In this document: positions 1-37,660 of the stretch, in pieces
Layout of the letters: each line of letters starts with the position of its first letter
Position numbering within the stretch: the first letter of the stretch is position 1
From: an uncultured Candidatus Saccharibacteria bacterium
GTDB lineage: Bacteria; Patescibacteriota; Minisyncoccia; JAHIHE01; JAGLIN01
Length of the DNA: 37,660 nt
NCBI GenBank assembly: GCA_964412905.1
Contig: CAYPQL010000005.1
Coordinates: 1 to 37,660, forward strand
Direction of reading: 5' to 3'
Notes under the pieces: generated by a model
The model's input: the letters and a program-made list of their open reading frames with translations, nothing else
Told to the model about the DNA's origin: nothing
The model's database searches: none
Translations under genes and position numbers: made by a program

Positions 1-767
1 AATACACCGACGGATCGGATGGAAATTATGATTATGCAAGCGGCACCTCAATGGCTGCGCCGCATGTCGCTGGATTGGCGGCTTTGATTTGGGGATATGA
101 TTCAGAGCTTTCTTATTCTGAAGTTAAGGATGTGATTTTGGAAACTGGGGATGAGTTAACTTCTCTTGCTGGGAAAACTGTAACTGGAAAAAGAATCAAT
201 GCTTTTAATGCGCTTGATTCTTTAGTTCCAACCCATACAATTTCGGGAACAATAAAATATTATGATGAGGTGAAAGTAATTCCAAATGCCACAGTAATTT
301 TAGAAAATGATGTCGGCGAGCAAATAGCTATTGCCACAACTGACGCAAACGGTTATTATGAATTTACAGGGGTTGCGGATGGTGGGGATTATGTTGTTAA
401 GGTTGAAAAAGATGATACTACTATTTCAACCCAAGTCAATGGGCTTGATCTGACAAAAATAGTTCGTCATATGGCAGGAATTGAAACGCTTGATTCCATA
501 TTTAAAATAATCGCCTCTGATGTTGATGAAACAGGAGCAATTAATGGACTTGATTTAACAAAAATAGTTAGATATATGGTTGGGCTGGACAGTGAATTCT
601 CAAGTGGTGATTGGAAATTTTATTCTTCAGAAGCTACTTTAACTGAAAGCAATTATTTAACTGAAGGATTACAGCGAACATATTCTAATTTAACAGTTGA
701 TATTCCTAATCAAAATTTCACAAGCGTTAAAATGGGGGATGTAAATAATTCGTGGAACAATAACTAA
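1..767 (+). CDS. S8 (subtilisin-like) serine protease, C-terminal part (5'-truncated by the window), followed by a beta-sandwich domain and a dockerin-like module
   Basis: The frame is open from position 3 and reads YTDGSDGNYDYASGTSMAAPHVAG, the catalytic Ser motif GTSMAxPHVAG. A duplicated NGLDLTKIVR helix and the EF-hand-like loop DVDETGAINGLD are typical of dockerins. Confidence 0.85.
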   Translation, partial: YTDGSDGNYDYASGTSMAAPHVAGLAALIWGYDSELSYSEVKDVILETGDELTSLAGKTVTGKRINAFNALDSLVPTHTISGTIKYYDEVKVIPNATVILENDVGEQIAIATTDANGYYEFTGVADGGDYVVKVEKDDTTISTQVNGLDLTKIVRHMAGIETLDSIFKIIASDVDETGAINGLDLTKIVRYMVGLDSEFSSGDWKFYSSEATLTESNYLTEGLQRTYSNLTVDIPNQNFTSVKMGDVNNSWNNN

Positions 768-805
768 ATTTATATATATTAAAAATTTAACTTCAAATTA
801 AACTT

Positions 806-3800
806 ATGAAAAAAATGTTATTAAACAAAGTAAAAAAAATTGCAAGTTTTATGCTTGTGTTATCAATGACTATTTCTAATTTAATTTTTGTTCCAGCCAC
901 ACAAGCTGTTGGGGCTTCATTAATAATAGGAAGCGATACTGCGAACAATGGAGAGTCAATTAGTATTCCAATTTTTGCTGCCAGTCCTTTTGTGGATGTT
1001 GCCAGCGTGACTATGTATATCAATTATGATTTAAGCTTACTTGAATATATTGGTTATGCATTAGATCAGTTACCGTCAGCAACTGTTAATAAAGTTGGAA
1101 ATCAGATTAGAATTGTTTGGTTTGATTCCACAGGAACAACGCCGATATCCTTTAATAACGCTGATACGCTTTTGAATTTGAATTTTAATGTAATCTCTAG
1201 CGATATTACAACTACTAATATAACTTTTGATTCTTCTTCTGTAATAGGAGATAGTTCTGCTAGCGTTATTTTCACTACTTTTACAAACGGTGTTATTACT
1301 TTAAATTCTGATCAAACAGCTCCAATTGTAACTGAAGTAACCGCGGTTCCAACGCCAACCAAGGATAATACTCCCAGCTATACATTCAATTCAACCGAAG
1401 CGGGAACGATCACTTATGACGGCGGATGTATTGGAGATGCTACCAATGCGAACGCAGGCGACAACCCAATAATTTTTGACACGCTTAGCGATGGAGTTTA
1501 TAACAGCTGCACAATTACGGTAACTGACGCTGATGATAACGCGAGCACACCCTTGCTTGTAAATACATTTACCGTTGATACAGTTGCGCCTGCAATTATT
1601 AGTTATACTTTAAACGGCGTTGAAAGCAACGCTACTTTTAATCCAGATTTAGGTGAAACAGTTGAAATAGTATTAAACGCGAACGAAAATGTTTATAATT
1701 GGGTTTCGTTGAAAATAGAAAATATGAATAATAGCGGAATATATAAATATTATTCTCCTGATTGTGATGGAAATTCACAGTGTGTGAAAACATGGGACGG
1801 ATCAATATCGCCAGGAACACTTGTTGACGGCGTGTATAAAATAAAAGTGAAAATGAAAGATGAAGCTGGAAATGTTTTCGATGAATATCTTGCGCCGTAT
1901 GTGATAATTGTTAATACTGTTACAGAAGATACAACCCCGCCAGTCATCACTTTACTTGGCAATAATCCAGTTAATCTGAATGTAGATGATATTTACGCTG
2001 ATGCCGGAGCTACTGCCAGCGATGATGTTGATGGAGATATTACAGCAAGTATTGTTATAGTAAATCCGGTAAATACAAATATAGCAGATACTTATACGGT
2101 TACTTATAATGTTTCAGATACGGCTGGTAATTCAGCAACAGAAGTGACCAGAACTGTTAATGTGGGTGAAGTACCGGACATAATCCCTCCAACCGCCACG
2201 ATTTTTTACAGCGCCACAGCCCCAACGAATGCTGATGTTGTCGCGACTATGACTCCAAGCGAGCCAGTAACAGTGACAAACAACAGCGGAAGTCTTTCAT
2301 ATACCTTTACCGCGAACGGAACATTTACTTTTGAATTTAGCGACGCGGCGGGTAATACCGGATCTGCGGTCGCAACTGTGAATAATATTGATAAAGTCGC
2401 GCCAACGATAACAACAAAATTGGGCGATGGAGTTGTTGATTATACAATTGAAGCAAACACTACAGCGAATTTGGTTTTTAGCGAGGAATTATCTTCAAGC
2501 TCTGAAACGGCGGTTCAAAACGCTCTGAGCGCGGGAGCTGATAGAACATTAACTTACGCATGGTCTGGCGCAACGCTCACGATTACAGCTACAGAAGCGA
2601 CGACTTTTGCGAATGATGTTGTTGTAAATGTTTCTGATCTTGCGGGAAATGCAGCAGAATTATTATTAGTTGACTCCGCTTTATCCGGCGACCAAACCAC
2701 TCCCGACACTGGTACGGGAGACGCTACTCTTAATAATACAACTCCGCAAGTTGTAATTACCAATCCGACTCAAGAAGTGAATATTACAATCGGTAGCGGG
2801 ACAACCAACCCTACGATTGATGTGAGCTCATTTATTTCCGGAGGAACAGGAACAATTCCGAAAATCACAATTGAATCGGAAAACGCGGATGTCGCTATTC
2901 CGGCTTCCACAACCGTTACGAGCGAGGACGCTTTATGGAACGGAATAATTAACGCGCCAACTGTTACGACCGTTGAATTGCCGGAAACTTCGGGCGAGAC
3001 GACAACACTTAATACTGCTATAGAAATTGGATTTACCGGCGCTAAATTATCTTTTGACAATGCGGTTAGAATATTAATTCCGGATCAGGCTGGCAAGAAA
3101 GCAGGTTATGTTAGAACTGGAATGACATTCACGGAGATTACTTCCAGTTGTTCCGCCGACAGCCAGGCAACGGGAGATGCTTTAGCCCCCGATGGCGATT
3201 GCAAGATTGATGTCGGTTCTGATTTAGTAATCTGGACAAAACACTTCACGAAATTCGCGGCATATACTCAAACCGCAATTCCTTCAACCGGCGGCGGAGG
3301 CGGAATTATTTCTACAACTTCGCCGACCGGCGCTTCAATCATTATCAACAACGGAGAATCTAACATTGCAAGCGCGAATGTTACTTTGACTTTGTCAGCT
3401 TCTAACGCCATACAAATGGCAATCTCGAATAATTCAGATTTTACCGATGTAAGCTGGGAAACTTATGCGGCTTCAAAAGAATGGGTGTTGACTTCCAGCA
3501 CTGGCGAAAAAACTGTCTATGCCAAATTCCGAAGTTCAAACGGCGGCGTGTCTTCTGTCGTTTCTGACAGCATTGTCTTAAACAACGCGAACAAAAATTC
3601 TAATTCAAATTCAACGGGAAAAGTTAAAGGCGTGGAAGATATAACAGTGGAAGATACAACTATCACCGACGGCGACATCATCCAGTGTAAATCTTGCTCA
3701 CAACCATTCGCGGTCTATATTGTTAAAATTACAGGCAACGCTAAATACATCCGCCACATCGCAAGCATTAATATCTTCAACCACTACAGCCATCTTAAAT

Positions 3801-4054
3801 GGGAAAACCTCAAGCAAGTTTCTTCTCTGAATGACTATTCTTTATCCGGCTGGGTAAGGGTAAATACCGGAACGAACGGAACCGCCGCTCCGACGGACAA
3901 AGTGTATGAAATAAACGGCGATCAAACTAGACACTGGATCAATATGACCGCGGAGCAATTCTTGTCTCATGGCGGATCGGAACCGGCGATATTTAATATC
4001 AATCATGGAGAATCAAATCTTTACGCCGCCGGAGCTGATGTGACGAGCTTATAA
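806..4054 (+). CDS. Large secreted/surface protein: signal peptide, N-terminal cohesin-like domain, several Ig-like domains (including FlgD-like and DUF5011-like) and a distinct C-terminal domain
   Basis: Signal peptide MKKMLL...ATQA. Cohesin-like pattern GESISIPI...INYDLSLLEY...IRIVW...LLNLNFNV...ITF...NGVITL. Repeated D-x-x-[AP]-P linkers, the DTTPPVITLLG...GATASDDVDGDIT motif and Thr/Ser-rich composition. Confidence 0.75.
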   Translation: MKKMLLNKVKKIASFMLVLSMTISNLIFVPATQAVGASLIIGSDTANNGESISIPIFAASPFVDVASVTMYINYDLSLLEYIGYALDQLPSATVNKVGNQIRIVWFDSTGTTPISFNNADTLLNLNFNVISSDITTTNITFDSSSVIGDSSASVIFTTFTNGVITLNSDQTAPIVTEVTAVPTPTKDNTPSYTFNSTEAGTITYDGGCIGDATNANAGDNPIIFDTLSDGVYNSCTITVTDADDNASTPLLVNTFTVDTVAPAIISYTLNGVESNATFNPDLGETVEIVLNANENVYNWVSLKIENMNNSGIYKYYSPDCDGNSQCVKTWDGSISPGTLVDGVYKIKVKMKDEAGNVFDEYLAPYVIIVNTVTEDTTPPVITLLGNNPVNLNVDDIYADAGATASDDVDGDITASIVIVNPVNTNIADTYTVTYNVSDTAGNSATEVTRTVNVGEVPDIIPPTATIFYSATAPTNADVVATMTPSEPVTVTNNSGSLSYTFTANGTFTFEFSDAAGNTGSAVATVNNIDKVAPTITTKLGDGVVDYTIEANTTANLVFSEELSSSSETAVQNALSAGADRTLTYAWSGATLTITATEATTFANDVVVNVSDLAGNAAELLLVDSALSGDQTTPDTGTGDATLNNTTPQVVITNPTQEVNITIGSGTTNPTIDVSSFISGGTGTIPKITIESENADVAIPASTTVTSEDALWNGIINAPTVTTVELPETSGETTTLNTAIEIGFTGAKLSFDNAVRILIPDQAGKKAGYVRTGMTFTEITSSCSADSQATGDALAPDGDCKIDVGSDLVIWTKHFTKFAAYTQTAIPSTGGGGGIISTTSPTGASIIINNGESNIASANVTLTLSASNAIQMAISNNSDFTDVSWETYAASKEWVLTSSTGEKTVYAKFRSSNGGVSSVVSDSIVLNNANKNSNSNSTGKVKGVEDITVEDTTITDGDIIQCKSCSQPFAVYIVKITGNAKYIRHIASINIFNHYSHLKWENLKQVSSLNDYSLSGWVRVNTGTNGTAAPTDKVYEINGDQTRHWINMTAEQFLSHGGSEPAIFNINHGESNLYAAGADVTSL

Positions 4055-4073
4055 GAATTTGCGATTATGCCCG

Positions 4074-4110
4074 CAAAACCCGGCCTCATCAGCCGGGTTT
4101 TGTTTTGTTT
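4074..4110 (+). terminator. Rho-independent terminator after the surface-protein gene
   Basis: CAAAACCCGGC / GCCGGGTTTTG stem followed by a T-rich tract. Confidence 0.8.
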
Positions 4111-4187
4111 ATCCCCAAAGAATCCGACAATTCCGCGTTCCTTTTTTAGACAGCCTATTCGCGGTAATGTAATTCATTTTTAAAAAG

Positions 4188-4221
4188 TAGTGTCTTTTCT
4201 ACGGCCGTAGAAAAGACACTA
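4188..4221. repeat. 34-bp perfect palindrome, copy 1
   Basis: TAGTGTCTTTTCTACGG|CCGTAGAAAAGACACTA, identical to 4837-4870. Confidence 0.95.
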
Positions 4222-4308
4222 TGCTTATTCTGTAAATAGATGTATAATTAAAATAGACATGTAATCAAAACCATAAAGCTTAATCAAAATCATTAATCAT
4301 TAATCATT

Positions 4309-4839
4309 ATGAAATTGCCAATCACTGAAAATTTTTTGCTGGATGTTTATAATCACATTGAAAAATTAGATGAAACTTTTAGCCTATTTATCCCCCGAAC
4401 AATGAAAGAAGCTTGCTATCCCGATCTTTATGAATTGAAGCAACAGCACAAAAGAAGAAAGACGAAACAAGAATTCAGCCAGTTGGTCTATTATTTAAAG
4501 AAAAAAGGATATATTAAAATTAAAAATCTAGAGCAGAATAAAGGAGTTATTTTAACGAAAAAAGGAGAAGAGAAGGTTCTAAGAATAAAATTTAAAATAA
4601 GGAAAAAAGAAGAAAGATCGGATAAAAAATGGCAAATGATAATTTTTGATATTCCCGAAAAGAAAAGACGCCTGAGAGATTTATTGCGGGACAATCTTTG
4701 CCTTTTGGAATACAGAATGCTCCAACAAAGCATCTGGGTCTGCCCTTATGATGTTCAAAAAGAAACAGAATTTATTCTAAGAAAACATTCTCTTGACCCA
4801 TATGTAAAATTGTTCCTGATAGAAGAAATAGAAATATAG
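4309..4839 (+). CDS. PaaX-like protein: winged-HTH-like N-terminus plus Cas2/VapD-like ferredoxin-fold domain
   Basis: LVYYLKKKGYI...LTKKG (wHTH wing), then WQMIIFDIPEKKRRLRD...L...YRMLQQSIW, the FDIPE / LQxSVW signature shared by the PaaX central domain and Cas2. Confidence 0.75.
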   Translation: MKLPITENFLLDVYNHIEKLDETFSLFIPRTMKEACYPDLYELKQQHKRRKTKQEFSQLVYYLKKKGYIKIKNLEQNKGVILTKKGEEKVLRIKFKIRKKEERSDKKWQMIIFDIPEKKRRLRDLLRDNLCLLEYRMLQQSIWVCPYDVQKETEFILRKHSLDPYVKLFLIEEIEI

Positions 4840-4875
4840 TGTCTTTTCTACGGCCGTAGAAAAGACACTATATTT
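4832..4875. repeat. 44-bp perfect palindrome, copy 2 (contains the 34-bp core and the stop codon of the preceding gene)
   Basis: AAATATAGTGTCTTTTCTACGG|CCGTAGAAAAGACACTATATTT; the TAG stop lies at 4837-4839. Confidence 0.95.
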
Positions 4876-4892
4876 AATTATTACTAAGTAAT

Positions 4893-4933
4893 TATTATTA
4901 AAGAAGTATTATTAAAGAAGTATTATTAAAGAA
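4893..4933. repeat. 14-bp tandem repeat, about 3 copies
   Basis: TATTATTAAAGAAG x2 plus TATTATTAAAGAA. Confidence 0.9.
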
Positions 4934-4984
4934 ATGCGCTATGAGTGATAAAGAGTTTTATATTTAAAAATAAATTTAAAAATT

Positions 4985-6118
4985 ATGAACTGCGAAAGAT
5001 CGCTGGGTTTGCATAAAAAACTTGGCGGAAAGCTGGAAATTAAAAGCAAATTTGAAATTAAAACGAAAGAGGATTTGAGTATGGCGTATACTCCTTGCGT
5101 TGCCGAGGTTTCTTCCGCGATAGCGAAAGACAAAAAGCTGGCGAGAGAATATACTATAAAGAAAAATACGGTGGCGGTTGTTTCCGACGGGAGCGCTGTT
5201 TTGGGGCTGGGCAATATCGGCGCGGAAGCGGCAATTCCCGTGATGGAAGGGAAGGCGATTTTATTCAAAGAACTTGCCGGCGTTGACGCGTTTCCGATCT
5301 GCCTGAAAACCCAGGACCCGGATGAAATTATTGGAATCGTGAAAAATATCTCTCCGGTTTTCGGGGGAATAAACATGGAAGATATTGCCGCGCCGAATTG
5401 TTTTTATATTGAAGAAAAATTGCAGGATATCGGAATACCGGTTATGCACGACGATCAGCACGGAACGGCGATAGTCGTCGTTGCCGCGCTGATGAACGCT
5501 TCAAAGGTTCTCGGCAAAAAAATAAGCTCTATGAAAATTGTGATTGTCGGCGCGGGAGCCGCGGGAACCGCGATCGCGAAAATGATAGCGCGCGAATTGG
5601 ATCCGAAAGACATAATTATCTGCGACAGCAAAGGCATAATAAGCGGAGACAGAAAAGATCTAAATCCGGCGAAGGAAAAGCTTCTTGAAATTACAAATAA
5701 AAATAACGCCTCGGGAAATATGAAAAACGCGCTGGCGGGCGCGGATGTTTTTATCGGAGTTTCAAAAGGAGGAATTCTAAACGTTGATCTGGTTAAAACT
5801 ATGAATGTCAATCCCATTATATTCGCGATGGCGAATCCGATTCCGGAGATTATGCCGGATGAAGCGAAAAAAGCCGGCGCGTTTATCATCGGCTCGGGAA
5901 GAAGCGATTTCCCAAATCAGATAAACAACGCCTTGGTTTTTCCGGGAATTTTCAGGGGGCTTTTGGATAATAATATAATAAAAATTACCGATAAAATCAA
6001 GATGAACGCGGCGAAAGCTTTGGCGGGCTATGTCAAAAATCCGACCGCTGAAAATATTCTGCCCGGCATACTTGATAAAAAAGCGGCGGCGGCCGTCGCG
6101 AATAGCGTTAAAGGATAA
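4985..6118 (+). CDS. NAD(P)-dependent malic enzyme (short bacterial type)
   Basis: Motifs AYTP, DGSAVLGLGNIG, MEGK, EDIAAP, HDDQHGTA, GAGAAG, FAMANP and GRSDFPNQINN. Confidence 0.95.
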   Translation: MNCERSLGLHKKLGGKLEIKSKFEIKTKEDLSMAYTPCVAEVSSAIAKDKKLAREYTIKKNTVAVVSDGSAVLGLGNIGAEAAIPVMEGKAILFKELAGVDAFPICLKTQDPDEIIGIVKNISPVFGGINMEDIAAPNCFYIEEKLQDIGIPVMHDDQHGTAIVVVAALMNASKVLGKKISSMKIVIVGAGAAGTAIAKMIARELDPKDIIICDSKGIISGDRKDLNPAKEKLLEITNKNNASGNMKNALAGADVFIGVSKGGILNVDLVKTMNVNPIIFAMANPIPEIMPDEAKKAGAFIIGSGRSDFPNQINNALVFPGIFRGLLDNNIIKITDKIKMNAAKALAGYVKNPTAENILPGILDKKAAAAVANSVKG

Positions 6119-6144
6119 TAGCAGTTTTATTTTTAATATTTATT

Positions 6145-7602
6145 TTACTTTTCTTCCAAATCAATTTGAATCAATCTGCCGTTTTTTATGTAGTATAACA
6201 AATTGGAATTTTTGAGATAAAAAATATTATCATTGTCGGTCTCCAGAATTTCAAATACATTTCTCTTGTCTCTGCCGTCTATCTCCGAGAATTTGAAAAT
6301 ATTTCCTTCTTTGTAAAACAAGTGCTCCTCGTCCTTGTATAAAAAAACATTGCTTATATTTCCGCTAAACCTCGTGATGAGTTCGTTCGCGAACTCTTTT
6401 TTTTGCGGCTGGGAAGTTTTTTCTTTGATATAATAAATCCAAATTTCGTGATCATTGCCGTAAATAATCCTCTCGTCATTATTTGAAAAATCAGCTTTTT
6501 TTGCGGAAGAATTTATAAATTTTATTTCATTTTTATTGTTTACATAATATAATCTTCCGGAAGAAGACAGGATAAGAAAAGCATTTTTGCCGGTTTTGGT
6601 TATTTCGGCCGGAAGATCGGAGTCAAAATTTTCCGGCATCTCAAATGCGGTTTTTATATCAGGCGCGTCAGACAAGCCGCTTATACTGCCGTAATATAAT
6701 TTCTTGTCGCCGGGTTTGAAAAAATATATATAATCCCCGTAAATTGAAAAACTGTTTACATCCCCCAGCGCTTTTTCCGCAGTCCGCTTGGCATAGTCGA
6801 GTCTGTATAAAGCGGAATTTTTTATAAAAAATAAAAACTTGCCGAAATAAAAATTCCATTCGTTTTTGATTTCTTCGCTCTCATTAAGCGTCTGGCTCAA
6901 GTCGTATATTTTACTTCCATTTTCAACATCAATAAGATACCAAATATTTTTATTCGCCGATTTGATTTTTAGAATTACATTCGCGTTATCGTTAGAAAAA
7001 ATAATATTGCTGAAAGAATAACCGTCTTTTATTCCGCTGAATGGAATTTTTTCCAGATCGGCAATTATGCTCTCGCTATTTTTATTAAAATCAAAAACAG
7101 CTAAAGCCAGCCTTTTTTCACTCATCTTTTGGTATGCTATTTTATCTTTTCTGTTATTTGTCCAAATATTATTTTCTTGAGAATTAATTTCTATCCCGCT
7201 CAAAATTATATTTTTGCTATAATCTTTTTTTAACAAAACAATATTTTTCAGCTCTGTGACATATCCGCTTTTTACATTTACATTTTTTCCCCAGCCAAAA
7301 TAATTAGCGCTTTCTATTTTGATATCATAAGTTCCGCTTTTAAGATCTTCAATTTTAACGAAATCGCTGAACAAGTTCGCTATGGTCTTGTTGTTTTTAT
7401 AAATCGCGCCGTCTTTGTATATATCAACTTTTTCCGGCTGCGCTTTTATTATTATCGCCCCGGTTTGCACGGCTTTGTTTTCTTCAAGGTTATACTTGTA
7501 TCCGAAACTGTAAAACAGCACGATTCCCAATAAAAAGAAGAAAGTTATGGCGCAAAAATACAAGTAAAGTTTGAATTTTTTGTCTAGCATAAAAATAATC
7601 AC
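6145..7602 (-). CDS. Membrane-anchored PEGA-domain / beta-propeller-like protein
   Basis: N-terminal TM helix followed by GYKYN...QTGAIIIKAQP...L..GTYDIKIE..NYFGW (PEGA-like), then a beta-rich remainder. The start may be a downstream ATG. Confidence 0.65.
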   Translation of the reverse strand: MIIFMLDKKFKLYLYFCAITFFFLLGIVLFYSFGYKYNLEENKAVQTGAIIIKAQPEKVDIYKDGAIYKNNKTIANLFSDFVKIEDLKSGTYDIKIESANYFGWGKNVNVKSGYVTELKNIVLLKKDYSKNIILSGIEINSQENNIWTNNRKDKIAYQKMSEKRLALAVFDFNKNSESIIADLEKIPFSGIKDGYSFSNIIFSNDNANVILKIKSANKNIWYLIDVENGSKIYDLSQTLNESEEIKNEWNFYFGKFLFFIKNSALYRLDYAKRTAEKALGDVNSFSIYGDYIYFFKPGDKKLYYGSISGLSDAPDIKTAFEMPENFDSDLPAEITKTGKNAFLILSSSGRLYYVNNKNEIKFINSSAKKADFSNNDERIIYGNDHEIWIYYIKEKTSQPQKKEFANELITRFSGNISNVFLYKDEEHLFYKEGNIFKFSEIDGRDKRNVFEILETDNDNIFYLKNSNLLYYIKNGRLIQIDLEEK

Positions 7603-7634
7603 TATGAATTACCATATTATCATAATAATTTAAA

Positions 7635-7662
7635 TTGACAATTAAGGCAAATGAGATAGAAT
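7635..7662 (+). promoter_or_regulatory. Putative sigma70 promoter of mreB
   Basis: TTGACA-N16-TAGAAT. Confidence 0.55.
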
Positions 7663-7689
7663 AAAATAAGTTAATGCTAATAAATATTT

Positions 7690-8697
7690 ATGTTCACCAA
7701 TAAAATAGGAATAGACTTGGGCACCGCCAATATTTTGGTTTTTATACCTCAAAAAGGAGTGGTAATAAACGAACCGTCGGTTGTCGCCGTTTCCGTCGCG
7801 GATAACAAAATTTTAGCCGTGGGAAGTGAAGCGAAAGAAATGCTGGGAAAGACTCCGGAGAGCATTCGCGCCAGTCGCCCGGTGAAAGACGGCGTAATCG
7901 CCGATTATAAAGTCACGGAAGCGATGATGAAATATTTCATAAACAAGGTAAGCGGGAAGATAAGATTTTCAAAACCGGAAGTCATTGTTTCCGTTCCCGC
8001 CGGAATCACTTCAACGGAAAGAAGGGCTGTTATTGACGCGACTTTGCAGGCCGGAGCCAAGGCCGCTTATGTCGTCAAGGAGCCGATTCTTGCCGCTATC
8101 GGAGCAGGCATTCCGATCAATACTCCCTTCGGAAATATGATAATTGATGTCGGAGGGGGTACCTCGGAAGTCGCTATCATTTCTTTGGGGGGGATAGTTT
8201 CTTTTTCTTCGGTGAGAGTCGGAGGGGACAAGCTGGATCAGGCTATTTTGGAATACATAAAAAAGAAGCATGGAGTCGCTATCGGAGAAAGAAACGCCGA
8301 GGAAATAAAAATAAAAATCGGCAACGCGGTCATAGAAGAAGAGGAAGATTTTATGGAAGTGAGGGGAAGAGATCTCGTCTCCGGCTTGCCGAAAACCATA
8401 AAAATAGGATCTTGCGAAATTACGGAAGCGATGCAGGACAAGCTCGCGGAGATAATAAGAGCCGTCAAGAATGTCCTTCAAGACACCCCTCCGGAACTTT
8501 CTTCCGATGTGATTGACAGGGGAATGGTTTTGAGCGGAGGCGGAGCCCTTCTGCGAAATATGGACAAACTGCTTTCCCAAGCCACGGGAGTTCCCTGCTA
8601 TATCGCCGACGAGCCGCTATTATGCGTCGCCAAGGGAACGGGAAAAATTTTGGAAAATCTTGATATGTACAAAAGAAGCATCCTTTCCAAGAAATAG
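7690..8697 (+). CDS. mreB: Rod shape-determining protein MreB
   Basis: Motifs IGIDLGTAN, EPSVVA, DVGGGTSE and GGGALL. Confidence 0.97.
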   Translation: MFTNKIGIDLGTANILVFIPQKGVVINEPSVVAVSVADNKILAVGSEAKEMLGKTPESIRASRPVKDGVIADYKVTEAMMKYFINKVSGKIRFSKPEVIVSVPAGITSTERRAVIDATLQAGAKAAYVVKEPILAAIGAGIPINTPFGNMIIDVGGGTSEVAIISLGGIVSFSSVRVGGDKLDQAILEYIKKKHGVAIGERNAEEIKIKIGNAVIEEEEDFMEVRGRDLVSGLPKTIKIGSCEITEAMQDKLAEIIRAVKNVLQDTPPELSSDVIDRGMVLSGGGALLRNMDKLLSQATGVPCYIADEPLLCVAKGTGKILENLDMYKRSILSKK

Positions 8698-8766
8698 ATT
8701 TAAGATAAAGCTTAATTTAAAGGTCGAATAATTTAAAAATAAAATATTAATAAATAAGATAAAACT

Positions 8767-9528
8767 ATGTTTGAGATTTTATTTTTTTGGCTGATAATAA
8801 CCGCGGGGTTTATTTTATTGGCCAGCATCAAGCAAATTAATGAATATGAAAGAGGAGTGAAGTTTCAACTCGGCAAGTACATCAGCATTATGGAACCGGG
8901 CTGGAGAATTGTTGTTCCTGTTTTTCAATCATATCAGAAAGTTGATATCAGAGTAAAAGTGGTTGATGTTCCCGATCAAGACGCGATTACGAAAGACAAT
9001 GTTTCCGTAAATGTCAATGCTGTTCTTTATTATAAAGTTGCCGATGCCGAATCTGCTATTATCAAGGTGGAATATTTTGACTATGCAGTTTCTCAGCTTG
9101 CGCAAACCACAATGAGAGATGTTGTCGGCGAGGTGACGCTGGACGAATTGCTTTCCAAGAGAGATACAATATCGCAGAGAATTCAGGAAATCGTTGATAA
9201 AGCGACAGATCCATGGGGAATAAAAATTGTTTCTGTTGATTTGAAGCACATTGAACTTCCCGAGAATATGAAAAGAACTATAGCAAAACAAGCTGAAGCC
9301 GAGAGAGAAAAGAGGGCGGTTATAATCAAAGCCGAGGGAGAAGTCGCAGCAGCGGATAATATGGCAAAAGCCGCTGGAATTCTGGCAAGCTCTTCAGGCG
9401 CCCTTCATCTTCGAACTCTGCAGTCTATAAACGATATAAGTTCCGATCAATCCAATACAGTTATCTTTGCGGTTCCTTTGGAAATTTTAAGGGCGTTTGA
9501 AACAATGAACAATAGATCCAACAAATAA
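8767..9528 (+). CDS. SPFH / band 7 / stomatin-like membrane protein
   Basis: N-terminal TM helix; EYERGV, ITKDNVSV, AQTTMR, WGIKI and KQAEAEREKRA. Confidence 0.92.
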   Translation: MFEILFFWLIITAGFILLASIKQINEYERGVKFQLGKYISIMEPGWRIVVPVFQSYQKVDIRVKVVDVPDQDAITKDNVSVNVNAVLYYKVADAESAIIKVEYFDYAVSQLAQTTMRDVVGEVTLDELLSKRDTISQRIQEIVDKATDPWGIKIVSVDLKHIELPENMKRTIAKQAEAEREKRAVIIKAEGEVAAADNMAKAAGILASSSGALHLRTLQSINDISSDQSNTVIFAVPLEILRAFETMNNRSNK

Positions 9529-9535
9529 AAATAAC

Positions 9536-9576
9536 AAGCAAGATCAAACAAAGGCTTTGGTCTTGCTTTATTTTTA
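9536..9576 (+). terminator. Terminator after mreB-SPFH
   Basis: AAGCAAGATCAAA / TTTGGTCTTGCTT stem followed by TATTTTT. Confidence 0.6.
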
Positions 9577-9708
9577 TGAGTGTGATATAAAGAATAGGCG
9601 AATAAGCATTTAAACATATAAACATAATCACATTTTAACAAGTTTTTTAATTGTTTTTTGGGAATGTTGAAATGTTTATATGTTAAAATGCTAATATGAT
9701 TATTGTGG

Positions 9709-9781
9709 GGGGCGTTAGCTCAGTAGGTAGAGCAGCAGCCTTTTAAGCTGAGGGTCACAGGTTCGATCCCTGTACGCCCCA
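9709..9781 (+). tRNA. tRNA-Lys (anticodon UUU); CCA not encoded
   Basis: Acceptor stem GGGGCGT/ACGCCCC+A, D arm GCTC..GAGC, anticodon loop CTTTTAA, T arm ACAGG TTCGATC CCTGT. Confidence 0.95.
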
Positions 9782-9880
9782 CAATTCATTTAAACATTTT
9801 AACAAGGTTGCTATTATTGACAGATATCAAATATTATAATACTATACGCATAAGCATGGTCAGTGCCAGGAGGATTTGAA

Positions 9881-10324
9881 ATGAACGGTAAAAAAATAAT
9901 AATAGGTTTGTGCGCAGCACTAATAATTGTTGGTGCCATAATAAGCGCATTTTCCTACACGGGAACAAAAGGGACGGAAAGCAAAAAATTAATTGAGGAA
10001 TGGAAGGTTATGCCAGAAGTTTATTTCGACAACGGGAGCAGGGAGGGCTCGCTGAAGCTTGTAGTGATATTAAATAACAGCGGAAAAACTGACATTAAAT
10101 ATGCATGGATATTGCATATATATGATGAATCTGCAAGAAATTCAAACGGATTTGCTGAAGCATATTTCGGAAATAAAAAGGATTTCATGTATCTATCCGC
10201 TGATTCCTCTGGGAATTTAAGGACTGAATTTGAAGTTCCAAGAAATAAATATCTAAATATTGTCATAAGCTATGGAAATCATTATTATGATGAAACGAAA
10301 TCAATAATTATTTCCACATGGTGA
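9881..10324 (+). CDS. Hypothetical exported or membrane-anchored protein
   Basis: ATG at 9881 lies 7 nt after AGGAGG, and the protein has an N-terminal hydrophobic helix. Upstream TTGACA(9817)-N17-TACTAT; downstream hairpin plus T tract. Confidence 0.7.
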   Translation: MNGKKIIIGLCAALIIVGAIISAFSYTGTKGTESKKLIEEWKVMPEVYFDNGSREGSLKLVVILNNSGKTDIKYAWILHIYDESARNSNGFAEAYFGNKKDFMYLSADSSGNLRTEFEVPRNKYLNIVISYGNHYYDETKSIIISTW

Positions 10325-10385
10325 GTAATAAATTACTCCCATTTTTTTATTTGAAAAATTCTAAGTTATATGTTATCCTATAGCT

Positions 10386-12176
10386 ATGATCAATAATGAA
10401 ATAAAGAAAATTTTGGACGGGGTGGCGGGGGATTTGTATGAAAACATAGAAATTCCCGATTTTGCCGTCCAGTGGCCAAGGCAAAAAGAGCATGGCGATT
10501 ATGCTTCTAATATAGCTATGATTTTGGCTGGAAAGCTGAACAGAAATCCAATGGAAATCGCGAAAGAAATAAAAAATAAAATTGATTTAGAAAAAAATAT
10601 GGAAGCTAAGCTTCCTGTAGGAAGCTTAGCTTCCAAGTCAGATATAAAGAATTTATTCAGCAAAATCACAATTGCTAAGCCTGGTTTTATTAATTTTGAA
10701 ATTGCGAATAAGTATCTAATCAAAAACCTGGCTGAAGTATTGAATAAAAAAGACAAGTTTGGTTCGTCTAATCTGGAAAAAGAAAAAACAGTTGTCATTG
10801 ATTACTCTTCGCCGAACATTGTCAAACCGATGCATGTCGGCCATTTGCGCACAACTATAATTGGCCAGGCGCTTTGCAATATATATAAATATTTAGGCTA
10901 TAAAGTCATTAGCGATAATCATATTGGCGATTGGGGAACACAGTTTGGAAAGCTGATTTACGCTTATAAAAATTGGGGCGACAAGAAAAAGATAGGCAAA
11001 GATCCGATTGAAGAAATGACGAAACTTTATGTGCGGTTTCACAAGGAAGTGCAAGCGAATAAAGAATTGGAAGAACTTGCTAGGATTGAGACAAAAAGGC
11101 TTCAGGATAAAAATGATGAGAATATGAAAATTTGGAAATATCTAGTGAGGGAAAGCTTGAAGGACTTCAATAGGATTTATAAAATTTTGGGTATTAAATT
11201 TGACCAAACATTGGGAGAAAGCTTTTATGATGATATGCTTGCTGGAGTTGTCGCAGAATGTTTAGATCGAAAGATTGCGCAAAATAGCGAAGGCGCCGTT
11301 ATTATCAATCTGGATAAATATAATTTGCCGCCATTCCTGATTAAAAAAACAGACGGAGCGTATTTATACACGACAACGGATCTGGCGACGGCAAAATATA
11401 GAAAAGAAAAATTGAAGGCGGACAAAATTCTTTATGTGGTTTCCAACGAGCAGACATTGCACTTTCAGCAATTATTTTCTTCTTTGGAGTTGTTAGCTTG
11501 GAGCAAGGGCATTGAAATGGAACATATAAAATTCGGAATGGTTTTGGGAGAAGCGGGAAAGAAGTTTTCAACGAGAAAAGGGGAGACTATAAAGCTTGAG
11601 GATATGATAAAAAAATCCATAGAACTGGCAAAAAAAGTTGTGGAAGAGAAAAATCCCAAATTTAGCAACAAGCAAAAGAAAAAAATTGCCAAAATCGTGG
11701 GGCTGGGGGCGATAAAATATAACGACCTGTCTCAAAACAGGCTGACGGATATAACTTTCAACTGGGACAAGATGCTTTCTTTTGACGGAAACAGCGCGCC
11801 GTATTTGCAATATACTTACGCGAGGATAAATTCTTTGGTGGAAAAATATAATAAGCGCTATCCGCTGGACAGGTTTAATCCGTTTGAAAAAACCGATTTT
11901 GATTTGTTGAAGGAAAATATTGAAAAAGACATAATGAGGCAAGAATTGAAATTTCCCGAAGCGATTGAAAACTCGGCAAAAGAAAATTCCCCGCATTTAA
12001 TCGCTTTATATTTATATGAGCTGGCGTCTTTGTATAATAGTTTTTATAACACTTTGCCTATTATTAAATCGGAAAAGAAACTGGCAAAGGCAAGAATTTC
12101 TCTTTCTCTTTCCGCCGCCATCGTCATAAAAAACGGATTAAACTTGCTTGGCATCGAATCGCCGGAAAAGATGTAG
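10386..12176 (+). CDS. argS: Arginine--tRNA ligase
   Basis: HGDYASN, DYSSPN, HIGH-like HVGH, GDWGTQFG, KFSTRKG, YLQYTYAR and a C-terminal EKM. Confidence 0.97.
   Translation: MINNEIKKILDGVAGDLYENIEIPDFAVQWPRQKEHGDYASNIAMILAGKLNRNPMEIAKEIKNKIDLEKNMEAKLPVGSLASKSDIKNLFSKITIAKPGFINFEIANKYLIKNLAEVLNKKDKFGSSNLEKEKTVVIDYSSPNIVKPMHVGHLRTTIIGQALCNIYKYLGYKVISDNHIGDWGTQFGKLIYAYKNWGDKKKIGKDPIEEMTKLYVRFHKEVQANKELEELARIETKRLQDKNDENMKIWKYLVRESLKDFNRIYKILGIKFDQTLGESFYDDMLAGVVAECLDRKIAQNSEGAVIINLDKYNLPPFLIKKTDGAYLYTTTDLATAKYRKEKLKADKILYVVSNEQTLHFQQLFSSLELLAWSKGIEMEHIKFGMVLGEAGKKFSTRKGETIKLEDMIKKSIELAKKVVEEKNPKFSNKQKKKIAKIVGLGAIKYNDLSQNRLTDITFNWDKMLSFDGNSAPYLQYTYARINSLVEKYNKRYPLDRFNPFEKTDFDLLKENIEKDIMRQELKFPEAIENSAKENSPHLIALYLYELASLYNSFYNTLPIIKSEKKLAKARISLSLSAAIVIKNGLNLLGIESPEKM
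10600..10635. repeat. REP-like palindrome in frame within argS
   Basis: TGGAAGCTAAGCTTCCT-GT-AGGAAGCTTAGCTTCCA, encoding MEAKLPVGSLAS. Confidence 0.9.
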
Positions 12177-12199
12177 GATCGAGGTGTGGATAATTTTGA

Positions 12200-12227
12200 T
12201 TGACATATTTTTATAGAGTGATAGGAT
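12200..12227 (+). promoter_or_regulatory. Putative sigma70 promoter with extended -10
   Basis: TTGACA-N16-TAGGAT with TG at 12219-12220. Confidence 0.55.
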
Positions 12228-12232
12228 ATTAC

Positions 12233-12343
12233 CGTGGCTCAGGCGGCAAACTTTTTTAACTAAAACCCCCACTCCCACTCCCCCCTGAAGCCACTAATAA
12301 TTACAGGGCACTTTGCAAAAAAACGCAACAAAAGTGCCTTTTT
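12233..12343 (+). ncRNA. Candidate small RNA or leader RNA between argS and aspS
   Basis: Promoter directly upstream. Stem GTGGCTCAGG/CCTG(A)AGCCAC encloses a C-rich loop and is followed by the terminator GGCACTTT...AAAGTGCC-TTTTT. Confidence 0.4.
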
Positions 12344-12346
12344 AAT

Positions 12347-12374
12347 TTGACTATTTTTGTCATTTTGCTAATAT
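12347..12374 (+). promoter_or_regulatory. Putative aspS promoter
   Basis: TTGACT-N16-TAATAT with TGn. Confidence 0.5.
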
Positions 12375-12419
12375 GTAAGCAGTTGTTTGAAGATAATAAA
12401 TTACAATAAATAATAAAAT

Positions 12420-14249
12420 ATGCAAAAATATAGAACTCATACTTGCGGAGAGCTGGGGAAGAAAGATGAAGGCAAAAAAATCGTTTTGTCCGGATGGGTC
12501 AATTCACGGCGGGATCACGGCGGACTTATTTTCATGGATTTGCGCGACAGGTATGGCATAACTCAAATCACTTTTGATCCGAAATTTTCCAAGGGATCTT
12601 GGGAAATCGCGGATAAAATCAGAAATGAATATGTCATAAAAATTGAAGGGAAAGTAATTTTGCGGCCCGCGGAAATGATAAATCCGAAACTTAAAACGGG
12701 GGAAGTTGAAATTGAAGCGTTCAAACTTGAAATTTTGTCGGAATCAAAAACTCCGCCGTTTGAAGTGAATGACGAAAAGGGGAGCGAGGCTGGCGAAAAC
12801 ATAAGGCTGGAATATAGGTTTGTTGATTTGAGAAGAAAGAAAATGCAAAAAATGCTTCAGACTAAAGATTTGTTTTTCAGGCATATCAGAAAATATTTTC
12901 AAGACAGGAATTTTACGGAAATTCAGACGCCCATTTTGGCAAACTCTTCTCCGGAAGGAGCGAGGGATTTTCTGGTTCCTTCCCGATTATATCCGGGAAA
13001 ATTCTACGCTTTGCCGCAGGCGCCCCAGCAATTTAAGCAATTGTTGATGGTTGGCGGGGTTGACAAGTATTTTCAAATTGCGCCCTGTTTTCGCGACGAG
13101 GATCCGAGAATGGATCGGGCTTACGGGGAGTTTTATCAGCTGGATATGGAAATGAGCTTTGTGGAGCAGGAAGATATTTTTGACATTATGGAGCCGCTGT
13201 TTATGGAACTAACTCAAAAATTCAGCAAGAAGAAAATCGTAAATCTGGATACGAATGGAAAATTTAAAAAAATTCCATGGCGGGAAGCGATGGAAAAATA
13301 CGGAAGCGATAAGCCCGATTTGCGTTTTGATTTGGAAATTAAGCCGATAACCGATCTTGTAAAAGATTGCGGGTTTGGAGTTTTTTCCGATACAGTTAAA
13401 AAAGGCGGAGTGGTTCACGCTTTGAAAGTTGAAGGAGGCGCGAAATTTTCACGAAAAGAAATAGACGAACTTACAGAAATAGCAAAAGCGAAAGGAGCGA
13501 AAGGGCTTGCATACATTAGTATAAAGTCGAAAGTTCATAAAGTTGAAAGTAAAGATGTGGAAACTTTTGAGTTGCAGTCGCCGATTGTGAAATTTTTGGG
13601 GGATGAATTGAGCAATAAAATAGTCGCTAAAGTCGGCGGCAAGGAAGGGGATGTAATATTTTTCGGCGCGGATGAATGGAGAACTGTTTGCGTTTCTTTA
13701 GGAGCGGTGCGAAACGAATGCGGATCAAGGCTTGGGCTTAAAGACAATTCCAAAGCGGCTTGGTGCTGGGTGGTTGATTTCCCGATGTATTCCTATTCCG
13801 ACATAGAGCCGGGAAAAATTGATTTTGATCACAATCCTTTTTCTATGCCTCAAGGCGGGATGGAAGCGCTGGAGAAAAAAAATCCGCTGGAAATCTTCGC
13901 TTATCAATATGACACAGTTTTGAACGGCTTTGAAACTTCCAGCGGGGCGATTCGAAATCATGAGCCGAAAATTATGTATAAAGCGTTTGAGATTGCTGGC
14001 TATAAGAAAGAAGAAGTGGACGAGAAATTCGGCGGAATAATTAAAGCGTTCCAATATGGCGCCCCTCCCCACGGCGGCTGCGCTCCGGGCGTGGATAGGA
14101 TATTAATGGTCCTAAACGACTGGGACTCAATCCGCGATATTTACGCCTTCCCCAAAGACGGTCGCGGCAGAGACCTAATGATGGACAGCCCGAATTCGGT
14201 CAAGGAAAGCCAGTTAAAGGAGTTGCATGTGAAGGTGAGAGGAATTTAG
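12420..14249 (+). CDS. aspS: Aspartate--tRNA ligase (bacterial type, possibly non-discriminating)
   Basis: YRTHTCGEL, RRDHGG, PEGARDFLVP, CFRDED, YGSDKPDLRF and YGAPPHGG. His in RDHGG and the nearby gatB are consistent with a non-discriminating enzyme. Confidence 0.97.
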   Translation: MQKYRTHTCGELGKKDEGKKIVLSGWVNSRRDHGGLIFMDLRDRYGITQITFDPKFSKGSWEIADKIRNEYVIKIEGKVILRPAEMINPKLKTGEVEIEAFKLEILSESKTPPFEVNDEKGSEAGENIRLEYRFVDLRRKKMQKMLQTKDLFFRHIRKYFQDRNFTEIQTPILANSSPEGARDFLVPSRLYPGKFYALPQAPQQFKQLLMVGGVDKYFQIAPCFRDEDPRMDRAYGEFYQLDMEMSFVEQEDIFDIMEPLFMELTQKFSKKKIVNLDTNGKFKKIPWREAMEKYGSDKPDLRFDLEIKPITDLVKDCGFGVFSDTVKKGGVVHALKVEGGAKFSRKEIDELTEIAKAKGAKGLAYISIKSKVHKVESKDVETFELQSPIVKFLGDELSNKIVAKVGGKEGDVIFFGADEWRTVCVSLGAVRNECGSRLGLKDNSKAAWCWVVDFPMYSYSDIEPGKIDFDHNPFSMPQGGMEALEKKNPLEIFAYQYDTVLNGFETSSGAIRNHEPKIMYKAFEIAGYKKEEVDEKFGGIIKAFQYGAPPHGGCAPGVDRILMVLNDWDSIRDIYAFPKDGRGRDLMMDSPNSVKESQLKELHVKVRGI

Positions 14250-14301
14250 GGAGTGTAAAAAATAATTAGATAAAATAATAAAAATATTTAATCTTAATTT
14301 T

Positions 14302-14772
14302 ATGAGTTATCTCTTTTTAACTTTTATATCTATAATTACCATATGGCTTCATTGGCATTATTATAAATATAAAATATTTAATCCTTATTCTTTTAATTTA
14401 CCACCAATTTATCGCTCAAATAATGGTATATTAATGATTTTTATATCAAAAGCTTTATTGTTTGGCATAATTGCTACATTTTTTAATTTATATTTGGTGT
14501 TAATCATATTTATTTTCTTTCAGATATTAAAACTTGTTGCTTTTAAAAAAGTATTAAAACGCGAAACAAAAGAATTCTATATTTATCTTGGTAAAAAAAT
14601 GCTTGGGAAAAATGAAGCTTCAAAAGATCTTATAGACAATGAATTAACTAGAGAAAAAACAAAAGAGGTTGAAAAAGAGGCAAAGGAAACAGCTACAAAT
14701 GCAATTTTTAAATATAGAAACAAAAAATTATCAGGATCATTTTTAGATAAGATTTTTTATTATATCGTCTAA
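14302..14772 (+). CDS. Hypothetical membrane protein, very AT-rich
   Basis: 156-aa ORF with 2-3 hydrophobic segments; no recognised motif. Confidence 0.6.
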   Translation: MSYLFLTFISIITIWLHWHYYKYKIFNPYSFNLPPIYRSNNGILMIFISKALLFGIIATFFNLYLVLIIFIFFQILKLVAFKKVLKRETKEFYIYLGKKMLGKNEASKDLIDNELTREKTKEVEKEAKETATNAIFKYRNKKLSGSFLDKIFYYIV

Positions 14773-14928
14773 TAAAATACGTGAGATTTGGCATTTGTTC
14801 CTCAGTATCGTTGGAATTTATGTCTTGAAATTTTAAAAAGAAACGTTGCCTCATCTATTTTATTGTCAAAATTATTTAATAAGAGACTTTGATGTGTTGA
14901 AAAAATATTAACTTGCTTTAGCAACCGC

Positions 14929-14968
14929 GAGATTGCTTCGTCGCCCTGATGGTCTCCTCGCAATGACA
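14929..14968 (-). repeat. TGTCAT-family hairpin arm (TGCGAG subtype), solo
   Basis: Reverse complement reads TGTCATTGCGAGGAG...GCGACGAAGCAATCTC. Confidence 0.9.
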
Positions 14969-15106
14969 ATTTTTTTACAATAGCAAATTAAATAACAACA
15001 AACCCGTTCTGTCATTGCGAGGAGTATCAACGACGAAGCAATCTCAGGCTCAAGAAAACAAATCAGCCTTGCGGTTATTCGCGAATAATCAATCTTAAAA
15101 TCATCC

Positions 15107-15397
15107 ATGAAATCAAAGCAATATTATTTTTATATAACGATCAACAATTCAAACACAGTTACCTATGCCGGCGTTACTAATGATTTGAATAGGCGAGTTT
15201 ATGAGCATAAAAATAAACTGATTAAAGGATTTACTTTTAAATATAACATTACTAAGCTTGTTCATTACGAAGTTTATAATAATATAATTGACGCTATTGC
15301 TAGAGAAAAGCAAATAAAAGGCGGTTCAAGAAAAAAGAAAATTGATTTAATTAAAAAAGAAAATCCAGAATTCAGAGATTTGTCACTGGAATGGTAA
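15107..15397 (+). CDS. Small stand-alone GIY-YIG nuclease (UPF0213-like)
   Basis: YFY...TYAGVTNDLNRRVYEHK...KLVHYE...AIAREKQIK..SRKKKIDLI...NPEFRDL. Confidence 0.9.
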   Translation: MKSKQYYFYITINNSNTVTYAGVTNDLNRRVYEHKNKLIKGFTFKYNITKLVHYEVYNNIIDAIAREKQIKGGSRKKKIDLIKKENPEFRDLSLEW

Positions 15398-15409
15398 TGT
15401 GAGAGATTG

Positions 15410-15440
15410 TCCGCCCAAGGCGGATCTGCCTAGTGCATGA
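15410..15440 (+). repeat. 31-nt double-hairpin insertion element
   Basis: TCCGCCCAAGGCGGA-TCTGCCTAGTGCATGA interrupts GAGATTG|CTTCGTCG, which is intact at 14929. Confidence 0.85.
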
Positions 15441-15536
15441 CTTCGTCGCTTTGATAAGCTCCTCGCGATGACAATTTCTTACGACAACAAATCAAAAAAT
15501 TATTTCCAAAATTAAAAACCATAAAATTCCAAAACT

Positions 15537-17114
15537 ATGCCAAAATATGAACCGGTAATCGGGATGGAGGTGCATATGGAACTGAAGACGAGGTCAAAGA
15601 TGTTTTGCTCGTGCGCGAATAATCCCGATGAAGCGCAGCCGAATAAAAATGTTTGTCCGATTTGCATGGGGCATCCGGGGACGCTTCCGGTTGCGAACAA
15701 AAAAGCGATAGAATATACGATTAAAACCGCGCTGGCTTTGAATTGCCAGATCGCGGAGCATTCCAAATTTGACCGTAAAAACTATTTTTATCCCGACCTT
15801 CCTAAAGGCTATCAGATTAGTCAATATGATATGCCGTTGAGTAAAAATGGCTATCTTGAAATTTATATGCCGGAAGATAAAGAACTAAAAAAATCCCAAA
15901 TCCCAAATCCCAAATCCCAAACAAACCCCAAATTACAAATTACAAATTACAAATTACAAGCTACTAAAAAAATAAACATAACCAGAATTCATTTGGAAGA
16001 AGACACAGGAAAGCTTATTCATCCTGCTGGCGCGGATTATTCTTTAGTTGATTTGAATCGCGCGGGAACGCCGCTTATGGAATTGGTGACGGAGCCGGAA
16101 ATAAAATCTTCGGAAGAGGCGAAGGAATTTTGCAAACAGCTTCAGTTGATTGTAAAATGCCTTGGAGTTTCGGACGCGGATATGGAAAAAGGGCATATGA
16201 GATGCGAGGCGAACATCAGCATAAAGCCCGTCGGTCAAAAAGAACTTGGGACAAAAGTAGAAGTTAAAAATCTGAATTCTTTCAGAGCGGTTGAGCGATC
16301 AATTGAATATGAAATCAAAAGACAGGCTGAAGTTTTGGACGATGGCGGAGAAATTATTCAGGAGACGCGCGGCTGGAACGCGGATAAGCAAGAGACATAT
16401 TCGCAGAGAAAAAAAGAGTCGGCGCATGACTATCGCTATTTTCCCGAGCCCGACTTGCCGCCGCTGGATTTAACTAAAAAGGCGGGAATGTTTGACATAG
16501 AAAAAATAAAAGAGAGTATTCCCGAATTGCCTTTACTCAAAAAATATCGTTTTATAAATCAATATAAATTATCAGAGGAGAACGCGCGGATATTTTCCGA
16601 AGACAAAGAGTTGGCGAATTATTTTGAACAAATCGTGTCGGAATTGCGAGCTTGGGTTTTGGCGAAAGGAATTGATGGAAATCGCTTAGATAAGCTCACA
16701 AAGCTTGCGGCAAATTATATTTTGACCGAGCTTCAGAGATTGCTTTATGTTGAAAATAACGCGGTATCATGCTGTAAAATTACCGCTGAAAATTTCGCTG
16801 AGTTTATAACGCTTATTGACGAAGGAAAAATTTCCAGTTCCGGCGCGCAAACAATGCTGGCTGAAATGTATAAAACAGGAGGAGATCCGTCAAATATCCT
16901 TGATGAAAAAGGGCTGGCGCAGGTGAGCGATGAAAGCGAGATTGAAAAAATTATTGGCGAGGTTATAAAAAACAACCCCAAGTCAGTCGGGGATTATCAA
17001 AATGGCAAAGATGCGGCGCTAAAATATTTAATCGGGCAAACGATGAAAGAAAGCAAAGGAAAGGCGAACCCGAAAATGGCGGAGGATATATTGAAAAAAA
17101 AGCTGAAATTATAA
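15537..17114 (+). CDS. gatB: Asp/Glu-tRNA amidotransferase subunit B
   Basis: IGMEVH, FDRKNYFYPDLPKGYQISQ, HLEED, NRAGTPLMELVTEP, YRYFPEPDL and GKANP. Confidence 0.97.
   Translation: MPKYEPVIGMEVHMELKTRSKMFCSCANNPDEAQPNKNVCPICMGHPGTLPVANKKAIEYTIKTALALNCQIAEHSKFDRKNYFYPDLPKGYQISQYDMPLSKNGYLEIYMPEDKELKKSQIPNPKSQTNPKLQITNYKLQATKKINITRIHLEEDTGKLIHPAGADYSLVDLNRAGTPLMELVTEPEIKSSEEAKEFCKQLQLIVKCLGVSDADMEKGHMRCEANISIKPVGQKELGTKVEVKNLNSFRAVERSIEYEIKRQAEVLDDGGEIIQETRGWNADKQETYSQRKKESAHDYRYFPEPDLPPLDLTKKAGMFDIEKIKESIPELPLLKKYRFINQYKLSEENARIFSEDKELANYFEQIVSELRAWVLAKGIDGNRLDKLTKLAANYILTELQRLLYVENNAVSCCKITAENFAEFITLIDEGKISSSGAQTMLAEMYKTGGDPSNILDEKGLAQVSDESEIEKIIGEVIKNNPKSVGDYQNGKDAALKYLIGQTMKESKGKANPKMAEDILKKKLKL
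15891..15957. repeat. In-frame heptamer tandem repeats within gatB
   Basis: (AAATCCC)x4-AAAC-AAACCCC-(AAATTAC)x4, encoding KSQIPNPKSQTNPKLQITNYKLQ. Confidence 0.95.
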
Positions 17115-17198
17115 TTTTAGGTCAAATAAACAAACAATAATAAAGTTTGGAAATTGTAAATTAGAAATTAAAAATTAGAAATTAAAAATTTCTATCCT

Positions 17199-18107
17199 AT
17201 GTCCACTTATAAAACGCAAGGGATAATTATAAGGCGAAGCAATTTTAGCGAAGCGAGTTTGATGCTGAATATTTATACGAAGGATTTTGGGAAGATTGAA
17301 GCTGTCGCGAGAAGCGCGCGGAAGGCGAAGGGAAAGCTCAAGGGGCATCTTGAGCTTTTTTTGCTGGCGGATTTGATTTTGGCAAACGGCAGAAGCATTG
17401 ATACGATCACGAGCAGCGCGGCGGCGGAGAGTTTTTTGAATTTGAGGAATAATTTGGAAATTTCGTTCGGGGCGTATTATATCATAGAACTTGCGGACAG
17501 GATGACGATTGAAGGACATAAGGATGAGAGAGTTTTTCATTTATTAAAAAAAACGCTGTTGTTTTTGGATGGATTGGCGAGTGAAAATAATTCTTTACTT
17601 ATCAAAACCCCCCAACCACCCTTATCAGGGGGGCAACTAGATAACGCTATTATAAATAGATATTATCTCTCCATTCTCATTTTCCAAATCCACATCCTAA
17701 CCCTCTCGGGGTTTTCGCCGGAGCTTGATAAATGCGTTGTCTGCTCCAAGCCGATAATGCCGGGAGAAAATTATTTCAGTTTTTCCCGCGGCGGAGTTGC
17801 GGGACGGGAGTGCGGTTTGCGAAAAGAAACTAAGCATTCTATAGGACGCTTAGCTTCCTTAGTTCCGATCAGCGACAATACCATCAAACTTCTTCGTTTG
17901 TTTCAGTTTAAAGGCAATAATAAATTAGGAAATAAAAATAGCCTTCCCGATAAGGGGGGTTGGGGGGTTGAAAAATGTTTTGAAATTATCCGCAAATTGA
18001 AAGCCGATGAAAAATTAGTCTTGGACGCGGTTTTTCTGATGAATAAATTTATTGAGTTTAATATTGAAAAAAAGGTGAAGGGGGTTGATTTTATAAAAGT
18101 TTTGTAG
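17199..18107 (+). CDS. recO: DNA repair protein RecO with three repeat-derived insertions
   Basis: N-terminal OB fold (KTQGIII...EAS..L.IYTKDFGKI.A.A.SARK), GFSPELDKCVVC zinc-site motif and FS...GG. Confidence 0.9.
   Translation: MSTYKTQGIIIRRSNFSEASLMLNIYTKDFGKIEAVARSARKAKGKLKGHLELFLLADLILANGRSIDTITSSAAAESFLNLRNNLEISFGAYYIIELADRMTIEGHKDERVFHLLKKTLLFLDGLASENNSLLIKTPQPPLSGGQLDNAIINRYYLSILIFQIHILTLSGFSPELDKCVVCSKPIMPGENYFSFSRGGVAGRECGLRKETKHSIGRLASLVPISDNTIKLLRLFQFKGNNKLGNKNSLPDKGGWGVEKCFEIIRKLKADEKLVLDAVFLMNKFIEFNIEKKVKGVDFIKVL
17606..17634 (-). repeat. G/C-run REP-like repeat in recO, copy 1
   Basis: Reverse complement GCCCCCCTGATAAGGGTGGTTGGGGGGTT matches 17941-17969 at 25/29. Confidence 0.85.
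17825..17858. repeat. Degenerate copy of the argS palindrome in recO
   Basis: AGAAACTAAGCATTCTATAGGACGCTTAGCTTCC, 28/34 identical to 10601-10634. Confidence 0.8.
17941..17969 (+). repeat. G/C-run REP-like repeat in recO, copy 2
   Basis: GCCTTCCCGATAAGGGGGGTTGGGGGGTT, encoding LPDKGGWGV. Confidence 0.85.
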
Positions 18108-18131
18108 TATCTTTTAAAAAGGAGGTATTAA

Positions 18132-18320
18132 ATGGAATTTGTTAAAAAAAATAAAGGGCTCTTAGCTGTAATTGCTATATTCGTTGCAGTTGTAATATTG
18201 GCAGCTATAACGCCAGAATCATGGACGATAACAAAACCTATCGTAGGATGGATTTTGCTAGCCTTTGCATTTATAGTTGTTGCTGGAGTGATATTGCTAT
18301 ATTTTATGACACGGCAATAA
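18132..18320 (+). CDS. Small two-TM hypothetical protein
   Basis: AAGGAGG SD, two hydrophobic helices, then the hairpin AACACAGTC/GACTGTGTT plus a T tract. Confidence 0.7.
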   Translation: MEFVKKNKGLLAVIAIFVAVVILAAITPESWTITKPIVGWILLAFAFIVVAGVILLYFMTRQ

Positions 18321-18456
18321 ACATCGCATAAACACAGTCAACCAAAAAACAGACTGTGTTCTTTTTTTGGACAAAACGGCGGATTTTCGGTATGATATGA
18401 TTGTATTGCAAAATATTTCATACAAACTGTTCTAGAACTTAAAAAAACAAAATTTT

Positions 18457-18541
18457 TGTCATTTCGAGCATCAGCGAGAAATCTATAAACTTTAGATATT
18501 TCTATAATTTTTAGATTTCTCGCGAGGCGCTCGAAATGACA
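18457..18541 (-). repeat. TGTCAT-family inverted doublet (TTCGA subtype)
   Basis: TGTCATTTCGAGC..GAGAAATCT-N28-AGATTTCTC..GCTCGAAATGACA. The spacer is a near reverse complement of the spacers at 24711, 25120 and 28601. Confidence 0.95.
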
Positions 18542-18556
18542 ATTTTAGAAAGCCTG

Positions 18557-18582
18557 ACCCTCGGCTAAAGCCGGGTAGAAAT
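18557..18582 (-). repeat. 26-bp hairpin repeat, copy 1
   Basis: Exact reverse complement of 25002-25027. Confidence 0.9.
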
Positions 18583-18627
18583 TATTATCCAACAATCCAA
18601 CAATCTAACAATACAGCAATAAAATAT

Positions 18628-20187
18628 ATGTTTGACTTTCCAAATTCCAAACCTAGCAATAGCAAAGACTATTGTATCCAAAGAAGCATTGAAATTTTGC
18701 CCGGGATTATAACATGGTCTTTTTTGATCGGAAGTTTTTATTTTGCTTTGAAGGCGCCTATAGCGGTGGCGATTTTTATTATAATTTTTGATCTGTATTG
18801 GATGGTGAAAATTTTTTATATTACCATTTTTATAATATTCGGATATAGAAGAATTAAAATTTGGGAAAAGATAGACTGGCTGGAAAAGTGCGAGAAATTT
18901 TCCCGTGGAGGCTTAACCTCTAAATTGGAGGCTAAGCCTCCACGGGAAAACTGGCGCGATTTGTATCACTTAGTAATCATTCCGACATACAAAGAAGGGC
19001 TGGAAATTTTGGAGCCGGCTCTTAACTCAATTTTAAATTCCGATTATCCGAAAGACAGGATGATTCTCGTTGCCGCTTTTGAAGAAAGAGCGGGGAGTGA
19101 GGCGTTGGAAAAAGCAAGAATTTTGGAAGAAAAATATAAAGACAAATTTTTTGCATATCTTACGACTTTTCATCCTGATGGAATTGCTGGCGAGGCAAAA
19201 GTCAAAGGCGCGAATGCCAGCTGGGCGGCGGAGGAAGCGAGGATATTTTTGGACGAAAAAAATATCAAATACGAGAATGCCGTAGTTTCCACTTTTGACT
19301 GCGACACTTGCGTCCATCCGAAATATTTCTCGGCTCTGGCGTATCAATTCATGAAAAATCCCAAAAGGCATCAATGCAGTTATCAGCCGCTTCCTCTTTA
19401 TAACAATAATATTTGGCAGACAAACAGCATTGTAAGGGTTATAATGGTGAGCTCGTCGTTTTGGCAGATTATGCAATGTGTTCGCTACAACAAGCTGGTG
19501 ACATTTTCCAGCCATTCAATGAGCTTCAAAACGCTCGTTGATGTTGATTATTGGCCGAGAGATATGATTTCCGATGATTCAATTATTTTCTGGAAATGTT
19601 ATCTTCTTTATCATGGCGATTATTTTGTTGAGCCGATTTTTTTGACTGTTTCTCTGGACGCGGTTCTTTCTAACAGCTATCTAAAAACCGTGATCAGCCA
19701 ATACAAACAGCAACGGCGATGGGCGTGGGGAATTGAAAATGTTCCTATAATTTATCGGGCGTTTTTGAAAGACAAAAAAATACCGCTATCTAAAAAATTG
19801 AGCAAAGGATGGGAAGAGCTTACCGGCAGAATTTCGTGGGGACTGACTCCGATAATCATTGCTCTCTTCGGCTGGCTCCCGATCTGGCTCGGAGGAGATG
19901 CATTTAATCAAACAGTTTTAGCTTCAAATCTTCCCAAAGTTCTGGGCTACCTGATGACCTTCGCGATGTTCGGGCTTATTGTGTCTATGTTCCTTTCCTT
20001 ATTTCTTCTTCCTCCTCCGCCCAAGAAAATCAGCCTATTAAAAAAATCCATTATGATAATTCAATGGATCCTCGCCCCTCTCGTCGCCATCCCCCTCGGC
20101 GCCCTTCCTATGATCGACGCCCAAACCAGAATGCTTTTCGGAAAATATATGGAATTTATGGTGACGGAGAAGATTAGGAAGAAATAG
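18628..20187 (+). CDS. Membrane-bound family 2 glycosyltransferase (processive type)
   Basis: IIPTYKE, DxD motif (DCD), QxxRW motif (QQRRW) and N- and C-terminal TM helices. Confidence 0.88.
   Translation: MFDFPNSKPSNSKDYCIQRSIEILPGIITWSFLIGSFYFALKAPIAVAIFIIIFDLYWMVKIFYITIFIIFGYRRIKIWEKIDWLEKCEKFSRGGLTSKLEAKPPRENWRDLYHLVIIPTYKEGLEILEPALNSILNSDYPKDRMILVAAFEERAGSEALEKARILEEKYKDKFFAYLTTFHPDGIAGEAKVKGANASWAAEEARIFLDEKNIKYENAVVSTFDCDTCVHPKYFSALAYQFMKNPKRHQCSYQPLPLYNNNIWQTNSIVRVIMVSSSFWQIMQCVRYNKLVTFSSHSMSFKTLVDVDYWPRDMISDDSIIFWKCYLLYHGDYFVEPIFLTVSLDAVLSNSYLKTVISQYKQQRRWAWGIENVPIIYRAFLKDKKIPLSKKLSKGWEELTGRISWGLTPIIIALFGWLPIWLGGDAFNQTVLASNLPKVLGYLMTFAMFGLIVSMFLSLFLLPPPPKKISLLKKSIMIIQWILAPLVAIPLGALPMIDAQTRMLFGKYMEFMVTEKIRKK
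18898..18950. repeat. REP-like palindrome in frame within the GT2 gene
   Basis: TTTTCCCGTGGAGGCTTAACCTC-TAAATTG-GAGGCTAAGCCTCCACGGGAAAA, encoding FSRGGLTSKLEAKPPREN. Confidence 0.9.
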
Positions 20188-20223
20188 AATTTAGAATTTG
20201 TAATGATGAATACGGGGGTTTTT

Positions 20224-20254
20224 GAGATAAAAAAAATAGGAAATGTTTTCCTAT
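20224..20254 (-). terminator. Terminator of the small ORF, duplicated at 20640-20668
   Basis: On the minus strand, an ATAGGA..TCCTAT hairpin plus T tract; 18 nt identical to 20640-20657. Confidence 0.65.
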
Positions 20255-20256
20255 TG

Positions 20257-20559
20257 TTATGTTTCTATTGCTTTAAATCGCGGGATCCATCCTCCATCAT
20301 GAGTGGAAACCCAGTCATGCTGAGGCAATTTATCTTGAAATACAAGTTCTGATACCTCAAATTTCAAAGCATGGATCGCCTCTAATAAATCTATTTTTTC
20401 TGTTTCACATGGATATTCATGCTCCATATCCTCCCACACAAGCGCGGCGAAATCCTCCATGGATAAGGGATACTTGCAGCTCATTATTTTTTGTTCTATC
20501 TCAGCCTTTTTATTTTCAATGAATTCTTCTAGCTTTGGGTCAAATTTTATTTCTGGAAT
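20257..20559 (-). CDS. Hypothetical protein, probably starting at ATT 20559 (alternative ATG 20484)
   Basis: The frame stays open 25 codons upstream of the ATG, to an ATT lying 7 nt after AGGAGG. Promoter-like TTGACA-N16-TAAGAT at 20608-20581. Confidence 0.55.
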   Translation of the reverse strand: MPEIKFDPKLEEFIENKKAEIEQKIMSCKYPLSMEDFAALVWEDMEHEYPCETEKIDLLEAIHALKFEVSELVFQDKLPQHDWVSTHDGGWIPRFKAIET

Positions 20560-20639
20560 TTTTATTCCTCCTTTGCTATAATCTTATCAAATTAATCAAC
20601 AATGTCAAATTTATTTATTCCGCGAAGATTTAGCTTGTC

Positions 20640-20668
20640 GAGATAAAAAAAATAGGAGTTTATCCTAT
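20640..20668 (-). terminator. Terminator of ORF 20685-21032
   Basis: Same hairpin and T tract as 20224-20254. Confidence 0.65.
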
Positions 20669-20684
20669 GTTATTTATTCTTGTT

Positions 20685-21032
20685 TTAATATCCCTTTTTC
20701 TTTATTTCTGGATATCTTTTTTCAAGTTCTTCTTTAGCTTTTTCGCTTAAGGATGGAATTTCTCTAATTATGTAAAGAAGATTTCCTTTGCTCGGATCTT
20801 TCTTTAATAATCTTTTCCAAACTTTTTTCCTTAGAAAAGGAAAATGCTTCATTACTGTAATTAGCGATGTTTCCTCGACATTCTTTATTCTCAGAAGCAT
20901 TCTTCCAAGCTTTGTTTGGGATTTATCATCAGACCTGATAGCATCGCAAAGTTGCTCTTCATTCATTTCAAGCGAATTATTTTTTGATTTTTGCTTTTCT
21001 ATTCTTTCCCTTATTTTTTTTATAAGTTTCAT
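20685..21032 (-). CDS. Hypothetical basic helical protein
   Basis: 115-aa ORF with AGGAGG 8 nt upstream and a terminator downstream. Confidence 0.65.
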   Translation of the reverse strand: MKLIKKIRERIEKQKSKNNSLEMNEEQLCDAIRSDDKSQTKLGRMLLRIKNVEETSLITVMKHFPFLRKKVWKRLLKKDPSKGNLLYIIREIPSLSEKAKEELEKRYPEIKKKGY

Positions 21033-21118
21033 CTACTATTCCTCCTATAAAAATCCGGCAAATTATTTTTTTGAATAAAATGCCATGGTTATTAATATGC
21101 TACCTAAAACAACTGAAT

Positions 21119-22155
21119 ATGTCAAATTTTTTTCTTTATTTCAATCCATTTCTTCTGGCTTTTATTTTGAGCTTTGTTTTGACGATGGGGATTATTTTGT
21201 TTTGGAATAAATATATTAGTAGAATAAAGCCTGATGTTTCCCGTTTTGGCGGGGCGGCTATTATCATTTCGTTTCTGGCGGCGATATTTTTGAGCGGAAA
21301 TCTGGCGCTTGATAATTTGAAATGGGGGATAATCGTTTCAAGTTTGATAATTTTATTTTTTGGAATATACGACGATCTAAAAAACCTGTCGTGGAAAAAA
21401 CAGCTTTTGGGGCAATTGCTAATCGTAATAATAATGATCTATGCTGGACTTCAAGTTGACTACATCGCCAATCCATTCGGCGGCGCGGAATTCAGATTAG
21501 ACAGTTTCCAGTTTCTCTGCCTAAGGCAGACCAGCCTCGGGCTGGCACTTTCCAGTTTTCAATTCTCGGCTCATTGTTTATTTTATTCTGGATCGTTGGC
21601 TTTATGAACGCAATGAATTGGCTGGACGGATTGGACGGGCTGGCTGGCGGAGTGGGATTTATCGGAGCGATAACTTTATTTTTTCTAAGCATATCCAATC
21701 TGGTCAATCAGTCGCCGCTCGGAATAATATCTATTATTCTGGCCGGAGCGATTTTAGGGTTTTTGATTTTTAATTTCTATCCTGCTAAAATTTTTATGGG
21801 AACTTCGGGCTCTATGTTCCTCGGATTTATTCTGGCTGTTCTGGCGATTTTTTCCGGCGGGAAAATCGCTACCGCTCTTTTGGTGATGGGCTTTCCGATT
21901 TTGGACGCGGTTTGGGTTATAGCTCAAAGAATAAAATCTGGAAAATCTCCATTCAAAGGCGACGCGCGGCATCTGCATTACAAGCTTTTGGAAAAAGGCT
22001 GGCCGCAGAAAAAAGTTGTTTTATTCATCTATTCCATCTGTATTATTTTCGGCGTCTCGGCCATTCTTTTTCAAAATATAAATAAATTATTTGCGCTGGC
22101 GATCTTGTTCATTTCTTTTCATCTCGTCTTGTTAAAAGTCTTAAACAAAAATTAA
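21119..22155 (+). pseudogene. WecA/TagO-like polyprenyl-phosphate sugar-1-phosphate transferase (GT4/MraY superfamily), split by a frameshift near 21515-21545
   Basis: The 5' ORF has SRFGG and GIYDD. The 3' ORF, in another frame, has NAMNWLDGLDGLA, FNFYPAKIFMG and D.RHLH. A double-hairpin element sits at the junction. Confidence 0.75.
21516..21545 (-). repeat. Double-hairpin insertion element at the frameshift
   Basis: Minus strand CCAGCCCGAGGCTGG-TCTGCCTTAGGCAGA, same architecture as 15410, 31337 and 31875. Confidence 0.85.
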
Positions 22156-22255
22156 TAAATTGCTGTATTGTTAAAATGTTTATATGAATCTCTCGCGTAT
22201 TGACAGAAAAAATATTTGTGCTAATGTGTATTAGTGATTTGAAATTAATAATTGA

Positions 22256-22591
22256 TTGCAAAATATGACTGAAAGCAGCTTTGACAAGATTAAAAAACTT
22301 ATGAAGATTGTCGGGGGCAAGGCTATCATAGTTGAAAACGGGGAGCCGACTTTTGTGATTATAAATATTGACGAGTACACTGATTTCAGCAAGATTGAAA
22401 ACTCCGCCAGCCATCCGGAAAATAACACCGAACATCCGGAAGAAAAAGAAGAAGAAATCAACAGAGATGTCGAAATTTGGAAGACAAGGCAGATTCAAAA
22501 AAGACTAAAGCAATTTAAGGCCGAGGATAATTTTATGGGACTGGATGATGAAAGAATAACGAACGATGAAATTACCGTGGAAAAACTGTAA
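22256..22591 (+). CDS. Hypothetical protein; N-terminus reminiscent of the Phd/YefM fold, acidic tail
   Basis: GGKAIIVENGEPTFVIINIDEY; promoter-like TTGACA-N16-TAATGT at 22200-22227. The start is probably ATG 22265. Confidence 0.6.
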   Translation: MQNMTESSFDKIKKLMKIVGGKAIIVENGEPTFVIINIDEYTDFSKIENSASHPENNTEHPEEKEEEINRDVEIWKTRQIQKRLKQFKAEDNFMGLDDERITNDEITVEKL

Positions 22592-22705
22592 AAATTATTT
22601 TGATATTTGACAAAAGCATCGGCAGTGTATTATAATCAATAAATGCTGAATTGAGGCAAAATTACATAAACTCGCAATAAAATATATTTGATTGCGATCA
22701 AGCGC

Positions 22706-22733
22706 TTGCCAAATTTTTTTTATGTGCTAATAT
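22706..22733 (+). promoter_or_regulatory. Putative tuf promoter
   Basis: TTGCCA-N16-TAATAT with TGn; a second candidate is TTGACA(22607)-N18-TATAAT. Confidence 0.45.
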
Positions 22734-22873
22734 ATGTGTATTGCTTTAAAAAGGAAACAGGCAATTTTGTATAAACGATATAAATTTAATATTTTTAAAA
22801 ACTAATCTTATAAATCAAAGTTTAAGAGCGACAAGTTTTCTCTTGCTTTGGTTTCTAAAAGGAGAATCATAAA

Positions 22874-24073
22874 ATGGCAGAAATATTTGACAGGTCAAAG
22901 CCGCATGTTAATGTCGGCACAATCGGTCATGTTGATCATGGAAAAACAACTCTAACCGCGGCTATTTTGTCGTGTTTGGCCGCATCTGGAAAGAAAGCTA
23001 CTAAAAAAGGCGTAAATGAAATTGACAACGCTCCGGAAGAGCGGGAGCGAGGAATTACCATCGCTACTTCTCACCAAGAATATGAATCAGACACAAGGCA
23101 CTATGCTCATGTGGACTGTCCGGGACATGCCGACTATATTAAGAATATGATTACCGGCGCGGCTCAGATGGACGGCGCTATTCTTGTCGTTGCCGCGACT
23201 GACGGACCTATGCCTCAAACCAGAGAGCACATTTTGCTTGCGAGGCAAGTCGGCGTTCCTGAAATTGTTGTCTTTATTAATAAAGTTGATCAGGTTGATG
23301 ACGCGGAACTTATTGATCTTGTTGAAGAAGAAATCAGAGAGCTATTGATAAAATATGAATTTGACGGAGCAAACATTTCTATTATAAGAGGATCCGCTTT
23401 AAAAGCCTTGGAATGCGCTTGCGGAAAACCGGAATGCGAGAAATGCAAGCCGATTTTTGATCTTATAAAAGCTCTTGACGAAAAAATTCCGGAGCCGAAA
23501 AGAGATATTGATAAGCCATTTTTAATGCCTATTGAGGACATCTTCTCTATTGAAGGAAGAGGAACTGTTGTGACGGGAAGAATTGAAAGAGGCGTTGTTA
23601 ACTTGAACCAAGAAGTGGAATTAGTTGGAATTCGAGACACGAAGAAAGTCGTCGTTACTGGAATTGAAATGTTTAATAAGCAACTGGACAGAGGGCAGGC
23701 CGGAGACAATGCCGGAGTTTTGCTTCGAAGCATCAAAAAAGAAGAAGTGGAAAGAGGTCAAGTTTTGGCTGCTATCGGTTCAATTACTCCTCACAGCGAA
23801 TTTGAAAGCGAAGTTTATGTTCTTACCAAAGAAGAAGGCGGAAGACACACTCCATTTTTCTCAGGATACAAACCACAATTTTATATCAGAACAACTGATG
23901 TGACCGGCGATGTAGTTTTGCCGGAAGGAACGGAAATGGTTATGCCTGGCGATACTGTAAAACTAGTTATCAAACTTATTTCAAAAGTAGCTATGGAAGA
24001 CGGAATGAGATTCGCAATCCGAGAAGGCGGCAGAACAGTAGGAGCCGGAGTCGTGACTAAAATCATAAAATAA
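22874..24073 (+). CDS. tuf: Elongation factor Tu
   Basis: [22 protein letters not shown] and [10 protein letters not shown]; AAGGAG SD. Confidence 0.99.
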
Positions 24074-24100
24074 GGAGATTCATATCTTCTTATTTTTTGT
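24067..24100 (+). terminator. Probable terminator after tuf
   Basis: TAAGGAGAT-TCAT-ATCTTCTTA followed by TTTTTTG. Confidence 0.5.
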
Positions 24101-24122
24101 TTTACTAGTTTAAGAAAAAAAT

Positions 24123-24326
24123 ATGAATGAAGAAATTCCAGTAACTGAAGAGAAATATAAGGAACATACAGAGGATGATTTAAAAGAAGAGTTGATTGAA
24201 GTTTTGCGGAGAAAATCGAAAGAAAGAGGGACGAATATTAATGAGGATACCCTAGTAAAAATTAGAGAAGAAAAAGATCCTGGAAAAATGTTGATACTAC
24301 TTGCAGAAGTAGTAGCAGAAATTTAA
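24123..24326 (+). CDS. Small acidic hypothetical protein between tuf and rpsJ
   Basis: 67-aa Glu-rich ORF filling the spacer; no motif recognised. Confidence 0.5.
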   Translation: MNEEIPVTEEKYKEHTEDDLKEELIEVLRRKSKERGTNINEDTLVKIREEKDPGKMLILLAEVVAEI

Positions 24327-24368
24327 TATATCAAACATAATCCATAATTAATCCAAGTAAAAACCTAA

Positions 24369-24704
24369 ATGCCAGAAAATACGAAAGAGGAAGGCGAATC
24401 AAAGCCGAAGATTCGAGTGAAAATTAAAGCTTATGATCACAAGGTGATTGATCAGTCCGCAAAACAAATCGTGGAGACTGCTCTTCGAAATGGAGCGTCC
24501 GTCAGAGGGCCTATACCTTTGCCTACTGAGATTAGCAAAATCACGCTAAACAGTTCAACATTTGTTCACAAAGACGCCAGAGACCAGTATGAAATGAGAG
24601 TTCACAAGAGATTAGTTGATATTTTTGATTTAAGCCCGAAAATAATTGATTCTCTGACAAACTTGAATCTGCCGGCCGGAGTTTTTATAGAAATTAAAAT
24701 GTAA
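24369..24704 (+). CDS. rpsJ: 30S ribosomal protein S10
   Basis: IRVKIKAYDH, GPIPLPT and HKRLVDI. Confidence 0.97.
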   Translation: MPENTKEEGESKPKIRVKIKAYDHKVIDQSAKQIVETALRNGASVRGPIPLPTEISKITLNSSTFVHKDARDQYEMRVHKRLVDIFDLSPKIIDSLTNLNLPAGVFIEIKM

Positions 24705-24710
24705 CAAAAT

Positions 24711-24796
24711 TGTCATTTCGAACGCCTCGTGAGAAATCTAAGAGTTATAGAAATATCTAAAGTTTATAGATTTCTCGCTATTCGCTCGAAATGACA
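24711..24796 (+). repeat. TGTCAT-family inverted doublet (TTCGA subtype)
   Basis: TGTCATTTCGAAC..GAGAAATCT-N28-AGATTTCTC..TCGAAATGACA. Confidence 0.95.
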
Positions 24797-25001
24797 AATA
24801 TGTTGTTTTATAATTTGAAGAAGTTAGCAATGTAATGAAGTTAACAATTTAATATTTTATGCTAGTTTAAGTGCTTATTTGCTGGATCTCGTGAAAAATT
24901 TCCGGTTAAGAAGTAATTAAGAGTATACTGAATTAGCCAATTAGAAATCGGATAATAACGGTTGCAGTTGGTTGAATTGTCTGGTTTTTTTATTTGCATC
25001 G

Positions 25002-25027
25002 ATTTCTACCCGGCTTTAGCCGAGGGT
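25002..25027 (+). repeat. 26-bp hairpin repeat, copy 2
   Basis: ATTTCTACCCGGCTTTAGCCGAGGGT. Confidence 0.9.
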
Positions 25028-25119
25028 TTGCGAGGTTTTAAACTCGTGAGAAAAAAAATATTGAAACAGTTTAAGATTAAAATAATCACTCAGCTACTCT
25101 AAAAAATATTCTAGAAATC

Positions 25120-25213
25120 TGTCATTTCGAACGCCTCGTGAGAAATCTAAAAACTATAGAAATATCTAAGGTTTATAGATCTCTCAATCGCTGATGCTCA
25201 TTTCGAGATGACA
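25120..25213 (+). repeat. TGTCAT-family inverted doublet (TTCGA subtype)
   Basis: Left arm identical to 24711; right arm is the exact reverse complement of the left arm at 37307. Confidence 0.95.
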
Positions 25214-25288
25214 AGTTTAATGAGAAAATTAACTTACAAAAAACAATATAACAATTTAACAATACAGCAATATAACAATTTAAATCAT

Positions 25289-25921
25289 ATGAAATTTATT
25301 CTAGGGAAAAAAATAGGGATGAGCCAAATCTTCAATGAAGAAAATAAGGAAGTTATTCCTGTGACTTTGATTGAGGCCGGACCTTGCGTCGTTACAAAAC
25401 TTATTACGAAAGAAAAAGATGGTTATCAAGCTATTCAAGTCGGATTTTTGGAAAAGAAAAAAATCAACAAACCTTTGGCAGGACATTTGAAAGAACTGGG
25501 AAAATTTAGATATCTCGTAGAATTCAGAACAGAAGAAGACAATAAAGAATACAAAATCGGAGAAAAAATAGAAGCCTCAACTTTTGAAATAGGGGACGAT
25601 ATAAGAGTAATTGGAACTTCAAAGTCAAAAGGATTTCAGGGAGTTATGAAAAGACATGGTTTTAGAGGCGGTCCAGCATCGCACGGACAAAAACACAGCA
25701 ACAGAAAACCGGGAACTATCGGCAGCGGATTTCCAGAGCATGTGACAAAAGGAAAAAGAATGGCCGGAAGAATGGGCGGAGGACAGATCACTCAGCTTGG
25801 GTTGAAAGTCGCGGGCATTGACAAAGATAAAAATTTGTTGTTAATTAAAGGTTCAGTGCCGGGAAATATCGGGTCATTGGTGGAGATTATAACAAAGAAG
25901 GAAAATAGAAAGAATAATTAA
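25289..25921 (+). CDS. rplC: 50S ribosomal protein L3
   Basis: MKFILGKKIGMSQIF, KGFQGVMKRH and KGKRMAGRMG. The start was moved to 25289 because the upstream extension is repeat DNA. Confidence 0.97.
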   Translation: MKFILGKKIGMSQIFNEENKEVIPVTLIEAGPCVVTKLITKEKDGYQAIQVGFLEKKKINKPLAGHLKELGKFRYLVEFRTEEDNKEYKIGEKIEASTFEIGDDIRVIGTSKSKGFQGVMKRHGFRGGPASHGQKHSNRKPGTIGSGFPEHVTKGKRMAGRMGGGQITQLGLKVAGIDKDKNLLLIKGSVPGNIGSLVEIITKKENRKNN

Positions 25922-25972
25922 TATCCGAAAACTTGTTTAAGTTTATTTTACAAAAAAGTAATTTATAAATAT

Positions 25973-26605
25973 ATGATAAAAGCCAAGGTTTATAATCTGG
26001 AAGGAGCGGAAACGGGAGAAATTGAACTTTCGGAAAGAATTTTTAGAGTGGAGATGAAAGACGATCTGGTCCATCAAGCATTTGTCGCGCAAATTTCAAA
26101 TTCAAGGCAGGTTTTGGCTGATACGAAAGACAGAGGAGAAGTTAGGGGCGGAGGAAAAAAACCTTGGAAGCAGAAGGGAACGGGAAGATCAAGACACGGT
26201 TCAAGCAGATCTCCGATTTGGAAAGGCGGAGGAGTTACTTTCGGGCCTACTTCCGACAGAAATTACAGCAAGAAAATAAACAAGAAAATGAAAGCTAAAG
26301 CTCTTTTTATGGTTCTTTCTTCAAAGGCAAGAGATAATGAAATGATAATTTTGGACGACGCGAAGCTGGAAAAAGTTTCAACAAAAACGATGAGCGGCGC
26401 CTTGAAAAAATTGCCGGTGAAGGGAAAAATCCTGTTTTCTTTGAGCAAAAAAAATGATCAAGTTTTCAAGTCAATCAAAAATATTCCCGATGTTTCAATG
26501 ATCGCCAGCGATTCCTTGAATGTCGCCGATTTGCTGAAAAATAAAACTTTTATTATAGATAAAAAAGGAATAGAGATGATAGAGAAAATATATAAGCAGA
26601 AATAA
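25973..26605 (+). CDS. rplD: 50S ribosomal protein L4
   Basis: TKDRGEVRGGGKKPWKQKGTGR and GGGVTFGP. Confidence 0.97.
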   Translation: MIKAKVYNLEGAETGEIELSERIFRVEMKDDLVHQAFVAQISNSRQVLADTKDRGEVRGGGKKPWKQKGTGRSRHGSSRSPIWKGGGVTFGPTSDRNYSKKINKKMKAKALFMVLSSKARDNEMIILDDAKLEKVSTKTMSGALKKLPVKGKILFSLSKKNDQVFKSIKNIPDVSMIASDSLNVADLLKNKTFIIDKKGIEMIEKIYKQK

Positions 26606-26650
26606 TTTGTAAGATATTTTAAGAAAATTCAGAAAATAATATAAAATAAT

Positions 26651-27079
26651 ATGGGAATTCTAGATAAAATCATAAAAAAAGACAAGGAAGGCAAATCTCC
26701 CGAAAAGGATTTTAAGCAAGAAAAGAATGCTAAGAAGCAAGAAAAGAAAGCGGTTTCTAAGGTTAAAAAAGTTTCCAAAGACAAGATACCAAATAATTAT
26801 TTTGACTTGATAAGGAAGCCGCACATTTCCGAAAAAACTTTTAATCTTTCCAAAGAAGGTCAGTATGTTTTTATAATTTCCGACAGGTCTAATAAATCAG
26901 AGATAAAAAAGGCGGTTGAAAGTCTGTATGGAGTTTCTGTCGTAAGCGTTAATGTCATCAGCGTGCCGTCCAAGCCTAAAATGTCCAAAGGCAAACCGAG
27001 TGTTAAAGACGGATACAGAAAAGCGATAGTCAAACTGGCGAAAGGACAAAGCATTGATGTAATGAAGGAAACGAAATAA
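26651..27079 (+). CDS. rplW: 50S ribosomal protein L23 with a Lys-rich N-terminal extension
   Basis: IRKPHISEK, NKSEIKKAVE and RKAIVKL; operon position. Confidence 0.93.
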   Translation: MGILDKIIKKDKEGKSPEKDFKQEKNAKKQEKKAVSKVKKVSKDKIPNNYFDLIRKPHISEKTFNLSKEGQYVFIISDRSNKSEIKKAVESLYGVSVVSVNVISVPSKPKMSKGKPSVKDGYRKAIVKLAKGQSIDVMKETK

Positions 27080-27110
27080 ATTGCTAAATTGTTGCATCGC
27101 TAAACTTTTC

Positions 27111-27216
27111 TGTCATTCTGAATTTATTTCAGAATCTATCGCATGCTATATTTAGCCTAAAATAAGCAAATATAACCTTAGCAGCAAGAAGATCCTGAAA
27201 CGAGTTCAGGATGACA
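27111..27216 (+). repeat. TGTCAT-family inverted doublet (CTGAA subtype), no insert
   Basis: TGTCATTCTGAATTTATTTCAGAATCT ... AGATCCTGAAACGAGTTCAGGATGACA. Confidence 0.95.
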
Positions 27217-27287
27217 ATGAGAGGATTTAAAATAATATCAAATATAGATAGCAATTTAGCAATACAACAATTTAACAATATAATCAT

Positions 27288-28130
27288 ATGGCAGTAAAAA
27301 AATATAAACCAACGTCTCCGGGCAGAAGAGGAATGATGGGCTATGACTTTTCCACGCTGGACAAAAAAGATCCGGAGAAAAGCTTGCTTGGAAAAATGAC
27401 AAGAAAAGTGGGCAGAGGCAGCGCGGGGAAAATCACGACCAGGCACAGAGGCGGCGGCGCGAAAAAGAGATTCAGAATAATTGATTTCAAGATGAACAAG
27501 TTTGATATTCCGGCAAAAGTTGAATCTATTGAATATGATCCGAACAGAACGGCGTTTATCGCTTTGCTTATTTACGCGGACGGGGAAAAAAGATATGTCA
27601 TCGCTTTGGAAGGGCTGAAAAAAGGCGATGAAATTGTTTCGTCCGCAAGCGCGCCGATAAAAATCGGAAACAGGGTTTCTTTGAAAAACATTCCATCCGG
27701 GACGGTTATAAGCAATGTTGAAATGTTTCCCGGAAAGGGCGGGCAATTTGCCAGATCCGCGGGATCATTCGCAAGGTTAATGGCGATTGAAGGAGGATTC
27801 GCCCATGTGGGCTTGTCTTCCGGTCAGACTAAAATAATTTCTGAAAACTGTTCTGCCACAATTGGACAGGTGAGCAATGCAAGCTATAATACAGTTGTTA
27901 TTGGAAAAGCGGGAAGATCAAGGTGGATGGGCAGAAGGCCTCAAGTAAGGGGAAGCGCGATGAATCCGGTGGATCATCCTCACGGAGGAGGAGAAGGAAG
28001 ACAGCCTATCGGGTTGAAGCATCCGAAAACTCCATGGGGAAAGCCAGCGCTTGGATATAAAACGAGAAGAAAGAATAAGCGCGTAAGTAATTCCAGGAGA
28101 AAGAAAGAAATAGTAGAAACAGCTGAATAG
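27288..28130 (+). CDS. rplB: 50S ribosomal protein L2
   Basis: IEYDPNRTA and [19 protein letters not shown]. Confidence 0.98.
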
Positions 28131-28169
28131 AAAATAATTTAATATAAGGAATTTCAATATAAACATTAT

Positions 28170-28218
28170 AACTAATTCCAAATTCCAAATTACTAATTAC
28201 TAATTACAAATTACAAAT
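28170..28218. repeat. Heptamer tandem array before rpsS
   Basis: AATTCCA / AATTACT / AATTACA units, same family as the gatB insertion. Confidence 0.8.
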
Positions 28219-28551
28219 ATGTCAAGATCGCTAAAAAAAGGTCCTTATGTGGACGAAAAACTGATGGAGAAAGTCGGCAATTTAAAAGCCGGAGATAAAA
28301 CCGTTATTAAAACATGGGCGAGAAATTCTTCGATTTGTCCTGAAATGGTCAGTTTTACTTTCGGGGTTCACAATGGAAAACAGCATATAAATGTTTTTGT
28401 CACGGAAGATATGGTCGGACATAAGCTTGGGGAATTTTCCCCGACGAAAAAGTTTGTTAAGCATGGCGGCAAGATGCAGAAGGAAATAGAGAAAGCTCCG
28501 GAGGGCGGCAATGGCAATAAAGAGGTCAAAGAAAGTAAAAAATTAGTTTAA
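28219..28551 (+). CDS. rpsS: 30S ribosomal protein S19
   Basis: [12 protein letters not shown] and [12 protein letters not shown]. Confidence 0.98.
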
Positions 28552-28600
28552 ATTGCAAAATAATGTTAAGCGCGAAAAAAGCCGCTTATCCTAAAAAATC

Positions 28601-28686
28601 TGTCATTTCGAGCGTGTCGCGAGAAATCTAAATATTATAGAAATATCTGAAGTTTATAGATTTCTCGCCTACGGCTCGAAATGACA
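28601..28686 (+). repeat. TGTCAT-family inverted doublet (TTCGA subtype)
   Basis: TGTCATTTCGAGCGTGTCGCGAGAAATCT-N28-AGATTTCTCG..GCTCGAAATGACA. Confidence 0.95.
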
Positions 28687-28733
28687 AGCATAGTATTTCA
28701 ACAATAACTACATAACAGCATAATTTCAAATAT

Positions 28734-29072
28734 ATGGAAGTTCAAGCGCATTTAAAGAATTTAAGAGTTTCTCCGAGAAAAGTAAGACTGATTATTAATG
28801 TTATCAGGGGCATGGTTGTGAGCGACGCTAAAACTAACCTTGGTTTTATCAGCAAAAAATCGGCTGAGCCGGTTTTGAAATTGCTCAATTCCGCAGTGGC
28901 GAACGCAAAGCACAATTTTAATTTAAATGAAAACAATTTATATGTTTCAAAAGTGTTTGTGAATGAAGGGCCGATGTTGAAAAGATGGACGCCGAGAGCC
29001 ATGGGAAGAGCGTCCGCTATACATAAGAGAACAAGCAACATCACTTTAATCTTGGACGAGAAATCAAAATAA
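28734..29072 (+). CDS. rplV: 50S ribosomal protein L22
   Basis: RVSPRKVRL, SAVANA and PRAMGRA. Confidence 0.97.
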   Translation: MEVQAHLKNLRVSPRKVRLIINVIRGMVVSDAKTNLGFISKKSAEPVLKLLNSAVANAKHNFNLNENNLYVSKVFVNEGPMLKRWTPRAMGRASAIHKRTSNITLILDEKSK

Positions 29073-29095
29073 TAACACGCTAATACGAATTATTT

Positions 29096-29734
29096 ATGGG
29101 AAGAAAAATAAATCCATTTTTACATAGGCTGGGCATTATAAGAGATTGGAAATCAAAGTGGTTTAACGCGGGCAATTACAGAAAGTTTTTACGAAAAGAT
29201 GTGGAACTGCGAGAATTTTTGCGGGAAAAATTGAAAAAAGCTTTGATTGACGATGTTATAATTGAAAGGTCCTCAAACAGCATGGTTGTAAGCGTATATT
29301 CCGCAAGGCCTGGAATTATCATAGGCAGAGGAGGAACTGGCGCGGAAGAATTGAAAGCTGATATAATTAAAAAGATAGGCGAGAAAATAGAAATCAAAGT
29401 TAATATAATTGAAATCCGCAATGTGGAATTAAACGCCAATCTGGTCGCTCAAGCAGTCGCGGAGCAAATTGAAAAAAGAGCCGCTTTTCGAAAAGTCCTG
29501 AAGCAAGCGATTGAAAAAACTATGCATAATAAGCAAGCGCAAGGGATAAAAATCGCGGTTTCCGGCAGGCTGAATGGAGCGGAAATGTCCAGAGTTGAAT
29601 GGTTGAGCGAAGGAAAAATCCCCCTGCAAACCATAAGGGCCGATATTGATTTCGCGAAATACACCGCGCGAACCACTTACGGAGCGATCGGAGTAAAAGT
29701 TTGGATATATAAAGGGGAGATATTTGAAAATTAG
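29096..29734 (+). CDS. rpsC: 30S ribosomal protein S3
   Basis: RPGIIIGRGG, SGRLNGAEM and YGAIGVKVWI. Confidence 0.97.
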   Translation: MGRKINPFLHRLGIIRDWKSKWFNAGNYRKFLRKDVELREFLREKLKKALIDDVIIERSSNSMVVSVYSARPGIIIGRGGTGAEELKADIIKKIGEKIEIKVNIIEIRNVELNANLVAQAVAEQIEKRAAFRKVLKQAIEKTMHNKQAQGIKIAVSGRLNGAEMSRVEWLSEGKIPLQTIRADIDFAKYTARTTYGAIGVKVWIYKGEIFEN

Positions 29735-29783
29735 AATATTGAATTTAGAATTTAGAATATTGTTTAAATGTTAAAATGATCAT

Positions 29784-30203
29784 ATGTTAATGCCAAAAAA
29801 GGTAAAACACAGGAAGCAGCATAAGGGCAGAAATCGCGGAAAGGCGCGGAGAGGTTTCAGTATTTCTTTTGGATCTTTTGCCTTGAAGTCTCTTGAAAAT
29901 TCTTGGGTTACGAGCCGGCAAATTGAAGCGGCGAGAAGAGCAATGACGAGATATGTCCAGAGAGGCGGGAAGATTTGGGTAAGAATTTTTCCGGATAAGC
30001 CGATTACCAGAAAGCCTGCGGAAGTTCCCATGGGCAGCGGGAAGGGCAGTTTGGATCACTTCGCGGCGGTTGTGAAAACCGGGAAAATAATTTTTGAAAT
30101 GGATGGAGTTGAAGAAAAAGTGGCAAGAGAGGCGATGGAAAGAGCTAGTCATAAATTGCCGGTCAAGACGAAGTTTATTTCAAAAGAGATTGATTTGATG
30201 TAA
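29784..30203 (+). CDS. rplP: 50S ribosomal protein L16
   Basis: [26 protein letters not shown] and MGSGKG. Confidence 0.98.
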
Positions 30204-30310
30204 TTTGTAATAATCACTGTATTACGGAGTCCTGACGAAAGTCAGGAGGAAATATCGCAATTCTAAGGACTCCGGTTTGCCTAATTAAAAAATATCATTA
30301 ATTTTAGAAT

Positions 30311-30514
30311 ATGAAAGCTAAAGAGTTAAGGGAAAGATCAGAAAATCAATTACAGGCTTTAGTAAAAGAAAGCAAAGAGAAGCTTAATAAGCTGCGTTTT
30401 TCTCTCGCGAACAGGCAGTTGAAGGATTATAGCGATGTAAAAAAAACGAAAAAGATCATTGCCAGAGCGAAATCCGTTTTGAAAGAAAAAACTGAAAAAT
30501 CAAGCAAGAAATAA
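30311..30514 (+). CDS. rpmC: 50S ribosomal protein L29
   Basis: MKAKELR, LRF and IARAKS; operon position. Confidence 0.92.
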   Translation: MKAKELRERSENQLQALVKESKEKLNKLRFSLANRQLKDYSDVKKTKKIIARAKSVLKEKTEKSSKK

Positions 30515-30541
30515 CACTATTAAATTTTCAAAATAATCATT

Positions 30542-30829
30542 ATGAACAAAGATAATAATCAAGTGAAAAAAGAAAGTGGCAAGAAAAGCGCCAAAGGAAA
30601 AATTGGGATTGTTGTGAGCGACAAAATGGACAAGACGGTGGTCGTGAAAGTTGATAGGCTGAAAATGCACCCGATTTACAGGAAGAAATATAAAGTAAGC
30701 AAGAAATATAAAGCGCATGATGAAGAGAATAAATTCAAGGAAGGGGATAAAGTTATGCTTATAGAAACAAAGCCGATGAGCAAAGAGAAAAAATGGATTG
30801 CAAAAGAAATTGAAAGCAAAAAAGCATAA
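30542..30829 (+). CDS. rpsQ: 30S ribosomal protein S17
   Basis: [18 protein letters not shown] and KYKAHDE. Confidence 0.97.
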
Positions 30830-30881
30830 TAGATGCAAGTAAAACTAATATTAACCTAACGAAGTAAATTAATTTATATTT

Positions 30882-31253
30882 ATGATTCAACAAGGAACTA
30901 AAATTATAATCGCGGACAATTCGGGGGCGAAGTGGGGAAGATGTATCAAAGTTCTTGGCGGAACAAGAAAAAGATACGCTTATCTTGGCGATGTTATCGT
31001 AATTACCGTGAAAGCTTCCGAGCCTCGAGGGCAAGTCAAGAAAGGAGAAGTCGCCAAAGCCGTGATTATCAGGCAGAGAAAAAGTTTCAAAAGAAAAGAC
31101 GGTTCTTATATCCGCTTTGATGATAATGCCGTTGTGATTGTTGATAAAGACAATATAACTCCGAAAGCCACTCGAGTGTTCGGGCCGGTTGCCAGAGAAT
31201 TAAGAAACGGCGGTTTTATGAAAATAATTTCCTTAGCGCCGGAAGTGCTGTAA
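30882..31253 (+). CDS. rplN: 50S ribosomal protein L14
   Basis: [15 protein letters not shown] and ISLAPEVL. Confidence 0.98.
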
Positions 31254-31320
31254 ATAATTAAATCGTCGTAGTATGGCAGTGCGACAATGTGAAATATATG
31301 GGTATTATTCTGAGTTCTAC

Positions 31321-31456
31321 TGTCATTCTGAACTTGTCAGCCTGTGGCTGATCTGCCAGAGGCATGATTTCAGAATCTACTATATACTACATTTAGCTTA
31401 ATAAGCAAATATAATCCTATTTATACGAAAGATTCTGAAATGAATTCAGGATGACA
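31321..31456 (+). repeat. TGTCAT-family doublet (CTGAA subtype) with a 31-nt double-hairpin insert at 31337-31367
   Basis: TGTCATTCTGAACTTG[TCAGCCTGTGGCTGA-TCTGCCAGAGGCATGA]TTTCAGAATCT ... TTCAGGATGACA. Confidence 0.95.
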
Positions 31457-31501
31457 AATAAGAGGATTTAGAATAATATCATTATATAACAATGAAATAC
31501 T

Positions 31502-31828
31502 ATGAAAATTAAAACTAATGACAAGGTAAAAATAATCGCAGGCAAGGATAAAGGCAAAGAAGGAAAGGTTACCAGAGTAATTCCTGAAATTAGAAAAGTT
31601 GTTGTTGAAAATGCAAACCTTGTAAAAAAACATATAAAAGCGAAAAGGCAGGGAGAGAAAGGGCAGAAAATCACCGTCGCTTCGCCGATCAATGTTTCTA
31701 ATGTCGTTTTGCTTTGTCCGAAATGCAATAAACAGACGAGAGTCGGATATCTGGTTTTGGAGAACGGGGAGAAACATAGAATTTGCAAAAAATGCAAACA
31801 GGACATAGCGATTCAAGTTAAGAAATAA
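31502..31828 (+). CDS. rplX: 50S ribosomal protein L24
   Basis: DKVKIIAGKDKGKEG and PINVSNV. Confidence 0.96.
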   Translation: MKIKTNDKVKIIAGKDKGKEGKVTRVIPEIRKVVVENANLVKKHIKAKRQGEKGQKITVASPINVSNVVLLCPKCNKQTRVGYLVLENGEKHRICKKCKQDIAIQVKK

Positions 31829-31858
31829 ATATAACAGCGCTATTATTTCAAATTTTCT

Positions 31859-31994
31859 TGTCATTCTGAACTTGTCAGCCTGTGGCTGATCTGCCAGAGG
31901 CATGATTTCAGAATCTACTGTATGCTGCATCTAGCTTAAAATAAGCAAACAAAACCTTGAAGCAAGAAGATCCTAAAATGAATTCAGGATGACA
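31859..31994 (+). repeat. TGTCAT-family doublet (CTGAA subtype) with the same insert at 31875-31905
   Basis: The first 61 nt are identical to 31321-31381. Confidence 0.95.
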
Positions 31995-32053
31995 AAAATA
32001 AGCTAATTTGAAATAATATCAACGATAAAACATTAAAACATTAAAACAATTTT

Positions 32054-32617
32054 ATGTATAAAGCAAGATTGAAAGAAAAATATATGAAAGAGGTTGCTCC
32101 GGCGATGGTTAAAGAGTTCGGTTATAAAAGCGTGATGTCCGTTCCTAAAATAACAAAGATTGTCGTGAACTTGGGACTGGGAAAAATTCTCAGGGACAGC
32201 AAGGATGATTTGAAAAAAATAACTTCCGATGTCGAAGTTATCGTGGGCCAAAAGCCGGTTGTCACCAAAGCGAAAAAAGCGATCTCTAATTTCAAAACAA
32301 GAGCGGGAATGCCAGTCGGGCTTATGGCGACTTTGCGGGGAGCGAAAATGTATGAATTTTTGGACAGATTGATCAACATAGCCCTTCCGCAAGTGAGAGA
32401 TTTCCACGGCCTCAGCAAGAAATCATTTGACGGAAATGGCAATTATAACATTGGGATAAGAGAGCATATTATTTTTCCGGAAGTGGCGAAGGACGAAATA
32501 AAAAATATTTTCGGAATGGAAATCAGCATAGCAACTACCGCGAAAAACAATGAAGAGGCTTATAAATTGTTAAAGAATATGGGAATGCCTATCGTAGTTG
32601 AAAATAAGGAAAAATAA
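32054..32617 (+). CDS. rplE: 50S ribosomal protein L5
   Basis: GQKPVVTKAKKAISNFK, FDGNGNY and IFPE. Confidence 0.97.
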   Translation: MYKARLKEKYMKEVAPAMVKEFGYKSVMSVPKITKIVVNLGLGKILRDSKDDLKKITSDVEVIVGQKPVVTKAKKAISNFKTRAGMPVGLMATLRGAKMYEFLDRLINIALPQVRDFHGLSKKSFDGNGNYNIGIREHIIFPEVAKDEIKNIFGMEISIATTAKNNEEAYKLLKNMGMPIVVENKEK

Positions 32618-32649
32618 TTTTTAAATTAAGAATATAAAGCTAAACAAAT

Positions 32650-32835
32650 ATGGCAAAAACTTCGCTAGTGGTAAAAGCTCTGAGAAAACCGAAATACTCA
32701 ACCCGCATTGTCAGAAGATGCTGGAGGTGCGGCAGAAAACGCGGATACTTGAGAAAGTTTGATCTGTGCAGGATTTGCGTAAGGGAATTGGCAAGCACCG
32801 GAGAAATCCCCGGATTAAAAAAGAGCAGCTGGTAA
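32650..32835 (+). CDS. rpsN: 30S ribosomal protein S14, short zinc-binding (type Z) form
   Basis: 61 aa, with CxxC...CxxC and GLKKSSW. Confidence 0.96.
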
Positions 32836-32844
32836 GACGGAGTG

Positions 32845-32943
32845 GAAAGTTCGTAAAGTGGAAAGTCTATAAAGTTAATTTAACTTTTTACTTTATAACT
32901 TTATAAACTTTTTACTTTATAACTTTATAAACTTTTAACTTTC
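32845..32943. repeat. Inverted pair of AAAGT/ACTTT short-unit tandem arrays
   Basis: GAAAGTTCGTAAAGTGGAAAGT.. followed by two copies of ACTTTATAACTTTATAAACTTTT. Confidence 0.8.
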
Positions 32944-32948
32944 AATTT

Positions 32949-33338
32949 ATGACTGATCCAATAGCAGATATGCTAACAAGAATAAGGAATGCTCAAACAG
33001 CCAATTTGATGTCTGTTTTAATTCCTTCTTCCAAGTTTAAATTATCTCTGGCAAAAATCCTCAAAGAAGAAGGATATATTCAGGATGTAATCCAACACAA
33101 AAAAGGAGTTAAGATAACTTTGGAAGTAGTGTTGAAAAAAAACGGGGATAATTACGCGATATCCGAGATTAGAAGAGTCAGCAAGCCGGGGCAGAGAAGA
33201 TATGCCGGCAAAGACGAGGTGATGAAAGTTCTCGGCGGTTATGGGCTTTCCATTATTTCAACATCGGAAGGAGTTATGACTAATTTAAAAGCAAAAGAAA
33301 AAGGGCTTGGCGGAGAAATTATTTTTGAAGTCTGGTAG
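32949..33338 (+). CDS. rpsH: 30S ribosomal protein S8
   Basis: TDPIADMLTRIRN, SKPG and GGE. Confidence 0.97.
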   Translation: MTDPIADMLTRIRNAQTANLMSVLIPSSKFKLSLAKILKEEGYIQDVIQHKKGVKITLEVVLKKNGDNYAISEIRRVSKPGQRRYAGKDEVMKVLGGYGLSIISTSEGVMTNLKAKEKGLGGEIIFEVW

Positions 33339-33345
33339 GATCATT

Positions 33346-33468
33346 TTAACATATTAACATATAAACATGTTAATATGTTAATGAATTCATTTTTGAGATT
33401 TTGGTAAAGTCATATTAACATATTAGCGTATAAAATGTTAAAATGTTAAAATGTTAAAATGTTAAAAC
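33346..33468. repeat. Octamer tandem arrays (TTAACATA / AAAATGTT)
   Basis: AAAATGTT x4 just before rplF, with complementary units upstream. Confidence 0.8.
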
Positions 33469-33477
33469 GATATTCAT

Positions 33478-34029
33478 ATGAGCAAAATAGGAAAACAACC
33501 AATAATTATGCCGTCGGGAATCACTCTTTCTGTTGATAAAAATAATCAGGTTTTCGTGAAAGGCCCGAAGGGAGAGCTTTTTGTCAAAATTGATCCGAAA
33601 GTATTTGTTGAAGTTAAGGACGGGAAAGTTATTGTTTCTCTGAAAAACAGAACAAGAAAAAATTATGCCGTTTGGGGACTTTTTAGAATGTTGATTTTTA
33701 ATATGATTGAAGGGGTCGGAAAGGGCTTTGAAAAAAAACTTGAAATACAGGGGATTGGATATAAAGCAATCCAAAAAGGAAAAGATTTGGAACTGGCTTT
33801 GGGGTTTTCTCACCCGGTTCCATTTAAAGCTCCGGCGGGGATAGAATTCAAGGTGGAAAAAAATATAATTATCATAACCGGATTTGACAAGCAACTAGTG
33901 GGGCAAGTCGCCGCGGATATCCGAAGCAAAAAAAGGCCTGAACCGTACAAAGGGAAGGGGATAAGATATGTCGGGGAACATGTAAGAAGAAAATCCGGAA
34001 AGAAAGTCGCCGGAACAACGGAAAAGTAA
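33478..34029 (+). CDS. rplF: 50S ribosomal protein L6
   Basis: KGPKGEL, LGFSHP and PEPYKGKGIRY. Confidence 0.97.
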   Translation: MSKIGKQPIIMPSGITLSVDKNNQVFVKGPKGELFVKIDPKVFVEVKDGKVIVSLKNRTRKNYAVWGLFRMLIFNMIEGVGKGFEKKLEIQGIGYKAIQKGKDLELALGFSHPVPFKAPAGIEFKVEKNIIIITGFDKQLVGQVAADIRSKKRPEPYKGKGIRYVGEHVRRKSGKKVAGTTEK

Positions 34030-34041
34030 ATGAATTTGTTT

Positions 34042-34113
34042 ATTAACGAATTAATGGATTAAAGAATTAACGAATTTAATCCGTTAATCCGCAATCCGTT
34101 AATCCTTTAATTC
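34042..34113. repeat. Inverted pair of octamer arrays (ATTAACGR / YCGTTAAT)
   Basis: TTAACGAATTAATGGATTAAAGAATTAACGAAT followed by TAATCCGTTAATCCGCAATCCGTTAATCCTTTAATTC. Confidence 0.75.
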
Positions 34114-34139
34114 TAAAAATAATATATAAATAGACAGAT

Positions 34140-34499
34140 ATGAAAAATAATAAAGAGATAGCGAAAAAACAGGGCAGGATAAGAAGGCATAAAAGAGTCC
34201 GCTCTAAAATTTCAGGCACGGCGTCCATTCCGCGATTAAACTTATTTCGCAGCAATAAAGGATTATTCGTCCAGCTGATTAATGATGACTTGGGAATAAC
34301 ATTGGTAAGCGCCAGCGAAAAAGAAATTAAAGGGAAAAAAATAAAAACCGAAACCGCGAAAGAGATCGGAAAACTGATTGCCCGAAAAGCCCAAGAAAAG
34401 AAAATAGAAAAAGTGGTTTTTGATCGAGGCGGCTATAGATATCACGGCAGAGTAAAAGCTCTGGCGGAAGGCGCGAGAGAAGGAGGATTGGTTTTTTAG
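34140..34499 (+). CDS. rplR: 50S ribosomal protein L18
   Basis: PRL..FRSNK and [13 protein letters not shown]. Confidence 0.97.
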
Positions 34500-34533
34500 A
34501 TTTTCAATAAATAAAAGATAATTTTATATCATT

Positions 34534-35184
34534 ATGATGAATAAAAAAGAAGAATTAGGCTCAAAAAGTTCGTTTGGCAAAAAATCGTTCGGCAGAGGAA
34601 GGAAAAGAGAGAAGCCGGAGTTTGAGCAAAAAATTATTGACATCGCGCGCGTTACCCGCGTCGTGAAAGGCGGAAAGAGATTCAGCTTCCGAATTGTTAT
34701 TGTTATCGGCGACAAAAAAGGCAGAGTCGGAGTGGGCGTGTCCAAGGGGCCGGATATGAAAGCCGCGACGGAAAAAGCTTATGCCGACGCGAAAAAGAAT
34801 ATTATAACTCTTAGCTTTAAAGGAAGCACGATCCCGTACAATGTTTATAAAAAATTGGGAAGCTCAAAAATTTTATTGAAGCCGGCTACCAAAGGGCATG
34901 GAATTGTTGCCGGCGGAGCGGTAAGGACAATTGTGTCTTTAGCGGGCATCAGAGATATTTCCGGAAAAATGCTTGGCGCCAAAAGCAAATTAAACAACGC
35001 CCGAGCGACTATTGATGTTTTAAAACAGTTTTCAGTAAAAAAGACAAGGGAAATCTCGTTAGAAGCGGAGAAATTATTAGAAGCGGAGAAGAGAGAAAAA
35101 GCTAAGAAGGAAGAAGTGAAGGATGAAATAGTAAAAAAGGAAGTAAAGGAAGTAAGAGAGAACAAAGAAGTGGAAAAGAAATAG
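34534..35184 (+). CDS. rpsE: 30S ribosomal protein S5 with a Glu/Lys-rich C-terminal tail
   Basis: RVTRVVKGGKRFSF and GHGIVAGG. Confidence 0.97.
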   Translation: MMNKKEELGSKSSFGKKSFGRGRKREKPEFEQKIIDIARVTRVVKGGKRFSFRIVIVIGDKKGRVGVGVSKGPDMKAATEKAYADAKKNIITLSFKGSTIPYNVYKKLGSSKILLKPATKGHGIVAGGAVRTIVSLAGIRDISGKMLGAKSKLNNARATIDVLKQFSVKKTREISLEAEKLLEAEKREKAKKEEVKDEIVKKEVKEVRENKEVEKK

Positions 35185-35275
35185 ATAAATATCAAGATAT
35201 TGGATATTAGGATATTGGATATTAAGAAATTTAAAATGTTAGTATGTTAAAATGTTTATATGTTAAAATGATCCT

Positions 35276-35707
35276 ATGCAATTTCACCAATTAAAACCTA
35301 GCAAGAGAAAAGAGAAGAAGAAAATCGGGCGCGGGGGAGCTCATGGAACTACCGCTACTCGCGGAACAAAAGGGCAGAAGGCGAGATCGGGGAGTTATAA
35401 AGGCCCTAGTTTTGAAGGAACAAAAGTCCCGCTTTTTCGAAGAACTCCGAAGTTAAGAGGATTTAAAAGTATTTATGAAAAAAGTAACACAGTCAATCTT
35501 TCTGTTTTGGAAAAGAATTTTCAAGACGGGGATGTCATAACCGCCAGAGCTTTATTGAACAAAGGATTGGTCAGCAAGATAAAGCCGAATGTCAAAATTC
35601 TCGGCGACGGGGAACTGAAAAAGAAAATTATCGTTGAAGGCTGCTTGGTTTCCAAAACCGCGGAAGAAAAAATCAAGAAAGCCGGCGGGGAGATTAGGGT
35701 TATATAA
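35276..35707 (+). CDS. rplO: 50S ribosomal protein L15
   Basis: RGTKGQKARSG, PKLRGF, VKILGDG and IKKAGG. Confidence 0.96.
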   Translation: MQFHQLKPSKRKEKKKIGRGGAHGTTATRGTKGQKARSGSYKGPSFEGTKVPLFRRTPKLRGFKSIYEKSNTVNLSVLEKNFQDGDVITARALLNKGLVSKIKPNVKILGDGELKKKIIVEGCLVSKTAEEKIKKAGGEIRVI

Positions 35708-35740
35708 ACAGGTAAGAGAATTTCCGAAAAACACCGCTTT

Positions 35741-35932
35741 TGTCATTCCCGCACTGAAATAAATTCAGCATAAACTCCGGCGGGAATCTAGGAGAAGTCT
35801 CATCTAATATTAATTTTACAATAAAAGTCTTGAAAACAAATTTACGGTAATACTCTGCGATATTTAATAGTCATAGTGTTATTCTAAATACGAGGATATT
35901 TCACCCGGATTCTCTTTTTCAAGGGAATGACA
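35741..35932 (+). repeat. TGTCAT-family doublet (TCCC subtype) with a nested hairpin in the left arm
   Basis: TGTCATTCCCGC..GCGGGAATCT (35741-35789) ... GGATTCTC..AGGGAATGACA (35907-35932). Confidence 0.85.
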
Positions 35933-35971
35933 AAGACTGGCGATCAAATGTTTATATGTTTAAATGAATCT

Positions 35972-37246
35972 ATGCTCAAAAAACTAATCAGAGTTTTTAA
36001 AGACAAAGAGCTCCGAGGAAAAATAATTTATGTGGCCGTGATGCTTATTATTTTTCGCTTGGCCGCTCACATTCCAATTCCAATCGTTGACGCTGAAAGA
36101 TTGAGCGATTTTTTCAACAGTAATCAGCTTCTCGGCCTTTTAAGCGCTTTTACTGGAGGAGGGATGGAAAACTTTTCTTTGGTTATGCTTGGAGTGGGAC
36201 CATATATTACAGCTTCGATTATAATGCAGCTTTTGACGATGATTTTTCCGCAGATAAAAGAAATGTATCAGGAGTCTGGGGAGGCGGGGAGGCAGAAATT
36301 CAATCAATATACCAGGTATGCCACTGTTCCTTTGGCAATGCTTCAAGGTTTTGCGATGATTACGCTTTTGAAGAATCAAGGAATTATCGGTAGTATAAAT
36401 CAATTTGATATGGCCGTCGCTCTTTCGCTGATTACCGCGGGGACGATATTTTTGATGTGGCTCGGAGAGCTTATTTCCGAGAAGAAAATCGGGAATGGCG
36501 TTTCGTTGATTATTTTCGCTGGCATTGTTTCTGGAATTCCAATGATAGTAAGTCAGACTATTGCCACTATGACTCCTGATAAATATCCAAGCATAATAAG
36601 TTTGCTGGTTATGTCAGTGATTGTGGTTTTGGGAGTTGTGATTATCACGGAGGCTCAAAGAAATATTCCTGTTTCTTATGCCAGGCGTGTTAGGGGAAAT
36701 AAAACTACGGGGGGAATTTCCACTTTTTTACCTCTTAAAGTCAATTCAGCGGGAATGATCCCTTTAATTTTCGCTATGTCTATGATGATTTTTCCGGGAA
36801 TTGTGGCGTCATTTTTTGTCCAGCATTCCAATGAGATGGTCAGGAACGCGGCGCTTTTTGTGAGCAGCACTTTCCAGCCGGGAAATTTGATTTATGGAGT
36901 TTTATATTTTATCATGGTTTTCTTGTTCACTTATTTTTACACTTCAATTGTTTTTGACCCCAAGAATGTCGCAGATAACCTTCAAAAGCACGGCGGATTT
37001 GTGCCGGGAATGAGGCCGGGAACAAGCACCGCCGAATTTCTAGGCAGAGTTCTAGGCAGAATAACATTCCTCGGCGCGACATTTCTAGGCATCATCGCCG
37101 TCATTCCATTTATCGGCCAAGCCCTGACAAATATCACAACTCTAGCCATCGGCGGCGCCTCGGTTCTGATCGTCGTAGGAGTCGTCCTCGAATCAATCAG
37201 GCAAATTGATTCGCAGCTGACGATGAGGGATTATGATGAAATGTAA
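35972..37246 (+). CDS. secY: Preprotein translocase subunit SecY
   Basis: LGVGPYITASIIMQLL, MWLGELI..KIGNGVSLIIF and GGFVPGMRPG. The start was moved to 35972. Confidence 0.98.
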   Translation: MLKKLIRVFKDKELRGKIIYVAVMLIIFRLAAHIPIPIVDAERLSDFFNSNQLLGLLSAFTGGGMENFSLVMLGVGPYITASIIMQLLTMIFPQIKEMYQESGEAGRQKFNQYTRYATVPLAMLQGFAMITLLKNQGIIGSINQFDMAVALSLITAGTIFLMWLGELISEKKIGNGVSLIIFAGIVSGIPMIVSQTIATMTPDKYPSIISLLVMSVIVVLGVVIITEAQRNIPVSYARRVRGNKTTGGISTFLPLKVNSAGMIPLIFAMSMMIFPGIVASFFVQHSNEMVRNAALFVSSTFQPGNLIYGVLYFIMVFLFTYFYTSIVFDPKNVADNLQKHGGFVPGMRPGTSTAEFLGRVLGRITFLGATFLGIIAVIPFIGQALTNITTLAIGGASVLIVVGVVLESIRQIDSQLTMRDYDEM

Positions 37247-37306
37247 AATGAATTGTTGAATTGCTGTACTGCTAAATTTTTTGAATTACAAAATGCTATT
37301 TTAGTT

Positions 37307-37419
37307 TGTCATCTCGAAATGAGCATCAGCGATTGAGAGATCTAAAAGCTATGGGTTAAATCAATTACCCTACTGTCCAATATTATTTACAGATTTCTCG
37401 CGACACGCTCGAAATGACA
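37307..37419 (-). repeat. TGTCAT-family inverted doublet (TTCGA subtype) with a different spacer
   Basis: The arms are exact reverse complements of the 25120 right arm and the 28601 left arm. Confidence 0.95.
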
Positions 37420-37560
37420 AACATCTTGTAATTCAAAGAAAATTGCTAAATTGTTGCATTATTGAGCGCATAAAAATATCACTGACTTAAAATGTCTCAC
37501 ATAGAAACCCCAGCCTGAATTTATTCGGGCTGTTGTTTTAAGAAATAGGATTAACGCCCC

Positions 37561-37589
37561 TTGACACTTCTAAAATTCTATGCTAGGCT
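37561..37589 (+). promoter_or_regulatory. Putative sigma70 promoter for a transcript at or beyond the window end
   Basis: TTGACA-N17-TAGGCT with TGn. Confidence 0.45.
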
Positions 37590-37660
37590 TCTGATGTAAT
37601 AAAAGACCTACCCGCTAGGGTCAATCCGAACACTTGATATTTTAGGTTAATTGACAATTA

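Follow-up and report, generated by a model that had tools for sequence, protein, structure and literature searches.

A short PaaX-type gene bracketed by paired palindromes in Patescibacteria, a candidate regulator with its own proposed operator sites

The DNA analysed in this study (the window) is positions 1 to 37,660 of contig CAYPQL010000005.1, from assembly GCA_964412905.1 of an uncultured Candidatus Saccharibacteria bacterium. The genome comprises 1.28 Mb on 89 contigs and is 98% complete; the host is described as an ultra-small groundwater bacterium. A 34-bp perfect, loop-less palindrome (P) with a CGGCCG centre occurs twice in the window, at 4188-4221 (P_up) and 4837-4870 (P_down), 649 bp apart from centre to centre, and the downstream copy grows to a perfect 44-bp palindrome at 4832-4875. 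No further copy was present in the window in a search allowing up to three mismatches (0 matches in 100 shuffles), and the whole genome holds one more near copy of the exact P, with three mismatches, on contig C39. The single open reading frame between the two copies (4309-4839, + strand) encodes a protein of 176 aa, here called mini-PaaX. P_up is separated by 87 nt from the ATG at 4309, and the TAG stop codon (4837-4839) consists of the first three bases of P_down. Upstream, a surface-protein ORF with a Bact_surface_Ig-like domain (806-4054) is ended by a terminator-like hairpin with a T-run (4073-4103, + strand) that lies outside the cassette. Downstream follows the co-directional malic enzyme gene (4985-6118, + strand), and the same order of cassette and malic enzyme is seen in genomes G006 and G012. 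The preliminary description of this DNA had reported a PaaX/Cas2-like gene bracketed by a palindrome pair between a terminator and the malic enzyme gene, and its positions, the 87-nt spacing, the overlap with the stop codon, the 44-bp extension and the 649-bp distance are all confirmed.

The only Pfam match of mini-PaaX above cut-off was PF20803 PaaX_M, the central Cas2-like domain of PaaX (E 1.3e-20, 73.7 bits vs. a cut-off of 24); no HUH, tyrosine-recombinase or other transposase domain was found, and no match to the PaaX N-terminal domain was listed for the 176-aa protein. The PaaX equivalog TIGR02277 scored 29.7 bits against a cut-off of 264.55. In an AlphaFold model built from a 44-sequence alignment (mean pLDDT 79.8), helices and a two-strand wing (winged helix, residues 38-82) precede a beta-alpha-beta-beta-alpha-beta domain, the PaaX_M/Cas2-like part at about residues 102-172. 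Foldseek against the PDB ranked E. coli PaaX first (8a39, E 1e-3 over 124 aligned columns), with many Cas2 chains next, while a PDB sequence search with the family profile gave no match at E up to 1. Based on the PaaX_M match, the low TIGR02277 score, and the model with its Foldseek match to 8a39, the protein corresponds to PaaX shortened to its first two domains, lacking the C-terminal one that binds the effector (PaaX_C). The homodimer prediction reached a median score of 0.25, with the mark at 0.42. Cas2 models scored below their cut-offs (PF09827, 19.1 vs. 23.8 bits; TIGR01573, 20.1 vs. 24.5 bits), PADLOC returned only weak Cas2 matches, and Cas1 (PF01867) was not found in the 98%-complete genome, in agreement with the earlier report that other cas genes are absent. 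An identity as Cas2 is contradicted by these scores, by the lack of Cas1 and by the repeats of the window, which are the two P only.

The family is large, and most of its known occurrences cluster near the lineage of the window. A word-based search of 5.8 billion proteins returned at least 376 relatives at E up to 1e-5, and among the 120 matches listed nearly all are 174-178 aa long with PF20803, labelled hypothetical, or PaaX by one source. A homologue is present in 22 of 41 related genomes (own genome included) and in 10 of the 23 further genomes that share the taxonomic family of this one. Across the phylum, sampled evenly, it is rare: at E up to 1e-30, 4 of 400 other genomes have it, and scattered members carry the titles Kuenenbacteria, Wildermuthbacteria, Saccharibacteria and Falkowbacteria. 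A search of viral contigs found no relatives of mini-PaaX. The genome studied here has two more full-length copies, on contigs C13 (75% identity) and C47 (66%), as well as a distant, N-terminally short relative on contig C18 (31%) and a 20-codon remnant of the 3′ end of the gene on contig C16. Each full-length paralogue brings its own palindrome pair: that of C13 is a variant of the pair in the window, and that of C47 is centred on CGATCG and has arms of quite another sequence. The remnant on C16 is still enclosed by two C47-type palindromes; Rfam gave chance-level microRNA matches only for this remnant.

To characterize the layout across the family we used 61 distinct full-length homologues from Patescibacteria with their flanks and a strict rule for palindromes, requiring at least 12 paired positions out of 22 around a CGRYCG-like centre. 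Palindromes were detected on both sides of the gene in 50 of the 61, in line with the preliminary description; in the other 11, mostly, one side scored well and the opposite side was degenerate or had no copy, and in L096 and L097 the palindrome centre falls outside the pattern of the rule. The paired layout persists down to 37%-46% protein identity (L053, L052, L113, L114, L118). The centre of P_down usually lies 14-15 nt past the stop codon, and the inner part of the palindrome is the same family-wide, a T-run, then two to four bases, then ACGRYCGT. The outer 12 nt of the arms behave differently: identity is 74%-84% among the four arms of one locus vs. 43% between loci. A comparison of proximal with distal arms, made in search of a crossover point, gave no difference.

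The two palindromes of a locus change together, and they seem to change along with the protein. At the orthologous locus L073, which has the same flanks, a protein 94% identical and cassette DNA about 93%-95% identical, the two P differ from those of the window only at 4191, 4218, 4840 and 4867, a single arm position that recurs as its mirror image in each arm of each copy. Between the two proteins there are 11 residue differences, including S57N in the putative recognition helix. Joint changes of P and protein are likewise seen in the orthologues of the other paralogues (L080 for C47, L076 for C13). Throughout the 61-row table, helix variants and arm types co-occur, for example the helix KQKFSQL[IV]YR with ATAACCTCTTT arms in 5 loci. 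The preliminary description had proposed to check whether palindrome sequence co-varies with the winged helix, and the arms do follow both protein clade and recognition-helix sequence. The correspondence of helix and arms is confounded by shared descent and is suggestive only.

The position of P relative to transcription signals is also conserved to a degree. In 21 of 54 loci a -10-like hexamer sits within the right arm, exactly 15 nt past the P_up centre, and in these the ATG is 26-33 nt past that centre. In another 12 of the 54, including the window, the hexamer lies 38-39 nt past the centre; in the window it is TATAAT at 4243-4248 (+ strand), 38 nt from the centre, where the promoter of mini-PaaX is proposed to lie. 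On either strand, each P of the window has the score of a terminator-like hairpin, and the RNA fold of P_down has -29.1 kcal/mol (z -6.2). Judging from these patterns, P_up looks as if it carries or abuts a promoter, and P_down looks terminator-like. In several of the loci between DegT and FemAB-like genes, the distance from P_down to the next gene is about the distance from P_up to the cassette gene, though start calls are imprecise. The earlier objection to an operator role for the downstream copy is weak, since P_down precedes a co-directional gene, with spacing similar to that of P_up in some loci, and also scores as a terminator-like hairpin.

P is not restricted to the cassettes. CGRYCG sites number 512 in the genome. 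At 23 of them, 14 or more of the 22 positions pair, and 21 of the 23 are P-type by architecture: six at the three cassettes, two at the C16 remnant and 13 elsewhere. C47-type P also stand on both sides of two pilin-like genes, one on contig C28 and the other on contig C16, where the order is P-remnant-P-pilin-P; on contig C1 a Bro-N gene and a PBECR2-like gene lie together within a P pair, and isolated sites adjoin AntA, NUDIX and other genes. Solo P centres often lie 79-104 nt before an ATG, as P_up does, and P-type sites stand between co-directional or convergent genes. When the genes flanking the 13 solo P were compared with those of 58 cassette loci from other genomes and metagenomes, only a pilin N-terminus was in common. 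For the P pair on C1, synteny through a nicotinamidase-like neighbour led to relatives that lack P there and are too diverged to inform. Contigs C1 and C3 have three solo copies that are near-identical to one another across 58 bp, and five P copies in genome G014 share arms of about 19-20 nt. These near-identical sets resemble repeat copying more than they resemble independently evolved operators. The genome also contains 144 long hairpins or palindromes, with several unrelated loop-less families among them.

The abundance of P follows the gene, one exception apart. When 41 genomes were searched with a P-core pattern, each of the 12 that have a close homologue gave at least 4 matches (range 4-36), and so did 2 of the 29 without one (G014 with 15, G011 with 4), while controls gave 0-5; this tally is a trend and not a test, since matches overlap at a site and the genomes are related. 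G014 has 8 near-perfect solo P, yet a search of its 96%-complete assembly for a PaaX_M gene was negative. Either P can outlast the protein or the gene was missed.

The cassette lies almost always between co-directional housekeeping genes, and its contexts recur across homologues: upstream of malic enzyme, between prepilin peptidase and LigA (pepA/ligA), and in the intervals IscS/ThiI, TatD/LeuRS, DegT/FemAB-like and MurF/DapE-like. pepA and ligA are adjacent in 19 relatives, of which three have a cassette, one (G014) a solo P and 15 neither, with gaps as short as 31 nt at the junctions without P. TatD and LeuRS are adjacent in 15 relatives: one has a cassette, one (G006) a solo P and 13 neither, and three further genomes have a cassette after TatD with LeuRS out of view. 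Upstream of malic enzyme, 16 genomes comprise three with a cassette, one (G002) with a single hybrid palindrome about 490 nt upstream of the gene, and 12 without P in the 450 nt inspected. The genome studied here is itself empty, without P, at both pepA/ligA and TatD/LeuRS. Outside P, filled and empty junctions are too diverged to compare except for G006 and G014. At pepA/ligA the G014 solo P shares its arms with P_down of the cassette that G006 carries there. To the right of this solo P the sequence aligns with what follows the G006 P_down, and to its left it matches what precedes the G006 P_up, the latter by visual comparison. By this comparison of sequences, G014 is a clean empty site with one P. 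Empty sites with a single palindrome had been predicted for relatives and are thus found, in G014 at pepA/ligA and in G006 at TatD/LeuRS. As P-gene-P, a solo P or nothing is found at the same junctions, the block is a unit of gain and loss by insertion or deletion.

Gain and loss at one place is not the whole pattern. We labelled contexts by script before a maximum-likelihood tree of the 61 proteins was drawn, and the five cassettes preceding ligA do not form one clade in this tree; a tree constrained to unite them is worse by 91.4 log-likelihood units (AU p 0.0003), and their palindrome arms follow protein clade, not site. Cassettes of different clades before ligA suggest movement or replacement between sites, for which plain deletion is insufficient. 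There is no sign of recent transposition, since a close relative in a metagenome keeps orthologues of all three paralogues in the same flanks (94%, 89% and 92% protein identity) and the paralogues within the genome are only 66%-75% identical. The proposal that the gene and its palindromes form a mobile cassette thus holds as far as filled, solo-P and empty junctions are concerned, but is set back by the stable flanks of the three paralogues in the close relative. None of the three observations that had been named in advance as contrary (homologues lacking flanking palindromes, stable synteny without empty sites, palindrome abundance independent of the gene) was found in full.

We consider it moderately probable that mini-PaaX is a regulator with operator palindromes and that the block is passively gained and lost by recombination of P with P. 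Such a reading is the simplest account of the domains, the family layout, the concerted change and the promoter geometry. Binding, repression, termination and the recombination route are what we infer. The cut-down PaaX-type protein, with a winged helix and a Cas2-like dimerisation domain and without an effector domain, would most likely, as a dimer, contact the two outer arms of P, which stand far apart. P_up, the proposed operator conserved in homologues, abuts the promoter of the gene and in many homologues contains it, from which autorepression would follow. P_down, covering the stop codon, would end transcription by its hairpin and offer the protein another site to bind before the next co-directional gene, so that malic enzyme may be controlled from it in the window. 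Solo P elsewhere in the genome would be extra sites or footprints. Recombination between the two P would delete the gene and leave one P, and the reverse reaction would insert the gene at a P. As the two P are long matching repeats, any recombination of this kind would do, and the protein would act as a regulator, not as a recombinase. By such deletion and insertion the block would behave as a portable cassette of gain and loss over evolutionary time. The 649-bp circle that the preliminary description expected from recombination between the copies would be a putative intermediate.

The characterised PaaX proteins lend this account its model. In the review PMC9493321, PaaX is described as dimeric and as composed of a wHTH, a dimerisation motif and a C-terminal domain; the dimer binds TGATTC(N27)GAATCA and represses its own promoter. 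P matches that operator in scale and in its widely spaced inverted half-sites. Like PaaX of E. coli and Pseudomonas (PDB 8a39, 3l09), mini-PaaX has a winged helix followed by the Cas2-like PF20803 domain. It differs in length, 176 aa without PaaX_C as opposed to about 305 aa with this effector (phenylacetyl-CoA) domain, and in its setting. No paa genes adjoin the cassette gene, a fully perfect palindrome stands on both sides of it and is scattered in the genome, and the block is gained and lost as a unit. Several features are left aside by a regulator with operators. A PaaX-type operator needs only the outer half-sites, and a perfect palindrome of 34-58 bp with a CGRYCG centre is not accounted for. 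The first insertion into junctions without P (15 of 19 at pepA/ligA, 13 of 15 at TatD/LeuRS), the presence of different cassette lineages at one junction, and the near-identical multi-copy solo P with their persistence in G014 are likewise left unexplained.

The unexplained insertion, the mixed lineages, the multi-copy solo P and their persistence fit an active system resembling REP sequences and RAYTs, an alternative that we regard as somewhat unlikely. Mini-PaaX would then be a palindrome-specific nuclease or recombinase that spreads P and moves, excises or swaps its own cassette, and it is proposed that the winged helix reads the arms and that the Cas2-like domain with Asp114 cuts or joins. 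A promoter in one end and a stop codon inside the other is a layout of compact insertion sequences, and the cassette has it. The multiple near-identical solo P, the occurrence of one junction in filled, solo-P and empty states, and the spread of the pepA/ligA cassettes over more than one clade point in the same direction, as does the mutual inversion of the two P in all three loci in which both centres are asymmetric. The hallmarks of RAYT/REP systems given in PMC2817692 are a gene flanked by palindromic repeats, co-variation of the two, and repeat abundance that tracks the gene; all three have a counterpart here. Inheritance of RAYT/REPIN systems is reported to be mostly vertical among close relatives (PMC2817692; bioRxiv 10.1101/2022.05.22.493013), a further likeness. 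Asp114 and Gln139/Ser141 are invariant in the 44 aligned sequences, which would suit an enzyme; however, these residues are common to the PaaX_M family, whose characterised members are repressors, and so give no argument for catalysis.

Other evidence is against activity. RAYT is an HUH/Y1 (IS200/IS605-like) transposase, whereas mini-PaaX has the PaaX/Cas2 fold, with PaaX_M alone above the Pfam cut-offs and no transposase domain. REP sequences number more than 100 copies per genome vs. about 20 P here (21 in the genome studied, not hundreds). In contrast to REP sequences and their RAYTs, the palindromes here are loop-less and perfect and several diverged paralogues share a genome. The three paralogues stand in the same flanks in the close relative at 88%-94% identity, compared with 66%-75% among the paralogues of the genome itself, and viral contigs yielded no homologue. 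The stronger proposition that mini-PaaX is a new class of enzyme on the Cas2 fold, scattering its cognate palindromes and moving its own cassette between intergenic sites, we regard as unlikely.

It is quite unlikely, in our estimate, that P is mainly an element of the host, a hairpin that terminates or insulates in both directions and is spread and kept uniform through template switching and gene conversion, and that the protein does not read it specifically. The pairing of gene and palindrome is then proposed to be an inherited arrangement. The terminator-like scores on both strands and the strong RNA fold fit such a host element, as do the 144 long hairpins and palindromes of the genome with their unrelated loop-less families, the location of P between co-directional or convergent genes, and the retention of P without the gene in G014. 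Template switching corrects quasi-palindromes, and correction of this kind could yield mirrored changes, like those seen at L073, without selection. A host element does not lead one to expect, on the other hand, that two copies at one gene are alike yet differ between paralogues of the same genome, that P abundance follows the gene (12 of 12 vs. 2 of 29 genomes), that the -10-like hexamer keeps a fixed offset from the P_up centre, or that arm types follow the variants of the recognition helix. An orphan CRISPR-type Cas2 or VapD-like toxin flanked by degenerate repeats of a lost array is highly improbable, for although mini-PaaX has sub-threshold Cas2 matches and shares with Cas2 and VapD the ferredoxin-like fold of its C-terminal half and a conserved Asp after the first strand, its Cas2 scores lie under the cut-offs and far below that of PaaX_M, its winged helix is fused, its whole length is best aligned to PaaX, the genome has neither cas1 nor an array, and the gene itself lies between the two repeats, at a spacing of 649 bp.

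If mini-PaaX is a regulator as we propose, the family has value beyond this locus. To our knowledge, Patescibacteria have tiny genomes and few recognisable regulators, and the control of their transcription is almost unstudied. Here is a large family of proteins, mostly hypothetical, in which each member is paired with a readable DNA site. The matched pairs of protein and site are material for studying how the DNA-binding specificity of paralogues diverges, and mini-PaaX/P pairs would be ready-made orthogonal repressor/operator parts. If it were true instead that the protein moves palindromes, it would represent a new kind of mobile DNA on a Cas2 fold and a counterpart of RAYT/REPIN in Patescibacteria, with a chemistry unrelated to HUH transposases. 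In the literature searched, no paper describing a mini-PaaX gene bracketed by palindromes was found.

The public data at the locus consist of low-depth assembled contigs that end inside P_up or P_down, and none of these contigs contains a joint of the kind that a circle or deletion would leave. The palindromes break assemblies, and metagenome-assembled genomes thus probably under-count the cassettes. A last comparison is with the gene cassettes of integrons, which are single genes bounded by imperfectly conserved palindromic sites. The P-remnant-P-pilin-P array on C16 is built alike, and in both cases one site remains where the gene is absent. Unlike the integron cassettes, the cassette described here encodes its own putative site-reading protein and carries its own proposed promoter.

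Palindromes of the kind that flank the mini-PaaX gene also surround other genes in the same genome. Two cassette-like arrays involve pilin-like genes: on contig C16 (20026-21120, locus L132) the order is P, a 3′ remnant of mini-PaaX, P, a pilin-like gene and P, while on C28 (5810-6520, locus L131) a single pilin-like gene lies between two copies of P. Every P in both arrays is of the type seen at the C47 cassette, with a CGATCG centre and distinct arms, and a pilin-like gene also comes after the C47 cassette itself. Locus L127 on C1 (25748-27869) has a pair of 58-bp palindromes that are nearly identical and separated by 2 kb, and the interval between them holds a Bro-N gene, a 97-aa ORF and a PBECR2 nuclease-like ORF. 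The same 58-bp palindrome occurs a third time on C3, ahead of AntA and KilA-N genes.

After the distant mini-PaaX paralogue on C18 (21256-21642, locus L007), which has 31% identity and seems to lack part of its N terminus, comes one half of a palindrome centred on CCTAGG. Full perfect copies of this palindrome, 40-44 bp in length, are present at C1:21603, C52:5684 and C56:4007, with a variant at C37:7515, and Bro-N genes adjoin two of the copies elsewhere in the genome. A relative in the related genome G001 has the same palindrome core 16 nt 3′ of its stop codon.

Across the genome, 144 long hairpins or palindromes were counted. Several loop-less families besides P are among the 144, with centres including AAGCTT, GGATCC, TCGCGA and CCTAGG, and each of these additional families is represented by about 5-9 copies, one of them in the window at 10600-10635. 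Since a search with PF20803 found only four mini-PaaX genes in this genome, the additional families may be orphans.

The upstream and downstream P are mutually inverted in all three loci in which both centres are asymmetric, that is, CGGTCG or CGACCG (L010, L032 and L114), three loci being too few for a test.

The palindromes break assemblies. Public assembled contigs end within P_up or P_down, and many mini-PaaX homologues are located on contigs of about 590-2500 bp. Thus, the cassette may be under-reported in binned genomes, and such breaks also bear on the apparent absence of the mini-PaaX gene from G014, a related genome with eight solo P and an assembly that is 96% complete.

Directly 3′ of P_down, before the malic enzyme gene, the window has three tandem 14-nt units (4876-4931), and the orthologous cassette (L073), whose protein is 94% identical, has other sequence at this position. 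Small inverted-repeat elements with GTCATT..CGAG ends, which look like miniature transposons, were also seen. One fills the pepA|ligA spacer on C16 (16650-16850, locus L156) of the window's own genome, and the orthologous locus L073 has a similar element inserted in the interval from P_down to the malic enzyme gene, which in the window is free of the insertion.

Follow-up and report, generated by a model that had tools for sequence, protein, structure and literature searches.

Introduction

Dispersed hairpin repeats in bacterial intergenic space are known from the REP/RAYT (REPIN) systems, in which a small HUH Y1 transposase gene (PF01797) is flanked by two inverted copies of a hairpin repeat that is scattered through the genome mostly as inverted doublets. 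RAYT genes are single-copy and vertically inherited, and REP sequences carry a conserved GTAG terminus. A second class of relationship is that between an autonomous insertion sequence and its MITEs, in which gene-less internal-deletion copies multiply alongside a gene-bearing parent that encodes a DDE, HUH, serine or tyrosine recombinase. The IS200/IS605 family also has hairpin ends, makes no target duplication and likely uses single-stranded DNA as substrate, but its left and right ends are unlike each other and it inserts next to a specific tetra- or pentanucleotide. No IS family in ISfinder is known to use a GIY-YIG nuclease. GIY-YIG enzymes are instead classic homing endonucleases, and the domain is listed among the homing-endonuclease types (PMC5718144). 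Free-standing and intron-encoded examples such as I-TevI and the T4 Seg proteins are about 200-250 aa long with a C-terminal DNA-binding domain, live in phages and introns, and have no terminal repeats or MITEs. GIY-YIG enzymes hydrolyse DNA and are not known to carry out strand transfer. A further branch comprises the structure-selective nucleases Slx1, YhbQ and YazA (UPF0213), which are treated as one family and of which Slx1 has a C-terminal zinc-finger domain and needs Slx4 (PMC7017083).

Here we analyse a 37,660-nt stretch (the window; contig CAYPQL010000005.1, positions 1 to 37,660, assembly GCA_964412905.1) from a groundwater Candidatus Saccharibacteria genome of 1.28 Mb that is 98% complete. 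A first-pass annotation of the sequence had proposed that a small GIY-YIG gene enclosed by inverted TGTCAT arms drives a REPIN-like family of dispersed doublets, and that each arm subtype may have its own nuclease paralogue. Our literature searches, which could not reach subscription journals and supplements, found no paper that links a bacterial GIY-YIG gene to REP, MITE or dispersed repeats or that prints the arm sequence, and no link between the Slx1/YhbQ/YazA family and repeats or mobility.

Results

Anatomy of the gene-bearing unit

The arrangement described in the first-pass annotation is confirmed. The ORF at 15107-15397 (+) encodes 96 aa and lies between a left arm, B, at 15010-15045 (+), which reads TGTCATTGCGAGGAG...CGACGAAGCAATCTC, and a right arm, C, at 15403-15473 (-), which ends CTCCTCGCGATGACA. 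A third arm, A, lies at 14929-14968 (-). Repeat analysis of 14880-15520 aligned B against C over 15 nt at 93% complementarity and A against B in two 15-nt blocks at 100%, while arm A is 83% identical to arm C, including 7 nt of flank. Arm B is laid out as TGTC, an outer stem ATTGC/GCAAT, tandem G.A steps, a variable inner stem with an ATCA loop, and then ATCTC. Arm C (CGC/TGC subtype) is longer because it carries a 31-nt two-hairpin insert at 15410-15440, between GAGATTG and CTTCGTCG (the insert is followed by CTTCG). Many gene-less doublets of the same subtype elsewhere in the genome carry the same insert, arms without it read GAGATTGCTTCG, and a similar insert sits in the TCT arms at 31321-31377 and 31859-31915. 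Arm A is of the TGC subtype and lies 41 nt from arm B with the two TGTCAT ends facing each other. No partner arm lies within 200 nt upstream of it, and it may be the surviving end of a decayed second element that points leftwards. The stretch 14896-14919 is 71% complementary to the gene start at 15115-15138, although this is weak evidence. The leader between arm B and the start codon (15046-15106, +) holds a degenerate second copy of a gene-start-like stretch at 15049-15065, and another such remnant lies just outside the right arm at 15478-15504.

The encoded protein belongs to the GIY-YIG superfamily (Pfam PF01541, E 3.2e-13, 50.2 bits against a cut-off of 22.6, residues 5-78 on model positions 1-76 of 78), and the three other small paralogues in the genome also match. 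Sequence searches of solved structures returned 1zg2 (1.6e-8) and 1ywl (6.2e-7), which places the protein in the UPF0213/YhbQ/Slx1-like branch. The AF2 model has a mean pLDDT of 93.9 and the element order E-E-H-H-E-H-H (strand/helix). Foldseek ranks 1zg2 of UPF0213 first (E 5.2e-4), followed at ranks 2-11 by Slx1 chains (E 0.03-0.15, probability 0.96-1.00), including Slx1 bound to 5'-flap and branched DNA, and then by the UvrC N-terminal domain 1yd6. In an alignment of 63 sequences Y9, Y20, R30, H34, E67 and N86 are invariant and G22 is at least 90% conserved, which covers the Tyr of GIY, the Tyr-x-Gly of YIG, and the Arg, Glu and Asn that form the catalytic positions of the superfamily. The NCBIfam group I intron endonuclease model scores 16.7-25.1 bits against a cut-off of 56 (TIGR01453, 16.7 bits against 56.05), PHROGs gave no hit, and PADLOC returned 0 defence families. 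The only Rfam hit in the window is a tRNA at 9709-9781, so no arm or doublet reaches the gathering score of any Rfam model.

Gene-less doublets in the window and the genome

The pattern TGTCATNNCGAG, with up to 1 mismatch, occurs 13 times in the window, against an expectation of 1.15 and a maximum of 4 in 100 shuffles. Exactly nine gene-less TGTCAT...ATGACA doublets are present, as the first-pass annotation had counted, and its geometry of TGTCAT-hairpin-ATCT, spacer, AGAT-hairpin-ATGACA is correct. Doublets of TTC/TTC subtype lie at 18457-18541, 24711-24796 and 28601-28686. The doublet at 25120-25213 is TTC/CTC, the same unlike pair of arms as the GIY-YIG element on contig C37 of this genome, and that at 37307-37419 is CTC/TTC. 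Doublets of TCT/CCT subtype lie at 27111-27216, 31321-31456 and 31859-31994, the latter two with a nested mini-insert in the left arm, and one of TCC (TCCCGC) subtype lies at 35741-35932. The earlier statement that the TGC arms around the gene differ from those of the nine empty doublets is therefore also right. The TCT/CCT arms form fully Watson-Crick hairpins, in which G-A pairs with T-C.

The genome as a whole holds 292 arms. Of 116 consecutive TGTCAT>...<ATGACA pairs, 109 span 200 nt or less, 2 span about 203 nt, and 4 span 351-800 nt. Three of those four (462, 464 and 471 nt) are the only true long pairs, and each encloses one of the four small GIY-YIG paralogues with a different arm subtype, whereas the fourth is two unrelated pieces. 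The four paralogues are only 46-47% identical to the window's copy and have different arm subtypes. The paralogue on contig C40 is not enclosed and lies between two elements whose outer ends face it. The doublets are extragenic, since only 7 of 111 lie inside ORFs of 150 aa or more although such ORFs cover 76% of the genome.

Where do the gene-less doublets come from? A global alignment of doublets to the element with cheap gaps scattered the gaps and was discarded in favour of local alignment of the spacers. Seven of the 12 TGC/TGC doublets, at seven different loci, have a roughly 60-nt spacer that places on 15105/15111-15130/15135 (ATG plus about 9 codons) and on 15379-15394/15399 (the last codons, about 6, plus the stop). 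All seven share the same junction, so they are amplified internal-deletion derivatives, which fits an autonomous parent with non-autonomous copies. This relation was shown for the TGC subtype only and not for the shorter TTC/CTC and TCT/CCT doublets. TGC doublets, which do have a resident gene, are no more alike (median nearest-neighbour identity 0.84) than the TCT/CCT/GCT family (0.86), which has 35 doublets and no cognate gene in this assembly.

The unit has discrete boundaries. Two copies in another genome, G190, are 96.85% identical over 381 nt, from CTGTCAT to ATGACAAA, with unrelated flanks. The nearest gene relatives (77-83% nucleotide identity), in genomes G226 and G201, sit at other loci, keep TGC arms and have a much shorter leader, and the aspS-gatB site is empty in genome G213. 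A doublet at 11807-11899 of contig C31 is missing from the paralogous region on contig C47. No nucleotide-exact empty site was obtained, and one metagenome scan with a 29-nt stretch of the gatB start found 0 stretches. Direct repeats of 2-8 nt at the two flanks are no more frequent than with shuffled partners (at k=4, for example, 3 observed against 2.39), so no target-site duplication was found and insertion cannot be read from the sequence. The flanks show only a weak AAWY|...|RWTT bias.

Structure of the arms

A test requiring a 5-bp stem was too permissive in this AT-rich genome, with 386 of 888 TGTCAT sites passing against 17-330 for control hexamers, and it was replaced by a test for the complement of the variable stem triplet. 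The triplet is matched by its complement in 227 of 279 sites in this genome (control 3.3), and in 101 of 127 arms in other phyla picked by position alone (control 9.9), with 13 different triplets. The inner stem keeps pairing through G-C to A-T changes. DNA folding energies of the G.A-type arms are no better than those of shuffles (z from -1.30 to +0.77 for five arms), and only the TCT arm stands out (27111-27216, z -4.06). The case for hairpins therefore rests on covariation. We rejected the idea that the arms are intrinsic terminators, since no T-run follows them and a scan of 14780-15560 found no terminator-like site. The same scan found no plus-strand promoter-like site; both counts were fewer than in shuffles, and the scan is in itself uninformative.

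Association of gene and arms across phyla and genomes

Two outcomes had been named beforehand as counting against the interpretation, namely that small GIY-YIG genes are not enriched for flanking arms and that repeat-rich genomes lack the gene. Both were checked, and neither refuted the idea: flanking arms are strongly enriched, and repeat-rich genomes mostly carry the gene. Of 600 candidate stretches 574 were confirmed as relatives, and the best 80 come from at least 21 named phyla at 51-69% identity. Among these 80 an inward arm lies upstream in 46, downstream in 59, and on both sides in 39, and the two arms have the same stem triplet in 30 of those 39. The background of 89 arms in 183,551 nt of their own outer flanks predicts arms on both sides in about 0.4% of loci. 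A side effect of repeat-rich neighbourhoods was considered and rejected, because about 20 of the 80 loci, by our reading of the per-locus counts, have exactly two arms in about 3.3 kb and both flank the gene. On the gene tree the arm triplet changes 26 times, against 40.8 ± 1.7 when labels are shuffled (minimum 34), and phyla are interleaved, with 38 changes against a minimum possible of 20. Twelve of the 84 genes in the tree set have no arm within 250 nt.

Among 200 genomes of the phylum, 61 carry the strong class of the gene. The arm pattern has a median count of 18 in these 61, against 4 in the 65 without any hit, whereas medians for the reversed-pattern control are 5 and 4 (Mann-Whitney p = 3.7e-12). 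Three or more doublets occur in 22 of 61 genomes with the gene, against 6 of 139 others (odds ratio 12.5) and 1 of the 65 with no hit, and the control pattern scored 0 in every genome. Genomes in the sample are related to each other, so the p-values overstate the evidence. Of the 28 doublet-rich genomes, six lack the strong-class gene (G072, G084, G112, G153, G171 and G183), and G153 has 13 true doublets. Presence of Y1_Tnp (HUH) shows no link to doublets, at 13 of 88 against 15 of 112 genomes (odds ratio 1.12). Relatives of the gene are multi-copy, with 1-10 matches per genome and frequent in-frame stops among the listed matches, and only 7 relatives were found in the viral collection.

Discussion

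The question is whether the nuclease drives the spread of the arms that enclose it. The reading that we favour, with moderate confidence, is that window 15010-15473 is a self-contained 464-bp mobile element. Each of its two inverted arms follows the scheme (T)GTC, an AT-xyz stem, internal G.A steps or Watson-Crick pairs, a variable stem-loop, z'y'x'-AT and C(T/C), and between them lies the single gene for the 96-aa nuclease of YhbQ/Slx1 type. In this view the roughly 111 gene-less doublets are non-autonomous, MITE-like relatives. We hypothesize that the nuclease recognises the folded arm, either as a hairpin in single-stranded DNA or as a cruciform, and cuts at the base of the hairpin, next to the invariant GTCAT, at both ends of gene-bearing and gene-less copies of its cognate subtype. 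Host replication or repair would then join the copy at AT-rich extragenic sites without a target duplication. The analysis itself establishes the anatomy, the discrete boundaries, the deletion-derivative relation for the TGC subtype, the association of gene and arms within the genome, across genomes and across phyla, the stem covariation and the intact catalytic core. Nuclease activity, cleavage of the arms, its position, and every later step including excision and integration are inferred, and the joining step has no known enzyme.

The first-pass interpretation is thus partly supported. The rule that each subtype has its own paralogue holds for the TGC, TCC and TTC/CTC subtypes but fails for the TCT/CCT/GCT family, and this orphan family and the six doublet-rich genomes without the gene weaken a strict one-enzyme-per-subtype rule. 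The system behaves like a selfish transposon with MITEs, horizontally spread, rather than a domesticated REPIN system.

An alternative hypothesis is that the doublets are an independent repeat family spread by other means, and that the GIY-YIG gene is a free-standing homing-endonuclease gene that cuts empty doublets and is copied into them by recombinational repair using the arms as homology. The hydrolytic chemistry of these enzymes, the orphan doublets without a gene, the many homologous landing sites that dispersed arms of one subtype would offer, and the gene-start-like remnants at 15049-15065 and 15478-15504, which fit repeated recombination at this locus, are consistent with such a model. 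However, the seven doublets that carry both gene ends at one junction arose from a gene-bearing copy and multiplied afterwards, doublets are at background level in genomes without the gene, and no other candidate mobilising enzyme tracks them. Moreover, the protein has no DNA-binding extension of the kind that targets I-TevI and the Seg enzymes, relatives in the viral collection are few, and homing alone cannot place doublets at new loci with unrelated flanks. We consider this alternative unlikely, although it is the strongest of the rivals.

It is less likely still that the arms are extragenic structural or regulatory elements, for example in DNA topology, replication or mRNA ends, which a domesticated nuclease maintains for the benefit of the host. 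The extragenic location, the arm architecture conserved across phyla, retention in very small genomes and the resemblance in geometry to the genome's own RAYT-like gene, which is flanked by its own inverted hairpins, agree with this view. Copy number and decay, patchy distribution (61 of 200 genomes), interleaved phyla, closely related copies at non-syntenic sites and amplified deletion derivatives are all marks of a selfish element. Mobilisation of the arms by an HUH (RAYT/IS200-like) enzyme with the GIY-YIG gene as passenger is very improbable: although the genome has one Y1_Tnp gene (contig C10, 9169-9723, 26.1 bits against a cut-off of 23) and all six doublet-rich genomes without the strong class have a Y1_Tnp hit, that gene is flanked by a different hairpin, GGCTCCACTC...GAGTGGAGCC (13 motif hits, which we read as about 8 hairpins in the genome), and not by GTCAT arms, the Y1 genes examined in G171, G112, G183 and G072 have no GTCAT arms beside them, Y1_Tnp presence is unrelated to doublets, and 15 of the 28 doublet-rich genomes have the GIY-YIG gene and no Y1_Tnp.

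A bolder reading, which remains possible but which we hold as somewhat less likely than not, is that these units are a new class of prokaryotic transposable element, and perhaps the smallest autonomous one at about 370-470 bp, whose only protein reads the shape of its own hairpin ends and whose clade-specific pairs of enzyme and arm spread across most bacterial phyla. They would be the source of the very common GTCAT-TGCGAG...GAAGCAATC type of intergenic repeat, would give the large, uncharacterised UPF0213/YhbQ-like family a first biological role, and would show that a purely hydrolytic nuclease can drive transposition. If the mobile-element reading holds, the GIY-YIG superfamily would join the short list of enzymes that move DNA in prokaryotes, and an extremely small autonomous element would be defined. 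It would explain a repeat family that litters intergenic regions in many phyla and regularly produces spurious short ORFs in annotation, give a testable function to small stand-alone GIY-YIG proteins related to YhbQ, YazA and Slx1, and offer natural sets of enzyme and hairpin pairs (TGC, TCT, TTC and TCC subtypes) for studying how a 96-residue protein recognises DNA shape. It would also show that genome-reduced groundwater bacteria carry active selfish DNA, with about 111 doublets and four genes counted in this genome.

Comparison with described systems

The locus shares with REP/RAYT systems a small nuclease gene between inverted copies of a hairpin that is dispersed extragenically, mostly as inverted doublets, without target duplication, and the arm and the enzyme clade track each other; the same genome carries a small canonical example. 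It differs in that the enzyme is a GIY-YIG nuclease and not an HUH Y1 transposase, the conserved terminus is GTCAT and not GTAG, the genes are multi-copy, often decayed, patchy and mixed across phyla, and the doublets include deletion derivatives of the gene-bearing unit. As with an autonomous insertion sequence and its MITEs, the unit is discrete, bounded by inverted ends and extragenic, and its internal-deletion derivatives amplified to many loci. However, no DDE, HUH, serine or tyrosine recombinase is present, the only protein is a predicted 96-aa hydrolytic nuclease, no target-site duplication was found, and the ends are structured hairpins with covarying stems rather than plain inverted repeats in an autonomous unit of only about 370-470 bp. 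The catalytic domain and a selfish, horizontally moving gene are shared with GIY-YIG homing endonucleases, although here the protein is the domain alone, scores far below the cut-off of the intron endonuclease model and is bounded by arms. Slx1, YhbQ and YazA are the closest matches by sequence and by predicted fold, and a nuclease that reads DNA shape fits arms that are conserved in structure but not in sequence, but this protein is the bare nuclease domain, without the zinc finger of Slx1. Finally, the hairpin ends and absence of target duplication recall IS200/IS605, whose HUH enzyme, unlike ends and specific target contrast with the GIY-YIG gene, inverted arms and weakly biased flanks seen here.

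The enclosed gene and its arms

The genome (G000) is 1.28 Mb in 89 contigs with 36.6% G+C and an estimated completeness of 98%; the window is its contig C5, and the sequencing runs that contain it are groundwater metagenomes. The ORF at 15107-15397 (+) encodes 96 aa and matches the Pfam GIY-YIG domain with an E value of 3.2e-13 and 50.2 bits against a cut-off of 22.6. The gene lies between arm B (15010-15045, starting TGTCATTGCGAGGAG) and arm C (15403-15473, ending CTCCTCGCGATGACA), which are 93% complementary over their terminal 15 nt. Arm A (14929-14968) is a third copy positioned 41 nt left of arm B such that the two TGTCAT ends face each other, and it matches arm B over two 15-nt blocks at 100% complementarity. 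A search for TGTCATNNCGAG with up to one mismatch returned 13 occurrences in the window against 1.15 expected, and the window holds exactly nine gene-less TGTCAT...ATGACA doublets. The first-pass annotation had described a GIY-YIG gene enclosed by inverted TGTCAT arms, a third arm and nine gene-less doublets of the same geometry, and this description is correct in every particular. Its interpretation as a REPIN-like system driven by a GIY-YIG enzyme, with perhaps one nuclease paralogue for each arm subtype, is partly supported by the results presented here.

Arm C is long because it carries a 31-nt two-hairpin insert at 15410-15440; arms of the same subtype that lack the insert read GAGATTGCTTCG at that point. 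A mini-insert of roughly 31-34 nt (TCCGCC..GGCGG-ATCT-GCC..GGC-ATGA) is nested inside arms of two different subtypes, since it is also observed inside the arms at 31321-31377 and 31859-31915, and many TGC doublets elsewhere in the genome carry it in one or both arms. The insert sits between G and C with no duplicated base, and together with its flanking bases it reads GTC...ATGAC, like a miniature doublet. Short stretches resembling the start of the GIY-YIG gene lie left of arm A (14896-14919, inverted, 71% complementary to 15115-15138), in the leader of the element (15049-15065) and just outside arm C (15478-15504) (81-82% identical), which suggests remains of older copies or recombination at this locus.

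Other repeats in the window were also noted. AT-rich arrays with an 8-nt period (units like AAAATGTT / TATATGTT) recur in several intergenic regions, including 9652-9708, 33339-33479 and 35216-35280, and some are inverted copies of each other. Runs with a 7-nt period (CAAATTA / AAATTAC) occur at 15922-15973, 17150-17187 and 28165-28216, the first of which lies inside the gatB reading frame, where it encodes a low-complexity stretch (..NPKSQTNPKLQITNYKLQ..). A 40-nt perfect-palindrome-like repeat (AAAAGTAGTGTCTTTTCTACGGCCGTAGAAAAGACACTAT) occurs twice, at 4183-4222 and 4836-4875, 613 nt apart; the copies are 95% complementary and 91% identical, and the repeat is unrelated to the GTCAT arms.

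Arms and paralogues across the genome

A regular expression for the arm start identifies 292 arms in the genome, of which the main subtypes, named by the three variable stem bases, are TTC, CCT, TCT, TGC, CTC and TCC. Pairing each forward arm with the next reverse arm gives 116 pairs, such that 109 span 200 nt or less, 2 span about 203 nt, 4 span 351-800 nt and 1 spans more than 2 kb. Of the four mid-sized pairs, three measure 462, 464 and 471 nt and each encloses a small GIY-YIG gene (on contigs C37, C5 and C13), while the fourth, on C47, is two unrelated pieces. The genome has four small GIY-YIG paralogues plus one match in a long ORF that is probably UvrC. The other three small paralogues are only 46-47% identical to the window's copy and keep the catalytic positions. 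Each enclosed gene has its own arm subtype: C5 has TGC arms, C13 has a perfect TCCCGC hairpin and C37 has an unlike TTC + CTC pair. The fourth gene, on C40, is not enclosed and lies between two TCC-type elements whose outer ends face it.

Some gene-less doublets carry remnants of the gene

The spacers of the 12 TGC/TGC doublets were aligned locally to the interior of the window's element. For seven of them (C8:6277, C12:18105, C15:808, C19:20526, C20:12231, C25:18038 and C33:10308), the first part of the spacer places on 15105/15111-15130/15135, which corresponds to the ATG and about nine codons, and the rest places on 15379-15394/15399, which corresponds to the last codons and the stop. The individual scores are 14-21 against shuffle means of 9.1-11.1, and three of the seven (C15, C19 and C25) do not exceed the best of their shuffles; what carries weight is that all seven place identically. 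When printed side by side, they share one junction, ...TTTACAT|TTTATCGCTGGAATGG.... Therefore, one internal deletion produced a gene-less copy, and that copy then spread to at least seven loci. The TTC/CTC doublets share 9-13 nt beyond each arm with the C37 element, although gene remnants could not be shown in those shorter families.

A discrete unit at non-equivalent sites

In genome G190, two gene-bearing copies on different contigs are 96.85% identical over 381 nt, with the identity starting at CTGTCAT and stopping at ATGACAAA and with unrelated flanks. In the window's own family aspS and gatB are neighbors, and the stretch between them varies from 198 nt in genome G213, with no arm, to 1,349 nt here. 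The most similar GIY-YIG genes lie on other contigs than aspS-gatB and are again enclosed by TGC arms; they are two copies in genome G226 at 83% and 78% nucleotide identity and one in genome G201 at 77%. Within G000, a paralogous region on C47 lacks the doublet present at C31:11807-11899, although divergence blurs the exact junction, and one metagenome scan for strain variants found nothing. Doublets avoid genes, since only 7 of 111 lie inside ORFs of 150 aa or more, which cover 76% of the genome. No target-site duplication was found, and the flanks show only a weak symmetric bias, AAWY|TGTCAT...ATGACA|RWTT.

Association of gene and arms across bacteria

A scan of one genome per species confirmed 574 of the first 600 candidate stretches as relatives. 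The 80 best are 51-69% identical and carry names from at least 21 phyla, including Chloroflexota, Cyanobacteriota, Bacteroidota, Pseudomonadota, Ignavibacteriota and Bacillota. We defined a strict arm as GTCAT, a triplet, G[AC] and, within 75 nt, the complement of the triplet followed by AT. By this definition, an inward-facing arm lies within 250 nt upstream in 46 of 80 loci, downstream in 59 of 80 and on both sides in 39 of 80, and the same triplet is present on both sides in 30 of those 39. The outer flanks of the same loci hold 89 arms in 183,551 nt, from which we calculate that arms on both sides are expected in about 0.4% of loci. By our reading of the individual loci, about 20 have exactly two arms in about 3.3 kb, and both flank the gene. 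Genomes that are rich in the gene but poor in the first arm pattern used (G190, G056, G093, G085 and G175) use other arm subtypes, which are perfect hairpins such as GTCAT-CCCGGCCTTGAGCCGGG-ATCC and still enclose the gene. More distant GIY-YIG genes (E about 1e-19) in genome G072 (G072:C58:1-935 and G072:C80:12731-13785) are embedded in arrays of unrelated repeated hairpins, for example CTTCGACAGGCTCAGTGACCGAAG, and pairing of small GIY-YIG genes with repeats may therefore extend beyond the GTCAT arms. Only 7 relatives were found in the viral collection, 3 of them with arms nearby.

To test co-occurrence at the genome level, 200 other genomes of the phylum were sampled, one of which (G154) is flagged as unpublished and contributes one row to the tallies. 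Based on their best GIY-YIG match, 61 have the strong class (E of 1e-25 or better), 74 have only weaker GIY-YIG matches and 65 have none. The median number of TGTCATNNYGAR hits is 18 in the strong class, 5 in the weak class and 4 in genomes with none, compared with reversed-control medians of 5, 4.5 and 4, and 30 or more hits are observed in 26, 3 and 1 genomes, respectively. A full-doublet pattern, for which the control scored zero in every genome, is present three or more times in 22 of 61 strong genomes, 5 of 74 weak genomes and 1 of 65 with none, and the odds ratio is 12.5. These genomes are related to one another, so that p-values for such comparisons are too optimistic. The HUH family Y1_Tnp served as a control and shows no link, since 13 of 88 genomes with it have three or more doublets against 15 of 112 without it. 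G000 itself has one RAYT/IS200-like Y1_Tnp gene (C10:9128-9760; ORF 9169-9723, with an HLH motif), which is flanked by its own inverted GGCTCCACTC...GAGTGGAGCC hairpins; 13 motif hits were listed, which we read as about eight such hairpins in the genome. The genome thus holds a small classical REP/RAYT-like set next to the much larger GIY-YIG set.

Not all results fit this simple picture. Six of the 28 doublet-rich genomes lack the strong class (G072, G084, G112, G153, G171 and G183), three of which are one genus, and G153 is 97% complete in 5 contigs and has 13 clean doublets. The weak GIY-YIG genes inspected in G153, G112 and G002 have no arms. All six doublet-rich genomes that lack the strong class have a Y1_Tnp hit, against a base rate of 88 of 200, an observation for which we have no explanation; however, the Y1 genes inspected in four of them (G171, G112, G183 and G072) are not next to GTCAT arms. 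In G000, the TCT/CCT/GCT family has 35 doublets and no cognate gene. Moreover, sequence similarity does not track the presence of a resident gene, since the median nearest-neighbor identities are 0.86 for the orphan TCT/CCT/GCT family, 0.84 for TGC, which has a gene, and 0.95 for TTC/CTC, the largest family (54 doublets), whose gene is on C37.

Structure of the arms

The three bases after GTCAT vary, and their complement follows. In G000, 227 of 279 sites chosen only as TGTCAT-NNN-GAR close with the complement plus ATC, whereas the figure is 3.3 with the triplet of another arm. Among 127 arms in other phyla, picked only as the innermost GTCAT or ATGAC beside a gene, 101 close against 9.9 in the control, and they use 13 different triplets. 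Two classes are observed: in one, G-A faces G-A (TTC, CTC, TCC and TGC, with TGC arms often having two such steps), and in the other, G-A pairs with T-C (TCT, CCT and GCT). Inside the G.A step, the first pair is G-C in 179, A-T in 45 and C-G in 14 of 253 arms from other phyla, and pairing continues for 2.19 pairs on average against 0.52 in shuffles. Thirty of the 127 arms contain GCGAAGC, which is an unusually stable DNA mini-hairpin and would favor a single-stranded DNA or cruciform form. However, nearest-neighbor DNA folding does not single out the G.A-type arms, with z from -1.30 to +0.77 for five arms, and only the TCT arm stands out, at z -4.06. No Rfam family matches.

The predicted nuclease

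In 63 aligned sequences, Y9, Y20, R30, H34, E67 and N86 are invariant. The AlphaFold model is confident, with a mean pLDDT of 93.9, and a Foldseek search with it ranks the UPF0213 protein BH0048 first, followed by Slx1 chains, including complexes with 5'-flap and branched DNA, and then the UvrC N-terminal domain. A sequence search of solved structures identifies 1zg2 and 1ywl. Slx1, YhbQ and YazA are described as one family, and Slx1 has a C-terminal zinc-finger domain and needs Slx4 (PMC7017083), whereas the protein here is the bare nuclease domain. The NCBIfam group I intron endonuclease model scores far below its cut-off, and searches with PADLOC and PHROGs gave no match. On a poorly resolved tree of 84 proteins, the arm triplet changes 26 times, against 40.8 +/- 1.7 for shuffled labels (minimum 34), and a TGC clade, a TCT/CCT/GCT clade and a TTC clade are visible. 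Phylum labels change 38 times, where 20 is the minimum possible and 46 is the shuffled mean. Arms and gene therefore travel and diverge together, across host phyla.

A model for mobility

The analysis establishes a discrete unit that is bounded by structured inverted arms, holds one intact nuclease gene, has amplified deletion derivatives, lies at extragenic sites without target duplication, and shows co-distribution and co-divergence of gene and arms; everything beyond this, including nuclease activity, cleavage of the arms and all subsequent steps, is inferred. The closest characterized relative of the nuclease cuts DNA by shape. For this reason, we hypothesize that the nuclease binds the extruded or single-stranded hairpin and cuts at its base, beside the invariant GTC/AT, and that it would do this at both ends of cognate copies, with or without the gene. 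Host replication or repair would then complete the movement. No strand-transfer chemistry is known to us for GIY-YIG enzymes. The nested 31-nt insert, which sits exactly between G and C inside another arm with no duplicated base, is consistent with insertion at or near such structures. The main alternative hypothesis is that the gene homes into pre-existing doublets. We consider this unlikely, but it cannot be set aside because of the orphan families and because homing is the chemistry for which these enzymes are known.

Comparison with known systems

Full-text literature searches, which did not extend to subscription journals and supplements and so cannot exclude a prior description, found no paper that links bacterial GIY-YIG genes with REP, MITE or dispersed repeats, or that prints the arm motifs. 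One review lists GIY-YIG only among homing-endonuclease types and as part of Penelope-like elements (PMC5718144). An autonomous element with non-autonomous doublets is a familiar arrangement; what differs here is that it would be driven by a nuclease superfamily not known in that role, and there is a real chance that it represents a new class of prokaryotic transposon. In geometry and logic, the system is closest to REP/RAYT and to a transposon with MITEs, but by its enzyme it belongs to neither, and it is also not a homing endonuclease gene of the I-TevI/Seg type.

Follow-up and report, generated by a model that had tools for sequence, protein, structure and literature searches.

Results

Four copies of a double hairpin in the window

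The window, that is the whole stretch of 37,660 nt analysed here, belongs to a small groundwater bacterium of the Patescibacteria with a genome of 1.28 Mb (hereafter G000). It contains four copies of a short double hairpin, recovered by a covariance model at exactly the positions where the initial annotation had placed them. Three are on the plus strand and 31 nt long (15410–15440, 31337–31367 and 31875–31905), and the fourth, on the minus strand, is 30 nt long (21516–21545). No Rfam family matched within the window.

The first copy (39.6 bits, E 5.9e-7) is inserted in a larger hairpin repeat, called host B, 13 nt past the stop codon of a small GIY-YIG nuclease gene (15107–15397, plus strand, 96 aa; PF01541, 50.2 bits). 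The initial annotation had advised looking for a nuclease gene with the motif at its flanks. This GIY-YIG gene stands between B repeats. Its left-hand bracket is empty and inverted (15011–15044, minus strand), and its right-hand bracket is filled (15404–15472, plus strand), reading AGATTG, element, then CTTCG...CGCGATGAC. Another empty B repeat, in which CTTCG... directly follows AGATTG, lies at 14930–14967 on the plus strand.

The second and third copies share the same sequence and occupy the loop of a different repeat, host hairpin A, upstream and downstream of rplX, a gene whose identity is backed by Pfam. Each is part of a doublet on the plus strand. The upstream doublet (31322–31455) consists of a filled hairpin (31322–31377) and an inverted empty one (31431–31455), and its duplicate across rplX spans 31860–31993; a paralogous doublet at 27112–27215 (plus strand) has both hairpins empty. 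In host A the insert prolongs the host stem, giving a 56-nt hairpin of −14.3 kcal/mol (z −3.6).

The fourth copy is located in a heptamer array inside a WecA/MraY-family (Glycos_transf_4) gene (21071–22155, plus strand). This gene is split over two frames (21071–21607, and open from 21460 with an ORF at 21574–22155), and, compared with the in-frame orthologue of G014, the array on the element's left lacks one 7-nt unit. The fourth copy folds as two hairpins (−10.7 kcal/mol, z −3.99), in keeping with the two abutting mini-hairpins first described. That description fits two of the other copies less well: the second hairpin of 15410–15440 is degenerate, and the minimum-energy DNA fold of 31337–31367 is one long fold-back.

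Two inverted 15-nt units make up the element

The covariance-model search that had been proposed as a check yielded 60 loci in G000 (E ≤ 0.01). The element consists of two 15-nt GC-rich hairpin units (6-bp stem, 3-nt loop) arranged as a near-perfect inverted dimer of 30 nt, with the hairpins forming its outermost ends. Thirty loci have this 30-nt form; they occupy heptamer arrays and tRNA remnants, and 12 are within housekeeping genes. The other 30 are of the 31-nt form, which follows the same plan with one bulged T in one hairpin, and every one of them is nested in host A or host B.

Stem pairs were counted in 61 copies (122 hairpins) collected with a pattern free of any complementarity requirement. 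Position 1/15 was TA in 90 hairpins, CG in 29 and another combination in 3, and position 3/13 was CG in 77, AT in 42 and another in 3. In alignment A1, 99.1% of the cells were paired and the covariation score was 0.294, versus 0.117 after shuffling, a value that none of 500 shuffles reached. The compensatory stem changes initially noticed in four copies thus hold for the family. Among copies whose two hairpins differ (44 of 57), the two-hairpin model makes 255 of 264 variable pairs Watson-Crick, versus 115 of 264 for one long hairpin.

The two loops of a copy tend to be mutually complementary, at all three positions in 17 of the 61 copies and at two of three in 30. This is the trace expected from an inverted strand-switch duplication of the 15-nt unit, and lone 15-nt units were indeed found, in the LeuRS gene of G031 and at C17:24088 of G000. 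Both observations favour a scheme with no dedicated enzyme, to which we return below.

The element is sporadic among relatives and present in several phyla

Seventeen of 41 relatives carry the element, with 0 to 28 copies per genome, as do 60 of 401 genomes sampled from the phylum; a reversed-pattern control gave no match in either set. Its positions are not conserved between relatives. The exact motif is also present in phyla beyond the Patescibacteria, in many uncultured bacteria.

A palindrome kept by selection wherever it arises, whether as the target of a binding protein, as a signal for uptake or recombination, or as RNA structure, would account for the strong conservation of the stem sequence across phyla, for the symmetry of the flanks (see below) and for the extended hairpin in host A. 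Such a functional motif is nevertheless very improbable, given its absence from 24 of the 41 relatives and 341 of the 401 phylum genomes, its differing positions, the window's lack of an Rfam match, and the copies lodged in loops of unrelated housekeeping proteins, one of them in a frameshifted gene.

Filled and empty sites differ by exactly 30 or 31 nt

Removal of the 31 nt had been said to restore the host repeat, and this is borne out: GAGATTG/CTTCGTCG (the slash marks the insertion point) exists empty at 14929, and GAACTTG/TTTCAG is empty elsewhere in the genome. Genome-wide, host A has 92 matches, 69 with a 5-nt loop and 16 with that loop plus 31 nt. CTTG loops were empty in 22 cases and filled in 16, whereas the other loops were empty in all 47. 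Host B has 29 matches, 13 without insert and 11 with 31 additional nt. The nesting in larger repeats suggested by the window is confirmed. Filled and empty copies of a repeat are paralogues, so that these counts are not independent.

Orthologous sites were available for the 30-nt form. The LeuRS gene of G000 reads aatgaaatg, 30 nt, gaaaaa, and the same site is empty in 29 of 29 relatives. In the WecA/MraY-family gene, the G014 sequence equals that of G006 plus exactly 30 nt at caatatt/caatatt, and G028 is filled while its congener G030 is empty. These two exact orthologous pairs, LeuRS and the WecA/MraY-family gene, give the polarity of insertion, not its mechanism. At all four kinds of site (hosts A and B and the two genes) the sequence grows by exactly 30 or 31 nt and target duplication is absent, as expected of the discrete, structure-defined unit initially postulated. 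A classic MITE, with terminal inverted repeats plus a target-site duplication, does not match this.

The composite was proposed to have been duplicated on both sides of rplX, and the two flanking units agree with this, being identical at 150 of 176 aligned bases and sisters on the repeat tree (support 95). On a tree of 27 A doublets (109 columns), the filled state requires seven changes, at least three of them forced by starred branches; 60 of 500 shuffles were equally low, and the filled state may be clustered. The 31-nt subfamily has been gained or lost several times in host repeats.

Insertion sites are symmetric

The initial annotation had every copy following TG. This applies to the four copies of the window and to the whole 31-nt form, preceded by TTG in 30 of 30 cases, but the near-invariant rule of the family is a symmetric T-N/N-A, 58 of 60 loci having T at −2 and likewise 58 of 60 having A at +2. 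Across phyla, T at −2 was found in 106 of 124 copies and A at +2 in 97 of 124. The site is often TTG/RAA.

Period-7 arrays are touched by 14 of the 30 loci of the 30-nt form, arrays that make up only 1.47% of the genome. The left and right flanking 7-mers differ by at most one base in 21 of 60 copies, versus 5% of between-locus pairs. Preferred sites are the junctions between units in AT-rich heptamer arrays, loops or arms of GTCAT-type hairpin repeats, tRNA remnants and permissive loops of housekeeping proteins. All 12 genic copies have the 30-nt form and are inside housekeeping genes confirmed by Pfam; 10 are translated in the frame S-A-x-G-G-S-A-x-G-G. Essential proteins with an insert include LeuRS, Pol I, UvrD, TGT, MurB and Pth, the Pth insert corresponding to a 9-residue gap in comparison with solved structures of that protein.

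The array association and the resemblance of the flanking 7-mers, together with the loop complementarity and the lone 15-nt units, are what one would see if the palindrome were spread by host replication and repair, through template switching or ectopic gene conversion guided by microhomology in heptamer arrays and host repeats, the hairpins stalling or redirecting synthesis. Copy number, moreover, was tracked by none of the enzyme families compared. We consider this scheme unlikely all the same: one sequence is conserved across phyla, sister genomes have no copy despite common heptamer arrays, and sites of the LeuRS type show weak homology to other flanks.

A resident RAYT transposase does not match the element

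Seamless insertion led the initial annotation to HUH (IS200/IS605) chemistry. A minimal "peel and paste" element of this type, whose two terminal hairpins are read by a Y1/RAYT enzyme and which inserts 3′ of a TG-ending motif, would fit the lack of duplication, the hairpin ends, the bulged T in one hairpin of the 31-nt form and the TTG before all 31-nt copies, and G000 does encode a RAYT (NF047646, 113 bits versus a cut-off of 80). However, this is its lone Y1 gene (C10:9178–9720), and it is bracketed by a different REP, GGCTCCACTC-N4-GAGTGGAGCC, present in 11 copies. Of 23 genomes of the same family, 18 have RAYT homologues, most of these genomes being devoid of the element; no such homologue was found in G028, G030, G031 or G035. 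Pfam Y1_Tnp was detected in G002, G014 and G035, but not in G028 (13 copies, 95% complete) or G031 (28 copies, 96% complete).

The ends of IS200/IS605 elements are asymmetric, and in IS608 subterminal hairpins are combined with guide sequences. Here both the element and the flanking bases show two-fold symmetry, the flanks conserving T at −2 and A at +2 and not a one-sided tetra- or pentanucleotide, and the terminal hairpins leave subterminal guide sequences no space. An HUH origin is therefore quite unlikely, and the chemistry first put forward was not retained.

Small GIY-YIG genes and the element

Small GIY-YIG nuclease genes are framed by hosts A and B, repeats that are found as doublets with no gene as well. 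The GIY-YIG gene of the window is absent from the equivalent locus in 15 of 15 relatives examined. Inward-facing GTCAT motifs bracket 9 of the 20 GIY-YIG loci of relatives. In G002, G021 and G014, an element located upstream of a tRNA gene lies 4–6 nt before the point where a partial tRNA copy meets a GIY-YIG gene; in G021 it is the sole copy of the genome. ARAGORN found the tRNA gene intact in G002 and G014, while that of G021 runs off the contig end.

The number of GIY-YIG genes does not follow that of elements. Seven copies are present in G035, which gave no GIY-YIG match by protein search or Pfam, and G003, G012, G015 and G022 have five to six GIY-YIG matches each and no element. Within G000, an element is found within 150 nt of only one of four small GIY-YIG genes.

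Discussion

We propose, with a probability of roughly 60%, that the four copies are a non-autonomous, structure-defined insertion element moved in trans, for which a GIY-YIG break followed by copying is the best candidate process. Mobilisation would take place at the DNA level, by an enzyme acting on the palindrome or cruciform and on the symmetric target. The best candidate agent would be a small GIY-YIG nuclease that makes a break, later filled by copying from another element; an IS200/IS605-type HUH transposase would be a less likely agent.

A bolder version of the GIY-YIG proposal, doubtful as a whole, would make the 30-nt double hairpin the smallest known mobile DNA unit of bacteria and see in it the travelling end of small GIY-YIG nuclease cassettes. 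The nuclease would cut at symmetric T-N/N-A sites, which it would find in the loops of tRNAs, in heptamer arrays and in its own terminal hairpins, and repair would then copy in the double hairpin by itself or the cassette as a whole. One nuclease family might in this way seed ten-residue linkers in essential proteins across many uncultured phyla.

If mobile, the element would lie at the very bottom of the size range of transposable DNA while crossing phylum boundaries, in bacteria whose genomes are among the smallest. Essential proteins gain from it a Ser/Ala/Gly linker of exactly ten residues, and in combination with a heptamer array it can disrupt a reading frame, the WecA/MraY-family gene being an example. 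The motif is also a cheap marker of spurious ORFs and indel-prone sites in metagenome-assembled genomes. The GIY-YIG link, for its part, may offer a handle on what moves mitochondrial GC clusters and double-hairpin elements, a question since the 1980s.

Among bacterial repeats, REP/REPIN-RAYT systems and IS200/IS605 mini-elements are likewise short and hairpin-defined, with host-repeat doublets and seamless insertion. They differ in that the present element lacks co-occurrence with Y1 genes, is two-fold symmetric and is also genic. A REP/REPIN mobilised by the resident RAYT was rejected, since that gene is flanked by the other REP and not by the element or hosts A and B. REP/REPINs are moreover extragenic, whereas 12 of the 30 copies of the 30-nt form are in Pfam-confirmed genes.

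The small dispersed repeats (SDRs) of Nostocaceae are reportedly 21–27 nt long and nested in other repeats, and are said to be associated with heptamer tandem repeats. They look mobile at some 20–30 nt, and we know of no enzyme for them. By description, our element resembles them in size class, nesting and heptamer association, but its lineage and apparently its sequence are different, it is a double hairpin and it often lies in frame within housekeeping genes. In the portions of PMC5861425 that deal with them, SDRs are reported only in Nostocaceae, and HIP1 is given as a possible insertion site of SDR5.

The Rickettsia palindromic elements (RPEs), as described in the review PMC10969869, are also in-frame palindromes in unrelated metabolic and housekeeping genes, read through as an extra peptide. 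They measure about 150 bp and are confined to Rickettsia, whereas the present element has 30 nt, adds exactly 10 residues and occurs in many phyla; given its size, it is not an RPE member.

Yeast mitochondrial GC clusters are GC-rich palindromes in AT-rich DNA as well. The pertinent sections of Wu and Hao (2015, PMC4478555) describe their rapid turnover, merger, nesting and horizontal transfer, and an unsettled mechanism for which intron-encoded endonucleases are proposed as helpers. They are, however, mitochondrial and have putative target-site duplications, unlike the element studied here.

Close counterparts are the double-hairpin elements (DHEs) of Allomyces mitochondria (Paquin, Laforest and Lang 2000), as summarised in part of PMC2800124. 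These are short GC-rich two-hairpin units in an AT-rich genome, sporadic among close relatives, found in intergenic DNA and tolerant gene positions without flanking duplication, and reported there as not removed from transcripts. DHEs are mitochondrial, whereas our element has a fixed length of 30 or 31 nt and spans bacterial phyla. By description, with two adjacent conserved hairpins, no flanking duplication and sporadic presence, it is the same kind of object as the mitochondrial DHEs.

A family of double hairpins in the source genome

The initial annotation had described four copies of a mobile double hairpin of about 31 nt. All four were found in the window, at 15410-15440, 31337-31367 and 31875-31905 on the plus strand and at 21516-21545 on the minus strand, and the empty form that it had reported, GAGATTG|CTTCGTCG, was also present at 14929. 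The source Patescibacteria genome (G000) is 1.28 Mb long, in 89 contigs, of which the window is C5, with 36.6% G+C. A search for perfect stems returned 27 matches, 26 of which were the element. The covariance-model search that had been proposed was then made with model R1, built on an alignment of 55 element copies (A1). It returned 119 matches at E <= 0.1, both strands counted, and at E <= 0.01 a hand count from the match listing gave 60 distinct loci in G000. Thirty loci carry a 31-nt form, with TCTGCC-N3-GGCA(T)GA as second hairpin, and 30 carry a 30-nt form, in which each hairpin is TCYGCC-N3-GGCRGA or a variant of it. In Rfam, the sole match of the window was a tRNA.

The stems were inspected with a pattern that left positions 1/15, 3/13 and 6/10 unconstrained, which gave 61 copies, hence 122 hairpins, in G000 and the relatives fetched. 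Position 1/15 was TA in 90 hairpins, CG in 29, TG in two and CA in one; position 3/13 was CG in 77, AT in 42 and another pair in three; position 6/10 was CG in 112, TA in five, TG in three and CA in two. In A1, 99.1% of cells were paired in the two-hairpin structure, a figure partly due to construction since the rows were picked with a Y/R pattern; the covarying positions, however, were free. Both sides changed in 6 of the 12 pairs, and the covariation score was 0.294, versus 0.117 for shuffled alignments, none of 500 of which reached the observed value; slid controls scored 0.013-0.066. The compensatory changes noted initially are real.

The same sequence may also be drawn as one long hairpin, which pairs 85.6% of the cells of A1 (with a structure string slightly misaligned at the gap column). 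The two structures can be told apart where the stems of the two hairpins differ, as they do in 44 of 57 copies: there, the two-hairpin model makes 255 of 264 variable pairs Watson-Crick, and the long hairpin, which was rejected as the family structure, just 115 of 264. Single-strand DNA folds of individual copies varied. The 21516 copy folds into two hairpins (-10.7 kcal/mol, z -3.99), and hairpin 2 of the 15410 copy is degenerate. For the 31337 copy, the minimum-energy fold is one fold-back (-8.4 kcal/mol); within its host, it lengthens the stem of the latter to give a hairpin of 56 nt (-14.3 kcal/mol, z -3.6). Covariation between hairpins 1 and 2 is seen at loop columns 7/24 and 9/22 of A1, and the two loops are complementary at three of three positions in 17 of the 61 copies and at two of three in 30. 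With such mutually complementary loops, the two-hairpin element resembles two 15-nt hairpin units joined as an inverted dimer.

Filled and empty sites among paralogous repeats

Without exception, the 31-nt form is found within one of two larger hairpin repeats of GTCAT type: 19 copies are in host A and 11 in host B. Host A (GTCATYCTGAA-loop-TTCAGRATC) had 92 matches, with a 5-nt loop in 69, this loop plus exactly 31 nt in 16 and other lengths in seven; contig ends truncate three more filled copies. Filling was seen in CTTG loops alone: of these, 22 were empty and 16 filled, versus 47 empty and none filled among other loops (Fisher's test, 2.8e-7, a value that overstates the evidence because host A copies are related). 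Host B (AGATTG|CTTCG...CGCAATGAC) had 29 matches: 13 without insert, 11 with 31 additional nt and five others, two of which are empty copies whose start was mis-anchored.

Host A hairpins are arranged as inverted doublets, of which 36 were found. A tree was made of the 27 doublets of at most 140 nt, leaving out eight longer units and an odd one, from an alignment of just 109 columns from which the element had been stripped. On it the filled state requires seven changes, at least three of them forced by starred branches, so that filled and empty doublets are interspersed. Shuffled states required 9.0 changes on average, and 60 of 500 shuffles were as low as observed.

Empty sites in orthologous genes

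In the LeuRS gene of G000, the 30-nt form lies at aatgaaatg|30 nt|gaaaaa, and all 29 aligned relatives are empty there (for instance aatgaaatg|gaaaaa in G026). Two relatives carry other inserts in this gene: in G031, a lone 15-nt hairpin 6 nt beyond the G000 insertion point, and in G016 (locus L092) a different, 21-nt hairpin, CCTGCC...GGCAGG, within a heptamer array.

For the WecA/MraY-family gene, the genes of 18 relatives were aligned. Most contain a native heptamer array, (AATATTC)n, translated as QIQYSIFNIQYSVL. The G014 gene is that of G006 with exactly 30 nt added at caatatt|caatatt; the site is also filled in G028 and empty in its congener G030, and G025 holds a degenerate remnant of the element. 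As the initial annotation had claimed, there was no target duplication, at any of the filled and empty sites compared.

No exact empty partner was found among relatives for the copy in TGT, because the loop concerned is hypervariable. This loop holds heptamers and the element in G000, a (GATCAAA)4 array in G001, and in G016 and G005 (L052, L053) an in-frame hairpin repeat of GTCAC/GTCAT type, read ...LRQAQDDN. Other mini-hairpin inserts were seen at the same kinds of site as the element (L092; G000 C27:13202, C17:24088 and C31:11808). Among the latter three is a hairpin like the 21-nt CCTGCC...GGCAGG one, in a host A loop, and G000 also has lone hairpins of 15-16 nt, one in an A-like repeat and one in a host B loop.

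A symmetric target, and heptamer arrays

Insertion had been proposed to follow a one-sided TG. This dinucleotide is indeed common, but it is not general across the family, where the flanks are symmetric, T-N|N-A: T occupies position -2 and A position +2, each in 58 of 60 copies. Among 124 copies from across phyla, T was at -2 in 106 and A at +2 in 97.

The 7 nt on the left and on the right of the element are at most one base apart in 21 of 60 copies, versus 5% of between-locus pairs, and 14 of the 30 loci of the 30-nt form touch an array of period 7. G000 contains 766 such arrays (TRF, low threshold), or 1.47% of the genome. The arrays might be regarded as footprints of insertion and excision cycles. 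This idea was rejected, since both exact orthologous pairs show a net gain of 30 nt with no added unit, and since arrays lie in frame within conserved genes of same-family genomes, even in relatives without the element.

Copies inside genes

Twelve copies are inside genes, all confirmed by Pfam: those for LeuRS, Pth, a UvrD-like helicase, GvpL/F-DnaJ, a response regulator, a prepilin peptidase, Pol I (5'-3' exonuclease domain), TGT, an alpha/beta hydrolase, MurB, a RluD-like pseudouridine synthase, and the WecA/MraY-family gene of the window (21071-22155, copy 21516). The element is read as S-A-x-G-G-S-A-x-G-G or near variants in ten of them and as P-P-x-A-D-P-P-x-A in the other two; by our own arithmetic, the probability that a given frame would take at least 10 of 12 copies is about 5e-4. 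In Pth, the insert corresponds to a 9-residue gap relative to solved Pth structures.

The reading frame stays open in 11 of the 12 genes. The exception is the WecA/MraY-family gene of the window, which is broken into two frames, 21071-21607 and one that is open from 21460. The heptamer array on the left of the element is 13 nt long, versus 20 nt in G014, and the right sides are both 22 nt. The window gene therefore lacks one 7-nt unit relative to the in-frame G014 orthologue, which shifts the frame. It is the only match to this gene in G000, and the split could mean that the gene is a pseudogene, that the population is heterogeneous or that the assembly is wrong here.

GIY-YIG cassettes as a candidate partner

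The initial annotation had suggested looking for a nuclease gene beside the motif, and one is present: 15107-15397 encodes a 96-aa GIY-YIG protein. The gene is bracketed by host B repeats (14930-15472), the right-hand one of which contains the 15410 copy. At 9 of 20 GIY-YIG loci of relatives, too, the gene lies between GTCAT motifs of type A or B that face inward, a count made with two narrow motifs that would miss diverged ends. From this bracketing, GIY-YIG genes look like parts of cassettes that have hosts A and B as terminal repeats, the doublets being apparent derivatives without a gene.

The cassette of the window lies upstream of gatB and is absent from this locus in 15 of 15 relatives; their synteny differs, so that none offers an exact empty site. 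The closest homologue of its protein (85% identity) is in G031:C156, in a genome of another family with 28 element copies; within the same family, the best values are 78% (G001) and 62% (G014). The G031 similarity could reflect horizontal transfer. Residues 1-200 of G000 GatB (15537-17114) align just with genomes of family f2, at 67-71%, and same-family genomes align to it only up to about residue 109, a pattern that an insertion or a foreign segment could explain.

In three relatives (L321, G002:C15; L322, G021:C23; L323, G014:C36) the order is shared: a partial 5' tRNA copy, the element, 4-6 nt more of the tRNA, then a GIY-YIG gene. The element interrupts the partial copy in the D loop or the anticodon loop. 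Beyond the gene, the 5' sequence of this tRNA appears a second time, as a full copy in G002 and G014, where ARAGORN calls an intact tRNA gene (Ser and Glu, respectively); in G021 the second copy is cut by the contig end, and ARAGORN calls no tRNA. This locus holds the only element copy of G021. Gene-less tRNA layouts occur in G000 at C35:13700-13837, upstream of tRNA-Ser, and at C45:1-132, as a tandem pair at a contig end.

Counts of GIY-YIG matches speak against such a link. Copy-rich genomes had 14 (G222), 11 (G365), seven (G031) and three (G028) GIY-YIG matches. No GIY-YIG match was found in G035, which has seven element copies, and four genomes (G003, G012, G015 and G022) have 5-6 matches each and no element. 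The link between GIY-YIG genes and the element is no more than suggestive.

HUH chemistry of the IS200/IS605 type had been put forward as the mechanism, and G000 does have one Y1 gene, a RAYT (NF047646, 113 bits versus a cut-off of 80; locus L010, within C10:9128-10339). It is flanked by a REP of its own, GGCTCCACTC-N4-GAGTGGAGCC, with 11 copies in the genome. RAYT homologues were detected in 18 of 23 same-family genomes and were not found in G028, G030, G031 and G035, and neither G028 nor G031 gave a match to Y1_Tnp. RAYT was therefore rejected as mobiliser, on account of its own different REP, the negative Y1_Tnp searches of these two genomes and the distribution of its homologues, and the HUH mechanism is unsupported.

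Distribution

A strict TCCGCC pattern, with at most one mismatch, was found in 8 of 41 relatives and a looser one in 17 of 41 (control 0 in each case). With the looser pattern there were 28 copies in G031, 21 in G002, 17 in G000, 13 in G028 and seven in G014, and none in 24 genomes. In an even sample of the phylum, this pattern was present in 60 of 401 genomes (control 0/401), with at most 24 copies.

A scan for the exact pattern, with one genome per species, gave at least 126 stretches, some of them in MAGs of uncultured Saccharibacteria. The 80 matches listed are all from MAGs, and include many Patescibacteria lineages as well as Omnitrophota, Kiritimatiellae, Verrucomicrobiota, Planctomycetales, Ignavibacteria, Bacteroidota, Chloroflexota and uncultured Gammaproteobacteria. 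In a Kiritimatiellae MAG (L115, L116, L163), an exact element lies 13 nt from a GTCATTCCGAGCG...GGAATCTC hairpin repeat, so that the association with GTCAT-type repeats is not confined to Patescibacteria.

Comparison with known systems

The reading first proposed, a mobile micro-element that parasitises larger repeats, is supported. The element does not qualify as a member of the IS200/IS605, REP/RAYT, classic MITE or RPE families, and a limited search of open-access text gave nothing describing the element in Patescibacteria. New here are the confinement of a 31-nt subfamily to what look like terminal hairpins of GIY-YIG cassettes, a target with T-N|N-A symmetry, the exact empty sites, both paralogous and orthologous, and, next to the element, a gene whose frame is shifted by one heptamer unit. 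In its way of working the element resembles the mitochondrial double-hairpin elements (PMC2800124), the GC clusters of yeast mitochondria (PMC4478555), the Rickettsia palindromic elements (PMC10969869) and the cyanobacterial SDRs (PMC5861425).
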